Program-made: the position numbers and the translations under genes
Shown here: positions 1-64,000 of the stretch, one piece after another
Layout: the number at the start of each line of letters is the position of its first letter
Position numbering within the stretch: the first letter of the stretch is position 1
The notes under the pieces: generated by a model
Database searches by the model: none
Told to the model about the DNA's origin: nothing
Seen by the model: the letters and a program-made list of their open reading frames with translations, nothing else
Assembly: GCF_000150275.1 (NCBI RefSeq)
Contig: NW_002060960.1
Span: 1,006,469 to 1,070,468, forward strand
Length of the DNA stretch: 64,000 nt
Reading direction: 5' to 3'
DNA from: Trichoplax adhaerens
Taxonomy: Eukaryota > Animalia > Placozoa

Positions 1-239
1 CTAATGGACATAATCGGCACGAGAAAGCGTCACCAACCTGCGTGTACATTTAGCGGTAAATAACTTAAGGAAACCTGTTACTGTCTCAGTTCGAGTAGAT
101 TTATAAGTAGTTTTAACAAGAGGATAGCGTAAATTGATCCGTTTAATGCTATTGATATAAGATGATGATTATAACAAGATATTGAAGTGCATAACTAAGT
201 TGCCGTCCAGGTAATTTTTAGATTTTTATTTTTGTCTAG

Positions 240-1531
240 ATATCTGCTGGAAAGGTATTACAAACTATCATGCGAGGAACTTTGATATCATTCATCAGTT
301 ATTCGCCATATTTGTTGGTCAAAAGTTGAATTGTACGAACAAAATGAACGTGCTTGCCCAAAAATTAGGAGGAATAGAAAATGTAAAAGCTGCGTTATGC
401 AGCCGAATTTATCGTCAAATGTATACTAACCTCAATAATGCACTTAACAAGATGCAATCTTGGGAACTATTCTTAGCACAAATTTACATATGTGGCGGTC
501 CTGCTGGCTTTCAAAAGTTTGTTGATGCTCAGTTTCTATCAGCCATTCTACATTGGCAAAGCAATACAGGATGTCTTAAGTCAAGTCATAGCATTTTTAG
601 CAGTTTAGGTTCTGAATTACTTCCACAGTAAGTAGTATTGCTCAATTAGTTAAGAAATTAAATTCATATTGCATGTGACACAGAAAATAATCAGAAATAT
701 CGGTCAGATTATGTAGCTGCTTCTCAATTTAGTTATATTATTTAACTTTTAAATTCGTTCATTAATTGGTAGAAATACACTCGTTACATCATCAGACCAT
801 CCTATAGGTGGGATAGATAAAGGTAAGCTTAACGTTTTAGCCTATTTGTATTGGAGAAAATGGTAGTTATACGTATATTTTACGATTCGATAGTTTTCTT
901 TAGCTAGACTGCTCCAATATCTTAACACAATCCAATCAATTTTTTGCATTTGGATCAAATTATATATATATAGATATATCTTGTAGTTGATACCGTAATG
1001 GAAATCGTTAGTAAGTACTAAAATAGATTTAAGTAACGACAATCGTGCAATATCATCATGCAATCTTAGCAGCATAATATCTGATGAATAAAACTGTATC
1101 TTGATTTCTTACCATAACTGTTCCTCACTTCGAAGTTTCTTTGCATTAGCAGCTTCGTAATTTATAATTCGTAACAGTAATAGTCATTTTCTGAGACTGT
1201 AGTAGTTTTAAATCATTTACTGTTTTATTGCTTTTAAGCCTGTTATAGTCGTCGTTCTGCTGCAGCTACAAGTGTTCTATCAATGTACTTACATTGGTTC
1301 TCCAGTAAAAAAGAAATCTTTATTTTACCAACTCCAACGAATTCTACAGCAGCTAATAGAATGGAATCAAATGAATTTCTTACTATTATTGGACTTATCG
1401 CTATTGGCGCAGCTCTTATTGCTGCCTTTTTATCAATTTCTGTAGTGTATTGTATTTGTCCTCTTGGCCGCAAAGGTCATGAATATCAGAAATTACAATC
1501 GAAAGAGCCGAGCAAGAATGCTGACGAATAA
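240..1531 (+). CDS. 3' exons of a UPF0764/C16orf89-like protein with a C-terminal TM helix (5' end outside window)
   Basis: Exon 240-627 (acceptor tttgtctag, donor gtaagt) encodes DIIHQLF...ELFLAQIYICGGPAGFQKFVDAQFLSAILHWQSNTGCL, resembling the recalled C16orf89 motif DIFMENIMFCGMGGF...LEAILSWQ...GCF. Last exon ~1239/1249-1531 has SAAATSVL, a hydrophobic IIGLIAIGAALIAAFLSISVVYCIC and a short tail. The exact junction is ambiguous. Confidence 0.65.
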
Positions 1532-3204
1532 TAATGAGGCCTATTTTAATTCCCGTGTTGTTCGGATACTAATTTAGGCCAGCATATTTCAGCCAGCGTA
1601 AACCAATCTTTTGACGATTTTAAAGCCACTATAGTCTAAGTCATTGGCAATATCGCTGTGCCATATAATTTCGAGTCATTAGAAATCATACTGATTATAG
1701 CGTCGATACTTTTATAAACTCATAAATTATTAACTTACGAAGATACATGTTGAAAATTGTTATTATGATGTAATATATGTACATTTACAAACTACAGTAA
1801 ATTTTCTCTTCATACTTTGGTAAAACAAAATAAAACCTCAGCTTAAGCGATAAGATCAATTTCCTTTCTGAACGTATAGATAACCTAAGATGAAGCAAAT
1901 CTATTCAATAAAAGTTGCAGACATTTTCGTAACCATATGCATGGAATGTATCGCGTTTGGCATTTGATAATTAAAATTCAAGAACATCAATAGGCTGTTA
2001 TCTTCTAGATAATTAGCTATATAAGTCAACATTGTTCAGACATAATGTTAGTGAAAGAAGTCTTTTCTATCACTTTCGAAGGCTTCTGATACTCTTTAAC
2101 TAATATTCTTAATTATCTGATTAGATTCACAGGACGCAGTGACTACATTCGATATGGATATGAAAGTTTGATATCATCTACAATGACCAATTTTAGAAGC
2201 AGTTAGTTGCTATTGGCTAAATTAACTATGTAATATGGAACAAATATTGGCAATTTTTTATATCAATTTCTAATAAATGACAGATTAAGCCGATCGATAA
2301 ATTACCGTACTTACTGACACCTAGTAAAGTGAAATTCAACGTTCCGCGGTCAATATCTGAAAAATATAGGCTTTAAACTTCAAAATCGTACCGCATATTC
2401 CAACACCTTAAAAATCACTCAAACTTTAAGAGAAAACTAGGTTATACTAAGTATTCATCAAATTCACCTTAAAAAGTAACTGCCATTGACACTGTTAATG
2501 AATCAAGTCGTATTTTGCGAAATTAGGCTAGTTATATATATATACAATTGATAGCGAAGGTGTCCTCTGATTTTAAGTTATATTTTTTCTTCAGCAAATT
2601 AATCATTCCTAGCCATCTTTCTGTGTACCTAGCTAAATAAAGTAAGTCTAGTCTCACCTCAAATGTAACAAAAATCTTAATTAGCTGTTGTCTATATAAA
2701 ATTAAATGAATTTAACCATGAAGAAGCTGAAAATCCGCTGCTTTGCCCTTATGTTTTTACCAATTACCACAAATAGACTATAATAATCTATATAAGCACC
2801 ATTGAGTTATCACATCACAGTCGTGATGATATATTGGAATGACTCAAAATTCTTTCGTTTATGAATGTTGAGCTCCGTTTGTAGCTATTTGATGCTCAAA
2901 GTATGAAAATAGCATCAAATAATTATTTATGGTATATATACCAGCTTAGATGTAAATTTATTTAACATCAAAGAAATAGACTTGTTGATTATTCAATTAT
3001 TAAAATATACGACGTTAACCACATTTAAAAGAACTCTATTCCCTTGTAACGATCAAAGGTATCCTTTTTATCTAGAATATACCTGAAAAAATTTAGGAAT
3101 CTATTATACGTAATACTTGTTTATAGTTTATTTTCATTCATATGATTGTATTTGCGTTTAAATTTCTTTTAATAGTACCCAAAAAATTGCTAACTGGCTG
3201 TTAC

Positions 3205-3486
3205 GGAGCTAGATTCTCCTTGCGTATAACTAGTAGCAATTTGTGATTGTACCTATCGTTTGACTCGATTACTATAGTATAGAAATAAGTTAGTTTTCCC
3301 TTACTGAGGATCTCCGGAGTTAGTCGGAGAACCATAAGTGTAGATAGAGTAGTTTAGGTACGATCACGAAAGCTGTTTTGTGACACTGGCTCGTAAGGCT
3401 TTGCTAACATCCATTGATCTATAAATTCGGACCATCCGCATACTAACTTTGACTGGAGCCACGCAAGTTAAGGGAGATCTGGTTCT
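3205..3486 (+). ncRNA. candidate structured RNA (~280 nt) or decayed MITE
   Basis: 3205-3221 pairs with 3470-3486 (16/17 with G-U). 3241-3255 pairs with 3355-3369 (15/15 with G-U). Hairpin 3311-3330. T-run at 3495-3500. Confidence 0.3.
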
Positions 3487-3941
3487 ATTTATTATTTTTT
3501 CTTCCTAGTTGAAGAATTTTACGTTCTGCATTTAATGTCGCGAAATTTATGAAATTTCGTGCGTAGAGGATGTTGGTAAATGATTGCAATAATAAATTTT
3601 TTAAAACAATCGCCGATCATTTTGAACTAATTATACGATAGAATCCTTACTAATGGTCAGATTCGTTCCAATATGATCTCAATGAAAATAAACAATAATG
3701 TTTTGCGGTTAGGAATAAGTCTGAACACGGACCAAGAATTGGACCCACAATTTGGCTATATTATCGTAGCCTACTGTATCAAAATCTTCTCTAGGTAGCA
3801 TGAAATATTATAGCACAAGAGCTATATATTCGATATCATGTCATTGCTACCTCTTATTCCAAAGGGTGTGTCTAAATCTTAATTTTTATTTAAACCTGCT
3901 CATTCTCTGTCTGGTAATATAGATTCGGTAAAGTTATCAAG

Positions 3942-6900
3942 ATGATGGCACTGACAAGAAATCTCCTTATTATCACTTTACTGTTATTCTATCAGCTTAC
4001 ATGGAGCCATATTCGGGGAGAAAGTGCGGGCAAACAAGAGCTAGTTGGCCCTTGTCCAAGATATTGTTCATGTCGAAATACGGATGTTGTTTGCACTGAG
4101 GTTGACGAAGTCATCTCTGTCATACCAGAAGGCACAAAACGCCTGTAAGTGATCATTAAATATAGTTATACTACATAAAGCATTGACAATTTTGCTTAGA
4201 TTTTTGAGCTATTAGACAGTTAGTATCCTATGTTGACTATCATGATGTGCTTCATTTAATAAAAACTAGCATGACTTTTCCGACCTGAAGCCATTTCTGA
4301 AACAATCTTAATTACATATAGTTAGTAATAATGCATAAAATTTATGTTAGTATACTTTCTTTGATCTGTGATCGTATCTTTTGAGTTCAAGAAAATGTCG
4401 TTAAAATTCGAAAATTAGAGTAAAATTGCCTAATTTAACCCTACATCATAAAATTAAATCAGTCACTCAAATATTTTATCTGGCACTAGTATCGATTTAA
4501 GAAATCATTAATTTTTGTTCATGTTTTGATGAATTACGAGATGAATATTAGCACTCAGTCCGTTAAGAATCTACAGGACTATGATTATGTTTTCTGCTAT
4601 ACGTTCGTGATTAGTCTACTGAAGGCCTACTTAAGATTATTACAGCTATCGCAATATGTTTAAAATTTTTTCTTTGCTCTCGGCAGTGCAATTCAAATCA
4701 TCGATCTTCTAATTTCACATCTTGTAACAAAAGTTCATTTTAAAAAATATCATATAGAATTAGTAATTGAACTGACCAATGTACTTTTTGAAACTATTAA
4801 CAGAGTTTTTTTTCAAGAACTCTCTTGTGAAGATACTCGAATTGTTAATTTAGTCAACCTAGCCAGGAAAATGCAAATTGAAATTATTGGTCGATGTCAT
4901 CGGGTCGATACATTGCAAATTGTTCCTGTACAGTATTTTATTGATTCACAATCCGAAAAAGTCTTAAGGAATCAAGGTAGTTTTAATCAACTGGATTAAA
5001 TGTACGGTATAGAATAGCTATAAACCATTTAATTGAATAAGTTTTAGTCGATTCTTTGCGTATAATAGAGCCATTTTCTACTCTAACGACTATAATGAAG
5101 TAGATGATAAGCTCTTAATTTAAATATGTGTTAAAAACTTTATCAATCTTTCAGCATTAGGTAGGAATCGGCGAGAAATCTTGGTTCAATCACGGTACCA
5201 GATCTCACTAGTGAATGGTCAGTCTAGCAGAGAAGGTATAGTTCTTATTAAAGATATTAAACTGGATCAAGAAGGGACAATTTGTGCTGATCAGTGGACA
5301 AATGATGATGCAGACGTTATTTGTCGTCAACTTGGCTATATTAGTGCAAATTTCAGTTCAGGTATGTCAATAACCATAAGATTGATTGCATAATCCTTTA
5401 TGAATTTTAACAAGTTTATATGCGGAAAATAGAAGTTCTATTTTTACTTCTTGCCTATTTGGATGTTATAATTATTTCAAGATTTGGCGCATGTATCCTC
5501 AGGCAATAATTACAAAGCTCTAATCACAAACCTTGGATGCTCGGTCTTTCAGAGTGTTATTGATCACTGCAATATATCTACCGTGAAACCTGCTCAACCA
5601 TGTTGGAAATCTTCAGGAGCTGCTAGAGTTAGATGCAGAGCTGATAATCCTAATAAACAATGTAATTATTTTGCCTAGTAATCGATAATATTGTCCTTTT
5701 ACTTTTAATTCGACAAGGTGATTTCTTCGCTTTGTTCTTTGTATTGAGAATGCCATTTTCAACTCCGTTTAGTAATTGGAAATTCCCCAATTAATTGCCA
5801 GTTTAATGAAGGATTTTGTGGTTGGACTCGTAATGGCAATTGGTATTGGTTATGGCGCGGCTACACAGTATCAGAAGATGGTAAACCACTTTGTAAGTCA
5901 AATTATTGAGAGCATTTACAAGAAGAGAGATTCGATATTTTATAATATTTAAAAGTTCTCGACAATATTCAAACGTGACTGTTCGCTTAGTTTGAATATT
6001 CAACATTTTATAGATGATCCTTTTATTTTTATCTACAAAAATATGGACGAGAACCCTGCATTACATGGGACTTTTGTAAGTCCTGTATTAAAACAAGCAC
6101 ACGCAGGAAAGCCAGTTTATGTAAGTTGAAATGATTACCTAATTTTAAATTTAGTTTATTTTAGAATCTAATTCAATCATTAAATTCAACATTGCAGTAA
6201 AATTGAGGGTAAAATCTATAACATTTATTCGATAAAGGTTTAAATATTACTTAAATTGCAATTTATCGTAATCTTGTTTAGATCACTTTCCGAGCGTTAA
6301 AATATGGCATAGCAATTGGTCAGATTGAATTTCGGTTTCGGCGCGTACAGGAAGGCAGTTCAACAGAGCTTTTAACGCCTATCTCTAGATCTAACAGTAC
6401 TTGGCAAAATTTTGAAACAGAGAAATTCGAAACGGATACATACTTCAAAGTAAGATATAGGCAGCAGCCATGCCAGCAACATTATAGCTATGTGTATATC
6501 AATCTTTAAATCAAGCTAAATCGATATATTTGGCAAATACAACGTATGCAGGTGCTTAATCGAAATGGACTTAATAGGCAACATGATAGCTAATTCCTTT
6601 AATCGATACTGACAAATAGTAATTGCTTTCAAATCATCGAATCGTAACTTTCTGTAGTTGCCATATTTCGAGACTTTGCATTCTGTAGTCAACTTATCAA
6701 AATTCTTCGTTCTAACATATTGGCTTTAATTCGATATAGCGAGCAAAATAAATTCTCACAAATATACAGAAAGCTGTAGTATACATTTTATTTAGCTCCT
6801 TTAATGATATTCTTTGAAAGATTTAAAGTTATAAGGAAGTCACACTATGCTGATAATATATGGAAAATAATATTCCTTAAACGATATTTAATCACTAACT

Positions 6901-8062
6901 ATGCCAAGAAATTTTATTATGTCTACTTGAATATTGATAATTAAATCAAGCTAGATTGCTATCACAGAAAAATACAGCTTATCTAAGAGCGTATACAATA
7001 ATTACCTAATAGGCATTGTCATGATTAAATCCTTAGTATGCACTCGTATATCTTCAATCGCTTTTAAAATCAACTAATTATAAGTTACTGCTGTTGTCAT
7101 CCTTCGAGACTTCGTATTCTGGAATTGACCGATCAGAATTCTTATTCTAATACATTTGCATTAATTTAATATAGTGAGCGGAATAAATTCTCACAAAAGT
7201 AAAGAAAGCTGTATTATACGTTTAATTAAGCTCTCTTAAATAATATTCTTGTAAGAATTTGAATCTATCATGGTGTGTAATTTTACTGATATTTTATGAG
7301 AAATAATGCACTTTTAACAATATTTAATGTCATTCAAAATTATAGATTGAAATTTATTCTGTTGCAAGTATATCTAAATCCGACTTTGGGCTAGTCGCTC
7401 TAGATAATTTAGTAGTACATGGAGCTAATATAGTACCAGGTAAATAATTTGGCTGGTCTGCTGTAACAGCTTATTAAAACTACAGACCGTACCTATCTAA
7501 AGTTTTTTATAATTATATTTACGACTGATACTTATCGAGATAAATTGTGAAGCACCAAATATAGTTCTAAGGACAGTAAAATTGGATAATTTATATCTAA
7601 CATTTTTGTTATAAGTAGACTTGTTCATCTTCAATACAAGGTGAATAATTTTCCTTTCTTGTATTTTATTCATCTTATTCAGACAGTACATCCACTTCTA
7701 CCTTGACCATAGTATTGGCTACTGCTGCTTCTTGCATTATTTGTGTGATTATATTGTACTTTGGCTATCGCCTATATCGAAAAAAGACAGCAAAACCGCC
7801 AATTCCTTTCTTTACAATTACCAGATTAAGTAGACGAAAGCGAAGCACAAAAACTTTTCCCACGCAATGCAGTCAATCAACTACAACAGATACAACTCGT
7901 AAAGAAGGTTAAATAATGTAATTATTGTCAGATTAAATTACTTGTATCATAAATAGTAGAATTAAAATGAAATACTCAGAGAGTGACAGATTTTCTAAAT
8001 CGCTTGTTTAAGGATCTACCGTTGTGCCACCAAGTTATGATACAGCTTTGGGATCAAGTTAA
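3942..8062 (+). CDS. Receptor A: signal peptide-LRRNT-LRRCT-like-furin site-SRCR-MAM-TM-PPxY
   Basis: Ten phase-compatible exons: 3942-4144, 4804-4976, 5155-5361, 5482-5661, 5773-5880, 6014-6120, 6282-6449, 7346-7439, 7683-7907, 8013-8062. LRRNT CPRYCSC; RNRR; SRCR GTICADQWTNDDADVICRQLG; MAM CQFNEGFCGW...ALDNL; TM; tail PPSY. Confidence 0.85.
6620..7335 (+). repeat. diverged ~270-bp direct duplication in intron 7 of receptor A
   Basis: ~6620-6895 and ~7055-7335 share ordered blocks ttcgagactt, aataaattctcacaa, agaaagctgta, atatttaat. Confidence 0.7.
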
Positions 8063-9176
8063 AAGAAATTAATGATGAAGTCAGAGGAAGAATGAGAAAC
8101 TATAATCGTTTAGATGCTTTTCCTGTGCAATATATTACATTTATATAATGAAATAGTCAATGGAAATATAGCATAAATTAGACATTGATATTTTCAAGTT
8201 GTAATTGTTAAATATCGTACTTTATGTGTAACCCTACAAAATGATATCTTACGTTTACAGTAAATAAAGACTACGTAATATCAAGGCAACATGCAATATA
8301 GTATGTATAATTACCAGAGATATCATGAATAAATACAACTACAATATCTTCTTGCCGTATTTTTTTAGACTACAAACTTAGCTATGTCGAACAGTTATAG
8401 AAGCTCATCAATGAATAGTTCTAAGCTATTACCATTGATTTAGACTACTATTTTAATGTTGGTTAAAAGGGCCTATTTCCATTACTTTTTTAGGATAATG
8501 ATGAAATCCACCTAGGGTAAATGCAAATCACAAATATTTTATTTAGTTTTCGTTACCAAGACACTATTTCTTACCATCTATTTTAATTATTACGGTGGGC
8601 ACAGAGATATTGTCCATAATCGAATAATCAAATATGCTAATGTGTAGGATGGTCGAGGCTAAGAAAAGCAAGTAAAAATAATGTTCCTATCAAAATGTGC
8701 CATCGAAATCGATACTTAAGGGTATGAATAAGGTATTTCGTGAAAATCAGAACCATTATATATACGATCGTAATTAGTCTAGTATCAATCCGTAAAGTAC
8801 TTTGTCGTCAGTAGTTGTAATTTAACTGCGAATAATTTTATAGAGGGAAATCTTAACCCTCGAAGATAGAGGTAACATGTGCTGTCGCGATGAGTAACAG
8901 AAATTAAGCAAACGATATGAACGTTCTGTCGAAGTAAGATTTTACTGGTTTCTAATCGTACAAAACTACTGAACAGGCTCACAGGAAAAGCAAATGATGA
9001 TTTCTAGCTGCTCGCATTCTCAGTGCAAGGGTTTTAGATTTGCTATTGGATCAGATAGTACTATTAAGCACCACTACTTTTGCAGTGATGCAACGCATAT
9101 TTGATGATAAGGATTAAAGACGCTTTTATTACAATCTTATGGACTACAGATCCATTGCAATCACGGATTTCTAAGC

Positions 9177-9619
9177 ATGAATAACATACTGTTTCTATCA
9201 TCTCGAATTTTATTTACTTTGCTTAATTACTAACTGGCGGGTTCAGGTTAGCCAATCTATCAGTCCATTGCAATATAATATTTGATTACTCTAAAAAAGT
9301 TGTAATTACGCTAGCAAACTAAATTTAAGTTGGTTGCAACAAATAATATTAGCAGTTAGAGGTGTAAGCCGTAAGTTTCCTTATTCAGTTTCACTGCAGA
9401 TCATCGTTACTTAATTCTGAACTGAATATTATGTCCTTATTATTCAATTTGTGTAGTTTGTCAGTATTTCTAATAATTTGTTTTACTTAAGCTAGTTCCG
9501 CAAATGTGGTTTCAACGTTTGCCTGTCCAAAATCTAGTTCAAGCAATAATAACGAAATTCAAAATGCAAATGTCTTGCGCACTTAATAGGTTTCCTGTGC
9601 CGGCAGATACTAAACGCAG
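9177..9619 (+). pseudogene. decayed third paralog of receptors A/B (signal peptide and LRRNT remnants)
   Basis: 9177-~9247 reads MNNILFLSSRILFTLLNY*LAGS. Exon 9492-9619 reads FACPKSSSSNNNEIQ...(frameshift)NRFPVPADTKR and ends at a phase-2 gtaag donor, like IPEGTKR and IPANTKS in A and B. Confidence 0.55.
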
Positions 9620-12600
9620 GTAAGAGAATATTGCTATTACTGTCGTGATCATTAGGAAACCTTGCAATGAAATAATAACTAAATCTTTGCATTTATAAAT
9701 ATTCCTTTACTGAGTTAAATGTATCGTTTTATTAAAAAAAAATAAATGATACTCGAGATTTTAAAATTATAGTATGCTAATGGTAATTATGTAATTTTGA
9801 GTCGCTCTTAAGTCCCTCAAGATTGACTTTATTTCTAGCCATTATCCTAAGTTAGTAACTATTGTGGGACTCTTGGATTATTCTTATGAAACGTAACGGC
9901 TTGCAACTATTAAGTGCCATAAATCAAGATGAATAAAGGTCCATCTTTGCGTTATAATAAGCAAAAATCATCGAAACACTCCTTCAACAAATACAATCTA
10001 GATAGGCAGCACAACATAATGTTAAGTTAAAGAATGTTCTGATAGTAAATAAATTAGCAGCGATGTATAACAAATATTCGCAACTATCTAAGTGGAAATG
10101 AATCAAAATATGCACAGACCAAAATTGAAATAGAATAAGTGTAATAAATACCATTATTTAGAATTTATTAAGTTTATTTCAGAATATATGACAATAAAGT
10201 TCTGCAATGATATCAGTCATCGCTCTGTGTATCAGACAAATGTTACTTTCTTTAGCTCGTTTATTTAATTATTTTAAGCTAGCGAACATTATCAAAAAGC
10301 CCAAAAGTGTGCTTTGAAGTACTCGATTGCAGAATTATATTGGAAACTATCGGTACCGGTATTGCTGTTTTACAGGAATTATTGCTATGTAGTTTAGCAA
10401 TTAAAATATTTTTGGGGAATCTGTGAGTAATGATCACTTGAACTAGCATAGCGATCATAATAATCTGATATAAAAAGGCCAGTAAAAGCACTTAAAGCAC
10501 TCAACGTTCAATTTTTGAATAGCAGAATGTAGTAGTTTCAGCTAATTGCAGTAGTAATTGAAGTATGGTGCAGCATTAAGAATTAGGGTAGCCTACTACG
10601 CTTATAAGGTAATTTTATGATCAATTATGATGAAAACGGTGTACTTACTTATACTATTCATACTATGTGTATATGGCTGTAGTAGACAGCTATAAAAAGT
10701 GATGTTTTAAAGTAATGTCTTTATATAACTGTTAGATAATATGGAATTGTGATCGTGGAGACGAAGTCGATCATCCGGTTTAACTTAGCTACTTTCGACT
10801 ATTATTATAAGGGAAGAAAAGCAGATTCTTCCCTTGTCAAGCTTTCTATTAATAAACGATACTTTTAAGGTTAAACACTGTCTTCACCTGATCTTGTATC
10901 ATGTTAGAATTTTGCTCAATTTTAATAACTCAGATTTTGAGTTAGACGATTGCGAACCTAAAGGGTTGTAAAACCCAAGCATTAAATAGAAATAAAACTT
11001 TGTACCAAATGAAGTTATATATAGTCACAATAGATGCGAAATTTATTGACGGACGCTAAACAATTATTAAGAGTCGAAAAATTACGCTCGCTTTGGTACT
11101 TAAATAATCCAGATTATTTTCAACCAATATTTTGACAAATTGCAAACACTATATCTAAAATCAAAACAAACATTTTCATTGAAGAATTAAATTTCAGAAT
11201 CATGGGCCTTTTGAAAGGTATTTCTGGATCATGAAAAAATATTCTGCCTGTAAATTAGATAGCTCTTAGCATTTCATTGGATAACGATAATTAATCGGAT
11301 AAGCAACAAATCTAGTTTACCCTTTGTGATAAAAGTCAATCACGAAAATTTCAAAATTGTAGAAAATTAGAACTTTGTTAGATCTAATACAAAGACTAAC
11401 TACACACAGCTCTGCTCTAGCCGAATACAACTATTGAAGGACTTCTAGAAAGAACGAACTGAATAGTCTAAAGTTGCCAGCTTATATTCATTTCGTAGCA
11501 GCCACAGCCACAGCTACAATCAGCATAGCAACATTCTACCTTAATTTACATATAATCAAATTATTATTAGTAACAAAATTTTACAACGGGCCATCATTAA
11601 TCCGATATGGAAACAATTACGGTATTTCCGCAGATATTATTCTTAGCAGTCAAAGTACAGTAAACTAAGTATATCCGAATATATGAATTATGGTTCTATT
11701 TTTATATCTAGCCTCAATAGTAACTCAACACCTTACCGTATATAGTTATCTGTACATTAGCATAGAATCTACCATTACAGTCCATAGTAGCGAGCTACCA
11801 AATACGTCTTAAGATAAATATAGAAAGCTACGCTTCCGGACATCTTACTAACGTAGCTAAAGGTCTACAATCACAATACTAAGTTTCGTTACACCCTTAT
11901 AATAAAGAAGACTCTAACTCAAATTAAAAATTTCAACTGTGATGGAAATACATCCATATTTATGAAAGCTTTCAATTACTGTCAGGTATTGTCAAGATAG
12001 CAAATGGATTGTACCATTCAGTGCCTGGTTGCAAGAAATGTCTATATTTATATAGTATCCCTTTTTTACTGAAGTTCAGGCAATTCGAACTTTGTTACCG
12101 CCATTTCATACATAAGCAAGTATATATTATTTGCATAATCATCAGCATATCTTGAACAACGTGGTAGAAAAGTTTTAAACATCTGTATAAGGTATTAATA
12201 TTAAAAAAGTTTAAAGTAACATTTGGCCTGTGGCGTAATTAACATCACAGGCTCTAAAAAAATTATAGCTATGAGTGCACCCGTTCTTTTGGTACAAGAT
12301 AATATTTATATGGTCACAAAGTAGCAGCATATGTTTTCTTTTTATGTTAATATTCCTAGTAATGGCAAAATAACAAAAGGTTAAATAAATTACTAAAAAC
12401 ATCATACATTAGCCTAAAAGATGAAATGATTTTAATTATTATTCTCTTTTACTTACTACCAGTAGTTATTGTATATTACATTATTAATAATTGAACTTGG
12501 CAGTATAACACATTTCTTTTAAAATATTAACGATTTTATTAATTTATAGTAATTAACAGATGGTCTGATGTAAAGTAATTCAGTCTTCGTAATTATATTT

Positions 12601-12728
12601 TTTAGCTGGAATGACAGTCCATTTTCAATTGACTAGTGCGAAATTTTTACCTCGAAATGACAAAATTAACATGATTTTTATCCTAAAACAACACTGAAAT
12701 TCATCCCCAACGTCTTTTCAAGCTAAAA

Positions 12729-15700
12729 ATGGCAAAATACCTCAAGATATACCTTATTCTAGCTATTCTGGCCTTTAATCTTGTTGTTCATCTTGTCGTA
12801 GGACAAGGATTTATGAAAGAGTTTGGTTCCGCTACTAATACTATGTGTCCTAGAAACTGTATTTGTAACAATCTGAAAGTAACATGTCCAAGACTGGATG
12901 ATGATCTACAAAATATACCAGCAAATACTAAATCAATGTAAGTAAAAGTAATCTTTAAAATAACCAATGTGTTCAACCAGTGATTCTCGAACGTAAGAAG
13001 TGTAAAATCAATTACAATCAGCCAATTATAGCCTCTAGTTACAATGTAGGCTACGGTATTCGATTAACATAAATAAGCAATTTTGTAGTTTAATAATGGT
13101 TCTATCTTTTGTAAAGCAAAATTATAAAGCTTTTCCTGTTTTATTTATTCTGGGAATAAGTTGAATATCATTCGCAAAAAGATAAAAGATTTGGACATGA
13201 TATAATAATTGAATTACTATTGTCAGTTTTGGCGAGCAGTTAGAAAATTAATTATCGTAGACTACCATACCGTTATACTGGAAAAAGCTAATTAATTATT
13301 GCATGCCAACAATAAACATTTGATACAGGATATGAAATTTATCTGATTGTCGTATCTGCTATCGACACAGTGTTCCCTGCATTGATAAGATAATATGATA
13401 TTTTAAAATTTGAGGACTCATCCTTAAATTTAACTAATTGAAGGAATATATCATATATTTTCTACGCTAATGGCGACAAACTGATCATCTGAAAGACTAC
13501 GAAATAATTAGATATATATATATGATTTTAGATACAGTATGATAGTCCCTTCTTCATGTCAAAGTACTGTATTATCAAGAGATGATTGCCTATGTCAATT
13601 GATGCTATCTAATATTAATTTTGACTGAATTTTATTGATCGTACGCTTAGGTAGTACTGGGCAATTTTGTAACTGATATTAATCGTTACTAAATAATTAT
13701 AAACCCGATTTAGCTAAACCATATCTGCGATAAATATGATTAAAGGTTACAATTACTTATTAAATGAGCCAATTACAAAAATTTTAATCGATGATAATTT
13801 TTATATATATTTTGAAAGAATTTTACAACAGGAGCTCGTTTGTGAAGATGTTCGCTTACAACGATTGATTAAGTTTGCCCAAAAAAGTCATATACAGCTA
13901 ATTGGTAGATGTGTTCGATCAGACATCTCTAAAACATTTCTACTTAAAGATTTAATCAATTTATCTACTAGCAACATAACTGCAAATCTAGGTAAGTCTG
14001 ATAAATCTCTATCATATATTTCCGATTTGAAAAGTTATCTACGCAATAATACTAGTTCGAGTAGCGTAAACTAGTCATAAGCAGAATTGCCTAGAAACGT
14101 TCAAAATTAATGATAACTATGAAATCTGTTTAAATATGGCTTCAGTGTATAATTTCAAGCAATAAAAGCTTCTATTGAATAAATAAAATACTGCCAATAC
14201 TTGAAAGAAATAGAATTCTAGAGATTATATTTCTATTAAATTTTTTATTAATCGCGGTACCATACAACCAATATTTAAATTGAAAATAGCTAATTAATTT
14301 GTTAGAGAAAGTCCAAAAATTTGCTTTGATCAATAAAAGTACGACCATTTATCTTTCACGTTAAATACTATAAATTTATATTGATTACAGCAAGTAATTT
14401 GCAGCTAAGAACTAAAAGGGCGAGTTCATTCCACTCAAACTATGGCTTATACTTACATAATGGACTGTCAAAGACAGAAGGAACAGTTATCGTAACGAGA
14501 GCTAATTTACTCCTGGAAGGAACGATCTGTGATCGCTACTGGACATTAACAGACGCTGACGTTATTTGTCGTCAGCTTGGTTTCCTAAGTGCAAGTTCAG
14601 CAAAAGGTACTAATATTATAAATTATAATTGTAAAATGATATTTACTTCCATGTAAATAGTATAAGCGTTTAGAATTAATGATTATCATAGCCTAGCTCA
14701 ATTATTTTATAAACTAATGATTAATACTATTACCGATTCTTGTTATATAGGTACTACTAATGGTACTACGTATAAAGCCGCAGTCATCACATCATTGTCG
14801 TGTAAAGGTGACGAAGAAATTATTGATCAGTGTAGTTTAACCTGGATTCATCCTTATAGAACATGCTGGCAATCCATGGGTCCTGCAACAGTTAAATGCA
14901 AGACTGAAAACCATAATCTCAAGTGTATGTATTGTTTTGACCTTAACAGTTTACACAGATTATTAAGTGATTATAGAATCAAATTAAAACATTACAGGAT
15001 TCCATTATCATCACCACTAATGATGCATTAATATTTCACTTCAATAATTGTCTAGTTCCAGGCAATTCACCCGTTAATTGCGACTTTAGCTATGGCTTTT
15101 GTGGTTGGATGAAAAACGGAAACTGGCTATGGTCTTGGAACGGAGGAAAAGGGCATGGTGGTTATGTAAAGTCAGGTACATTAATGATGCATGTATTGAA
15201 ATAAATTCGCATTTTTTAAATAATGCAAACTGAATAATCATTACTGATAGATTCATGAAAGTGTTTAGATACCTGGTCTGTATAGATTTGGCTAACAGTA
15301 ATCTTGAAATTTCGATATTTGCAACGTAATAATGTAGGTAAGCCTTTCATCTTTCTGCACAAGTCACCAAAGGAAGTATATTTACTTCAAGGAACTCTAA
15401 CAAGTCCAACACTGATAAGCTCATCGAGTGGCAAAAATATCTATGTTTGTTTGCAAGGAATTTTATTTGACACTCTATTAAATAGTTAAAGATATTTTAA
15501 CTTCCGATTTGTACGCTTATACTACTCGTCGATGCTATTAATAACCTTACATATGACGAACAAAACCTATTTTTTCAGATCTCCTTTTCTGCCTCTAAAT
15601 CTTACTATTTCCGCAGCATATTAGAGTTTCGGTACCGCTATATAGACGAAAAGGCATATACAAGCATTAGTACCCAATTATCTAAAGTTGGCGGAACATG

Positions 15701-17787
15701 GGAAACTTATATTTCAACTGGTTTCAAAGCTAAAAAGGAATTTAGGGTAAATAGAACAAAATTTGTCAGATTGACTAGATGTATATTTCTGAATCGATTA
15801 GCACCTAATTATTAAAATAGATATATGTTAGCACATACGTATTTAATTACCGCAACTAAAATATTAAATAAACAGATGTAAATTTGTTATCAAAGTACAC
15901 TAAAAACCGGTAAGAAGCTGGTTTACAAATTAGATAAATCCTAATTATTGGATGTACTCAAACATTTGGTACGACCACACAGTATATTTTATCTCATTCC
16001 ATATAATAAGATTAGGTTGTGACATTCACGCAAATATAAAAAGTGTTTTTCATCTTAGTTTAATTTATTTAGTTTCGAGTACTACTTTCAGATCTAAATG
16101 CTGCTGCAGCTCATACGCTTCTACCAAATTCTGTTAAGTTTGTTCTGCTTCGTTGTTCGACTATAACGATATTCATTTCCGTCGACATGCACTGCTAAGC
16201 AGTAACGAGTATCGTAATGTAATATCTGGCGAATATTCAGTAGTCTACCAGGAGTTACCGACAATTGCATGTATCAATATTAGTAAAGTTTCCTGTACTA
16301 CAGTACTGATAGAAATTTATCTAATTTAATGACAATATTAACGCATAGCTATACATTATTACGATAGACGCATGTATAATTATGAGTTTCGACTAGGTGG
16401 CTCTTTTTATCTAAAATAAACTTTACAGTAAATATTTTTTTCTAAATCTATAATGTAGTGCAAGTGTACATTGCGTCGTTATCAACAATGCTGAGTGGTA
16501 ACTTTCAATGAGCTTACAGCTATAGATTTCTGTGAAGTATTTCGTTAGTAGATGTACCACCCTAACCCTAACCCTAACCCTAACCCTAACCCTAACCCAT
16601 TGACATCTTTACATTATTACACTACAGGAATTTGTATCCCGATATTATCAGCGGCAACATTGTACAGGTCTTTAAATATTATAAGAACAGATGTACTGTA
16701 CTACTACGCACTAGCGCTGTAAGATTAGCTATCACAAACCGATCCGAGCTGTATTCGGTTAAAATAGTAAAAGATTGCCGATATTAATGTTCATATGAAG
16801 CATATGAAAAGATCATTACTTATACTGATAGTAACAGATAGCTAAATTGCAACGATAAGTTCCTACATATTCAAGCAAAAGATTAACAATAATTACATTA
16901 GTTTCCTTATAAAACCAAATATCTTTTATTATCTTTGGGACCCTTGGCTTTTATACTTTTAATAAACAAACTGAATGAATTTCTCAGTTCTTTACAAACT
17001 TTAAAGTTGCAACGATCTACTGATGATGTTCATTGAAAGTCTATAAAGATTTCTTTAAATATTAATCTAAGTAAATAGTGAAACGTTTTGAAAATTCTTT
17101 GGTAAAGCAGGAATGACTTCGAAAAATACTTTTGCTAACGCGTAATTTTACTCTAACTGTATGTTTAATAAATATAAAATAATAACACCATCTTAAATTA
17201 GCATAATTGACTCATTTCTAATATAGGTAGAGATTTATTGCGCAATGCCTAGATATGTGTCTGTGAATTATGGAAGTTTCGGCATGAGTAATTTGCAGGT
17301 TCATGGAGCGCAAGTTGCAATTAGTAAGATATTTGTTCTAGCTTTCTGCCTGATCGAAATTCAAAATGAAACTAAGCTTTATAATTCTTATTATGAACAA
17401 TTTATTTCGTAGAAAACAACAGCGTAAAGCTAATCATAGCCTTATCCCTTCTGAGTATTATTCCTATTACACTGGTTGTCTACTTGCTGTATCGTCGACG
17501 CCAGAAATTAAATTCCAGAGCCAACCTAAATTTAGGATCAGATAATCTATCTAATGCAAGGTTCAGGTTTAATCATCCCCGAGGTGGGTATGAAATAGGC
17601 TATAATAGATTGCTGTAGGATTGCATGTTAATGTTCAAGTAATGTAAGAAATTGTTTACTACCTTTATAAAATGTCCATTAATCTTTCAATTTCGTTTCA
17701 GTGCGGCATTTTAATCTTCCTCCTGACTATAATGAAGTTATATTAATGAGCCAGCAGCAATCTGAAAGCATTTCTACGCAGACTTAA
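12729..17787 (+). CDS. Receptor B: paralog of receptor A with the same architecture
   Basis: Exons 12729-12937, 13819-13991, 14391-14606, 14751-14924, 15056-15175, 15338-15444, 15579-15746, 17227-17323, 17413-17583, 17702-17787. Exons 2, 6 and 7 match A in length (173, 107, 168 nt). CPRNCIC; RTKR; SRCR; MAM CDFSYGFCGW; TM LIIALSLLSIIPITLVVYLLY; tail LPPDY. Confidence 0.85.
16560..16598. repeat. interstitial telomeric repeat (CCCTAA)6CCC
   Basis: Six perfect CCCTAA units inside intron 7 of receptor B. Confidence 0.95.
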
Positions 17788-18984
17788 TTTAGCAATATAG
17801 CAATTCTCAGATTGTTTAAGTTATACTGTAGTTTAAATATGCGTACGGAAAGCAAACCTAGTTCTGCTATTGTGATATGGAAACCACCATACTTTTGGAT
17901 ATTTCTGCAAATAGGCTTACGTAATATTAATAAAATCTAATTATAAGAATTAAATTGTGAGACTATATGAGTGAAATTGGACGGTGTCACAAATTATAGC
18001 AAATATTTTCATGATCCATTTGCTTTATTTTGATATTGCTGTCAACGAAAATGATTGATATCGCTTTTATTGCAATAAATAGAATAAATGCATTTTATTT
18101 AATCACTCATTTCTATGTCAGTATATGCGATAACTTAAAAGAAAGATATATTAATTTTTGTTATAATTTACCAATCTTCTTTCTTTATGTTGAATATTCA
18201 AGTAGTGCTAAGCAAATGCTGTACTTAAAAGCAACAAGAAATTCTAACAGTCTGGAAAATCTTTGTGTTTATCAGTTTAAGATACCGTATATTTCAATCA
18301 TTAAAAATCATGTTGGATATCGACATTAAAAAGATGTTATGCATGTGCTAAAAGTTGTTAAAAAGTTATAAATTGTAAAAATTTATGATTAAATTTTATT
18401 CTAATCCCTTGAAAGCAGCTGAATGCTAAATGACGAACATATGGTCATAAAGTAGAAATTTTGATCCATGATTATTGACCAAGTAATGCTATCTGTTATC
18501 TCATTCATTCCTGCGTATCTTTTTATTAAGGCTACATTTGAAGTTTAAGTGATAAGAATATATAAATATCAATTCTTGAAAGATATTTACAGTATTCACC
18601 GAGAATTGTTGTATTTAGCTCGATATGTTTAATTTATGAGTTGTTATTAGATATTTAAGCAATTATTGGAAGTGCAAAGCACTAAGTAAATAAATATTTT
18701 CATTAACTATAAGAGTATATTAATCATTCTTTCGCATATTTAGAAGAATATGTAACCATTATTTAGGATAAAAGGGCTTTGTATGGTGCTAGAAAAAATA
18801 AAGTAATATTAATAAAGAAGATTTGTTGGCCTACAGTATCGTAATATAAACAATGAACTTTTATTTTAACGGCTTTTATCGGAGTATTGCTCAATCATCA
18901 ATGAATTAACCGATTAACTGGACTGATTAACTAACTACTTTTGTACAGTTTCTTTTATACGATGATGACATACCTATGACTTTA

Positions 18985-19664
18985 ATTATTTAACTCAATG
19001 TCTAATATTAACACCAAACTGCATATAGAGGTTAAAACTACATTTCGGTAGTAACGATATCACGCACTCCTAATATTCCTGCTTACATCAGCTGTATAAT
19101 CTTAACAATTTTTATCGCCTAATGTGATCGTTAGTTGATGTAATATCAGCTTTAAACTTGATCAGCGATCGATAAGATAAATAAAAAACATGAGCTGCGG
19201 TAAAATCTCACGTAAAGTAGTTCACCGACATATTGAAAATTTTATTGATGATTTGTTTGACATCTTAGAGAACTTCCAGATTCATCTTCTTTGCCACTTC
19301 ATATAAATTGAGCTAAATTTCCTGCAAAACTAAAGATAAGAGGTATTAATTTATTTCGATTCTGGGATCTTGAATTCCATGCTAATTGTAAACTTTCATT
19401 TGATTGGGGTAACAGTATGTCACACACCACTAGTGACAAAGTAGTCTACACACGCCAATCCTTGCGGAGAACGCCACTTACTAACTTAAAGAGGCGAGAT
19501 TAGCTATATCACCAAATAATTCAGTTCCAACGACCGAATACTATGGTATAATTATAGCGTCACAGATATTCTTTGGAAATGATAAGAAGTCTACTGGTGA
19601 CTTTAACTGTTCCAAGTCTGCAAGCTCTACTATTAGCTGATGGCTAGGTGGATCTTATAGATGA
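18985..19664 (+). pseudogene. pseudogene paralog of the fibrinogen-like/Cys-rich gene at 22.5 kb
   Basis: Fragments MSCGKIS, DDLFDI...LLCHF, FPAK...NLFRF, FHANCKL and FGNDKKSTGDFNCSKSASSTIS*WLGGSYR are collinear with RSCIDIK, NGLFTI...YCDF, YPAN...SLFRI, VRATCNF and FGNY...FSCSASANSSTNWWLGGPY. Stops, frameshifts and deletions are present. Confidence 0.7.
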
Positions 19665-20552
19665 TATAGGGAATTAATGATCAGAAGTATTTCTATGAGA
19701 AATGCTAGAAATCAGTAGTAATTTTGCTTTAGCTTTACAGCATTATTTGAAAGAAATGTATTTAAAAGAAATAACATAATTAGCTAATTACCTCGAGATT
19801 TATTAGCTGATAATAATATTATGAAAAGATGAGTGTCACGGTACGAACTACCGTGAAGAAATAGTTATCTAAATTTGGTTAATATAATATAGTGATAATA
19901 ATATATTACATCTAGTTCCTTACAATAGGAATTACTCTAATTATAAATGTGTTACAGTAAATTTATTGCTGTGCTGTAATGTATGCTGAAATGATTCTGT
20001 GAATGGACATATTGTAGTCCGACTGTGAAAAACTAGTTAGTAGATGTTCTCACCCAAGTATTTTTATAAGATGACTTGTGAATGTTAGCTGCTGTAGAAG
20101 GGTATATAAGCCCGTCAGATAGTTGAATAAAGCAGTTCTCAATTGTCTAGTTGTTTTAATGTAGAATCAAAGGCGTCTAAATTCTTGTGAGGTAGTTAAG
20201 GGATACTGAATCCCGGAGACTATAGTAATTTCGAGATTTGTTTTACGTTATCCTTGTCACGAAGCTGGTTTGTGACCATGAGATTGAGATTGATGATGAG
20301 ATCTATGAGATTGTTGAATATATTATAGCAATTAATCGTTTGAGAAGGATTATGCCATTGATGACTGGTGCTTCATATCAATTTTATTATGTCTCAATTT
20401 TACGCTCATAAAAAAATTATAAATAAATATTTACATCTATTTATGCATTGGTTACTTCCATCTATTAAATTAAGATAAGGAAGCTTAAGGTATGGTAAGA
20501 AAACATAGTCTAACTTTTATATTTTAGTATAATTTTCTAAATTCATTAATAG

Positions 20553-20929
20553 GTACTTCTGATGGTGTTTCGTTGCTAAAATTTCCTCCAACACATGCTC
20601 AATGAGTAACCACTATAATCCTCAATCCATAGTTTATACAATTAGCTCAAAATCTTTATATTGCACATATTTCACATCCATTATTCTTCGGACTAGAGAA
20701 TATACCAATAGCCATTTATCAAAAACTATTTTGGTCGACATTCATAGAATTTCGTGCTGAAGACTGATTAAGAGAACTTGTTAGAAGTACCGGCGATCTC
20801 GAAATGAAGTTGGCATCAGCGACAAATTCAGTTGATAAAGTTTATTCTAAACAACTTTTGATAGAAATCCAACAATTGATTCTATGCAATGTGCATCCAG
20901 AGATTCAAATCAATATTGATATTAGTTAG
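20553..20929 (+). pseudogene. possible pseudo-exon, perhaps death-domain-like
   Basis: After an AG acceptor, ~125 codons with only 3 internal stops (KFPPTHAQ*...FIQLAQNL...FGLEN...AED*LRELVRSTGD...LASA). Helical Leu pattern; the domain identity is a guess. Confidence 0.3.
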
Positions 20930-22436
20930 CTTATTCTTGATTCTTGGATTATAATATATAATATATATATTTCTAAAGTTTTATTTCGTGATATAAGTTT
21001 ATAAATCAGAGTAATATTAAACCTTGCAATCATTTTAGTACCTATATGAAATCATAAAATCAGTAGCAGGATAATTTGTGCAATCCCCTTCTAAATAACT
21101 TTTAATGGCTTCCATAGAAACTCAATTTATTGTTAGGAATTAATTCTACAGAAAATCAACTTCCAATTCATTCCTGTTTTCAGGTTTACTATCCAACAAC
21201 ATTCGATATTTAGTGTCTTTATATAATTTACAGGCTCATCGACTTGGTAAAAAATAATTAAAGTATGAGAGAAGGCAAATACTTATAAACTGAAGTTAAC
21301 ATTATTTCTGAACTCACAAAAGAGTTATCTTGCGTCGACCAATCATAGTATCAAATAATATAAGGAATACATGATAATTTAAATTAGTTTTTAGAACTAC
21401 AAATTATAAGATTTTGTACCTGATTAACTTTTCGATGATATCAGTTTTATTCTCCATAGAGGTATTGAGGTCCACCAGATCGCTAAGCTGACGGCTATAT
21501 CAATTTAACCACAAACGCTTAATTATTTGTAACCTAGCCACAACTAAGCTAACTAGGCAAGAAAAACTTTTGCTATAGTTCAGTACAAACTCGTTTTATC
21601 AAATTACAGATTTTAGAACGATAATCCTTGAATACCGTCATAAAATCATTAACCAGATTTAAGGAGCAGAATTTTCAGTAATACTACAAACAGAATTGGT
21701 CCTCATCGTATATATTATCATGTTAAATTTAGCCTTTTTGTAATTTTTTGAATTAGATACTATAAATAGAGAAAATCTAGTTCCAAAACTAAATCTATTA
21801 TTGATCAGAATTTTAGCGTAAAGTTTGCTTTAGCAGATCGCTTTCTTTCAATTGAAACGTTAAACTCGTTTACTTATATCTTTGATCAAAAATATTAAAA
21901 TATCTTAGCTACAACTTGTAGGACCTACTATAATAGCATTAATAAGTTCTTAAAGGTCCTAAAACTAAAAATCTTTGGATATTGTTTAGTAAAGTTTGTA
22001 GCTCGTAGCATGTTAATTAATGGCAATTTTCCGAAGCTATCAAAGAATTGCTTTTTATTAAATCAATTGCTTCCTCATAGAGACGCCTAGAATTGGTAGT
22101 TCTCAGCACGCCATCTAACAAAGATTTTCCGTAAATTGTTAACAGTGTAAGTCAGTAATTCTGTCATATGTAGGATTATAATCGAATTATGGCCGTGCTA
22201 TTCTTCTCATTGTAATATTCAGTCGCCAATTTTGCACAGCATCTTACCTTAAAATATGCTATAATGCCAAAAACTAGTCTAATATGAGCCAATTTTGATT
22301 ACAATCTGCATTTATTCTCTCCTTAATAAAACCTTAGTCGTAAATTTTCCTTGTCAGCTGCTTTGATTTATCCAGAGTTCTATTTTAACTAATCGACTCT
22401 AAATCAATTTGCCTTATATATAATAATTCAAATACT

Positions 22437-23278
22437 ATGGAAAGGGCTATTCTGTACCTACTAATAACCATACCAAATGTAAGTTAATGATATTGAACGT
22501 ATGCTATGATTTCTGCAATAGCTCGAGAATATTTTAAACGGTTTACATTTGCATATTGAATTTTACATATTTTATGTTATCACAGATTATGACACAGGTT
22601 AACATTAAACCTAAACCAAGATCGTGCATCGACATCAAAGAACGTGATCGAGATGCCAGGAATGGACTGTTTACAATTTACAACCAATTCAACAGCCCAT
22701 TTACTACATACTGTGATTTCAATTCGGATCTAGGATTTGCTTGGACTTTAATAGAATCGATGACTTTAGCGGAATCTCTTACAGCAGATAATCAAATAGG
22801 TTTTGAACATGATTATCCTGCTAATGAATGTCAATTTAACTCATCTTTATTTCGCATATCTAAAAGCAGGATGGAATCTCTATACAGAGTATCCAGCTAC
22901 GTTAGAGCTACATGTAATTTCAATTTTCTTTCGACTGTAGGAGACTACAGGGAATCTTTAAGATTTCTAAAGTGTAATAATGATGTCCTTTTATCAGGCA
23001 GTTCAGGTAGCTGTTTAACGGTAGACTATATAAGAATGTCTAAATCATATTGCAAAAATTGTAAAGTTTACTTCAAAAGTGATAGGCGAAGTCATTTATC
23101 TATTACAAACAGAAGTTGTAACTCATCTAGTTTTCATGGTTGGCCATCTAGAAGCACTCGAGTCCACTACTTTGGTAATTACAAAGGATTAACTCGCAGC
23201 TTTTCTTGTTCAGCGTCTGCTAATTCTTCAACTAATTGGTGGCTCGGAGGACCGTACGTAAGGGATAAAGAGTTTTAA
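22437..23278 (+). CDS. protein with a fibrinogen-C N-terminal-subdomain-like motif followed by a Cys-rich domain; probably secreted
   Basis: Intact exon 22586-23278: PRSCIDIK...NGLFTI...YCDF...AWTLIES, then a Cys-rich region ending WWLGGP. Possible first exon 22437-22478 (MERAILYLLITIPN, phase-0 gtaagt donor). Confidence 0.7.
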
Positions 23279-25122
23279 ATTGCTCTAAAATCCTTTGTAA
23301 CACGCAAAAGTATACATTAAGTTTAGTGTTAACTTAACGGCAATATCAAAATTTAATTAAAAATTACGGTATCGAACCAAGATTTATTACTTATTTCTAA
23401 ATGTATTTTCGTAGTGGAAAATGTATCAAAGTTAGCATTTGACTGAATTGATTATTAATTAAAATATAGAAATTAATCGTTTATCAGCAGTGATGTTCAG
23501 TAATTCAATCACTGATAATTCGCATAACTGTAGACTAGAATTAATTTCATCCGCTATAAAAGTATTTTTTTAAATGCCTAATTAATATTGAAGCATATAA
23601 TCATCTACTTATATATGCATATACGGAGTTTAAAAATTAAAATGTCTAATAATCTTTTGGATAAGTTTTGTGATTTATGTTCTACCATTGATAAGCGCCT
23701 ATAGTAATTTGTCATTTCATTCTATCCGCCTGTCAAATAATTCTTAGCAGATGTTACTGTAATCGTAATAAGTAAATATGGCGGCAACCTCATATAATCA
23801 AAATAGTTTATTAGCTAGCTACGATATCGATTTAGTCTAAATTGTTGTACATAGATTCGCACCAGATTATTACAGTAACTTTGAATTAAATAGATTCACA
23901 TAAAAGACATGTTCATAGCTTGAAACGCTGTAACAAATGTTATAGTAATCTACTCTATTTGATTAATACTTTCATCTGAAGATATTATAAGATACTTTAA
24001 TAATTATATATAATCAATGAATTAAATTTTGAAGGTAGTCTACTACTGAGGTAATTCTATATTTTAAAAAATTTTCAAATAAAAATATCACCTTGAATAA
24101 TACACATTTGTTCATGTTATGTCATAAATTATGGCACTGCACAATGTTAGAAAATTTGATCTTAATTGCTTTTAATTAATATATGTTAGCATGTATGATA
24201 ACAGTTGACTCCTTAAGCCAATTTTGCGTAGCTGAGCTGTCATGATCGAGCACATATATATGTTTATACGTTATATAAACATTGCCGCAAATTTTACGTT
24301 GCTTTCAGGATTTATTCATAGTATATTTTATAAAATCGATACTGTAAATCCACTATCTATAAATATTCATGAACGCAACATGAAGTTAAATACTACATAA
24401 ATTGTCATATTATACCAGCATATTTTATAGTGAATAATGTCCTTACCTACAAAGTATTTGTGATTTTCCATCAAAATTAGACTTTAAACTACTGCAGATT
24501 TAAGCGTTGGTAATGAATTTACCTAGCCATCACCATTTCGACTAATACGTGAATGCGGCTAATATGTCAGTGAAAGTTATAGGTAAACCCAAGGGGGAGA
24601 AAATCTTATTTCTAAATTTAATTCGCTAGCAGTACGGAATGAGTCCATTAAATAAATTGAACAAAGGTTATAGAGATCAAAAAAGTCCGTATTTTGGGCT
24701 TTCTAACAATAAGTAGTGATTAGTCTATTCTTGAGATAAGTATTTAGATTGATATTCATATTGGTAATTCTAAATTATTATTGTTAAGATACTGAAGTTT
24801 GATATAATACTTTGTCGATTCATTATGTAACTAATGAAATAAATTATAGTACGTAATTTTTCTTTCTTATAAGCCCTATAATACGAATTTTTCATTAAGA
24901 TGTGATAGGTTGAATGCCTTGTTGATCGTTATGTTTGCCCAACTTCTTAGTGGAAAAGATTTGTTAAATATTTTGATAACAGTTAGTATGCGAAATTATA
25001 AATGCATGCATCTGCCGTAATTTTAGGAAGATAATAGCAATAGTGAAGATTAGATTATTACATGACAGAAGCAAGTCAAGTACTTATATGTCTTCTTTTT
25101 CTAACTTTAAAAATCAATCATA

Positions 25123-25267
25123 GTTGTGCAGATGCTAGCCAGTTGCAACTTTGGGAGCTGATCTTGCTAGTGTAACAAGTTCTCACAAATTCTTAAAAGT
25201 CTAAAATTGGAACTTATTAGAAGCGACAACAGTTTCACAAATTTGCAACCTGCATGAAACCATCAGG
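25123..25267 (+). pseudogene. C-type lectin domain remnant
   Basis: Frameshifted fragments SCADASQ / LGADLASVTSS / SFTNLQPA* resemble the CTLD pattern W..A...C...GA.LASI.S...YTNW..GEPN. Confidence 0.4.
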
Positions 25268-26452
25268 TGTAATATCCACAAATCGAATTATTTAATTACC
25301 ATAGTAGATATTGTTGTTTGAATCTGAAACGCAATAAATTAAATTGCATTCTAATAGAAAAGCAGTAGGCAAGTATAGCAGATGTTTGGTCGGATTATGG
25401 TATTTATTTTTATGAAAATAAATTAGTCCTTGTAAATTACATTAATTTATAATTGTAGTTATTATAAGTATTAATTCGCATTATGAAGCTATATGTACTC
25501 ACCTCATGATTTCGAACAGTACAAGAAAAGGGATATAAGCAACATAAATAATGATAGCGTCCTGTGAATATATAATATTGAAGTATGTTAGCCTTTGTAA
25601 TTTAATCATCCGTGGAATTATAACATAATTATCATTTCATTCTGAAATTTCTGAAAAGACATATGGTATTCTGAAATATAGATGTATTGATTGAACATCT
25701 TTGCAGTATCATAAAATGGTTTGGCATTTATTTAAAATTGCAATTACTGAAGAGTTTTCATATTAATCTGATTTGCTTAGCATATCGTACTTACCAACAA
25801 TGTCGCAAAATTTTCTCGGACTGTTAATTTAAACTTTTACTGAACTACTTGTTGCTTTTGCCTAAAGACAGTATTTAGGTTAGTAATTCTTGATTCAATT
25901 ATGGCTTTCAATCCACCTTAAAAGGAAATCAAATTGATGTAGCCTGAGTATTAGTAATGTTGCAAATATATAAAATCATTACAGTAGCCTTAACTTTTGC
26001 AGGTTTAAACGAAATAGTATCTCAAGCTTCATCAAAGGGAATGTGATAAACACGCAAGTTCTCCGAAAATCATAGTGAATTAAATTCTTAGGAGACAGAT
26101 AAAAATGAGTACTACACAGGATACAATTGAAAATTACTTTAAATTTTTGCATAAAATATAGTCATTTTGAAAAATTATGATAAAGAAAATGAAATATTCA
26201 TTTAGTCTTTCATTCTGATAGTAATACAATTTCGTAAAACGTATTCAGACTTCATATTTATGACCTTCGTTAGTGATATTTATTAATAACGATGATATTA
26301 AAGTGGATAATTAAGGTAAATTGCGTAATGGGTTTCTAAAGTGAAAGTATGAGGTTCCGAAACGTACTAAAATTAATAATTAAAGGTTAACACCTCGATG
26401 CTATTTTATACTGCTATTCAACACACATTAGCGTATTCAAATACTTTTCCAG

Positions 26453-27410
26453 CTTCATCCTCAGCTTATATATGTTAATAAGCAATGCAAGCACTTCTAT
26501 AGTTGGCTCTTATGTCAGTCATTTTTACAGATTTTAGCATCCTTTCTAATCTTCGATTCGCTCACACATAGTGATGATGACAGATATCAGCACAATTATA
26601 TCAATAACGGAGGAGAGAAATTTGAAATTATAATGAAATTTAGTAAGATAATGGTGGAATTTTAGTGTAGCTCAGAATTCAGAAAGAATTAACAAGCGAA
26701 TCTAATTGTTATATTTAGCAATCGTAAAATATTGTAGTAATACTTCATATGAGTCGGCAAATTGCTATTATACTGGAGTCAGCATAAACACGTCTACACA
26801 AAATTCGAACTATTACTTTCAATGTTACCGCGTAACTAATTTCATCTTGTAATTTAAATTTATAAGATTTCTTATGCTCAGTGGGTTCATGCGGCTATTA
26901 TGGCGATTGTAAGATAGAGAAAAATTAACCAAGCTGTAGGCAAGTCTAATTTCATACTGTCATTTGCCTTTATAAGATTTCCCTCGCTCAGCTGGTTACT
27001 ACAGCCATCATGGTAATTGTAAGATAAAGAATAATCAGCTATACTGCAGGTAAGTCTTGTAGTTTTCTCAATAAATGGTACTTCGCTTAGTATTCAGTTT
27101 CTATAGTGCTAAAAAATAGTCGAAATTCTAGGTTAATAAATCATTTTTGTAAATCGTATAGTTATAGTAACGGAAATCAAGATGTAAAACGTCAAAGTTC
27201 ATATATCAGATTAAACAGTAGAAAATAGTTGTTCGATTTCTATGCCGCACATGTAAGGAAATTAGTGCGAATTGAATTTAATAGGAAATAATTATGCTGA
27301 TTCATCTGATTTTATTACCTTTCCAGCTAGATGATACATTGGTGTAACAATTGGAAGTGCTTTCCGAGGCTACATTAATTATATTTATCGGTAGTTACCA
27401 TAAAAGATAT
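26453..27410 (+). pseudogene. decayed 3' part (Ig-EGF-EGF-TM) of a paralog of the large SRCR/EGF/Ig receptor
   Basis: LISNASTSIVGSYVS and LASFLIFDSLTHSDDDRYQH resemble Ig4 [15 protein letters not shown] and [17 protein letters not shown]. Two tandem half-EGF exons (FLCSVGSCGYYGDCKIEKN*PSC; FPRSAGYYSHHGNCKIKNNQLYC|gtaagt) resemble [16 protein letters not shown]...PSC|gt. TM remnant *YIGVTIG resembles SYIGIATG. Confidence 0.7.
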
Positions 27411-29908
27411 AGTGAATATTCAGTGATTAATTCTATATTATTGTTTAAAGCTAATATCTCAGAAATTACTACAGAAATATAGACTTTAAAGTTCATTCGC
27501 TTTTAGATTAACTATAGTCATTGCTACTGTAATTAATCTTGTAGTAGAAGCAAATTCGATAACTTTTGACTTAAATCTAAACTGGATCAACCTAAATAAA
27601 TATAATGAAATGGGTTTACAACAGTACCGGAGTTGAAAATTGCCCTAGCAAAGAATTATAGAATGCTCTTGTAATAGCCTAAATGTTGTATCTATGTTCA
27701 CTATAAATCCAGATCGCAAAGATTAGGTGTTGATTTACATACTTACTCTGATTACGAAAGGCAATTACTCACGTAGGAATCTAAGGAAGTTTCTACTAGA
27801 TAAGAAGAACCAAGATTCAGATATACTACTACTAAACCATAATTATTTCCAAATGTTGAACGAATTGGAATTGCTATTATTAACTTAAATAGGAAAACCT
27901 GACGTTGATGTCAATTTTTTAAGACAACTGCAGATCTTTAAGAAAGACTATTCTGATTTATACAAAACTATGGGATCGACAATGCGATTTATTATGGAAT
28001 GGATATGTACATATATGCAATGATCGAATGCAATGATTTGATTATCGTATGGTTATTATACGGATATACATATACTAAAACTACCAATACACTGCAAGGC
28101 TTATACACTAAATCGCTATTCAATCGTCATTCAATACAAATTACCGTTACTATTCAACTCTACTCTTCTCTACTTCTCTCTTACTATACCTCAATACTAT
28201 TCTACAAGAGGAGAATAGAATATTTTGTAGCCTTTTACAGTTTAGTAAGAGAGACCGGATCATTTTTATTTATTTTATTTTGCTCATTCATGATAGACGA
28301 TCACATGCATGCAACCAGATAATGAAAATCCAATCCCAAGGTTTGTTGTTGTACTGTATGAGGTTGTAATTGCTAAAGTAACAGTAATAAAAAGTAAAAA
28401 GCGTTTATTAACGAAATATTGAACTTATACACCATTGCCAATTGTACTATGAGTGGAAGCAAAGCTTTGAAAGAACAATTCGTGGGTGATGCTATTTACA
28501 TCGAAATCATCGACAACATTGAAGATAGCGATCAATACGATTGCAGTTTTATAACTAGAAGCGGTTACATTGACCTCAACGAAGTTGAGTTAATGACTGT
28601 GAACATCATTATCTACCAATGAATGATTTTACGATACCTGTGATGTATCGAAAAAGTTATCATGACGGTCAATCACTTACAGTATATCAGTTACTCTTTC
28701 TTTACGTTTACAACCCTCTTTTTTCATGAATCGTTTCAACTTTGACTGTTTAACTAAGTGAAGGCAAATAGCGGGTAAAACTTGGCCGTTTGCTGCACAG
28801 CTTTGCAAGGACAGTCTATTAATATACTGTAGTTCATGATTTTACCCTAAAAAATAAATTGTTACTGAATGATATACGCGTATGCAAAATTCAAATGTTA
28901 CCATGATACACTATTCCCTTTGCCCCTCAACCATTAAGAAAATAAGATTGATCAATATACAGCACACTTTTCAATGCACTAATCTGTGTCTAAAACGAAG
29001 TGAATACAGTAATCTGTTCAGTACCCAATGAATTTATTATGGTGTAAACAATGTGTGAAATAAATCTGCTTTATCCTACAGCATTAAGGAAGATTGATCT
29101 GAGTATAGGACAACATGAGCGGAATACTAATATCCAATTAATTTATGATGGTGCAAATGGATGACGGAAAATAGATCAATTGTATCCTACAGGTGCGCTA
29201 CAACATTAAAATTAGTTAATATTCAATGTCTAGAAGGAAACATGAGATACATTAGGTATAAACTGGATTGATGATACTACAAACACATCTTTCTTAAGTA
29301 TGGTATTTTGTACGCTGCCGTATTCCATATAATAATTTAAAGTCTTGATGAATTTTCAAGATACGATGGAAGCCGAAATCTTGTGCTGTACGGCCACATA
29401 ATGCATATCCAAAATTAACAATATTGATTTGAAATTTACTGTCGGTTAGTAGCGAACTTTGCATCCCAATGAGCTCACTAGGAAAAGCTAGAAAGCATTT
29501 TAAGTGTTTGAGAGTTTTTATAGAGATTAATGCTAACGTCATGAAAGCAAAAGGAACAGAATTAAAATAGAATAGAAAGAAACAGCTTTAATGTGTCCCA
29601 TTATAATTTTTAGTAATTATAACTTGAACTAGGCATGGAATAGACTGAATTTAGTGATTTTAAATTGTTTCTATTTTATTGTCTTTAAGCTAAAATTTAA
29701 ATAATGTACCAGAACCAGCTAAAATGCCTGAGGTAAAGTTGTAGCCAGAAAATCTGATATTGGATACGATGCATATTAGAGATCTAAAATTTCAGTTATT
29801 TACTTTATCATGGACTACCGTATGTGATGCATCCTAGTATATCTTTAATTTCTTGCTTTATCTGAGAGTACTTTGCACAGCTTAAAGATTTGACGGTTTT
29901 TCAGATAA

Positions 29909-29958
29909 NNNNNNNNNNNNNNNNNNNNNNNNNNNNNNNNNNNNNNNNNNNNNNNNNN
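29909..29958. other. assembly gap (50 N)
   Basis: Run of N. Confidence 1.
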
Positions 29959-30914
29959 AAATCATATTACGGTAAGACAACAAATAGCCGCATAATAGCA
30001 TTAAATATTTATGACTAAGGCCTAAAAGTCGTCATGTTAGAAAAAAAATTCTTGCTCTCAATTCTTTTGTTATCTAGTAGACCTTGCTAATCTCTTTGGT
30101 ATTTCTCTCTAGTTGAGGCTATTGTTTTATCGGTAATTAATAACTGTATAACGGTAGTTTATACAGTTACCTATACATTAGCTTTCTCCATCTAACACTT
30201 GCAGAATTGATAATGAAATTTTAGGATGATTTTTACTGTATATACGATTTTCTGCATTCTATTTTATCCCAAACCATATTAGATTAAATATACTACTATA
30301 ATACTAACGTAAATCTAATATAATCCTCTTCTTAATACAAATTGTTTATCGTAACTAAAAACTAGCGGTGCTCACGCATATTAAGGTTATCAGGCTGTAG
30401 CTCCATCTAATAGTTTAATTATTCCTTAGATTTAATTAATTTTCACCTATTGTCTTAAATCTATATTATGGCATAGCGTAATAGCCGCATACATTTAATT
30501 TTATAGAACGATTATTATGATTATTCCGCTAATTACAGGCATAATTGAAATCATCTTTGCACTAGAACTTGTAAATTATAAATTATACCGTTAATTACTG
30601 TAACAATTTTCATAGAATGTCATCGAATCGTCGTACTTGTTTGGTAATACTGCAGTATCCAATAATATATAGGTAATCTTTACTTCTGTGAATGTGAAGA
30701 GAAAACTTAATTAACTCATTTGCATTCAAGTAGAAATGAGAGAGCATGTACAAATACTGCTGAAGATTGAAACTACTATTTATCACAACAGCACCCACGC
30801 ATATCCCAAAGGTCGTAGCTGAATGCGTACAGTAAATTCTTCCATTTCAATTATTGAAAAACTCTGAATAGTAAGAACTAATTCCGTTAGCTAACTTGGT
30901 CAAACAACAAAATT

Positions 30915-33491
30915 ATGGCTTCTAGTACAAGTGGCAAAATTCAAACAACCTGCGAAACGAATAGCCTATGGGAGAATAATGCTTTGTATGATTCGGATTA
31001 TAGCGAAATGAGCGATATCGATCTCAACTCACAGTATGTCGATATCTGGCATGAAAAAGAAGTCTATAACTACGGTTTACTCGACGATATGGCAGTAACA
31101 GATGTCGAAGACAACGATGAAAATAATTTTTATACTCCACGTGTGGAGCATACGTCGCCACTGCAATTTCTAGACTATACTAATATTTGGCAGCCGGCTA
31201 AAAATGCTCGACCAATGCCGCATAGTTTCAGAGGTGATCACGGCTTAACCGTAGATACTACTGGCTTCCATCCACGAGATTACTTTAGGCTATTTGTTAC
31301 CGAAGATTTGCTAACCTATTTTGTAGCAGAAACAAACTTGTTTGCTCTACAGTATCTGCGCGATTATCCGAAAACATCCAAGTTCGCTAAACTTCCGAGC
31401 TGGATGCCCACTAACGTAGCTGAAATGAAAAAGTTTCTTGGCTTGTTATTGTTGATGGGTATCATTCGAAAGCCATATATTAGCCATTACTGGTTTACTG
31501 ATCCTTTATATGATACACCAATCTTTCGATCGGTTATGACTTGTCATCGTTTTCAATTGCTTTTAAAATTTTTCCACCTAAACGATAATGATAACATGCC
31601 AGACAAGACTGATCCTAATCATGATCGCCTGTATAAAGTAAGACCACTAATAGATCATCTATTCGAATATTTTCAAGCAGTTTATGTCGTGGAACAGAAT
31701 TTGGCAATCGATGAATCTTTTCTTGTCTGGAAAAAAAGGCTCCAACTTCAAGATTTTCGCTTTAAACGTACCCGCTTCGGAATCAAACTAATTCGGCTCT
31801 GCGAATGCAGTACTGGATACACTTTTCGATTTAAGTTATACGTCAATGATAAAGATCCAACTGAGTGCTTAAAGCAAATACTACCTATTCATTCTGAGAA
31901 CTTTAATAAAGCTGAAAAGCTGGCTATATTTCTGTTGCTACCTCTACTAGACCAGGGCTACAATATTTACATGGACAATAACCGATTATCGCTCGATTTA
32001 TGTTCATTCCTGTACCGACGTAAAACTAATGCTTGTGGCATGCTAAATTCCAGCAAAATGCCTGAAATAATTCGCGGTGTAAGCACTGCATTTAAATCAA
32101 CCTCTGCCTATCGATCAGGCCCTATTCTTTGCTTAAAGCAAATGGATAGAATACCTCTCTATATGCTAACCACCATTCATGATGAGCAGATAGCTGAAGA
32201 ACTTAAAGAAAGTGACAAAGCATATGGTCAATATCGTCAAGGAAGGCCTTCGGCGATGCTTTGCTATATGAAAAATATGAGGAATATAGACAAGCAGGAT
32301 CAGGTAAGTAAGCATTCTTACGCATTATAGGATGGTGGTAATTATCATCTAGGTCTTAATGTAAAACATTTAATGCATCTTACCCACTGTCTATTGTAAA
32401 ATCTTAATCGATTATCCTATTAATGCGTGTTCCAGTCTAGCTTTGAATATCTTAGATTTAAGATCCAGAAGTGAAATGCAATATAATTAATTCAAGTCTG
32501 AATACAACGACAACAGTTAATTTTAATATGAAACTTGTTTAGAAGTCTACTGAGACACTAGATAAATAGGCAAATGAGCATATTACAAGAGTATAAGCAG
32601 AGTTTTAGAAAATTTATAGTAAATCTTTAACTGAAACATTCTTGAAATAGCCTTTGATACCGCTTATCCATTGCAATATTTACTCTTATACTTTAGAAAT
32701 ACCCGGCATTTTCATCATATACTTTAAAATTCAAATAATTCTGGGAAAGTTAAGGGTCCTCAAGAGTTGAAAATGGAATCGATTTATATTACCTGTATTC
32801 TGTAATCGGGGTTTATCGCTACTTTCAAATTGCGTTTATTTTTAAATCTCCTGTATTTTAAAATAAGTGAATCGCAGTCAGCTTAAATTACAATTTATAA
32901 CTAATAACCATATACTCATATTATCCCGGAATATTACACAACAGGTGTTAGTTATTTGTCATCTACTAACCTGCTGCAATTCATGATAGATGATAAAAGC
33001 GTGCAGTGCTACTAGAAGCACGTTCAAGTGGTATAAATCATTGGCATTATTCTTACTTCAAATCAGTTTACTAAATGCCTTTATAATTTATCGAAAAGAC
33101 CAACCAAAGTCACGCAAGTCGTTCTTGGAGTTTCAGCACGACGTAATTGATTTTTTATCAAAATAGGAACTGATATTGACATTGCTTACTACTATATATA
33201 TCAGCTTGGATTATATTTCATTTATAGGTTTTAAGTGATTACTTATTTGGAGACTTGGAGCCACAGCTTGCTAAGAGAGATACCGTTATCAGACTGAGTG
33301 GTAAACATTACTTAGTTAAATTCGAACGTAGGTCGAAATCAAAAAAGCCATATCCACTCTGCCAAGTTTGCCTGAAGAAAAAAATAACACTGGAAGTAAC
33401 TACCCTATGTCCTGTTTGTCCTAAAAAACCTGGCCTATGCATGGATCCTTGCTTTCTAAAATTTCATTCAAAACTAAAATATTGGATTTAA
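30915..33491 (+). CDS. piggyBac transposase-derived gene (PGBD4-like), copy 1, spliced, degenerate catalytic motif context
   Basis: Exons 30915-32303, 32990-33142, 33228-33491 (phase-0 introns, open frame). Acidic N-terminus; AIDES, YMDNN, MRNIDKQD, KWYKSL; C-terminal CxxC...CxxC...C...C...H cysteine-rich domain. Confidence 0.9.
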
Positions 33492-33979
33492 GTTGAACCA
33501 GAATGTTGCTTGGAACTCAAAGTTATAATTAATACAAGTATTTTAAAAATTGTTTTTTCTTGGTCTCCGATTCGATTCTTAACGGTATCCAGAGTTTTAT
33601 TGTTGTGAAATATCTTGATGAAAGAGCATTTAGAGTAACATTTCCGTGATTTATCATCGATAGTATTTCTAGTTTGATCTTGTAGCTGTACCTAAATTAT
33701 GTTAGTAAAAATTTAAATCTCTAAATTTGGTATAAAATTACATAGTTAAACGAATTTGATAGTGTCCATATTTTAGAGTGATATTAGGAAATGAATTTGG
33801 CAAACAGGCCACTATCTCCATCTAGTATAAGAATTTCGTATTATTTAAATGTATTCGTTGATGGAATGATGATTTTTAGAGAATCCGTTATTGTGTCGAT
33901 AAATTATTGCACATCTGACGAGCCATTTCTGAATACTTTTCGTATTGATTGTCAACAACAAAAAGTATTACATGCAGTA

Positions 33980-34087
33980 ATGAAAATTTTTCATCCCAAT
34001 TTGTATGTTAATAAGCGTAAAGCGTGCATATGTACATTAGCGATATTATTTGCAATTTTTGGAGTAATTTATACTTTCTGGGAACAG
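33980..34087 (+). CDS. orphan first-exon candidate encoding a signal-anchor
   Basis: MKIFHPNLYVNKRKACICTLAILFAIFGVIYTFWEQ followed by the strong phase-0 donor cag|gtatgt. No downstream exon identified. Confidence 0.35.
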
Positions 34088-35947
34088 GTATGTCGCAAAT
34101 ATCTAGAAAGATTTGTCTTTTGATAATAAACACCTTTTGCCCTCATTTCTTATAATGGGTTGCTATGTTAAGGTGAGCTCTTTGCCATGGCCTTTGTACT
34201 TAAAGCTAAGCTAGGTGATTAGGGCTATTAATAATTATTGTTTCAAGAAGATTTATGACAATCATTCACGTGAGTTTAACTACATTGCGGTGCTTTTATT
34301 AGAATGGTTAAAATTTCGCTTACTAGAGATATATCAAGAAAATCTATAACCTATTAAGGTGATCATACCCGATTTTGCTGTTTAGTTTGTTCTCAACAGT
34401 TTGCTTTACTAAATCCTGACTATAATTGCAAACTATATGTATAAATCCATCCATAATTTCTTTCAACTGATTCATACTAAATCATGCTAAATGAAATTGA
34501 TTAATTGATCTCATACAGCTTCTATCAGTTTCATTCTCTAATCGAATCGAAAATGGAAAATTAATGATATAACCGAAAATATTTCTCAGTTACTGTTTAT
34601 AATAACAACAATTGACTGCTGGCAGAGTAGAAAATGTAGCATTCAACATGTTTTGATAAATTTAGATACATAATAATGGGATAATTATTGTCATAAATTT
34701 TATTAAAAATATACCGTTAAAACCCCTGCCGGTAAGTGATATTGTAATATGCAACGCCGAGTAATACATTAATTTTTATAAATTATTCTGTTATGTATTG
34801 AAATATTCACATAATAAACTTTTCCATTTATATCCTTTTTCTCGACGGCTCCAGTATCTCGGTTCCCTCTGTGTTAGTCAATACTAAATACTATAAGGCC
34901 ATCAGCTTAGGCGGTTGCGGGTCTAATAAATTAATTTAGCCATTATTCATATACTATAGAATATCGTAACTCTATTAATTCCGTTATTATCTTCTGGCCA
35001 ATAAGAGCGCTGTAATGGCTTAAAGTTACGCCCATTCCTTAAGCGATTACTATTTCTGTATTTATAATGATATGAGCCTTCTTCCGTTAATATTTTAGTG
35101 TGACAATCATCTGACCTGACTACATTGTAGCTAAAGTACTTCTCTACTTAGTATACTAAAGTCTAGAAATTATGAACAAAATTGTCTCAGTTGGTGCTAA
35201 AAGTATTAAAGTACAGCCATTTAAAAGCATTTTCTAATCGATTGGTAATGATATCAACAGATGTAAAACATACCTTAATCTTTTGCTTAATTTCCTTATA
35301 AGATCGTTGCAAATTTTGAGACGGATCTATTGTAGTAAAATGTCATTCAAGATATTTGAGTCATGATTTTCTACTGCAAAATTAACGTACTTGTGCTGGT
35401 AAGTTATTCAAATAAGTACTACCAATCTTTTACTCTTAATATATAAATTAGATTTTTAATGACTAGTATTGAATGATGTTTATGCTATCATCCAAAATAG
35501 AATATTAACATTCAAGATTGAGTATTTCAGTTTTACGTTATAATAAGCTTGATCTAAAGTTTCATCAGTTAGTACTAAATATAAGCCCTTCACTAAATTA
35601 TAAGAGTCATAACACGATAGTATGGAGTAAAGGATTGATATTACATGCTTTAAGTAACTAACTGCAGTTTATACAGCCGTAATTAGAACTTAAACGATTT
35701 TACTATTTGCCAGTAGATGAAACTTTACGATAGTTGTTCCGGTGTATAAATATGAGTAGTTACAGCAGTTTTCTTAGCCACCGTTAGTGCAGCTATTAAA
35801 CAGACTATGTCGTAGGAAACGATCATAAGTCTATTTATGTTCTGTCTATTTAATTAATCGATGATTGCTAGTATACAGACAATATCAGTTATATAACGTA
35901 AAATACTTATGATCAAAAATACTTTAATATAATCTACTCTATGCACC

Positions 35948-38900
35948 ATGAAGGTAGTTTTTCTCTAGTCTTGATCCTTCTATCATTAAATAGCTATTAA
36001 CAATTTACTCTATTGAAGGCATAAAACGTGTAATGTGATTAACGCTACTCAAATTTTTTTATTACAGCCTTGGATTTAATGATGCCATAGCTTTAATAAA
36101 TTTCTAAATCAAATCTTCCTTGCAGGTCTCGGTTATATGCTTTATCCATTTAACAAGCAATACTAATATAGCCTTGAGTAAGTGCAACTTCAATCAAATA
36201 CTTTAATTTTGTCATTATTTTAAACCTTACCTACGTCAGATCATGATTGCAGTATTATGGCTTTAAAGCTCTTTATTCTTAATGTAATAATATAGCTACA
36301 AATTAGAAATCATTACATAAAACTGCATCTTTAGCTAGTATCTTTATATTACGCACACACAATTGGTAAAGGTTACAAATAGAAAGATCTCAGGAGGACC
36401 CGAAACCAATTATTATATCAGATTTTATTCACTAAATAAGCTAGTTTCTAGTAGCTAATTGAAAACAATATTTATTACATATAGAAAGCATTACGAAAGC
36501 GTTATGGGTTAAATTACTTTAGTAAAAGAACTATGGGATTACACAAACTTGTCATGCTATGAATTTCGCCTGTAATTTGTGTAACGTTCTTAGCCCGTAA
36601 CTTTATATTTGATCGCAGCATTGCCCATTCTAAAAATGATGTCTCTCCTTGATACTACATCCTTTAGCTAATTCGCAATCGTGCAATGGTAATCCTTGCA
36701 TGCAAGGTGTCTGTTATAATATTCAAGGCGCTGTAAAATGTTTGTGCTATTATGGATTTACGGGACAATCATGCCAAACAGGTAAGTGGCATTGTGCAAC
36801 TGAAATAGGGTATTTCGGCTTCATTAGATCTGAGCAAAATCTCCTTCTTGATAGGATAGCTTATATTCTACACGTGTACTAACTAGTAAAGATTTCCTTT
36901 AGTGTCTTTAATTTAGTTGAGACAATTGAATTTAAATGAGAAATATTTTGAAAGCCTGACTTAATTACAGCATAATTACAACATAAAGAAATAGTCGTTG
37001 ACGTCTACGAGAAGTTTAATTAAACCGAGAAAACAACTTACGCAGTTTTGGGTTTACTTATGTTGTTATGGAATCTAAATGCAACAATTTAGCAATATTT
37101 TCTAGAAAATTTTAGCTAATCTCAGCGTTACAGTCGTCGTATATCCGAATACTTTCTATTATCCCACCATTACTTTAATAGGATATGATGAATTACATTG
37201 ATCATTTAAGTGCACATAAACTGAGATGGCTTATCATATCTACAGCTTTAGACGGATCAAGTTACCCCTGTAGCAGCAACCCCTGCCATATTGGTAAATG
37301 TGTAACTGTTTACCAAACTTCTACCGGACTATCTTATATCTGCATGTGTCCAAACACCACTATAAATCAAGAATGCTATAATGCAGCAGCAAATAGACCA
37401 AGTAAGAAGCAGTTTGTTGTACAATCTACATGTCGAATCTACTATAAGCATTCTTTAATTTTCTATGCAGGTCTTTCAAGACCTTCCTATATCTAGTCAT
37501 ATTTTTTACTATCATAGATTTAATATTAATTGATGTAACATATTTTTAGCTCAAAGTTGTTCAGGAGGTTGTTTTAATAACCAATGTAAGAATAATGCTA
37601 TCTGCTATGGCTATTATGCGTATAATGCTTATTACTGTAAATGTCCGTACGGAACAACTGGAAAGAACTGTGAACAAACTTGTAAGTTGATACAAGAATT
37701 CTTTTATAGCAAAGAAAGCTGCAATTAAAATTTTCATTCCAGTAATTGCTAACACTAATAATAAGAGAAAGAATTTGCAATATAAAACAAAACTTTTATC
37801 AAAATTAGTTACCAAAAAAAATCAAAGAAATTTAAAAGAAATAGTAGTAAATTGAACGATATTGATTGCCAAATTCTCCTGCAGATATTCCTCCATGTTC
37901 GACCGTAAACTATTGTCAAAATAACGGAAATTGCACCACTAACTTCAATGGTCAAGAATATAAATGTTTATGTCAATACCCTTTCACTGGCAGAAGATGT
38001 GAAATCGGTAAGATTGAATTTTAAATAATATCAAGAAATTTACGCTGAAACTATGTGAATCGTAAGGACAAAATGAACTGAATTTTATTCTTCTATTAGA
38101 ATTAGCATGTGCTTCTTCACCATGCCAAAATAATAATTCATGTACAAACATAAACGATGGCCAGTCTTACCAATGTCACTGCAGCAACAAATTTACTGGA
38201 AAAAATTGTCAAATACGTAAGTAGTTATACAATGATAAAGTACGCCAGTGAACACTATAAACCTCTGATGTCATTGATATTATCATTCGGCAAATCCTGA
38301 TTCGCTATTGTAAAAAATCAAATTTTACAATGTTAGAGCCATATATTACAGTAATTAAACATTTCTTCATACCATAAATGAAAGATTTGTAAGAATACAA
38401 CAATTCCTTATTCAGTTACGTGTGTTATATTGATAGTATCTATTTTATGAATACTGTCGCTATAAAGCTGCTCTAGAAGAGTTCAAAATATTTCCTTGCA
38501 GTTTTGTAAATATTTCAGTATGTTCAATCATAATGTTTGTATATTTTATATCTCAAAAATGACATGATTGATTTATAGGTGACTATTGCAATTCCAATCC
38601 ATGCCAAAATAAAGGAATATGTTCTAATTCTCCCAATAACTATACTTGTCAGTGTGTATACCCTTTCAGAGGTTCCAGCTGTCAAATTCGTAAGTTTCCA
38701 TTACATAAGGGTCTTCTAATATCTAAGTAAAAGTGCTTCTGACGTTATCCTGATTTTTACCAGTTTTAATGACGGTCAAACTGATAGCTATCAATTTGAT
38801 CATAATTATCTCTAATGAAACTATTAGATTTCTTACATTTTCTTCATAACCATAAACTGCTTTATTTGCTCCATCGATGAAAGTCAAATGTTCTTAGTTT

Positions 38901-41900
38901 ATAATAGCAGCCATTGTAACATATTCTCGACTGGTAGCATAAACATAAATTATAATATTATGACCATACAGGCAATCCACAAGTAGGAGATGTTCGCCTA
39001 TTAACCGAAAATGAAACGAATGCTGGTGAGCTGCAAGTATACATTAACAAAGATTGGGGATATGTTTGCTTTAATGATGTCTTGGCAGGAAATCTAGCTG
39101 ATGTTGTTTGTCACCAGTTGGGTTATAACAGAGCAGAATACTTTACTGAAGTACAAAATCCAGGCCCATACTTACTTCCGTCTTTACAATGTAATACTAC
39201 ACTATCTACCTTGTTTGAGTGTAATGGAAATATTGATTTTGGAACAAGTTTTAACTGTTCTACATCCGCTAGATACTTTATAAGATGTGAAGGTAAGAAT
39301 TTTCTTTCCGTAATGATAGCACGTTCATTTTTTTAATTCATTAACTATAACCAGGCTCATCCTACAATGATGGCATTTATTTATAAATATTCGAACTTAT
39401 TGCTCACATCGAAGTATTTGCGCTATTACTTTAACCTTACGACACCTTTACTTTCTTGCCATAGCTGCATCAAATCACTGTGTCCCAAGTGGAAATAATA
39501 TTTGTACACAGCAAAATAAAATTTGCAAGGCCTTAAACTCTGGCTTCGTATGCACGTGTCGGGAAGGTTATACTGGTGTGAATTGTAAAACTCCAATCAG
39601 TACGTTAAATACTCATAGCAATATGATGTAGCTTGTATGAATCTTCATTTCATATAATTCATTTGTAAAGAAACTGTAATTATATATTACGCAAATATTT
39701 CAGGTTCTATTAGACACATTATCGAATTAGTATTGTCACATTAATTTTTTATAGCTGCTAATGATTACGATTGTAAACTCCTTAGAAAGAGACTCTGGTA
39801 TACCTTGCACTATGCTCAAAATTTGCTTCATAAAATTGAGCTAATAATATTCTATGTGAGCTTTGAATTAGATATAAAATTAAGTCATGCAATATCATTT
39901 TTATTACAGTATCACCATGGAAAGATGGAACAATTCGCATATACGACTATGAGCATGAAATTAAATCTACAGAATTAAGTTATCGAGCTGTTGGAGCCTT
40001 AGAGATTTTTCACTTAGGTGTTTGGGGTAGCATAAGCGCTAATAATCCATCGGTTGTTGCTGACATTGCATGTCGTCAATTAGGATATACTGTTGGCTAT
40101 CAGCGACATCATATAGAGAATTCTAGTCCATCCCCGTTCATAAAGTATTGGATCAATAATATTTATTGTAAAGGAGCAGAAACTACCATTCGACAATGCT
40201 TTTTTCAATTCGGAACAAATACGACGATGCCTAAGGCCCGTTACGACGTAAAATGTTTTAGTAAGTTACGGACGCACACAAATTGAAATGATATTCGTCA
40301 ATTATTTCGATTATAAGCAAGCTGTATTTTAAATTTCCTTTGGCCTATAATTCTGTATGTAGATGTAACCTGTAATCCAAATACTTGCCAAAATAATGCT
40401 ACATGTACTAGTACAAAGCTGGTAGTAAATGGTTTAGTTTCTGAAAAAGATGAATGTAAATGTACTTTTGGATACTATGGTGATGTTTGCCAACATATTG
40501 ATTTTTGTGCGACGCTGAAACCATGTCAAAATCAAGGTCAATGCGCTCTAGTAGCCTTCACATCTTACGATTGTCGATGTCCAAATTACTTTTTCGGAAG
40601 GCATTGCCAAATTGGTAATTAGCTTTTAACTATTTATTGGAATGTCAATAAGATCATTATTTACAGATTTTCGCTACAATGAAGTTAATTTTATGCTAAG
40701 ACTATTTATAACATTAACAGGAAAATTGTCCAATGGATCTTCACTTATCATCAACGGTAGTATTAATAGCAATGCAATCAATTTCGGACGAATCGATGTA
40801 GTTATTGGAAGGAGCGAAATAGTACCATTATGTAGCAATAAATTTACTATAAACGATGCTCATGTAATTTGCCAACATGCTGGATATGCAGGAGCTGTTA
40901 GCAAAATTGATGGTAGTATTTTTGGAAAAGATAAAGTTAAATACGGTTTGGCTAATATGAAATGTACTGGTTTTGAAAAATCTCTTTCCCAATGTTCGGG
41001 ATACAATTCCTATGTTACGAACTGTAATAACAGCTATGCAGGAGTAATTTGCTCAAGTAAGCAACATTCTATATCTTTTACGGAATATTTTAATGACGGT
41101 AGATCATGTTATAAGAAGTTAAAAACGCCATAGTTTTTAATCATATATCATCTATGTCCATTAGTGTATATCATACCGAAACGCAAAAGATACCGTTTAT
41201 TGTAAAAGTGTCTATGTTACTAATAATTGCCATCCGAATTAAATGGTATCTTACAATTTAATTTTATCATTTTATAAACAGCTAATAAGCCTTGCACATC
41301 AAATCCTTGCCAAAATGGTGGTACCTGTATAAATATGTTTTTTGGATTTCAATGCAAATGCGGTATTAATTACTTTGGAAGAACATGTGTTAGTGGTAAG
41401 TTAATTTCATTTGTATAAGCTACCATTCGACACGATGGCAACACTATATTATTTCTTTTATTAATTAATTAATTTTATGCGATCTATATGTTTTGCATCA
41501 TCATTTATGTTGATACTGCCGAAAATTCGCTAAAACTTTATAGCGAAACTACTTCTTGAAAAGAAGAGATAATCCTTAGTATCATATTCAATTTCGAATT
41601 ATATTGCTATTGCAGTTTCAGAAGCTTCTGGGTCAATAAGACTTGTCGGACAGTCAGAAAATAGTATGCAAGGACGACCTCAAATATTTATCAATAACTT
41701 ATGGATCAATATTTGTACGCCAATCAATGCTTATCATAATATGCGTGCTATCTGTTCGAAAATGGGCTACATCTTTGCTACAGCTAGTAAAGCGGACACA
41801 CAAAATTATCGAGGTTCTGCATCCTACGAATTGCAATGCAACGGAAAGGAGGCAGATATTAAAGAATGCAAGTATACTTTGGTTAAAAATTCTACGCATA

Positions 41901-44900
41901 CCTATTGCAAGCAAGACATCTTAATTACATGCACTGGTAAGCCTATGTTAAAGAAAGAAATGAAATCTGCCACCTACAAAAATAGGACGATGCAAATAAT
42001 CAATCTTTAATTCAAACTTTCATACAATAATCTACCATATATTTTTACTTTCTGTCTATAAATGAATGTTGCTTGATATTGGAATACCATTGAATGCCAT
42101 TTTTTTTCATTTGTTACCTTAGGATATTCTAGAGATGGCGTAATAAGATTTATGGGAAATCCTGGCTTAGGCAGCTATTTCCAAATTTATTACAACGGAA
42201 TGTGGGGAAGATACTGCGGTGAAGGCAAAGAAATAGAATCAGTGCTACTAATGGCATGCGGAGTTGCGGGATATGAAACTTTTGAAAAGTATGATTTGGA
42301 TTCTATTGATCCTAAAGAACACAATTATGGCCCCATGCTTCTATGGAATGCCTTCTGTAGTACTAATGCTACCGATTTGAACCAGTGCAATAGTCTAGGA
42401 TGGTACAATATTCCAGATTCTTGCAAAGCTAGCAATAAAACAGTCTACTTGACATGCAAAAGTAAGTCTATTAAATAAATTTCATCAGATGTCTCGCTTA
42501 ATGCGAGTAAAGATCTGACGAGGCTCATTAAATGCCTCTTTTGGCGTTAGAAAGATCCAACTATGCTGATAAATTCACATTTTGTAGATTATAGCATTAC
42601 AAGATTAGCTTCCATATGTAAATCTACTATACGTGCATATAGTCTATGGAGGTTTCTTAATCAATAGCTTGAAAAATTGTCAATTTTAATTCCATCATTT
42701 AATGAAGATAAACAAGAATGCTCCTTCCTACATCAACAAAACTGCTTCTATCAAAATAAACATTGTGTAGCTATGAACAGGCGTAGATTTTGTGTGTGCT
42801 CGCCAGGCTACACGGGCGAAAATTGCGAAACACTCTACAGTAAGAATCTATAGCTATTCCTTAAAATTAACTCTAAACATAGATGAAAATAAGCCAACTT
42901 TTAAATACATTTAATAGTGAAATACTAAAATCAGTTAGACTTAATGGTATAATATTCCATTTCTAGTTCAACCCGTCAGTGGCACTATCAAATTTGATGT
43001 TACACAGATTTCCTTTATAACTGATTATAAAGGAGAAATTTTAATCTTTCATAACGGTGTTTGGGGTGGATTTTGTTATGATAATTTCACGAAGCAAGTA
43101 GGGGAAGTTATATGCCGACAACTCGGTTTCCATCGCTATGTTTGGCATACTTGCTGCTTCGGAGGAAGAGAGAGCTTTGCTAAAGTCTGGATAACTGGTA
43201 TGCGCTGTTCTGGTCAAGAAAGTAATATTACACAATGCGATATTTCCTATGGTCCAGATACTTCCAAATGTCGTGGTGCAACAATTTTAACATGCGAAAG
43301 TATGTTCATAAGAAATATTTTTATATTATATCCAATTTGTTAGTATAGAGTAACATTTAATATATTAAGCAAAGCAGTGGCATCTTAGCAACTTGAATCT
43401 ATACACAATTTTAGACCTATACAAATTACAGTGCTCATAACTAAGAAGTATTACAATTTTGAGACAAAATATCATATAGATTTTACTAGTATGGAGTTGC
43501 AGATATTATATTTAGTAAAGTAAATGGCATCTTATGAATCTGCCATCGGTCACTAATTATACATGAGCGACTTATAATGCTCATAACTAAGATTAATTTC
43601 AATTTTTAAGAAAAAAATCCGAAGGATTTTAGCTGTATTCATGGAGAGGTTGTCCATAGTGATCAAGGACGACGCTGTGATTGCGATCCTGGATACTTTG
43701 GCAAAAATTGCGAGTATATGGCTTTGTGTCATTGGAAGCCATGTAAGAATAGTGGCACATGCATCGATAAGTTTAGAAATGTTTCCGATATATACAAAGC
43801 AACCTACTATGAGTGCCACTGCAGCAATCCATATTATGGAAAGCAATGTCATCTAGGTACTGCAAATGTAAATACTGCAACTAGAGGATAAATAAGATTT
43901 ATTGCTATCACTTTTTCGTGATATATTACGTTTACCACCCTATACGAAGTTGTAGAGTTATCTCTAACACTAAATTCTCGACAACGTTGGGTTTCAAAGC
44001 AGTGTTAGTAATGCTAGTAGAATATCGCAAACACCTGAAGAAGTAGATCATCAATTTAAATTCTATTTGGCCATTTTCAATTAAGGTCCTGCAAAAGATG
44101 GCTCTATCAACACTGTAATACCCTATTTTCAACCCGAACAGTATTATGCGGGGCGAATTAAAATTTACTTACAAGGTATATGGTACAGCTTTTGCAGGCA
44201 GCATTTTTCACTCAATGCAGCCAATGTGATTTGCCAGCAGCAAGGCTACGGTAAGGCAATCTCATTCTCGACTAATTATCCAATTGGCCAACCTGACGCC
44301 TTGATGACGAATCTGCGTTGTACTGGCTACGAAAGTAGCATATTGGAATGTTTATATAAATTAAATCCGATCAGCCAAAACGCTGCTTGCTTACCTAAAG
44401 ATTATGTTGGAATTAACTGTTCCACAAGTATGTGGCATTAGCTTAATCTTTGTTTCTTTTACAAATTTTTCGTTATAATAGCTTGTCAATTTATATAGAT
44501 ATATAGCAACAGCTCTATGCACTGTATATTCCGTCGACCATCATGCCTGATTTATAAAACATATACATACTTCAACTGAAATATCTTTAATTTCATGTAT
44601 TGCGATACTTTACGTATTTCTTTGATTCCACGATTGTGTAATAATTGGGCCTTCCGTTTTTATATGATATTATCAGCCTATGATAAATGTCGTGGAATAC
44701 CTTGCCAAAATGGAGCTACCTGCCGAACATTCTGGTTTGGTTTTAAGTGCCAATGCCCACAGTATTACACCGGACTCTTATGCGAAACCTATATAGGTAG
44801 ACCTTTGCTCTATTTATATATTACGAAAATATTTCTCAATATTATAGCAGAGCTACCATAGTCATGTATAGTTTAGTAATTAACAGCGAGTGAAATTCTA

Positions 44901-47900
44901 GATGCTCTGTCATTCTAAACTTGCCTAATTAAGTGTTAATAATAAATACTCAATGTAGGACCTGCTTTGGAGGGAGATTTGAGACTAATAAACGGAGCTA
45001 CATTAAACGAAGGAAGGATCGAAATCTTTCACAATATGAAATGGAGTACTGTATGTGGTAATACGATTACTAAACAAGAAGGCAAAGCTTTGTGTCATCA
45101 GCTAAACTTAATTTTCGAAGGATTTACTTATCATGCCGTATTTGGTAAAGGGCATGCCAGTGTTCCAATATTATCTTTAAATTGTAGCAACGATAAAACG
45201 AAAATTAAAAATTGTAATTTAAGCCCCATATCCTCTGCTGCTGGATGCAATCATAACGATGACGTTGGTATTATCTGTATAAGTAAGTCCTTGAGCTACT
45301 TAATATCTTTTTATACAGCAAATTATAACAGTCGAAATTCAAATTGGATGTGGGTCGCTAGTATTTGTTTGGTAGATTAAATTTCATTGAGATTTGTGCA
45401 TCATTGTAAATAGGACATGAAGAACTTATATTTACTTTCTAATTAATCTATAAGCAAAGGCCTGTGTTCCAAATCCTTGCAGAAATGGAGCCGTTTGCTA
45501 TCCTAACATATTAGATTATTACTGTCACTGTGTCAATGGTTATTCAGGAAAAAATTGCTCTGAAGGTAGTTCGGCTCTACATTAGCAACCATGAAGTTAT
45601 TACAAAATTAAACTAGAAAATTCATAATATATTACTTACCAATTTAAACAATTATTAGCTGCTGAAGGAACGCTACGCTTAGTAAATGGTACAGGCTTTA
45701 ACAGTGGCAACTTGGAAATATACCACGATAATGTATGGGGTGCTATTTGCAGTCGAGATTTTGCCGATGCTAGTGGCCTGTCGGTCTGCCAAGAACTAGG
45801 GTTCATTAACGAGGAAAATTTCTATTGCTGTTCAGAATTTGGCCAACATAACGGTACATTTTGGTTACATAACATCAGATGTAATGATGAGGATAAGAAA
45901 TTGATAGATTGCAAGTTTGATTCGTATAATACAATGTGCAGTCCTAGTCAAGTTGTGGGGCTTCGCTGTCGATGTAAGTTACTGTGTCTAGCAACTACGT
46001 ATTTTGCCATCCATATCTATTGACCATGATAACTAATTAAGAAACCTATCGGAATAACGCTTGATAATTGGACTCTCTTACCTTGCTAGATGGATTTTGT
46101 GATAGTTTCCCTTGTCAAAATGGAGGACACTGTGAGTACATTTATCATTTGGGCATACGTAAAGGAACATGCGACTGTCGTAGGGGATTTACGGGCAAAT
46201 TATGTGAAAAAAGTAAGTTCTATCAATTTTTAGGACATCAGTGATCGTGATAGTAATTAAAACAGGGTACCTGGATGTACCTGGAATATAAGATGGCTAC
46301 CAGCTAATTTTTAGAACAAGATCATTTAAATTCAGCTTCAAATTATTTCAATAGCATTATAATTGAGTTTACTTGAGATTTTAAGGTCAAATGGATTATC
46401 GGTGTATTTCTTTTCTAGTTGATCATCCAAAACAAATAACGTGTGCCGACAATCCCTGTGGACCTGGATCGACATGTTTAGATTTAGCGCTGGGTTATAA
46501 GTGCTACTGCTCGGATAGATACTACGGAAAGAATTGCAAAAAAGGTTAGCAATGTCCATAGCCTTAAATCAATGTAGCAGAATAACTAGAATTGAATTCT
46601 AACTCCTTTTGCATTCACTTAAAATTTTTACTTTGAGTACAGTGAATTAATATCTGTAGCTATCGTAGCAAAATACGTAACGGGAATAATCCATTGCATA
46701 GCTATCTAAATGTATGACAGTATTTTGATAGAGAAGTTAACGCTGCTAATTGCCTGGTATGGGCAATAAATTTATCATCTTCATGTAGAAATTATCAACG
46801 GTATCGTCCGGTTTTATTCGCCATATGGTGTGGATAACATCAGATCAGGAACGGTGCAGATTTATTTCAACGGAACATGGGGCACAATATGCAGTAAATC
46901 AATTTTCAGCAGGACATCTGCTCGAGTTATATGCAAAATGTTAAATTATGAAGTGGTCCAAGATGTCAAAACGAATTCGTTCTTCGGTTCAGCACCGGGT
47001 AGAATATTATTCTGTAAGCATTAATTATATCTCTGTTATTTGGAAATACGACTACTTTTAACAAACATTCTTTAATCTAAACTGCAGCTATCGTAAACGA
47101 TAGGGTTAAAAGATATTAATAGTTAATCAATCTTATCACTTTGGCTTTCTATGCTAACGATTTTACTTTTGGGATAAAGCTAATGTTCAATGTACTGGCA
47201 ATGAAACTTCCATGTTGGACTGTCAGTTAGCCTCAATTATTCCTAAAGACTGTAATTCCAACACGCTGGTTGGAGTTACGTGCCAAAGTATACCAACCCT
47301 TTCGCTTACTTTGAATTAACACAAACTGTATAACTATTTGAGCTTATTCTTCTTGACATCATTTAGAGAATCCTTGTTCTACATCACCAACGCCTTGTGG
47401 ACTCAATGGCTTCTGCCGAATGATAGCAACTAAACCATTTTATAAGTGTCGCTGTAATTCAGGGCAAGCAGGCTACAACTGCGATCGAGGTAGATCTAGA
47501 TTTCAGCAATCTTTAACTAATCATTTTTAGGTCTACCTAGCTGCTTCCAGACCTGTTAAATTAAACCTTCAATATTAGGGAATAGAACAGCTACCAAGTC
47601 AATTTTTTCTTGTCGATTTAGAATTCAATGCTTGCGATAGACATCCATGTGCAACACAAGCTGGAGGTCGAGCAGTCTGTAAATTTGTTAATGGATTTGC
47701 TACCTGTCAATGTCCTGAAGATTATAGCGGATACAACTGTTTATTTTGTAAGTTTGCATCTTCAATTCTTCAATATTAAGGAATTTCATCTGATGCCGTC
47801 AAAAAATTCATTTAACAACCTATTCCTTTTAAAAGAAAATATTTAATTTGCGTTCTTTTCTCTTTATTCTAATAAAAGTAAAATGATTTCGTTATATTTC

Positions 47901-50900
47901 AGATTCAAGACTGATAGGGATTCGTCTGGTAGCTGGTAATAAATATAATATAGGAACCGTAGAAATTTACAAGGGCAATAAATGGAGTAGAATTTGCTCG
48001 CAAGATTGGCAGTTCAGCCATGCACGTGTGGCATGCCGTCAGCTTGGATTTATGGATGCACAACTTCGAACCCAATGCTGCAGTAATCTGGAAGATCCAT
48101 TAATATCCAAAGTCATGAGCGGGATTAACTGCACAGGGAATGAGCCTAATCTCAATGATTGTAGCCAAAACCACGTAGAAAGTAACATTTCATCCTGCTC
48201 TAAAAGTGCAGCAATATATTGCATAGGTACACCCTTTACATTGTAAGTTTAAAAATGAATCCTATCAATAAAATAGTAATATTAATACTTTTTTAATAAC
48301 GAACAGATAGTCCACTGGATTCCAATTTGAGCAACTTAACTTCACTATCAGCTAGGTAAGAGCTTGGTAGAATCATTTGTTGAGTATGAAAAATTTAAAT
48401 TTGCTATAGTATGGTACTCTAATACGTTTAAGAATTAATTGAACAATTTCGTGAGATTGTAAGTTAGATCATTAGCACTGATCATCATTTATGCGCCCTT
48501 CTAGCTTTCTAATACTCTTGTAATACTTTACCAAATTGCTATAAACTTAACTTTTGTTAACTATTATGTTGGTCTCCAAATCCACGAATTTGAAATTTAG
48601 CTACAAGTGCGAATCCGGTAAGATTATACTTTCACCTACGTAGTGATAGTGTTTACTTATGATACAGCTTCATAATACTTTTGCTGTATAATATATAACA
48701 GAATAAGGGCTACTTATTTGAAAATCATTTAATAGCAAGAAGTAATTAATATCAACTGATTTGCATTTTTAGATATAAATCCTTGCTTAAGTTCACCATG
48801 CGGGCGAGTTAGTGCAACTTGTGTCAACGTACTGAAACCCTTCAGAGGATATGCCTGTCTATGCGAGAACGGATATTGGAATGGATATCAATGTGTTAAC
48901 GGTAGTGTAAATTCTTCATAAACTACGTCTTTTAATTTTCAATTTGCCGTGGCTAAATGTTCTGCACAATCATTAACCATCCACGAAGGAAGTATCCATA
49001 TGATCTCTGCAACACATGTTTGATACACTTATTCACTTTTTTCATTTCAACAGATGTAGTTTTAACTACTGTTACCCTGAAAGCAAGTACAAATACAGTA
49101 GCAATTGGTCAAAGGTTATTATTAGAATGTGTTGCATACGCTATTCCATTGCCAAAAATATCATGGCTCAAAGATGGCCAAATAATAATCAATTCCTGGA
49201 TTAAAGTCATAAAAAATGATACAGTATCGGTTAAAAATGGCTCCAGGTCAACCTTAGAAATTAAATCTATAACGCTCGGCGATAACGGCAATTATTCTTG
49301 CATTGCCAAAGATGAAGTCTTTGATAGGATCGTTCAGAGCAACCAACAAGCGATAGGTCATTCTATTTTAAAATATTACAAACTTGTTGTAATTTCTATT
49401 AAATGAAAGGAAATTTTGCTTTTCCAAATGGTACCGCTATAGTCAGTGACTATTAAACAGGTTTTCTTCAATTTCGAAATTTAGGCTTTACTTGTTCTCC
49501 CGCATACTGTTCTAATAGAGGAAATTGCACGATTACTGGCGGAAAATTTGTTTGCAGGTATACATCACTTAAACAATCCGATAGCAAAAGAGACCTATCA
49601 ATCAGATACCGTAGATTAAACAGAGTTTACAAGAAAAAAATGTGCAATATAATCAATTTAATCGTATCTATTTTACATTCCGTTCTTTTACAGTAATTGC
49701 ACCTTCGGCTATGGAGGATCCTATTGTAATACATTGCTACCTTGTAAGTAGTGAAATAGAAGTAAAGATATTACTGCATTTCTAGTGCATGAAAGATGCC
49801 TATATCCTCGATGTGTCTATAAGCCTAACCTACTATTCTTATTTAATATCAAAGCGCAAGTTTTATTAAAGATGAAACTTTATAATTTAGTAAAAATTTA
49901 AAATTGTAAATATATTTATTGCAGTTAATTTGTTATTTTAAAAGCATCGATACAGACTTATATGTTTGAGGGTAGTTCTTGCTTGAATTAATAAAGTTAG
50001 CCATAGTTACTCTAGACATTAAATTTATTCATTATTTATTTTAACACATTATGCAGATGTGCCTTTAAGAAGTGCTCAACTTCAAACTAATGCAATATTG
50101 TATCGCCAATATGAATCTATCATCATACAATGCTCCATTATTGCTTATCCCGTGCCGATTGTGCTTTGGATGAAAAATAATTCTGTGATTCGACAGGAAA
50201 ATAACGTATCAATGTCTAAAATGACCAATGACAATAATTACTACGAGTTAAAATCAACATTAATCATTCGTAGCGCTTCTATTTTGGATGCTGGTAGTTA
50301 TGCATGTCATGTAAAAGATACTCATTTTAATAAAACTATAAAAAGCGACAGCATTAATATCGGTAAGAATGCTTTCACTTATTTTAATATTAAAATACAA
50401 TATATAGAAATTATCGTAATAATCGCAGTTTAAATGAATTTCTATCATTATGGTAATAGCAGGACTGTAAATAGTATTTGCATTTACTCTCCGTAGATGT
50501 TGGCATAACCCTTGAATCCGTTCAAATTCAAGCCAACACTTCCAATTATTTCTTTGGTTTGCCACTTAGCATTGAGTGCAAAGCCAGGTCATATCCGCCA
50601 TCCAACGTGACGTGGATCAAAAATAATCTTCCAGTAAAACCGAGAAATAATTCCTATATCATCATCGCGAATGATCCTGCTAAATATTTGGCTACATCAA
50701 TCCTATTAATAAATCAACTATCTACGGAAGATAATGGAAAATACCAGTGTATTGCCAACGATACCTTTAATCATAATCTGCTGGAGACTACACCATGGAT
50801 TATAAGTACTTATTTGTACAGATAAATTGATAGTCATGTTTGTTGCACAATCGATATTGTATAATTAAAATTTCAAACATCTGGTAGTGCTAACTCAAAA

Positions 50901-53214
50901 ATTAATTGCCTTCACCTAATTAGAAGTAACATGTCCACCAAATTTCTGTCGGCATGGAGGACATTGTTCTATTAGCGGCAGTAGCCTAATATGCAGGTAT
51001 TCAAATCAAGATACAATATTCTTGGAGATTATTAAAATATTTCAAATAATTTATGGTTACAGCAATTGACACTGCAATTTAATTGATATACAGTTTACGA
51101 TATGAAGAATTCATTTGCGATCGTAATCAGTCCAATCCTTTAGCTTCGATAATGATCACTATTAGACAGTGAAAATAATTTCATATTACAAATTGTCTAA
51201 TATTACCCTATAAAAATAAGTAAATGTAGAAAATTCTTAATTTAAGTTTCACATAAAAGGAATTCGTTGCAAAGAGACAACTATGTATAATAATCGCAGA
51301 AAAACAAAATTCTTTTACGTGCGAATTATTCATTATTTTATAAACGGATTTCTGATCAGATGCTTTACTTCTATATTAAAATGCAATGAAATGATAAAAT
51401 GAATTCTTAAATTTCGTATTAGCTTGCGATTAGATCATAACGGTTAAAGTATTGTAAATTACATTATATTATCCCACATAGCGTCACAGCATCTTTTTAT
51501 CTTCAGTCAACTTTTTTATTCTATAATATATTTATATATATAGCTGCAGCGCCGATTATACCGGAAGTTTCTGTGAAACTATTATACCAAGTAAATTTAG
51601 ATTTACGAAATGGAATTATTTAAATTTGAAGACCGTTCTTTAGTATTCTGATAACAGGATTTTGAAAAGTATTTTAGTGTAGTAACTTTGTCCATTTTCA
51701 TCTTTACTAAGTAATCTTAAAGCCTTTTCAGTATTTCAAGTATCCAATCTAACATCATTTTAAAATATATTGGTTTCTCTATCTCAGATATTCCTGCCAA
51801 TAATGTCCGGCTTATTTCAAATTCGACCTTATTTAAAGTTGACTCTTACGTTAGTCTAAGCTGTCAAGTAATCGCCCGACCAAGACCAATATTTACCTGG
51901 ATCAAAGATAATATTCCAATACGTCTAAAGAATCATACTGAAATTGATACTAAAGATTCCTCGTCGAAAAATACTTATATTTCAATACTATATTTTAATC
52001 CGCTAATGCTGGGCGATAATGGAATTTATCAATGCCTTGTTAATGATACCGTCAATAATAAGTTTATACAGAGTGCTACTATGAATATCAGTAAGATTTT
52101 ATCGACTATAATGCAATATTTTATTAGCTACCAGAATTACGTAAATATTTCAATATAATAGAACTATTAAGGATGATACTATAGTATCAAATACGAAACA
52201 TTTATATCTATAGTTGAATAAATGGCAGGTTATGATAAATTATAGCAGTTTGTAACGAATTCGATTATATTATTATTTTAGGTTTTACCTGCTCAGCTGG
52301 ATATTGTAGTTATGCAGGCAAATGCAAGATATTATCATATAACAGGCCAAGCTGCAGGTGAATTTATATATTCTTTGTCTTACGGTATTTCAGACTAACG
52401 TAAATATTTTAATCAATTTTACCAATCCCAGCATTCTAGTATTAATTAACGTCAGGATTTCTGGCTGATATTGTTTATTTTACTTCAATACTTAGTTGTA
52501 ATAACGGATATGAAGGAAATCATTGTCAAAAAATATTTTCCGGACTAAGTAGTAAGCATTTACATCACATAAGTAACTTAATCATTCAATATTATAGTGC
52601 AATGCTGTGATCGACTGTCATAGTCAGATATTAACGAATTTATGTCTGAATTAACTATTGCAACATATTTTGCAACCAGCCGGAAGTTATATCGGAATAG
52701 CTACTGGCGTTATTGCAGCCTGTCTTTTAGTAGGAGTTATTATAATTTACTTCAATAAATATCGAAAGTAAGTATAATATAATCTGAATGGCTTACTTTT
52801 AGCTGGTGATATGCTTATCCTATCAAGTATAAGCCACTTACAGATACAATAATTTTCCAAAAAGTAATATAAACCTTGATAATTAAAGTCATTAATGACA
52901 TTATCTCCACATCTTTTAGAGGCCAAAAATTTGGATGTACCTGGAGTTTTAGATCGCAGAACACCAGCTCAGGTAATTTAGTGAGATAGCGGCTGAACAA
53001 ATTGTTACGTTTTTCAGTATAGCATTATATTGCAACTGCTTAGACTATACCTTTGATATACGAGCAGTTAGTAATTTTGTCAAAATTTCAACTTTATTCC
53101 AAATATTTGAAATTTCTCAATAGATTTTTGCATTGTTTTTTGGGTATAGGCGGATTGACTCAACTAGACCTGAAAGTATTAGTAGATAATGATCACGCTA
53201 CTCTGGACGAATAA
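35948..53214 (+). CDS. large type-I membrane scavenger-receptor-like protein: EGFx6-(SRCR/EGF array, 11 SRCR)-(EGF/Ig array, 4 Ig)-TM-short tail
   Basis: About 45 exons, mostly phase 1-1 single-domain. EGF exons at 36668, 37246, 37550, 37885, 38100, 38579. SRCR exons at ~38972, 39910, 40721, 41616, 42123, 42967, 44086, 44959, 45659, 46789 (split), 47903, with interleaved EGF exons. Ig exons at ~49054, 50057, 50496, 51789. TM exon 52680-52767 ([22 protein letters not shown]). Tail exons 52920-52972 and 53150-53214. The start MK|VSVICFIHL (35948-35953, 36126-36177) is less certain. Confidence 0.88.
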
Positions 53215-54867
53215 ATTGTCAATAGAAACACTTTTTTGAACAGAGCAATATCTAAATATCTGTTGGCAAATTATTAAGCGATACTGTACTGTAGTTTCAA
53301 AATTTTTATACTAGATAATCTATTTCTTATCAAATCGGAAGATACGTCCCTAAAAATGTCTAAAATTTAGTCTAAGGCCTCGCAATAAGACAATATGTTT
53401 TCGCAAAATGCGCTCGTCACAATTGCTTAAAGTTAGCTTGATAATTCTAGTTATGCATAGTCCTACCTTTTAGACTACAATAAAGCAGTATAAGAATCAA
53501 CTGGATTATATTTAAGCTTAAAAACAACTTATTCCAACTCGATTTTATGTAAACTAATGAGATTAGAATTAAGTATTTGAAAAGTTTATTGGTCTATCTC
53601 TCTCATATGTTTTAATAACCTGTTGTTCGATTGTTTCTCTTATTTTATTTGATGTTGAAGTTTCGCTAAGTTGACTAGAGTGCAACGAAAGATGAATTAA
53701 AATTATTAAAATTTAGTAGCTTGATCCCTACATTTCACATTTCGTTACATTATTATTAAGTAGATAGTTTATTCCTCTTCTTTTTCAATTATTTGGAATT
53801 TTGTACGCTAACAGCTTCAAGTCAATAGGAAAAATACTCCTTATAAATTAGCCTTTCAATGCATAGCATATATCAAGTGAAGATGTAAGATTTGATTAGT
53901 ACGGTCGATATCATGCATACAATAGTCAGACTAGTTTAAATACGCTAATAACTTTCTTTATCTCTTAATTTTTCAATGATAAGCAAGTTGACTCAATATG
54001 TTGAAATACAATATTCTTATTTCGATTTCATAGCTAAATCTCAGTTTCACAATTCGTATGAACTTTTCTATTAGGTAATAAGGTTGAAGCATTTCATGGA
54101 GGGTTAAAAATTTAGAATAAACTGAGTACAATAATAACTATATAAGCGAAATTTTTGGAAAAAAACTAACAACAACGCAAGCAATATGAGCGGAGATTTA
54201 GAATAAATTAAGCACAATAAAGATTAATTACCCTACTGATCACATGTATAATGGGAACTAATTAGAATTATTAACCAATTAGGCCTCTAGTAAATCAAAG
54301 GGTATCCATGATCTTCAGATTAAGTTATTGCACTGTCTGTAAGGCCAAGAAAATAATTAGGATTATAAATGATTCGTGACAAGATTACACAATACGTTTA
54401 TTTACATTATTGCCAGTGCCAGATGAAAATATTTACAGTAGATTGGATGGATTCTAAATTTTGCACCCACAGTCTTATAAGAATGCTTTATCTTACAAAT
54501 TGTAATTAGAACATGAGCAAACATCACTTAGTTCCTACCCCAAGTCCATTCAAAGTTTAATTTCTGTTACTCTGTATCAAACAAATCTTGTTTAATTTCA
54601 TTTCTTGAATTGTTTATAGAGTGTTCAACAATCAATGCAAAGTTCTAAAGGTTGTTGTTGCTAGTATTTTATATGCAGTTAGTTGGTTAGTTAGTTAAGG
54701 AGTTAAATGTAGTCGATAGAAATAGAATTTCTGTGTCATATTCGTTAAGGAAGTAAAGAAACAGCATAGCAAGAATATTTCTGGATAGAATTGAACAAAA
54801 TTGAATTGTTTAAAGATCATAGTTCTCAACATTAATTACACTCCTATTCGTTGTAAGCATAACCAAT

Positions 54868-55174
54868 ATGGAAGATGGTAAAGAGATTGATGAAACAGTT
54901 GAAGTTAATTATAAACGAATCTTGCATGAACTTCAAATCGAAGAAATTATGTTTGACTAGAGAGCAAATCAAGTCTTGTCAGATTCGCAAGTCCAAAACT
55001 TGAGGAACTCAAATAAAGATAAAGAGAGAATATATGAATTTATCAGCTTCCTGAAATAGAAAAAGAAAGCGGACCTTTATAATTTTTGTCAGGCTTTAAT
55101 CCATCATGAAGAATTCTCTATAAGAGAATTGGTTGAAGACTTGAAAATTCAAGCTGATGAAGCCTTTCAAAAGG
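54868..55174 (+). pseudogene. CARD-domain exon with two in-frame TAG stops
   Basis: MEDGKEIDETVEVNYKRILHELQIEEIMFD*RANQVLSDSQVQNLRNSNKDKERIYEFISFLK*KKKADLYNFCQALIHHEEFSIRELVEDL, ending at a GT donor. Six-helix CARD hydrophobic pattern; stops at 54958 and 55057. Confidence 0.7.
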
Positions 55175-57092
55175 GTATCAATCAATTATATACAATATGT
55201 GATTAGTTGTGGAAGACTTTGCTTTTATTACGAAAGCCACATATTATAGTATTCTAAAGAGCGAATTTGCTTAAAAAATATAAGTTACTAGATAAAGTAT
55301 TGATGCAGTTTTGGTTGGCAGTAATATACTGTAGAGACTTGATACTACATCATTTATGTTTATCACAAGTATTTTGTTAGTGCATTGTGAACATTTATTT
55401 TAGTCGTATTAAGTAGGTTATTAAAGGAGACGGTACGTGTAAATGATAAAACTAGTATATTGAGTATTATAATTATTATTGTTTCTTTCAGGTGACTACG
55501 GTTAACACATTAGCTGTAAATAAGGATTCATTAGAATTCCTTGAATTGATTGGTTTTGTAATCTAACACTGTTAACTAACTCGTTTATCTATTTGACTTA
55601 TACTAATTTCTGTTTTGAAGCCTCATAGTAAGCCTATGAGGAAAGTAACGAATATTTGCTTTCATTAATAGTGTGCATGAAGGTTGTAGTGCCACAACTA
55701 TAAAAGGACATGGCAGATTACTGCAATTTTAATCTTATTTTGTTTAATTTCATTAATCAACAACCCTAATAAACTATAGTATTTTTTTATCCCTTCGGAG
55801 TGATCTCGCTGTGAGACCGTCAAGCACCCTGATCCCAACCAACTGACCGTTGAAGAAGGCAGTTGTTTACGGTAGAATTGGGCAAATTCTACGTATACTA
55901 AAGTTGCATTATGCTTACTTGAATATACTACTTAGCTAAGTTTCCATACTTTCAAGTTACTTTATTCTAAATTTCGTAAGGGTCTAATAAAGGAAAAGCC
56001 AAATATTTTGTTTTTAGCAGAAGTAAATACGGCTTCTCTAGTAGCATCTCAATATCCGAAAAGCCGGCAATCAGTAATACTTGAAAAATCGCAAAATTCA
56101 GCCGCAAAAGAAACATCGTCAGGATTGACAGACAGCTGAAATCCATCCTCTTATGATGAGTATTTAAGTTTTTAATTTTTAACATTTACCCGTAATATAC
56201 CATGTAGATTTGAACTAAATCTCAGCTTCTGGCCAGAAGTCACAAAGATGCGATTGTTAACTTGCCTGAAGAATCTGAATTACCACCATTTGCAATGGAT
56301 GAATACTGGCCCAGTCGATAGTTTCTCATAAGGATCAACAACAATATTTGCTTCTATGATCGATGCCACTTGAACATACGCAGAACATTCAAGTTTCCCG
56401 ATCGTTCTTGTGGCGTGCGGCATTTTAAGTTCAATGCTATCAATCATTTATTCTATGTGCAAACGATTTGAAAACGGGTCAAAATATTATTTTATTAACA
56501 GTGCACAGGGAAAGCTAATTTTGATTTTGTTTCATACTACTTTGCAATTCTTTTTATTAGTTTTGGTTATAATGAATTTTGCTGCGTATATTCTTTTATT
56601 ACATAAATATTTCTATAGTTTCTTTCAGAAAAAATTCTGTTTCTTAGTGAAATATTATGATTTATCTATTTAAAACGTAAAATTTATTCCTCTTTCAAGT
56701 GAATGGATCAGTAATTTGTAGTGCCGTAGGTAATAAAAACTTGATAGAATTTCTACCAATTTTGAATATATGCTCTTTCAAATTAGATCTAGTATTTTGA
56801 CATTACGAGTTTGCTTAAATATGTAAATTAAGTAACACTACTGCCCTTCATTTAAATGTTAATAGCATGTAGCTTGGCGTTCTTCCGAAATTAATTATCA
56901 GCAAGTTCATGAATTTTCAGAACCATCAGTGGGGGTTGATTTTTAATTTTACTAGATATACTTAAAGAATATATCTGACCTTCAGTATCATGGGCTAATT
57001 TATCTTCATCAATTTTAAAGGAGTATTATTTTTCCATCTAAAATTTCTTTTGCTGTCCTTTTCATTGTTCATCTCAAATAAAGTAAAGAAGC

Positions 57093-57317
57093 AATTTACC
57101 ATGTAACATGGTTTAATTAATTTGCGTTTAATGTCTTAATTACGTTGCGATTTCTAATTAGGCTTTTCTATGTAAAGGTTTAATTATAAATGATATTATT
57201 GAAACAATTACCATGGAGCCTGGCTTAATTGATCTGTATTTAATACTTTAATTATGTTGCGATTTCTAGCTCGTCTTTAATATGTAAAGGTATAATTACA
57301 AATGATATTACCTTAAC
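57093..57317 (+). repeat. ~115-bp diverged tandem duplication upstream of piggyBac-derived copy 2
   Basis: Two units sharing ttaccatg, gttgcgatttcta, tatgtaaaggt, aaatgatatta. Confidence 0.75.
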
Positions 57318-57523
57318 TAAACCAGCTTTAGACAGCCATAATACTATCCTATAATATTTACCATAATTAGCACGATAATAAATCATTAAGCGAAATATTC
57401 GTCAATGCTAGCATTTAGTCACTGAGTGCATAAGAGTAAGATTGACAGAAAATTTAGTCTACCTTTACGGCTATTAAGTGAAAGATTGGAAATCATTCAA
57501 AATCGGCGGTTTGAACCAAAAAA

Positions 57524-60451
57524 ATGGAGAATTATAACTCTAGTGGTAGTGAATTGATCGAGGAAAAGCAGGATGATCCATCCACAACCGCAGTGGATGA
57601 GTCCGCTGATGAAATGGAGATTCCACCATTAGAAGAGGTAAGCGATAACGAAAATGCTGATTTAAAAACATCGATAGACTTATCGAAACAGCCATTAGAA
57701 GATACATATCAGTGGCAGGAAAGCAAGCCAGAAAAAACTTACATGCATCCATTCGTGGGTAAACCAGGTATCAATGTTGATACTACTAATTTTAAGCCGA
57801 TCGATTATTATCAACTCTTTCTTACACCAGAATTACTACAACATATCGTATTAGAAACTAATAGTTATGCTTCAGCATTTCTGCAAAGTAGCTCTAGCTT
57901 AGAGTGCCATCGAAAGCAATGGTCACCAACTAATGCTGGGGAAATTAAGAAATTGCTTGGAATCATTTTTCTAATGGGGTTAATTCATATGCCAAACATT
58001 GGACACTACTGGTCTACTGATTACTTGTTTAGAATGGAGATATTTCGTTCCATTATGCCTCGTGGTCGTTATATACTGTTACAGAAATTTTTCCATTTAA
58101 ATAATAACGACAAGATGCCCGACGTAAAGGGTCCTAATCGCGATGCTCTGTATAAACTTCGTCCTCTAATAGACTATTTAATGTGTCGTTTTCAACAAGT
58201 CTATACAGTAGAACAAAACGTTGCCGTTGACGAATCACTATTACTATGGAAAGGAAAGTTACATTTTCGCCAATTTATACCCTTAAAACGCGCAAGATTT
58301 GGTATTAAAATGTTTTGCCTGTGCGAGAGCAAGACAGGATATACCTTTCGCTTTCGAGTCTACACTGGTCAAGATGATCCAACAACAGGAATGGACTTGG
58401 AGTTACCACCCGAAGTTCGTGATGCCGGTAAAGCAGAAAAAGTAGTTGTCTATTTGTCCTTGCCATTACTGGATCAAGGTTATAACATCTACATGGATAA
58501 TTGGTATAGTTCAGTTCCTCTCTATTCCTATCTTTACGAACGAAGAACGAATGCTTGTGGCACAGTAAGAGCAGATAGAGTACCGGCTAGTATTCGAGAG
58601 AAAGATGTTGCCTTTGGCAAGAGTAGCACATTTTGGCTAGGGCCTTTAATGTGTGTTAAATTTAATGATCGAAGCATGGTTTATATGTTAAGCACACTGG
58701 ATAATGATGGAATTACTCAAGTGACAGTGAGTGGAGGCCAAGGAGTTCGAGGAAAAGTGAACAAGGGAAAGCCTACATGTGTCGTTCACTATAATAAGTT
58801 TATGGGAGGAGTAGATTTACGAGATTCTGTAAGCCAACTAAATTTTGTATCGAACCATTAAGCCATTAATTAAGGCACCTTTAGTCCTGTCCATTTTATA
58901 TGTTATTTTTTATTAATAGAGGCTAGGCACTAAAGCACATAGAAACAATATACTGAATTATGAATTCTATTTATTTTTTGTAACCATTGGATAGTAAATT
59001 GAATCAGCATGAACTAGCGGTAGATTGAATAGCTTTCAATTTTACCTCCAGGTCATTAAAAACTATGCTGCTACCAGGAAAACAATAAAGTGGTATAAAA
59101 AATTAGCGATCCATCTTTTGCAGATTGCACTGCATAATGCATTTATACTCTATCGTAAAGACCATCCTCAAAGTAAAGTGGGATTTATGGGCTTTACAAC
59201 GGAGGTATAGAAAGGTCATTGGATTGCTACTTATTCCTTAATGAACTATGACGGTAATTTAAATACCTTTCATCATAACTTGGATGATATTTTCCTAGGT
59301 TATATCAGAGTTATTATCTGTAGATAAAACTACAGATGTATCCAAAAGGTTAGCAAGTGTATGTGAAGAAAGTCAAAGGTTAACAGACACTCATAATGTG
59401 GGAAACATGGAGCATGAGAGTAAGAACGAGATCACTCATACTCTCACTAATCTGGGATCTCAAGCAAGCAAAATGGTAGGTTAGCTTGATCAGCGAGAGA
59501 TCGTATCTGTGCTCGTATGTCATGAATATTTTTCACCTTCTAGTTGGATACGCCATCAGTAACAACTTTGTAGGAGTATTTTAAGTTGATCAGCGAGAAA
59601 TAGTTCTTTGACACATGAGTATTTTTCGCTTTAACTTTGGATTAGATTGATCACTAGAAACTATATCGGTACTCATATGTCATGAGTACTTTTTAGCGTT
59701 GAATTTGGATGAGACTAATCAATAACAACCTATTCTGATACTGATATGTCATGAGTATTTTCCACCATAGATTGAAATTACATCGATCAAGGAGAAACTG
59801 TGTTGTTAATAACCCGTCATGAATAGTTTCCGCCTTTGATTGCATGAAGAAAGCAGTTTTACCAAATATCATTACAGTGGCATTGTAGAAGCACTATCAG
59901 CAATGTTTAAATTTCATGACAAGATGTTGACAATATTACTATTTCAGAATAAATAATTACAACACTGTACTGAACAACAAAGTCAAATCTTTACAGTATC
60001 TCAAGTAGATTAAATTTGTAATACCCTAATAAATCACTGCAATTTCATAATTTTAAAAGCAACCAAAAAGGTTTACCCAGTTGCATTGGTACTCATGATT
60101 TCTACAGTCTTGTTCTTTCAAAGATTGGAATGGTTACTCTAGAATGGTAACGGGTAGCTAACTTAAAACACTTGTACTTGCATTAAGGCTATGAAAAATG
60201 GACAATTAGTGGATAGAATGAATGCAAAATCCAAGTTACCTACAACATGTCTTACAGAAATGCATTTTCCACAAAAGCTCAAATCGAGAGGCCATCAGAA
60301 AGATTCTAGGCTTCGCTGTAGCATGTGCTACCATAAAGGTCGAAGAAGAATGGTCACTACAACTTGCAAAACGTGTCCTAATCGACCAGGCCTTTGCATT
60401 GATCCTTGCTTCGAGGAATATCATCTTCAATTAATGAATTGGAAACGCTAA
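57524..60451 (+). CDS. piggyBac transposase-derived gene (PGBD4-like), copy 2, spliced, canonical DDD motifs
   Basis: Exons 57524-58828, 59052-59204, 59299-59475, 60188-60451 (phase-0 introns). VDES, FRQFIPLKRARFGIK, MDNWYSS, CGTVRADR, YNKFMGGVD, KWYKKL and an intact cysteine-rich domain. Confidence 0.9.
59480..59845. repeat. degenerate ~60-bp minisatellite in intron 3 of piggyBac-derived copy 2
   Basis: About 5-6 units with ttgatca...tgtcatgagtattttt...ttggat. Confidence 0.7.
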
Positions 60452-61149
60452 TGTATCTACTCCTTACGATATCTTCTCTTAACATGCTGGTACAGCACCA
60501 ACTAATTCAATTGACGATGATTTGAACATTCTAGACTTTACCTTTATTATCCTCTGTCAGTTTGCTTAAATAACAATCAAAATACGTTTAGCCATAGTAT
60601 TTCTGAAATTGGATATACGGTATAACACTTTGACGGCGCATCTATACTATTAGTCTTTTCAAAACGTCTACGCCTATCAGAAGTTGCATTCATCCTTGGA
60701 GGAATTTAGACATGGTTGTATATGATATATCTTGAATTTCCGTCAATGATTACAATTTACATGGGTGATCAATGCTTTCTACTATTAATTTAACAATCTA
60801 GTATAATAAAAACCAAGTGAAAAATTTAAAAAAGTATTGAACTCTACTGAGTAGTATGCTTATTCAAGGCGAGTAAGGTCGTTTCAAACAATATTTACAA
60901 TTTTGTTTTAGACCTTCTGTAAGTGGAGATTTTGAGAATATGATTGCTTGGGAACTGTGAAATATGGTGTAGAGTTTACAACTTCTAAATTGCCTTACCA
61001 ATCTGTCTTTAAGTATAAACTATATAGTCGAATATACTCACAATGACTAAATTATTCGCCCATTAAAAAGGACGTGAATGCTTAATTGCGTTTATTCACC
61101 TCGTCATACTTATAATTATAATCAATCAATTGATAAATTGTAGTATTAA

Positions 61150-62090
61150 GTATGCGAGTAGGGGTATTTGATTAAGCAACACGCTCAATTCATAACTTGT
61201 AGAATCGAGAATACGAATAGATATAACTGATTAAGCTACTCGCTCAATTCATAACTTATAGAATCGAGTGTACAAGTGGGTTTAACTGATTAAGCTACTC
61301 GCTCAATTCATAACTTGTAGAATCGAGTGTACAAGTGGGTTTAACTGTTTATGCTACTCGCTCAATTCATAATTTATGGAATCGAGTATACGAGTAAATA
61401 TATATAACTAATCAAGTTAAGCTACTGGCTCAATTCTTAACTTGTAGCATCGAATAGGTATAACTGATTAACTTAAGCTACTGGCTCAATTCATAACTTG
61501 TATCATCGAGAATACAAGTAGATATAACTGATTAAGCTACTCGCTCAATTCATAACTTGTAGCATCGAGAATACTAGTAGATATAACTGATTAAGCTACT
61601 CGCTCAATTCATAACTTGTAGAATCGAGTGTACAAATATGTTTAACTGATTATACTACTCGCTCAATTCATAATTTGTGGAATCGAGTATACAAGTAAAT
61701 ATAACTAATTAAGTTAAGCTACTCGCTCAATTCTTAACTTGTAACATCGAATAGGTATATCTGATTAAGTTAAAAGCTCAATTCATAACTTGGTAGCATC
61801 GAGAATACAAGTAGGTATAATACGTTATTACGGCTATACTATTGAAATGCAGTAAATCCTAAATAAAAGAGACTCTTAGTAAGTTAACTAGGAGGAGTAT
61901 ATCAAGGTCTCTCGTGCTAACATTAACGACTAAGAGTGGAAACACAAGGGATACAACTGATTAAGTTAAGTTACTCGGTCAATGCGTAGTATCGAGTAGG
62001 TAGAACTAATTCAGTTACTCGCTCATTGCATAACTTGTCGCATCAAGTAAGTCTAACTGATTAAGCGACTTGCTCAATTTATAACTTTTA
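61150..62090. repeat. ~60-bp tandem minisatellite
   Basis: About 11 units of taactgattaagctactcgctcaattcataacttgtagaatcgag...caagt at 61150-61820, plus degenerate units at ~61950-62090. Confidence 0.92.
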
Positions 62091-62619
62091 TTTGTATGTT
62101 TGCCTGACTCTAAAAGTAACAAACATGAGTCCTGAATTGTGCTAATAGATTTAATCATCTTCCTGATATTAAAAGACTAATAATGTTTGGAAAAGAATAA
62201 TATTTAGCTTAGAAGCTCAATTACAGACAAGTAGACGAACAGCCATTTCGGTCCTGCTGTCAGTCTTGAACAACTTTATTCAGAATTTTAGATGCCAACT
62301 TCTCCATATTTTATGTCCGTCGCGGTCAATCAGCTCTGGCATAGAGAACGTAACAGTGCTACGCTTACGTTACTAAACTCTATTGCTAAGATACAGTAAA
62401 GTATACCGTATACAGGACACCGTGTCAAAAATAATGCACACGCTAATTCTAATTGGGCCCTATACTACTGTTCTACACTACGCATCGAGTAGTTGACAAC
62501 GCCATAGTGGAAGAAATTTCAGTCAGAAATATTAATGGAGTAGTTCATTCATTGCTTACCTTATTAAACAGTTATGTTGATTTATAACTTAGGAATAGTC
62601 TGCAGTAGTCATCATTTTT

Positions 62620-63450
62620 TACTATACTCTGCATCAGGAAATGATCATCGTAACAGGTAAGTTCGTTTACTTTGCAATGGCGATAGTGATATGCTGATAT
62701 TCAACAGAACTTCCTTACTTAAACCCTAACCCATGGATGTTTTCATAGTAATTTACCCAGATAGTGACAGTAAATTATGGATAATTGTTACTTGTGGGAT
62801 AGATCCATTGGAAATGGAAGAAATAAGTTGGGCAGCCCCTGACTAAACGCATTGGTTTGCATCTTAATTGCAGATATTGTAGCGAATGAGAATAGCGGTA
62901 GTACCAATTGATTTTATGCTTGAAAATAGACGATGTTTTAATGCTTCCAGATTTAATAGCAGACGTGCAATCAGTTTTTCTTTAGTAAAATGGATGCTAT
63001 ATCTGGAGTTGTTAATAGCTACAGTCGATCCATCGCATACAGTAGGCCAATAAATCATAGTAGATGACTTACCTTTACCATTAGGATAATAGATCCTCAA
63101 AGCTGTGGCCATGTACAGCGGGCAACAATATCGATACTATTAACTGATTTTGTACTTGACGATGAACAAAGTTGTTGATGTGCTAGTACTGTGGACAAGT
63201 TGTCCAATCGATATTTCTTAAGAAAGATCGATTGCTCTATCTCCCGTTGTTAAAAGTAACAAACTGCGTTTAGTGAACCGATTAAAGAAGTTGTTTATTC
63301 ATCGATTCCCTTTAACAAATAGTATTCTAGATATTCGACACTGTTGTCATTTCTACCATAGTAACATCAGCAAATGTAAATCATATTGTTTCGAATGGGT
63401 ATAGTCCTATGCAATCATTGGATTCCCAACCAACAACATTAGATTGACGG
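62620..63450 (-). pseudogene. decayed leucine-rich-repeat gene remnant
   Basis: Minus-strand fragments RAIDLS*, DIVARCTWPQL*G (LRRCT-like), LEALKHRLFSSIKSI and QTNAFSQGLPNL...MDLSHK*QLSII lie in shifting frames with stops. Confidence 0.45.
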
Positions 63451-64000
63451 TATCACAACTGCTCAATAACGCAATTATTTTTATTGATAATGAATTACTT
63501 AGGCAACGTCTGCCCTAGCTTGTCTGCGATTGGATTGCAAATACTACAGCACGTAGTCATATCAGTAGTACGAACTGATTTTATGTCTTTTGGACGAGAT
63601 AGGCTGGCTTTAATATACAGCATAACACTGTTTTTGTACTTGCTGCAATTTTATGTATTCATCTTCTTGTACGATATGAATTATGGCAGTAATGCTCAAG
63701 TCATTGAACTCTTTTTTCTTATCTGCTTTCATTTTACAGATCAAGATGGCTTAGTCAGTCTCTCTTCGGGATCTACTATATATTTTACTCCATAAAAATA
63801 GCATGGTAACATGATTGCAGTTATTAATAGCCTCTACAGAGTATATTGTTTGTATTGAAGTTGAAATTGCCAATGTCTTAACTCCTTACTCGTTTGTTTA
63901 TCTGACACTTTCAATCCTGAAAGTGGATGATACTGTCATTTAAATCATGACATTTTTGTGTCATGTAGAAACACACTCAATGCATTGCACTGTAGAAGCG

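Follow-up and report, generated by a model that had tools for sequence, protein, structure and literature searches.

At least three genes of Trichoplax adhaerens probably form a family of host genes descended from one piggyBac transposase. Two of them, copy 1 and copy 2, lie in the stretch of 64,000 nucleotides analyzed here (the window), and a third intact paralog was found on contig C1402. Vertebrates (PGBD1-5) and ciliates (PiggyMac and its partners) are known to have domesticated piggyBac genes. In the history favored here, the transposon ends of an ancestral piggyBac transposase would have disappeared and two spliceosomal introns would have been acquired before the gene duplicated. The case for domestication is good for copy 1 and the C1402 gene; for copy 2 it is plausible and less proven.

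Structure of the two genes in the window

Copy 1 has the following features:

30915..32303, forward strand: exon 1, 463 codons, encoding an acidic N-terminus and most of the piggyBac DDE domain
31710, 31974 and 32289, forward strand: Asp codons, within exon 1
32304..32989, forward strand: intron 1, 686 nt, phase 0, GT..AG, read from the sequence
32990..33142, forward strand: exon 2, 153 nt, end of the DDE/dimerisation region with a KWYK..LLQ..NAF motif
33143..33227, forward strand: intron 2, 85 nt, phase 0, GT..AG
33228..33491, forward strand: exon 3 with the stop codon, linker and cysteine-rich zinc-finger domain

Those of copy 2 are:

57524..58828, forward strand: exon 1, 435 codons, acidic N-terminus and DDE domain, with the motifs DNWYSS, GTVR and GGVD
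58229, 58496 and 58814, forward strand: Asp codons, within exon 1
59052..59204, forward strand: exon 2, 153 nt
59299..59475, forward strand: exon 3, 59 codons, included in protein P0001 of Trichoplax sp. H2
59476-60187, forward strand: intron 3, between the extra exon and the last exon
60188..60451, forward strand: exon 4 with the stop codon, RL..HFP motif and cysteine-rich domain

An earlier note on this DNA had proposed two phase-0 introns at shared positions and a second exon of 153 nt in both genes, and GT-AG splice sites could be read accordingly in each. The donor GTAAGT at 32304 directly follows exon 1 of copy 1, GTAAGC follows the end of exon 1 of copy 2 at 58828, and the copy 2 introns bounding exon 2 are likewise GT-AG and phase 0. 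While the two shared introns of that gene model stand, copy 2 has four exons rather than three, with a third intron and an extra exon (59299-59475) absent from the model. This exon is joined to exon 2 in P0001, in whose model the last exon begins at 60188 and not at the ATG at 60191. The extra exon opens with VISELLSVD, which is homologous to the beginning of copy 1 exon 3, and its remainder is a linker specific to copy 2; a Pfam search with the exon gave no match. P0001 differs from copy 2 at 4 of 632 residues (99.4% identity overall, 99.5% in exon 1 and 100% in exon 4).

The piggyBac transposase domain and C-terminal cysteine-rich domain expected in both genes were recovered by Pfam: PF13843 (DDE_Tnp_1_7) matched exon 1 of copy 1 (E 2e-59) and of copy 2 (E 2e-76), and zf-Tnp_2 (PF13842) matched their last exons (E 2e-6 and 2e-7, respectively). 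Similarity searches of the spliced models were run exon by exon. Exon 1 of copy 1 (E 1e-45) and of copy 2 (E 5e-42) aligned with the solved piggyBat transposase 9c0f, and the six Asp codons, placed correctly in the earlier note, occupy the catalytic columns of this alignment as residues 266/354/459 of copy 1 and 236/325/431 of copy 2. The DDD triad is present in both genes. Copy 1 does show the eroded motifs ascribed to it (DNNRLS, GMLN and RNID, and an RQFIPLK loop shorter by one residue). All Cys/His ligand columns are retained in exon 3 of copy 1, and the zinc ligand columns are retained in exon 4 of copy 2. In a sequencing run probably from H2, copy 1 exon 3 was found at 99.4% identity, with a single synonymous change at 33389.

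A three-member family

The C1402 gene contains both shared introns and matches PF13843 (E 6.5e-58) and zf-Tnp_2 in Pfam, and has lost the first and third catalytic Asp (H, D, S). In all three paralogs, intron 1 lies just past the motif of the third Asp, exon 2 measures 153 nt, intron 2 is phase 0 and the zinc-finger ligand columns are retained; otherwise the paralogs are strongly diverged (34-45% identical; 44% for the exon-1 proteins of copy 1 and copy 2). Of 95 columns conserved across the family, 81 are retained in copy 2, 75 in copy 1 and 55 in the C1402 gene, compared with an average of 89 among mobile-type relatives. The contrast drawn earlier between one canonical and one degenerate gene is thus better described, judging by these columns, as a gradient whose most degenerate member is the C1402 gene.

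A whole-genome search of the 105.6-Mb assembly retrieved three intact genes in total. Contig C1156 is a redundant allelic contig for copy 2 (99.4%, collinear flanks), and the other genomic remnants are one truncated duplicate of copy 1, on contig C1372, and a few short broken intronless pieces. Beyond these two contigs, the genome search returned neither several similar copies nor short derivatives, and it detected no relics or short derivatives resembling copy 2.

The earlier note had also reported no transposon ends. A scan for TTAA plus inverted-repeat ends returned only background-level pairs at all three loci, and the same scan, as a positive control, recovered TTAA-CCC... ends in the intronless relatives L026, L036 and L046. 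These metagenome elements exemplify the Uribo1/PGBD4-like mobile group, which resembles the Trichoplax genes in domain order and zinc-finger pattern and is 42-56% identical to them in the DDE domain. Such elements consist of one uninterrupted ORF between TTAA and CCC... inverted ends 2.4-2.9 kb apart, whereas the Trichoplax genes are interrupted by introns and lack ends. At the two intron places, every close metagenome relative reads through without a break. The Trichoplax genes are immobile and single-copy.

Orthologs and phylogeny

Intact orthologs of copy 1 exon 1 (P0121 and P0159, 67% identical) were identified in another organism. Both begin with MAS, as copy 1 does, and their homology to it stops directly after DKQDQ, at a Val (GTN) codon. 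Their triad reads N, N, D, with Asn at the first and second catalytic positions. The C1402 gene likewise has an intact ortholog there (P0165, 65% identical), in which the first and third Asp are also lost. The frames of the copy 1 and C1402 genes have thus stayed open in two or more lineages despite the replacement of catalytic Asp residues in them, and these two genes are therefore retained for a role other than DNA cleavage. The noncatalytic members would most likely rely on those parts of the old transposase that bind DNA and dimerise.

The H2 protein P0122 was considered as a copy 1 ortholog and rejected: it carries the derived changes of the C1372 duplicate together with the SRCR exon neighboring that duplicate, and is therefore a chimeric model of the C1372 relic. 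Separately, several ORFs lose homology after the D..DQ motif, and a Val after DQ also occurs in uninterrupted relatives. These ORFs may contain frameshifts; alternatively, intron 1 may be older than placozoans.

For copy 2, P0001 is the sole ortholog found. Protein searches and the metagenome scan gave no ortholog above 51% identity outside Trichoplax, the scan yielding ordinary intronless elements only and no further placozoan-type ortholog. The case for long-term retention of copy 2 consequently rests on tree topology and the shared introns. The best tree unites the three paralogs with their orthologs in a single clade; SH-aLRT is 95 for the grouping of copy 1 with the C1402 gene and only 88-89% for copy 2 joining them. 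Likelihood improved slightly when all eight rows were constrained together (p-AU 0.49). Among named relatives, PGBD4-like and Uribo1-type elements are the nearest. PGBD5 is not the closest relative, a PGBD5-like match being merely 31% identical (E 7e-35).

These results bear on whether copy 2 is instead the last piggyBac of an intron-bearing kind, recently stranded or still mobile, with only copy 1 and the C1402 gene domesticated. Its intact triad would in that case be a trace of earlier selection for transposition. Copy 2 also keeps 81 of the conserved residues, the relatives closest to it are ordinary elements bearing TTAA-CCC ends, the searches gave no ortholog outside Trichoplax, and the H1/H2 comparison holds too few changes to show constraint (3 nonsynonymous, 3 synonymous and 7 noncoding substitutions plus 3 indels relative to the C1156 allele). 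We nevertheless consider this explanation unlikely. Apart from its allelic contig, copy 2 is single-copy, without inverted repeats or TTAA-CCC ends, and the genome search turned up no relics of it; two of its intron positions are common to paralogs older than the split from the other organism; it has a lineage-specific extra exon and intron; and no active TE has been reported in the Trichoplax genome (PMC2871265).

Constraint on copy 1 relative to its duplicate

The truncated duplicate of copy 1 provides an internal reference for decay:

28191..32768, forward strand: duplicated stretch, with a second copy on contig C1372 at ~94% identity (blastn)

Included are the upstream flank and exon 1 of copy 1, along with part of its intron 1. 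Window positions 29464-30196 are absent from the C1372 copy, and the duplicate runs on with window positions 40714-41673; C1372 is thus a truncated segmental duplicate that includes flanks not belonging to the element. Exon 1 on C1372 has 3 frameshifts and 6 stops, so that the disruptions are divided 9:0, all on the duplicate. When amino-acid and stop changes were polarized with P0121, copy 1 accounted for 4 of 22 and the duplicate for the other 18 (binomial p 0.004). Copy 1 and the duplicate differ with dN 0.0245 and dS 0.10, at a noncoding divergence of ~6%. Because the duplicate took all 9 disruptions and 18 of the 22 polarized changes, copy 1 is under constraint relative to this decayed duplicate.

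It is very improbable that all three genes are neutral, functionless leftovers of old insertions, open by chance. Stops make up 7.4% of codons in this DNA, and the chance of an open frame of 463 codons is ~4e-16, yet the frames of these genes span 435-463 codons. Copy 1 and the C1402 gene have the intact 65-67% orthologs described above, all three genes retain their splice sites and zinc ligands, and the demonstrably unconstrained C1372 copy gathered its 9 disruptions at only 6% divergence. In favor of neutrality are the eroded motifs of copy 1 and a TE survey that filed the Trichoplax piggyBac pieces as dead elements (PMC2871265). The read data speak neither for nor against expression: four sequencing runs, located with exon 1 of copy 2 and none proven to be RNA, were aligned to copy 1 and contained no splice joints; runs X8 and X17 cover its introns as well as its exons, in a DNA-like manner, and X18 covers only the interior of exon 1. 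In that survey, from 2010, none of the Trichoplax ESTs proved TE-like (PMC2871265). The exon 1 contigs of X2 and X8 reach ~1.6-2x the depth of a stretch unique to copy 1, with copy 1 and the C1372 duplicate merged, and for this reason variants such as 31048 G>A are not assignable to either copy.

The claim of an old, duplicated and domesticated pair hence survives in substance, through the single-copy state, the missing ends, the shared introns, the intact orthologs of two members and the constraint on copy 1 relative to its decayed duplicate; the pair itself gives way to a family of at least three. Trichoplax probably uses these genes.

Comparison with known systems and possible functions

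Among the piggyBac-derived genes of vertebrates, PGBD5 above all (PMC3902484, PMC5381638) resembles the Trichoplax genes in being single-copy, immobile and without ends, in having introns inside the transposase domain, and in being conserved across lineages with the catalytic Asp residues partly replaced. It belongs to a different branch of the superfamily. The Trichoplax genes differ further in having two or three introns only, in comprising several paralogs from one domestication, and in keeping the zinc finger, which is absent from PGBD5 (Table 1, PMC5381638).

Another parallel is Paramecium PiggyMac with its five PgmL proteins (PMC6143343), also intron-containing domesticated paralogs, one with the triad and the others without catalytic residues. 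The pattern of a triad-keeping copy 2 beside degenerate paralogs fits an arrangement of this type, although copy 1 in Trichoplax itself is still DDD, unlike the PgmL partners. The ciliate system is tied to programmed DNA elimination, a process that placozoans are not known to have.

Given its DDD triad and most of the family-conserved residues, copy 2 may still cut DNA. By analogy with PiggyMac/PgmL, the three proteins might work jointly, as one catalytic subunit with inactive partners, a suggestion we regard as tentative and rather doubtful. Somewhat better placed, and quite possible, is that the genes are domesticated and function independently of one another, perhaps regulating through DNA binding or repressing incoming piggyBac elements, with no joint nuclease complex. 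Two members lose catalytic residues and keep the zinc finger, the paralogs are as diverged as noted above, and the vertebrate PGBD1-5 genes act singly. Nothing speaks directly against separate action; the known cooperation of an active piggyBac paralog with several inactive ones (PMC6143343) shows that joint action is possible too. The most specific form of joint action is improbable: a placozoan PiggyMac-like machine with copy 2 as its nuclease and with catalytically dispensable partners in copy 1 and the C1402 protein, serving programmed DNA cleavage or rearrangement or genome defence. If true, it would be the first such multi-paralog domesticated piggyBac system in an animal.

A literature search found no description of domesticated piggyBac genes in placozoans, and the Trichoplax TE survey had counted piggyBac matches as dead elements (PMC2871265). 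One domestication seems to have given rise to a conserved, intron-bearing family that ranges from triad-keeping to clearly inactive members. The family sits in one of the simplest animals, in a genome nearly without active transposons. It offers a tractable case of why noncatalytic transposase descendants are retained, and it allows one to ask whether the arrangement of one active and several inactive members arose outside ciliates.

Gene structure of a piggyBac-derived family

Two genes of the window, both on the plus strand with 24 kb between them, code for a piggyBac-type transposase. Their exon-1 proteins are 44% identical, and the last exon of each matches the piggyBac zinc finger (PF13842) in Pfam. 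Alignments with the solved piggyBat transposase structure 9c0f span the whole catalytic domain (E 1e-45 for copy 1, 5e-42 for copy 2) and locate the six Asp codons reported in the earlier note in the three catalytic columns. Direct reading of splice sites bore out the two phase-0 introns and 153-nt exon 2 described there for both genes: a GTAAGT or GTAAGC donor follows exon 1, whose phase-0 end lies a few codons past the third Asp. Comparing spliced models exon by exon upheld the two introns of copy 2 but not its three-exon count. In P0001, a 632-residue Trichoplax sp. H2 annotation with four amino-acid differences from window copy 2, exon 2 leads into an additional exon that opens with residues homologous to those beginning copy 1 exon 3, and a third intron precedes the last, fourth exon.

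Searched in six frames, the whole genome (105.6 Mb, 1414 contigs, about 32% G+C) yielded few piggyBac-like places and no many-copy dispersed set. One is an intact third paralog on contig C1402.

Exons of the three paralogs
30915-32303, +, copy 1 exon 1 (Pfam PF13843, E 2e-59)
32990-33142, +, copy 1 exon 2 (exactly 153 nt, phase-0 end)
57524-58828, +, copy 2 exon 1 (Pfam PF13843, E 2e-76)
59052-59204, +, copy 2 exon 2 (exactly 153 nt, phase-0 end)
59299-59475, +, copy 2 additional exon
from 60188, +, copy 2 last exon
C1402:1330823-1333288 (locus L015 4824-7289), −, third paralog, intron-bearing
L015 7289-5976, −, its exon 1, ending before GTTAGT at the same place as in the window genes
L015 5823-5671, −, its exon 2 (153 nt)
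L015 5069-4824, −, its exon 3, coding the zinc finger

Because the C1402 gene carries the same two introns, the "pair" of the earlier note stands as two related genes but not as the only two; copy 1 and copy 2 belong to a family of at least three. The C1402 protein has His for the first catalytic Asp and Ser for the third, and zinc-finger ligands are retained in all three members. Likewise, the proposed division into a canonical and a degenerate gene gave way to a range, with copy 2 closer to canonical. Among 95 columns, each at least 85% conserved in 41 other family members, the number retained is 81 in copy 2, 75 in copy 1, 69-70 in the copy 1 orthologs and 54-55 in the C1402 gene and its ortholog (reference rows: average 89, minimum 74).

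Elsewhere in the genome, short piggyBac pieces without introns, mostly broken, lie on a few small contigs. C1409 (locus L017 4916-6295, +) carries an open frame of 459 codons whose identity to copy 2 is only about 21%. It has no interruption where the family has its introns and no recognizable first Asp motif, and may represent a distinct, older gene of piggyBac origin.

Conservation of copy 1 and the C1402 gene

A protein search retrieved P0121 and P0159, database proteins of another organism encoded on short contigs. Across 448 residues, with two small gaps, they match copy 1 exon 1 at 67% identity, and they have the same MAS start. Homology ends directly after DKQDQ, where their frame runs on into a Val (GTN) codon, which a donor site shared with copy 1 would predict. 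In both, Asn stands in place of the first and second catalytic Asp. P0165, the counterpart of the C1402 gene (65% identity), shares with it the exon end and the loss of the first and third catalytic Asp. The simplest reading is that all three proteins come from another placozoan lineage. Where 7.4% of codons are stops, the chance of a 463-codon open frame is about 4e-16. These comparisons indicate that the copy 1 and C1402 frames stayed open over roughly one-third amino-acid divergence, and that the catalytic residues were not what was retained.

A segmental duplicate of roughly 5 kb (C1372:11740-16615, loci L016 and L018; about 94% identity) joins window 28191-32768 to 40714-41673. From copy 1 it includes the upstream flank and exon 1 together with a portion of intron 1; exons 2 and 3 are absent. 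Read in the copy 1 frame, the duplicate is broken by six stops and three 1-nt indels, and copy 1 has none. With P0121 as outgroup to polarize them, amino-acid or stop changes number 18 on the duplicate against 4 on copy 1 (binomial p 0.004), and another 9 stay undecided. Nonsynonymous divergence between the two (0.0245) is far below both the synonymous value (0.10) and the level in the flanks (roughly 6%). The copy-1-specific 3′ part (32720-34002) is present in a run from organism B, probably H2, at 99.4% identity with one synonymous change in exon 3.

The H2 protein P0122 was considered as a poorly conserved copy 1 ortholog and ruled out. This "hypothetical protein" has the derived residues of the duplicate and the SRCR exon next to it, so it is a chimeric model of the relic, combining transposase pieces with an SRCR exon. 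In the window, the SRCR exon of the duplicated segment (40714-41673) belongs to an exon run between the piggyBac genes (40642-50825, +) that codes for five or more SRCR domains and, after them, three Ig domains; the run is presumably a single large gene of receptor type. A 240-codon open frame at 22556-23278 (+) has a weak, sub-cut-off match to an OTT_1508-like deaminase domain (E 0.002).

Copy 2 and the search for transposon ends

Contig C1156, a 100% match to copy 2 in the search, aligns collinearly with gene and flanks across window 56772-59670 (99.4% identity) and is a redundant allelic contig. Its three amino-acid differences from the window (M74T, G139R and N>D in exon 3) are those of the H2 protein, so the assembled individual seems to hold an H2-like allele. 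The coding comparison gives three nonsynonymous and three synonymous changes in 1635 bases, and the non-coding comparison seven substitutions and three indels in 1264 bases; this is compatible with constraint, but without statistical weight.

Several repeats accompany copy 2: a 112-nt repeat (2 copies, 57088-57310) 200-430 nt upstream of the start codon, a 68-nt repeat (2.2 copies, 59614-59761) within intron 3, and a 59-nt tandem repeat just 3′ of the gene (61169-61820, 11 copies), whose array on C1156 (1-2332) is over three times as long.

The main rival explanation is that copy 2 alone is a stranded element whose decay is yet to come. No ortholog above 51% identity outside Trichoplax was found by protein search and metagenome scan, and evidence that copy 2 is an old retained gene is thinner than for copy 1. 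Gene structure nevertheless argues for retention, because copy 2 has both intron positions in common with two paralogs predating the split from the other organism. The best tree places the three paralogs, P0001, the C1372 duplicate and the three orthologs in one clade of eight rows, with SH-aLRT of 95 for copy 1 plus C1402 and only 88-89 for joining copy 2. A tree constrained to hold all eight together was not rejected and was marginally better (p-AU 0.49).

Each TTAA up to 6 kb upstream (4.5 kb at C1402) was paired with each downstream TTAA, and the 16 nt next to them were checked for similarity in inverted orientation. Copy 1, copy 2 and C1402 yielded 2, 1 and 0 pairs, all weak and at the level of random window places, and no TTAACCY/RGGTTAA pair occurred at the three loci. 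The scan can detect real ends, because it recovered TTAA-CCC... ends 2.4-2.9 kb apart in metagenome loci L026, L036 and L046, which carry intronless relatives; the absence of TTAA-CCC...GGG-TTAA ends noted earlier thus holds. Unlike the Trichoplax genes, the closest metagenome relatives (42-56% identity) are all uninterrupted at both intron places.

Origin and possible function

Four aligned read runs contained no splice joints; two cover introns like DNA. Among the runs that contain the sequence, only one, with a very small share, is recorded as RNA. A 2010 survey placed 16 Trichoplax piggyBac matches among inactive elements, reporting complete ORFs in hAT and mariner only and no TE-like ESTs (PMC2871265). 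Placozoan piggyBac-derived genes go unmentioned in piggyBac domestication surveys (PMC5381638), a paper on PGBD5 (PMC3902484) and a catalogue of transposon-derived factors with Trichoplax among its species (PMC10027918).

The best-supported explanation is a single domestication of a piggyBac transposase, after which intron gain and duplication would have produced the family. At least two members would have been retained for something other than catalysis, probably to bind DNA or act as a scaffold via the zinc finger and dimerization region, and a third, judging by its residues, may still be a nuclease. Ciliates offer a precedent of one active and several inactive domesticated piggyBac paralogs (PMC6143343); by analogy, we hypothesize that the three Trichoplax proteins may cooperate.
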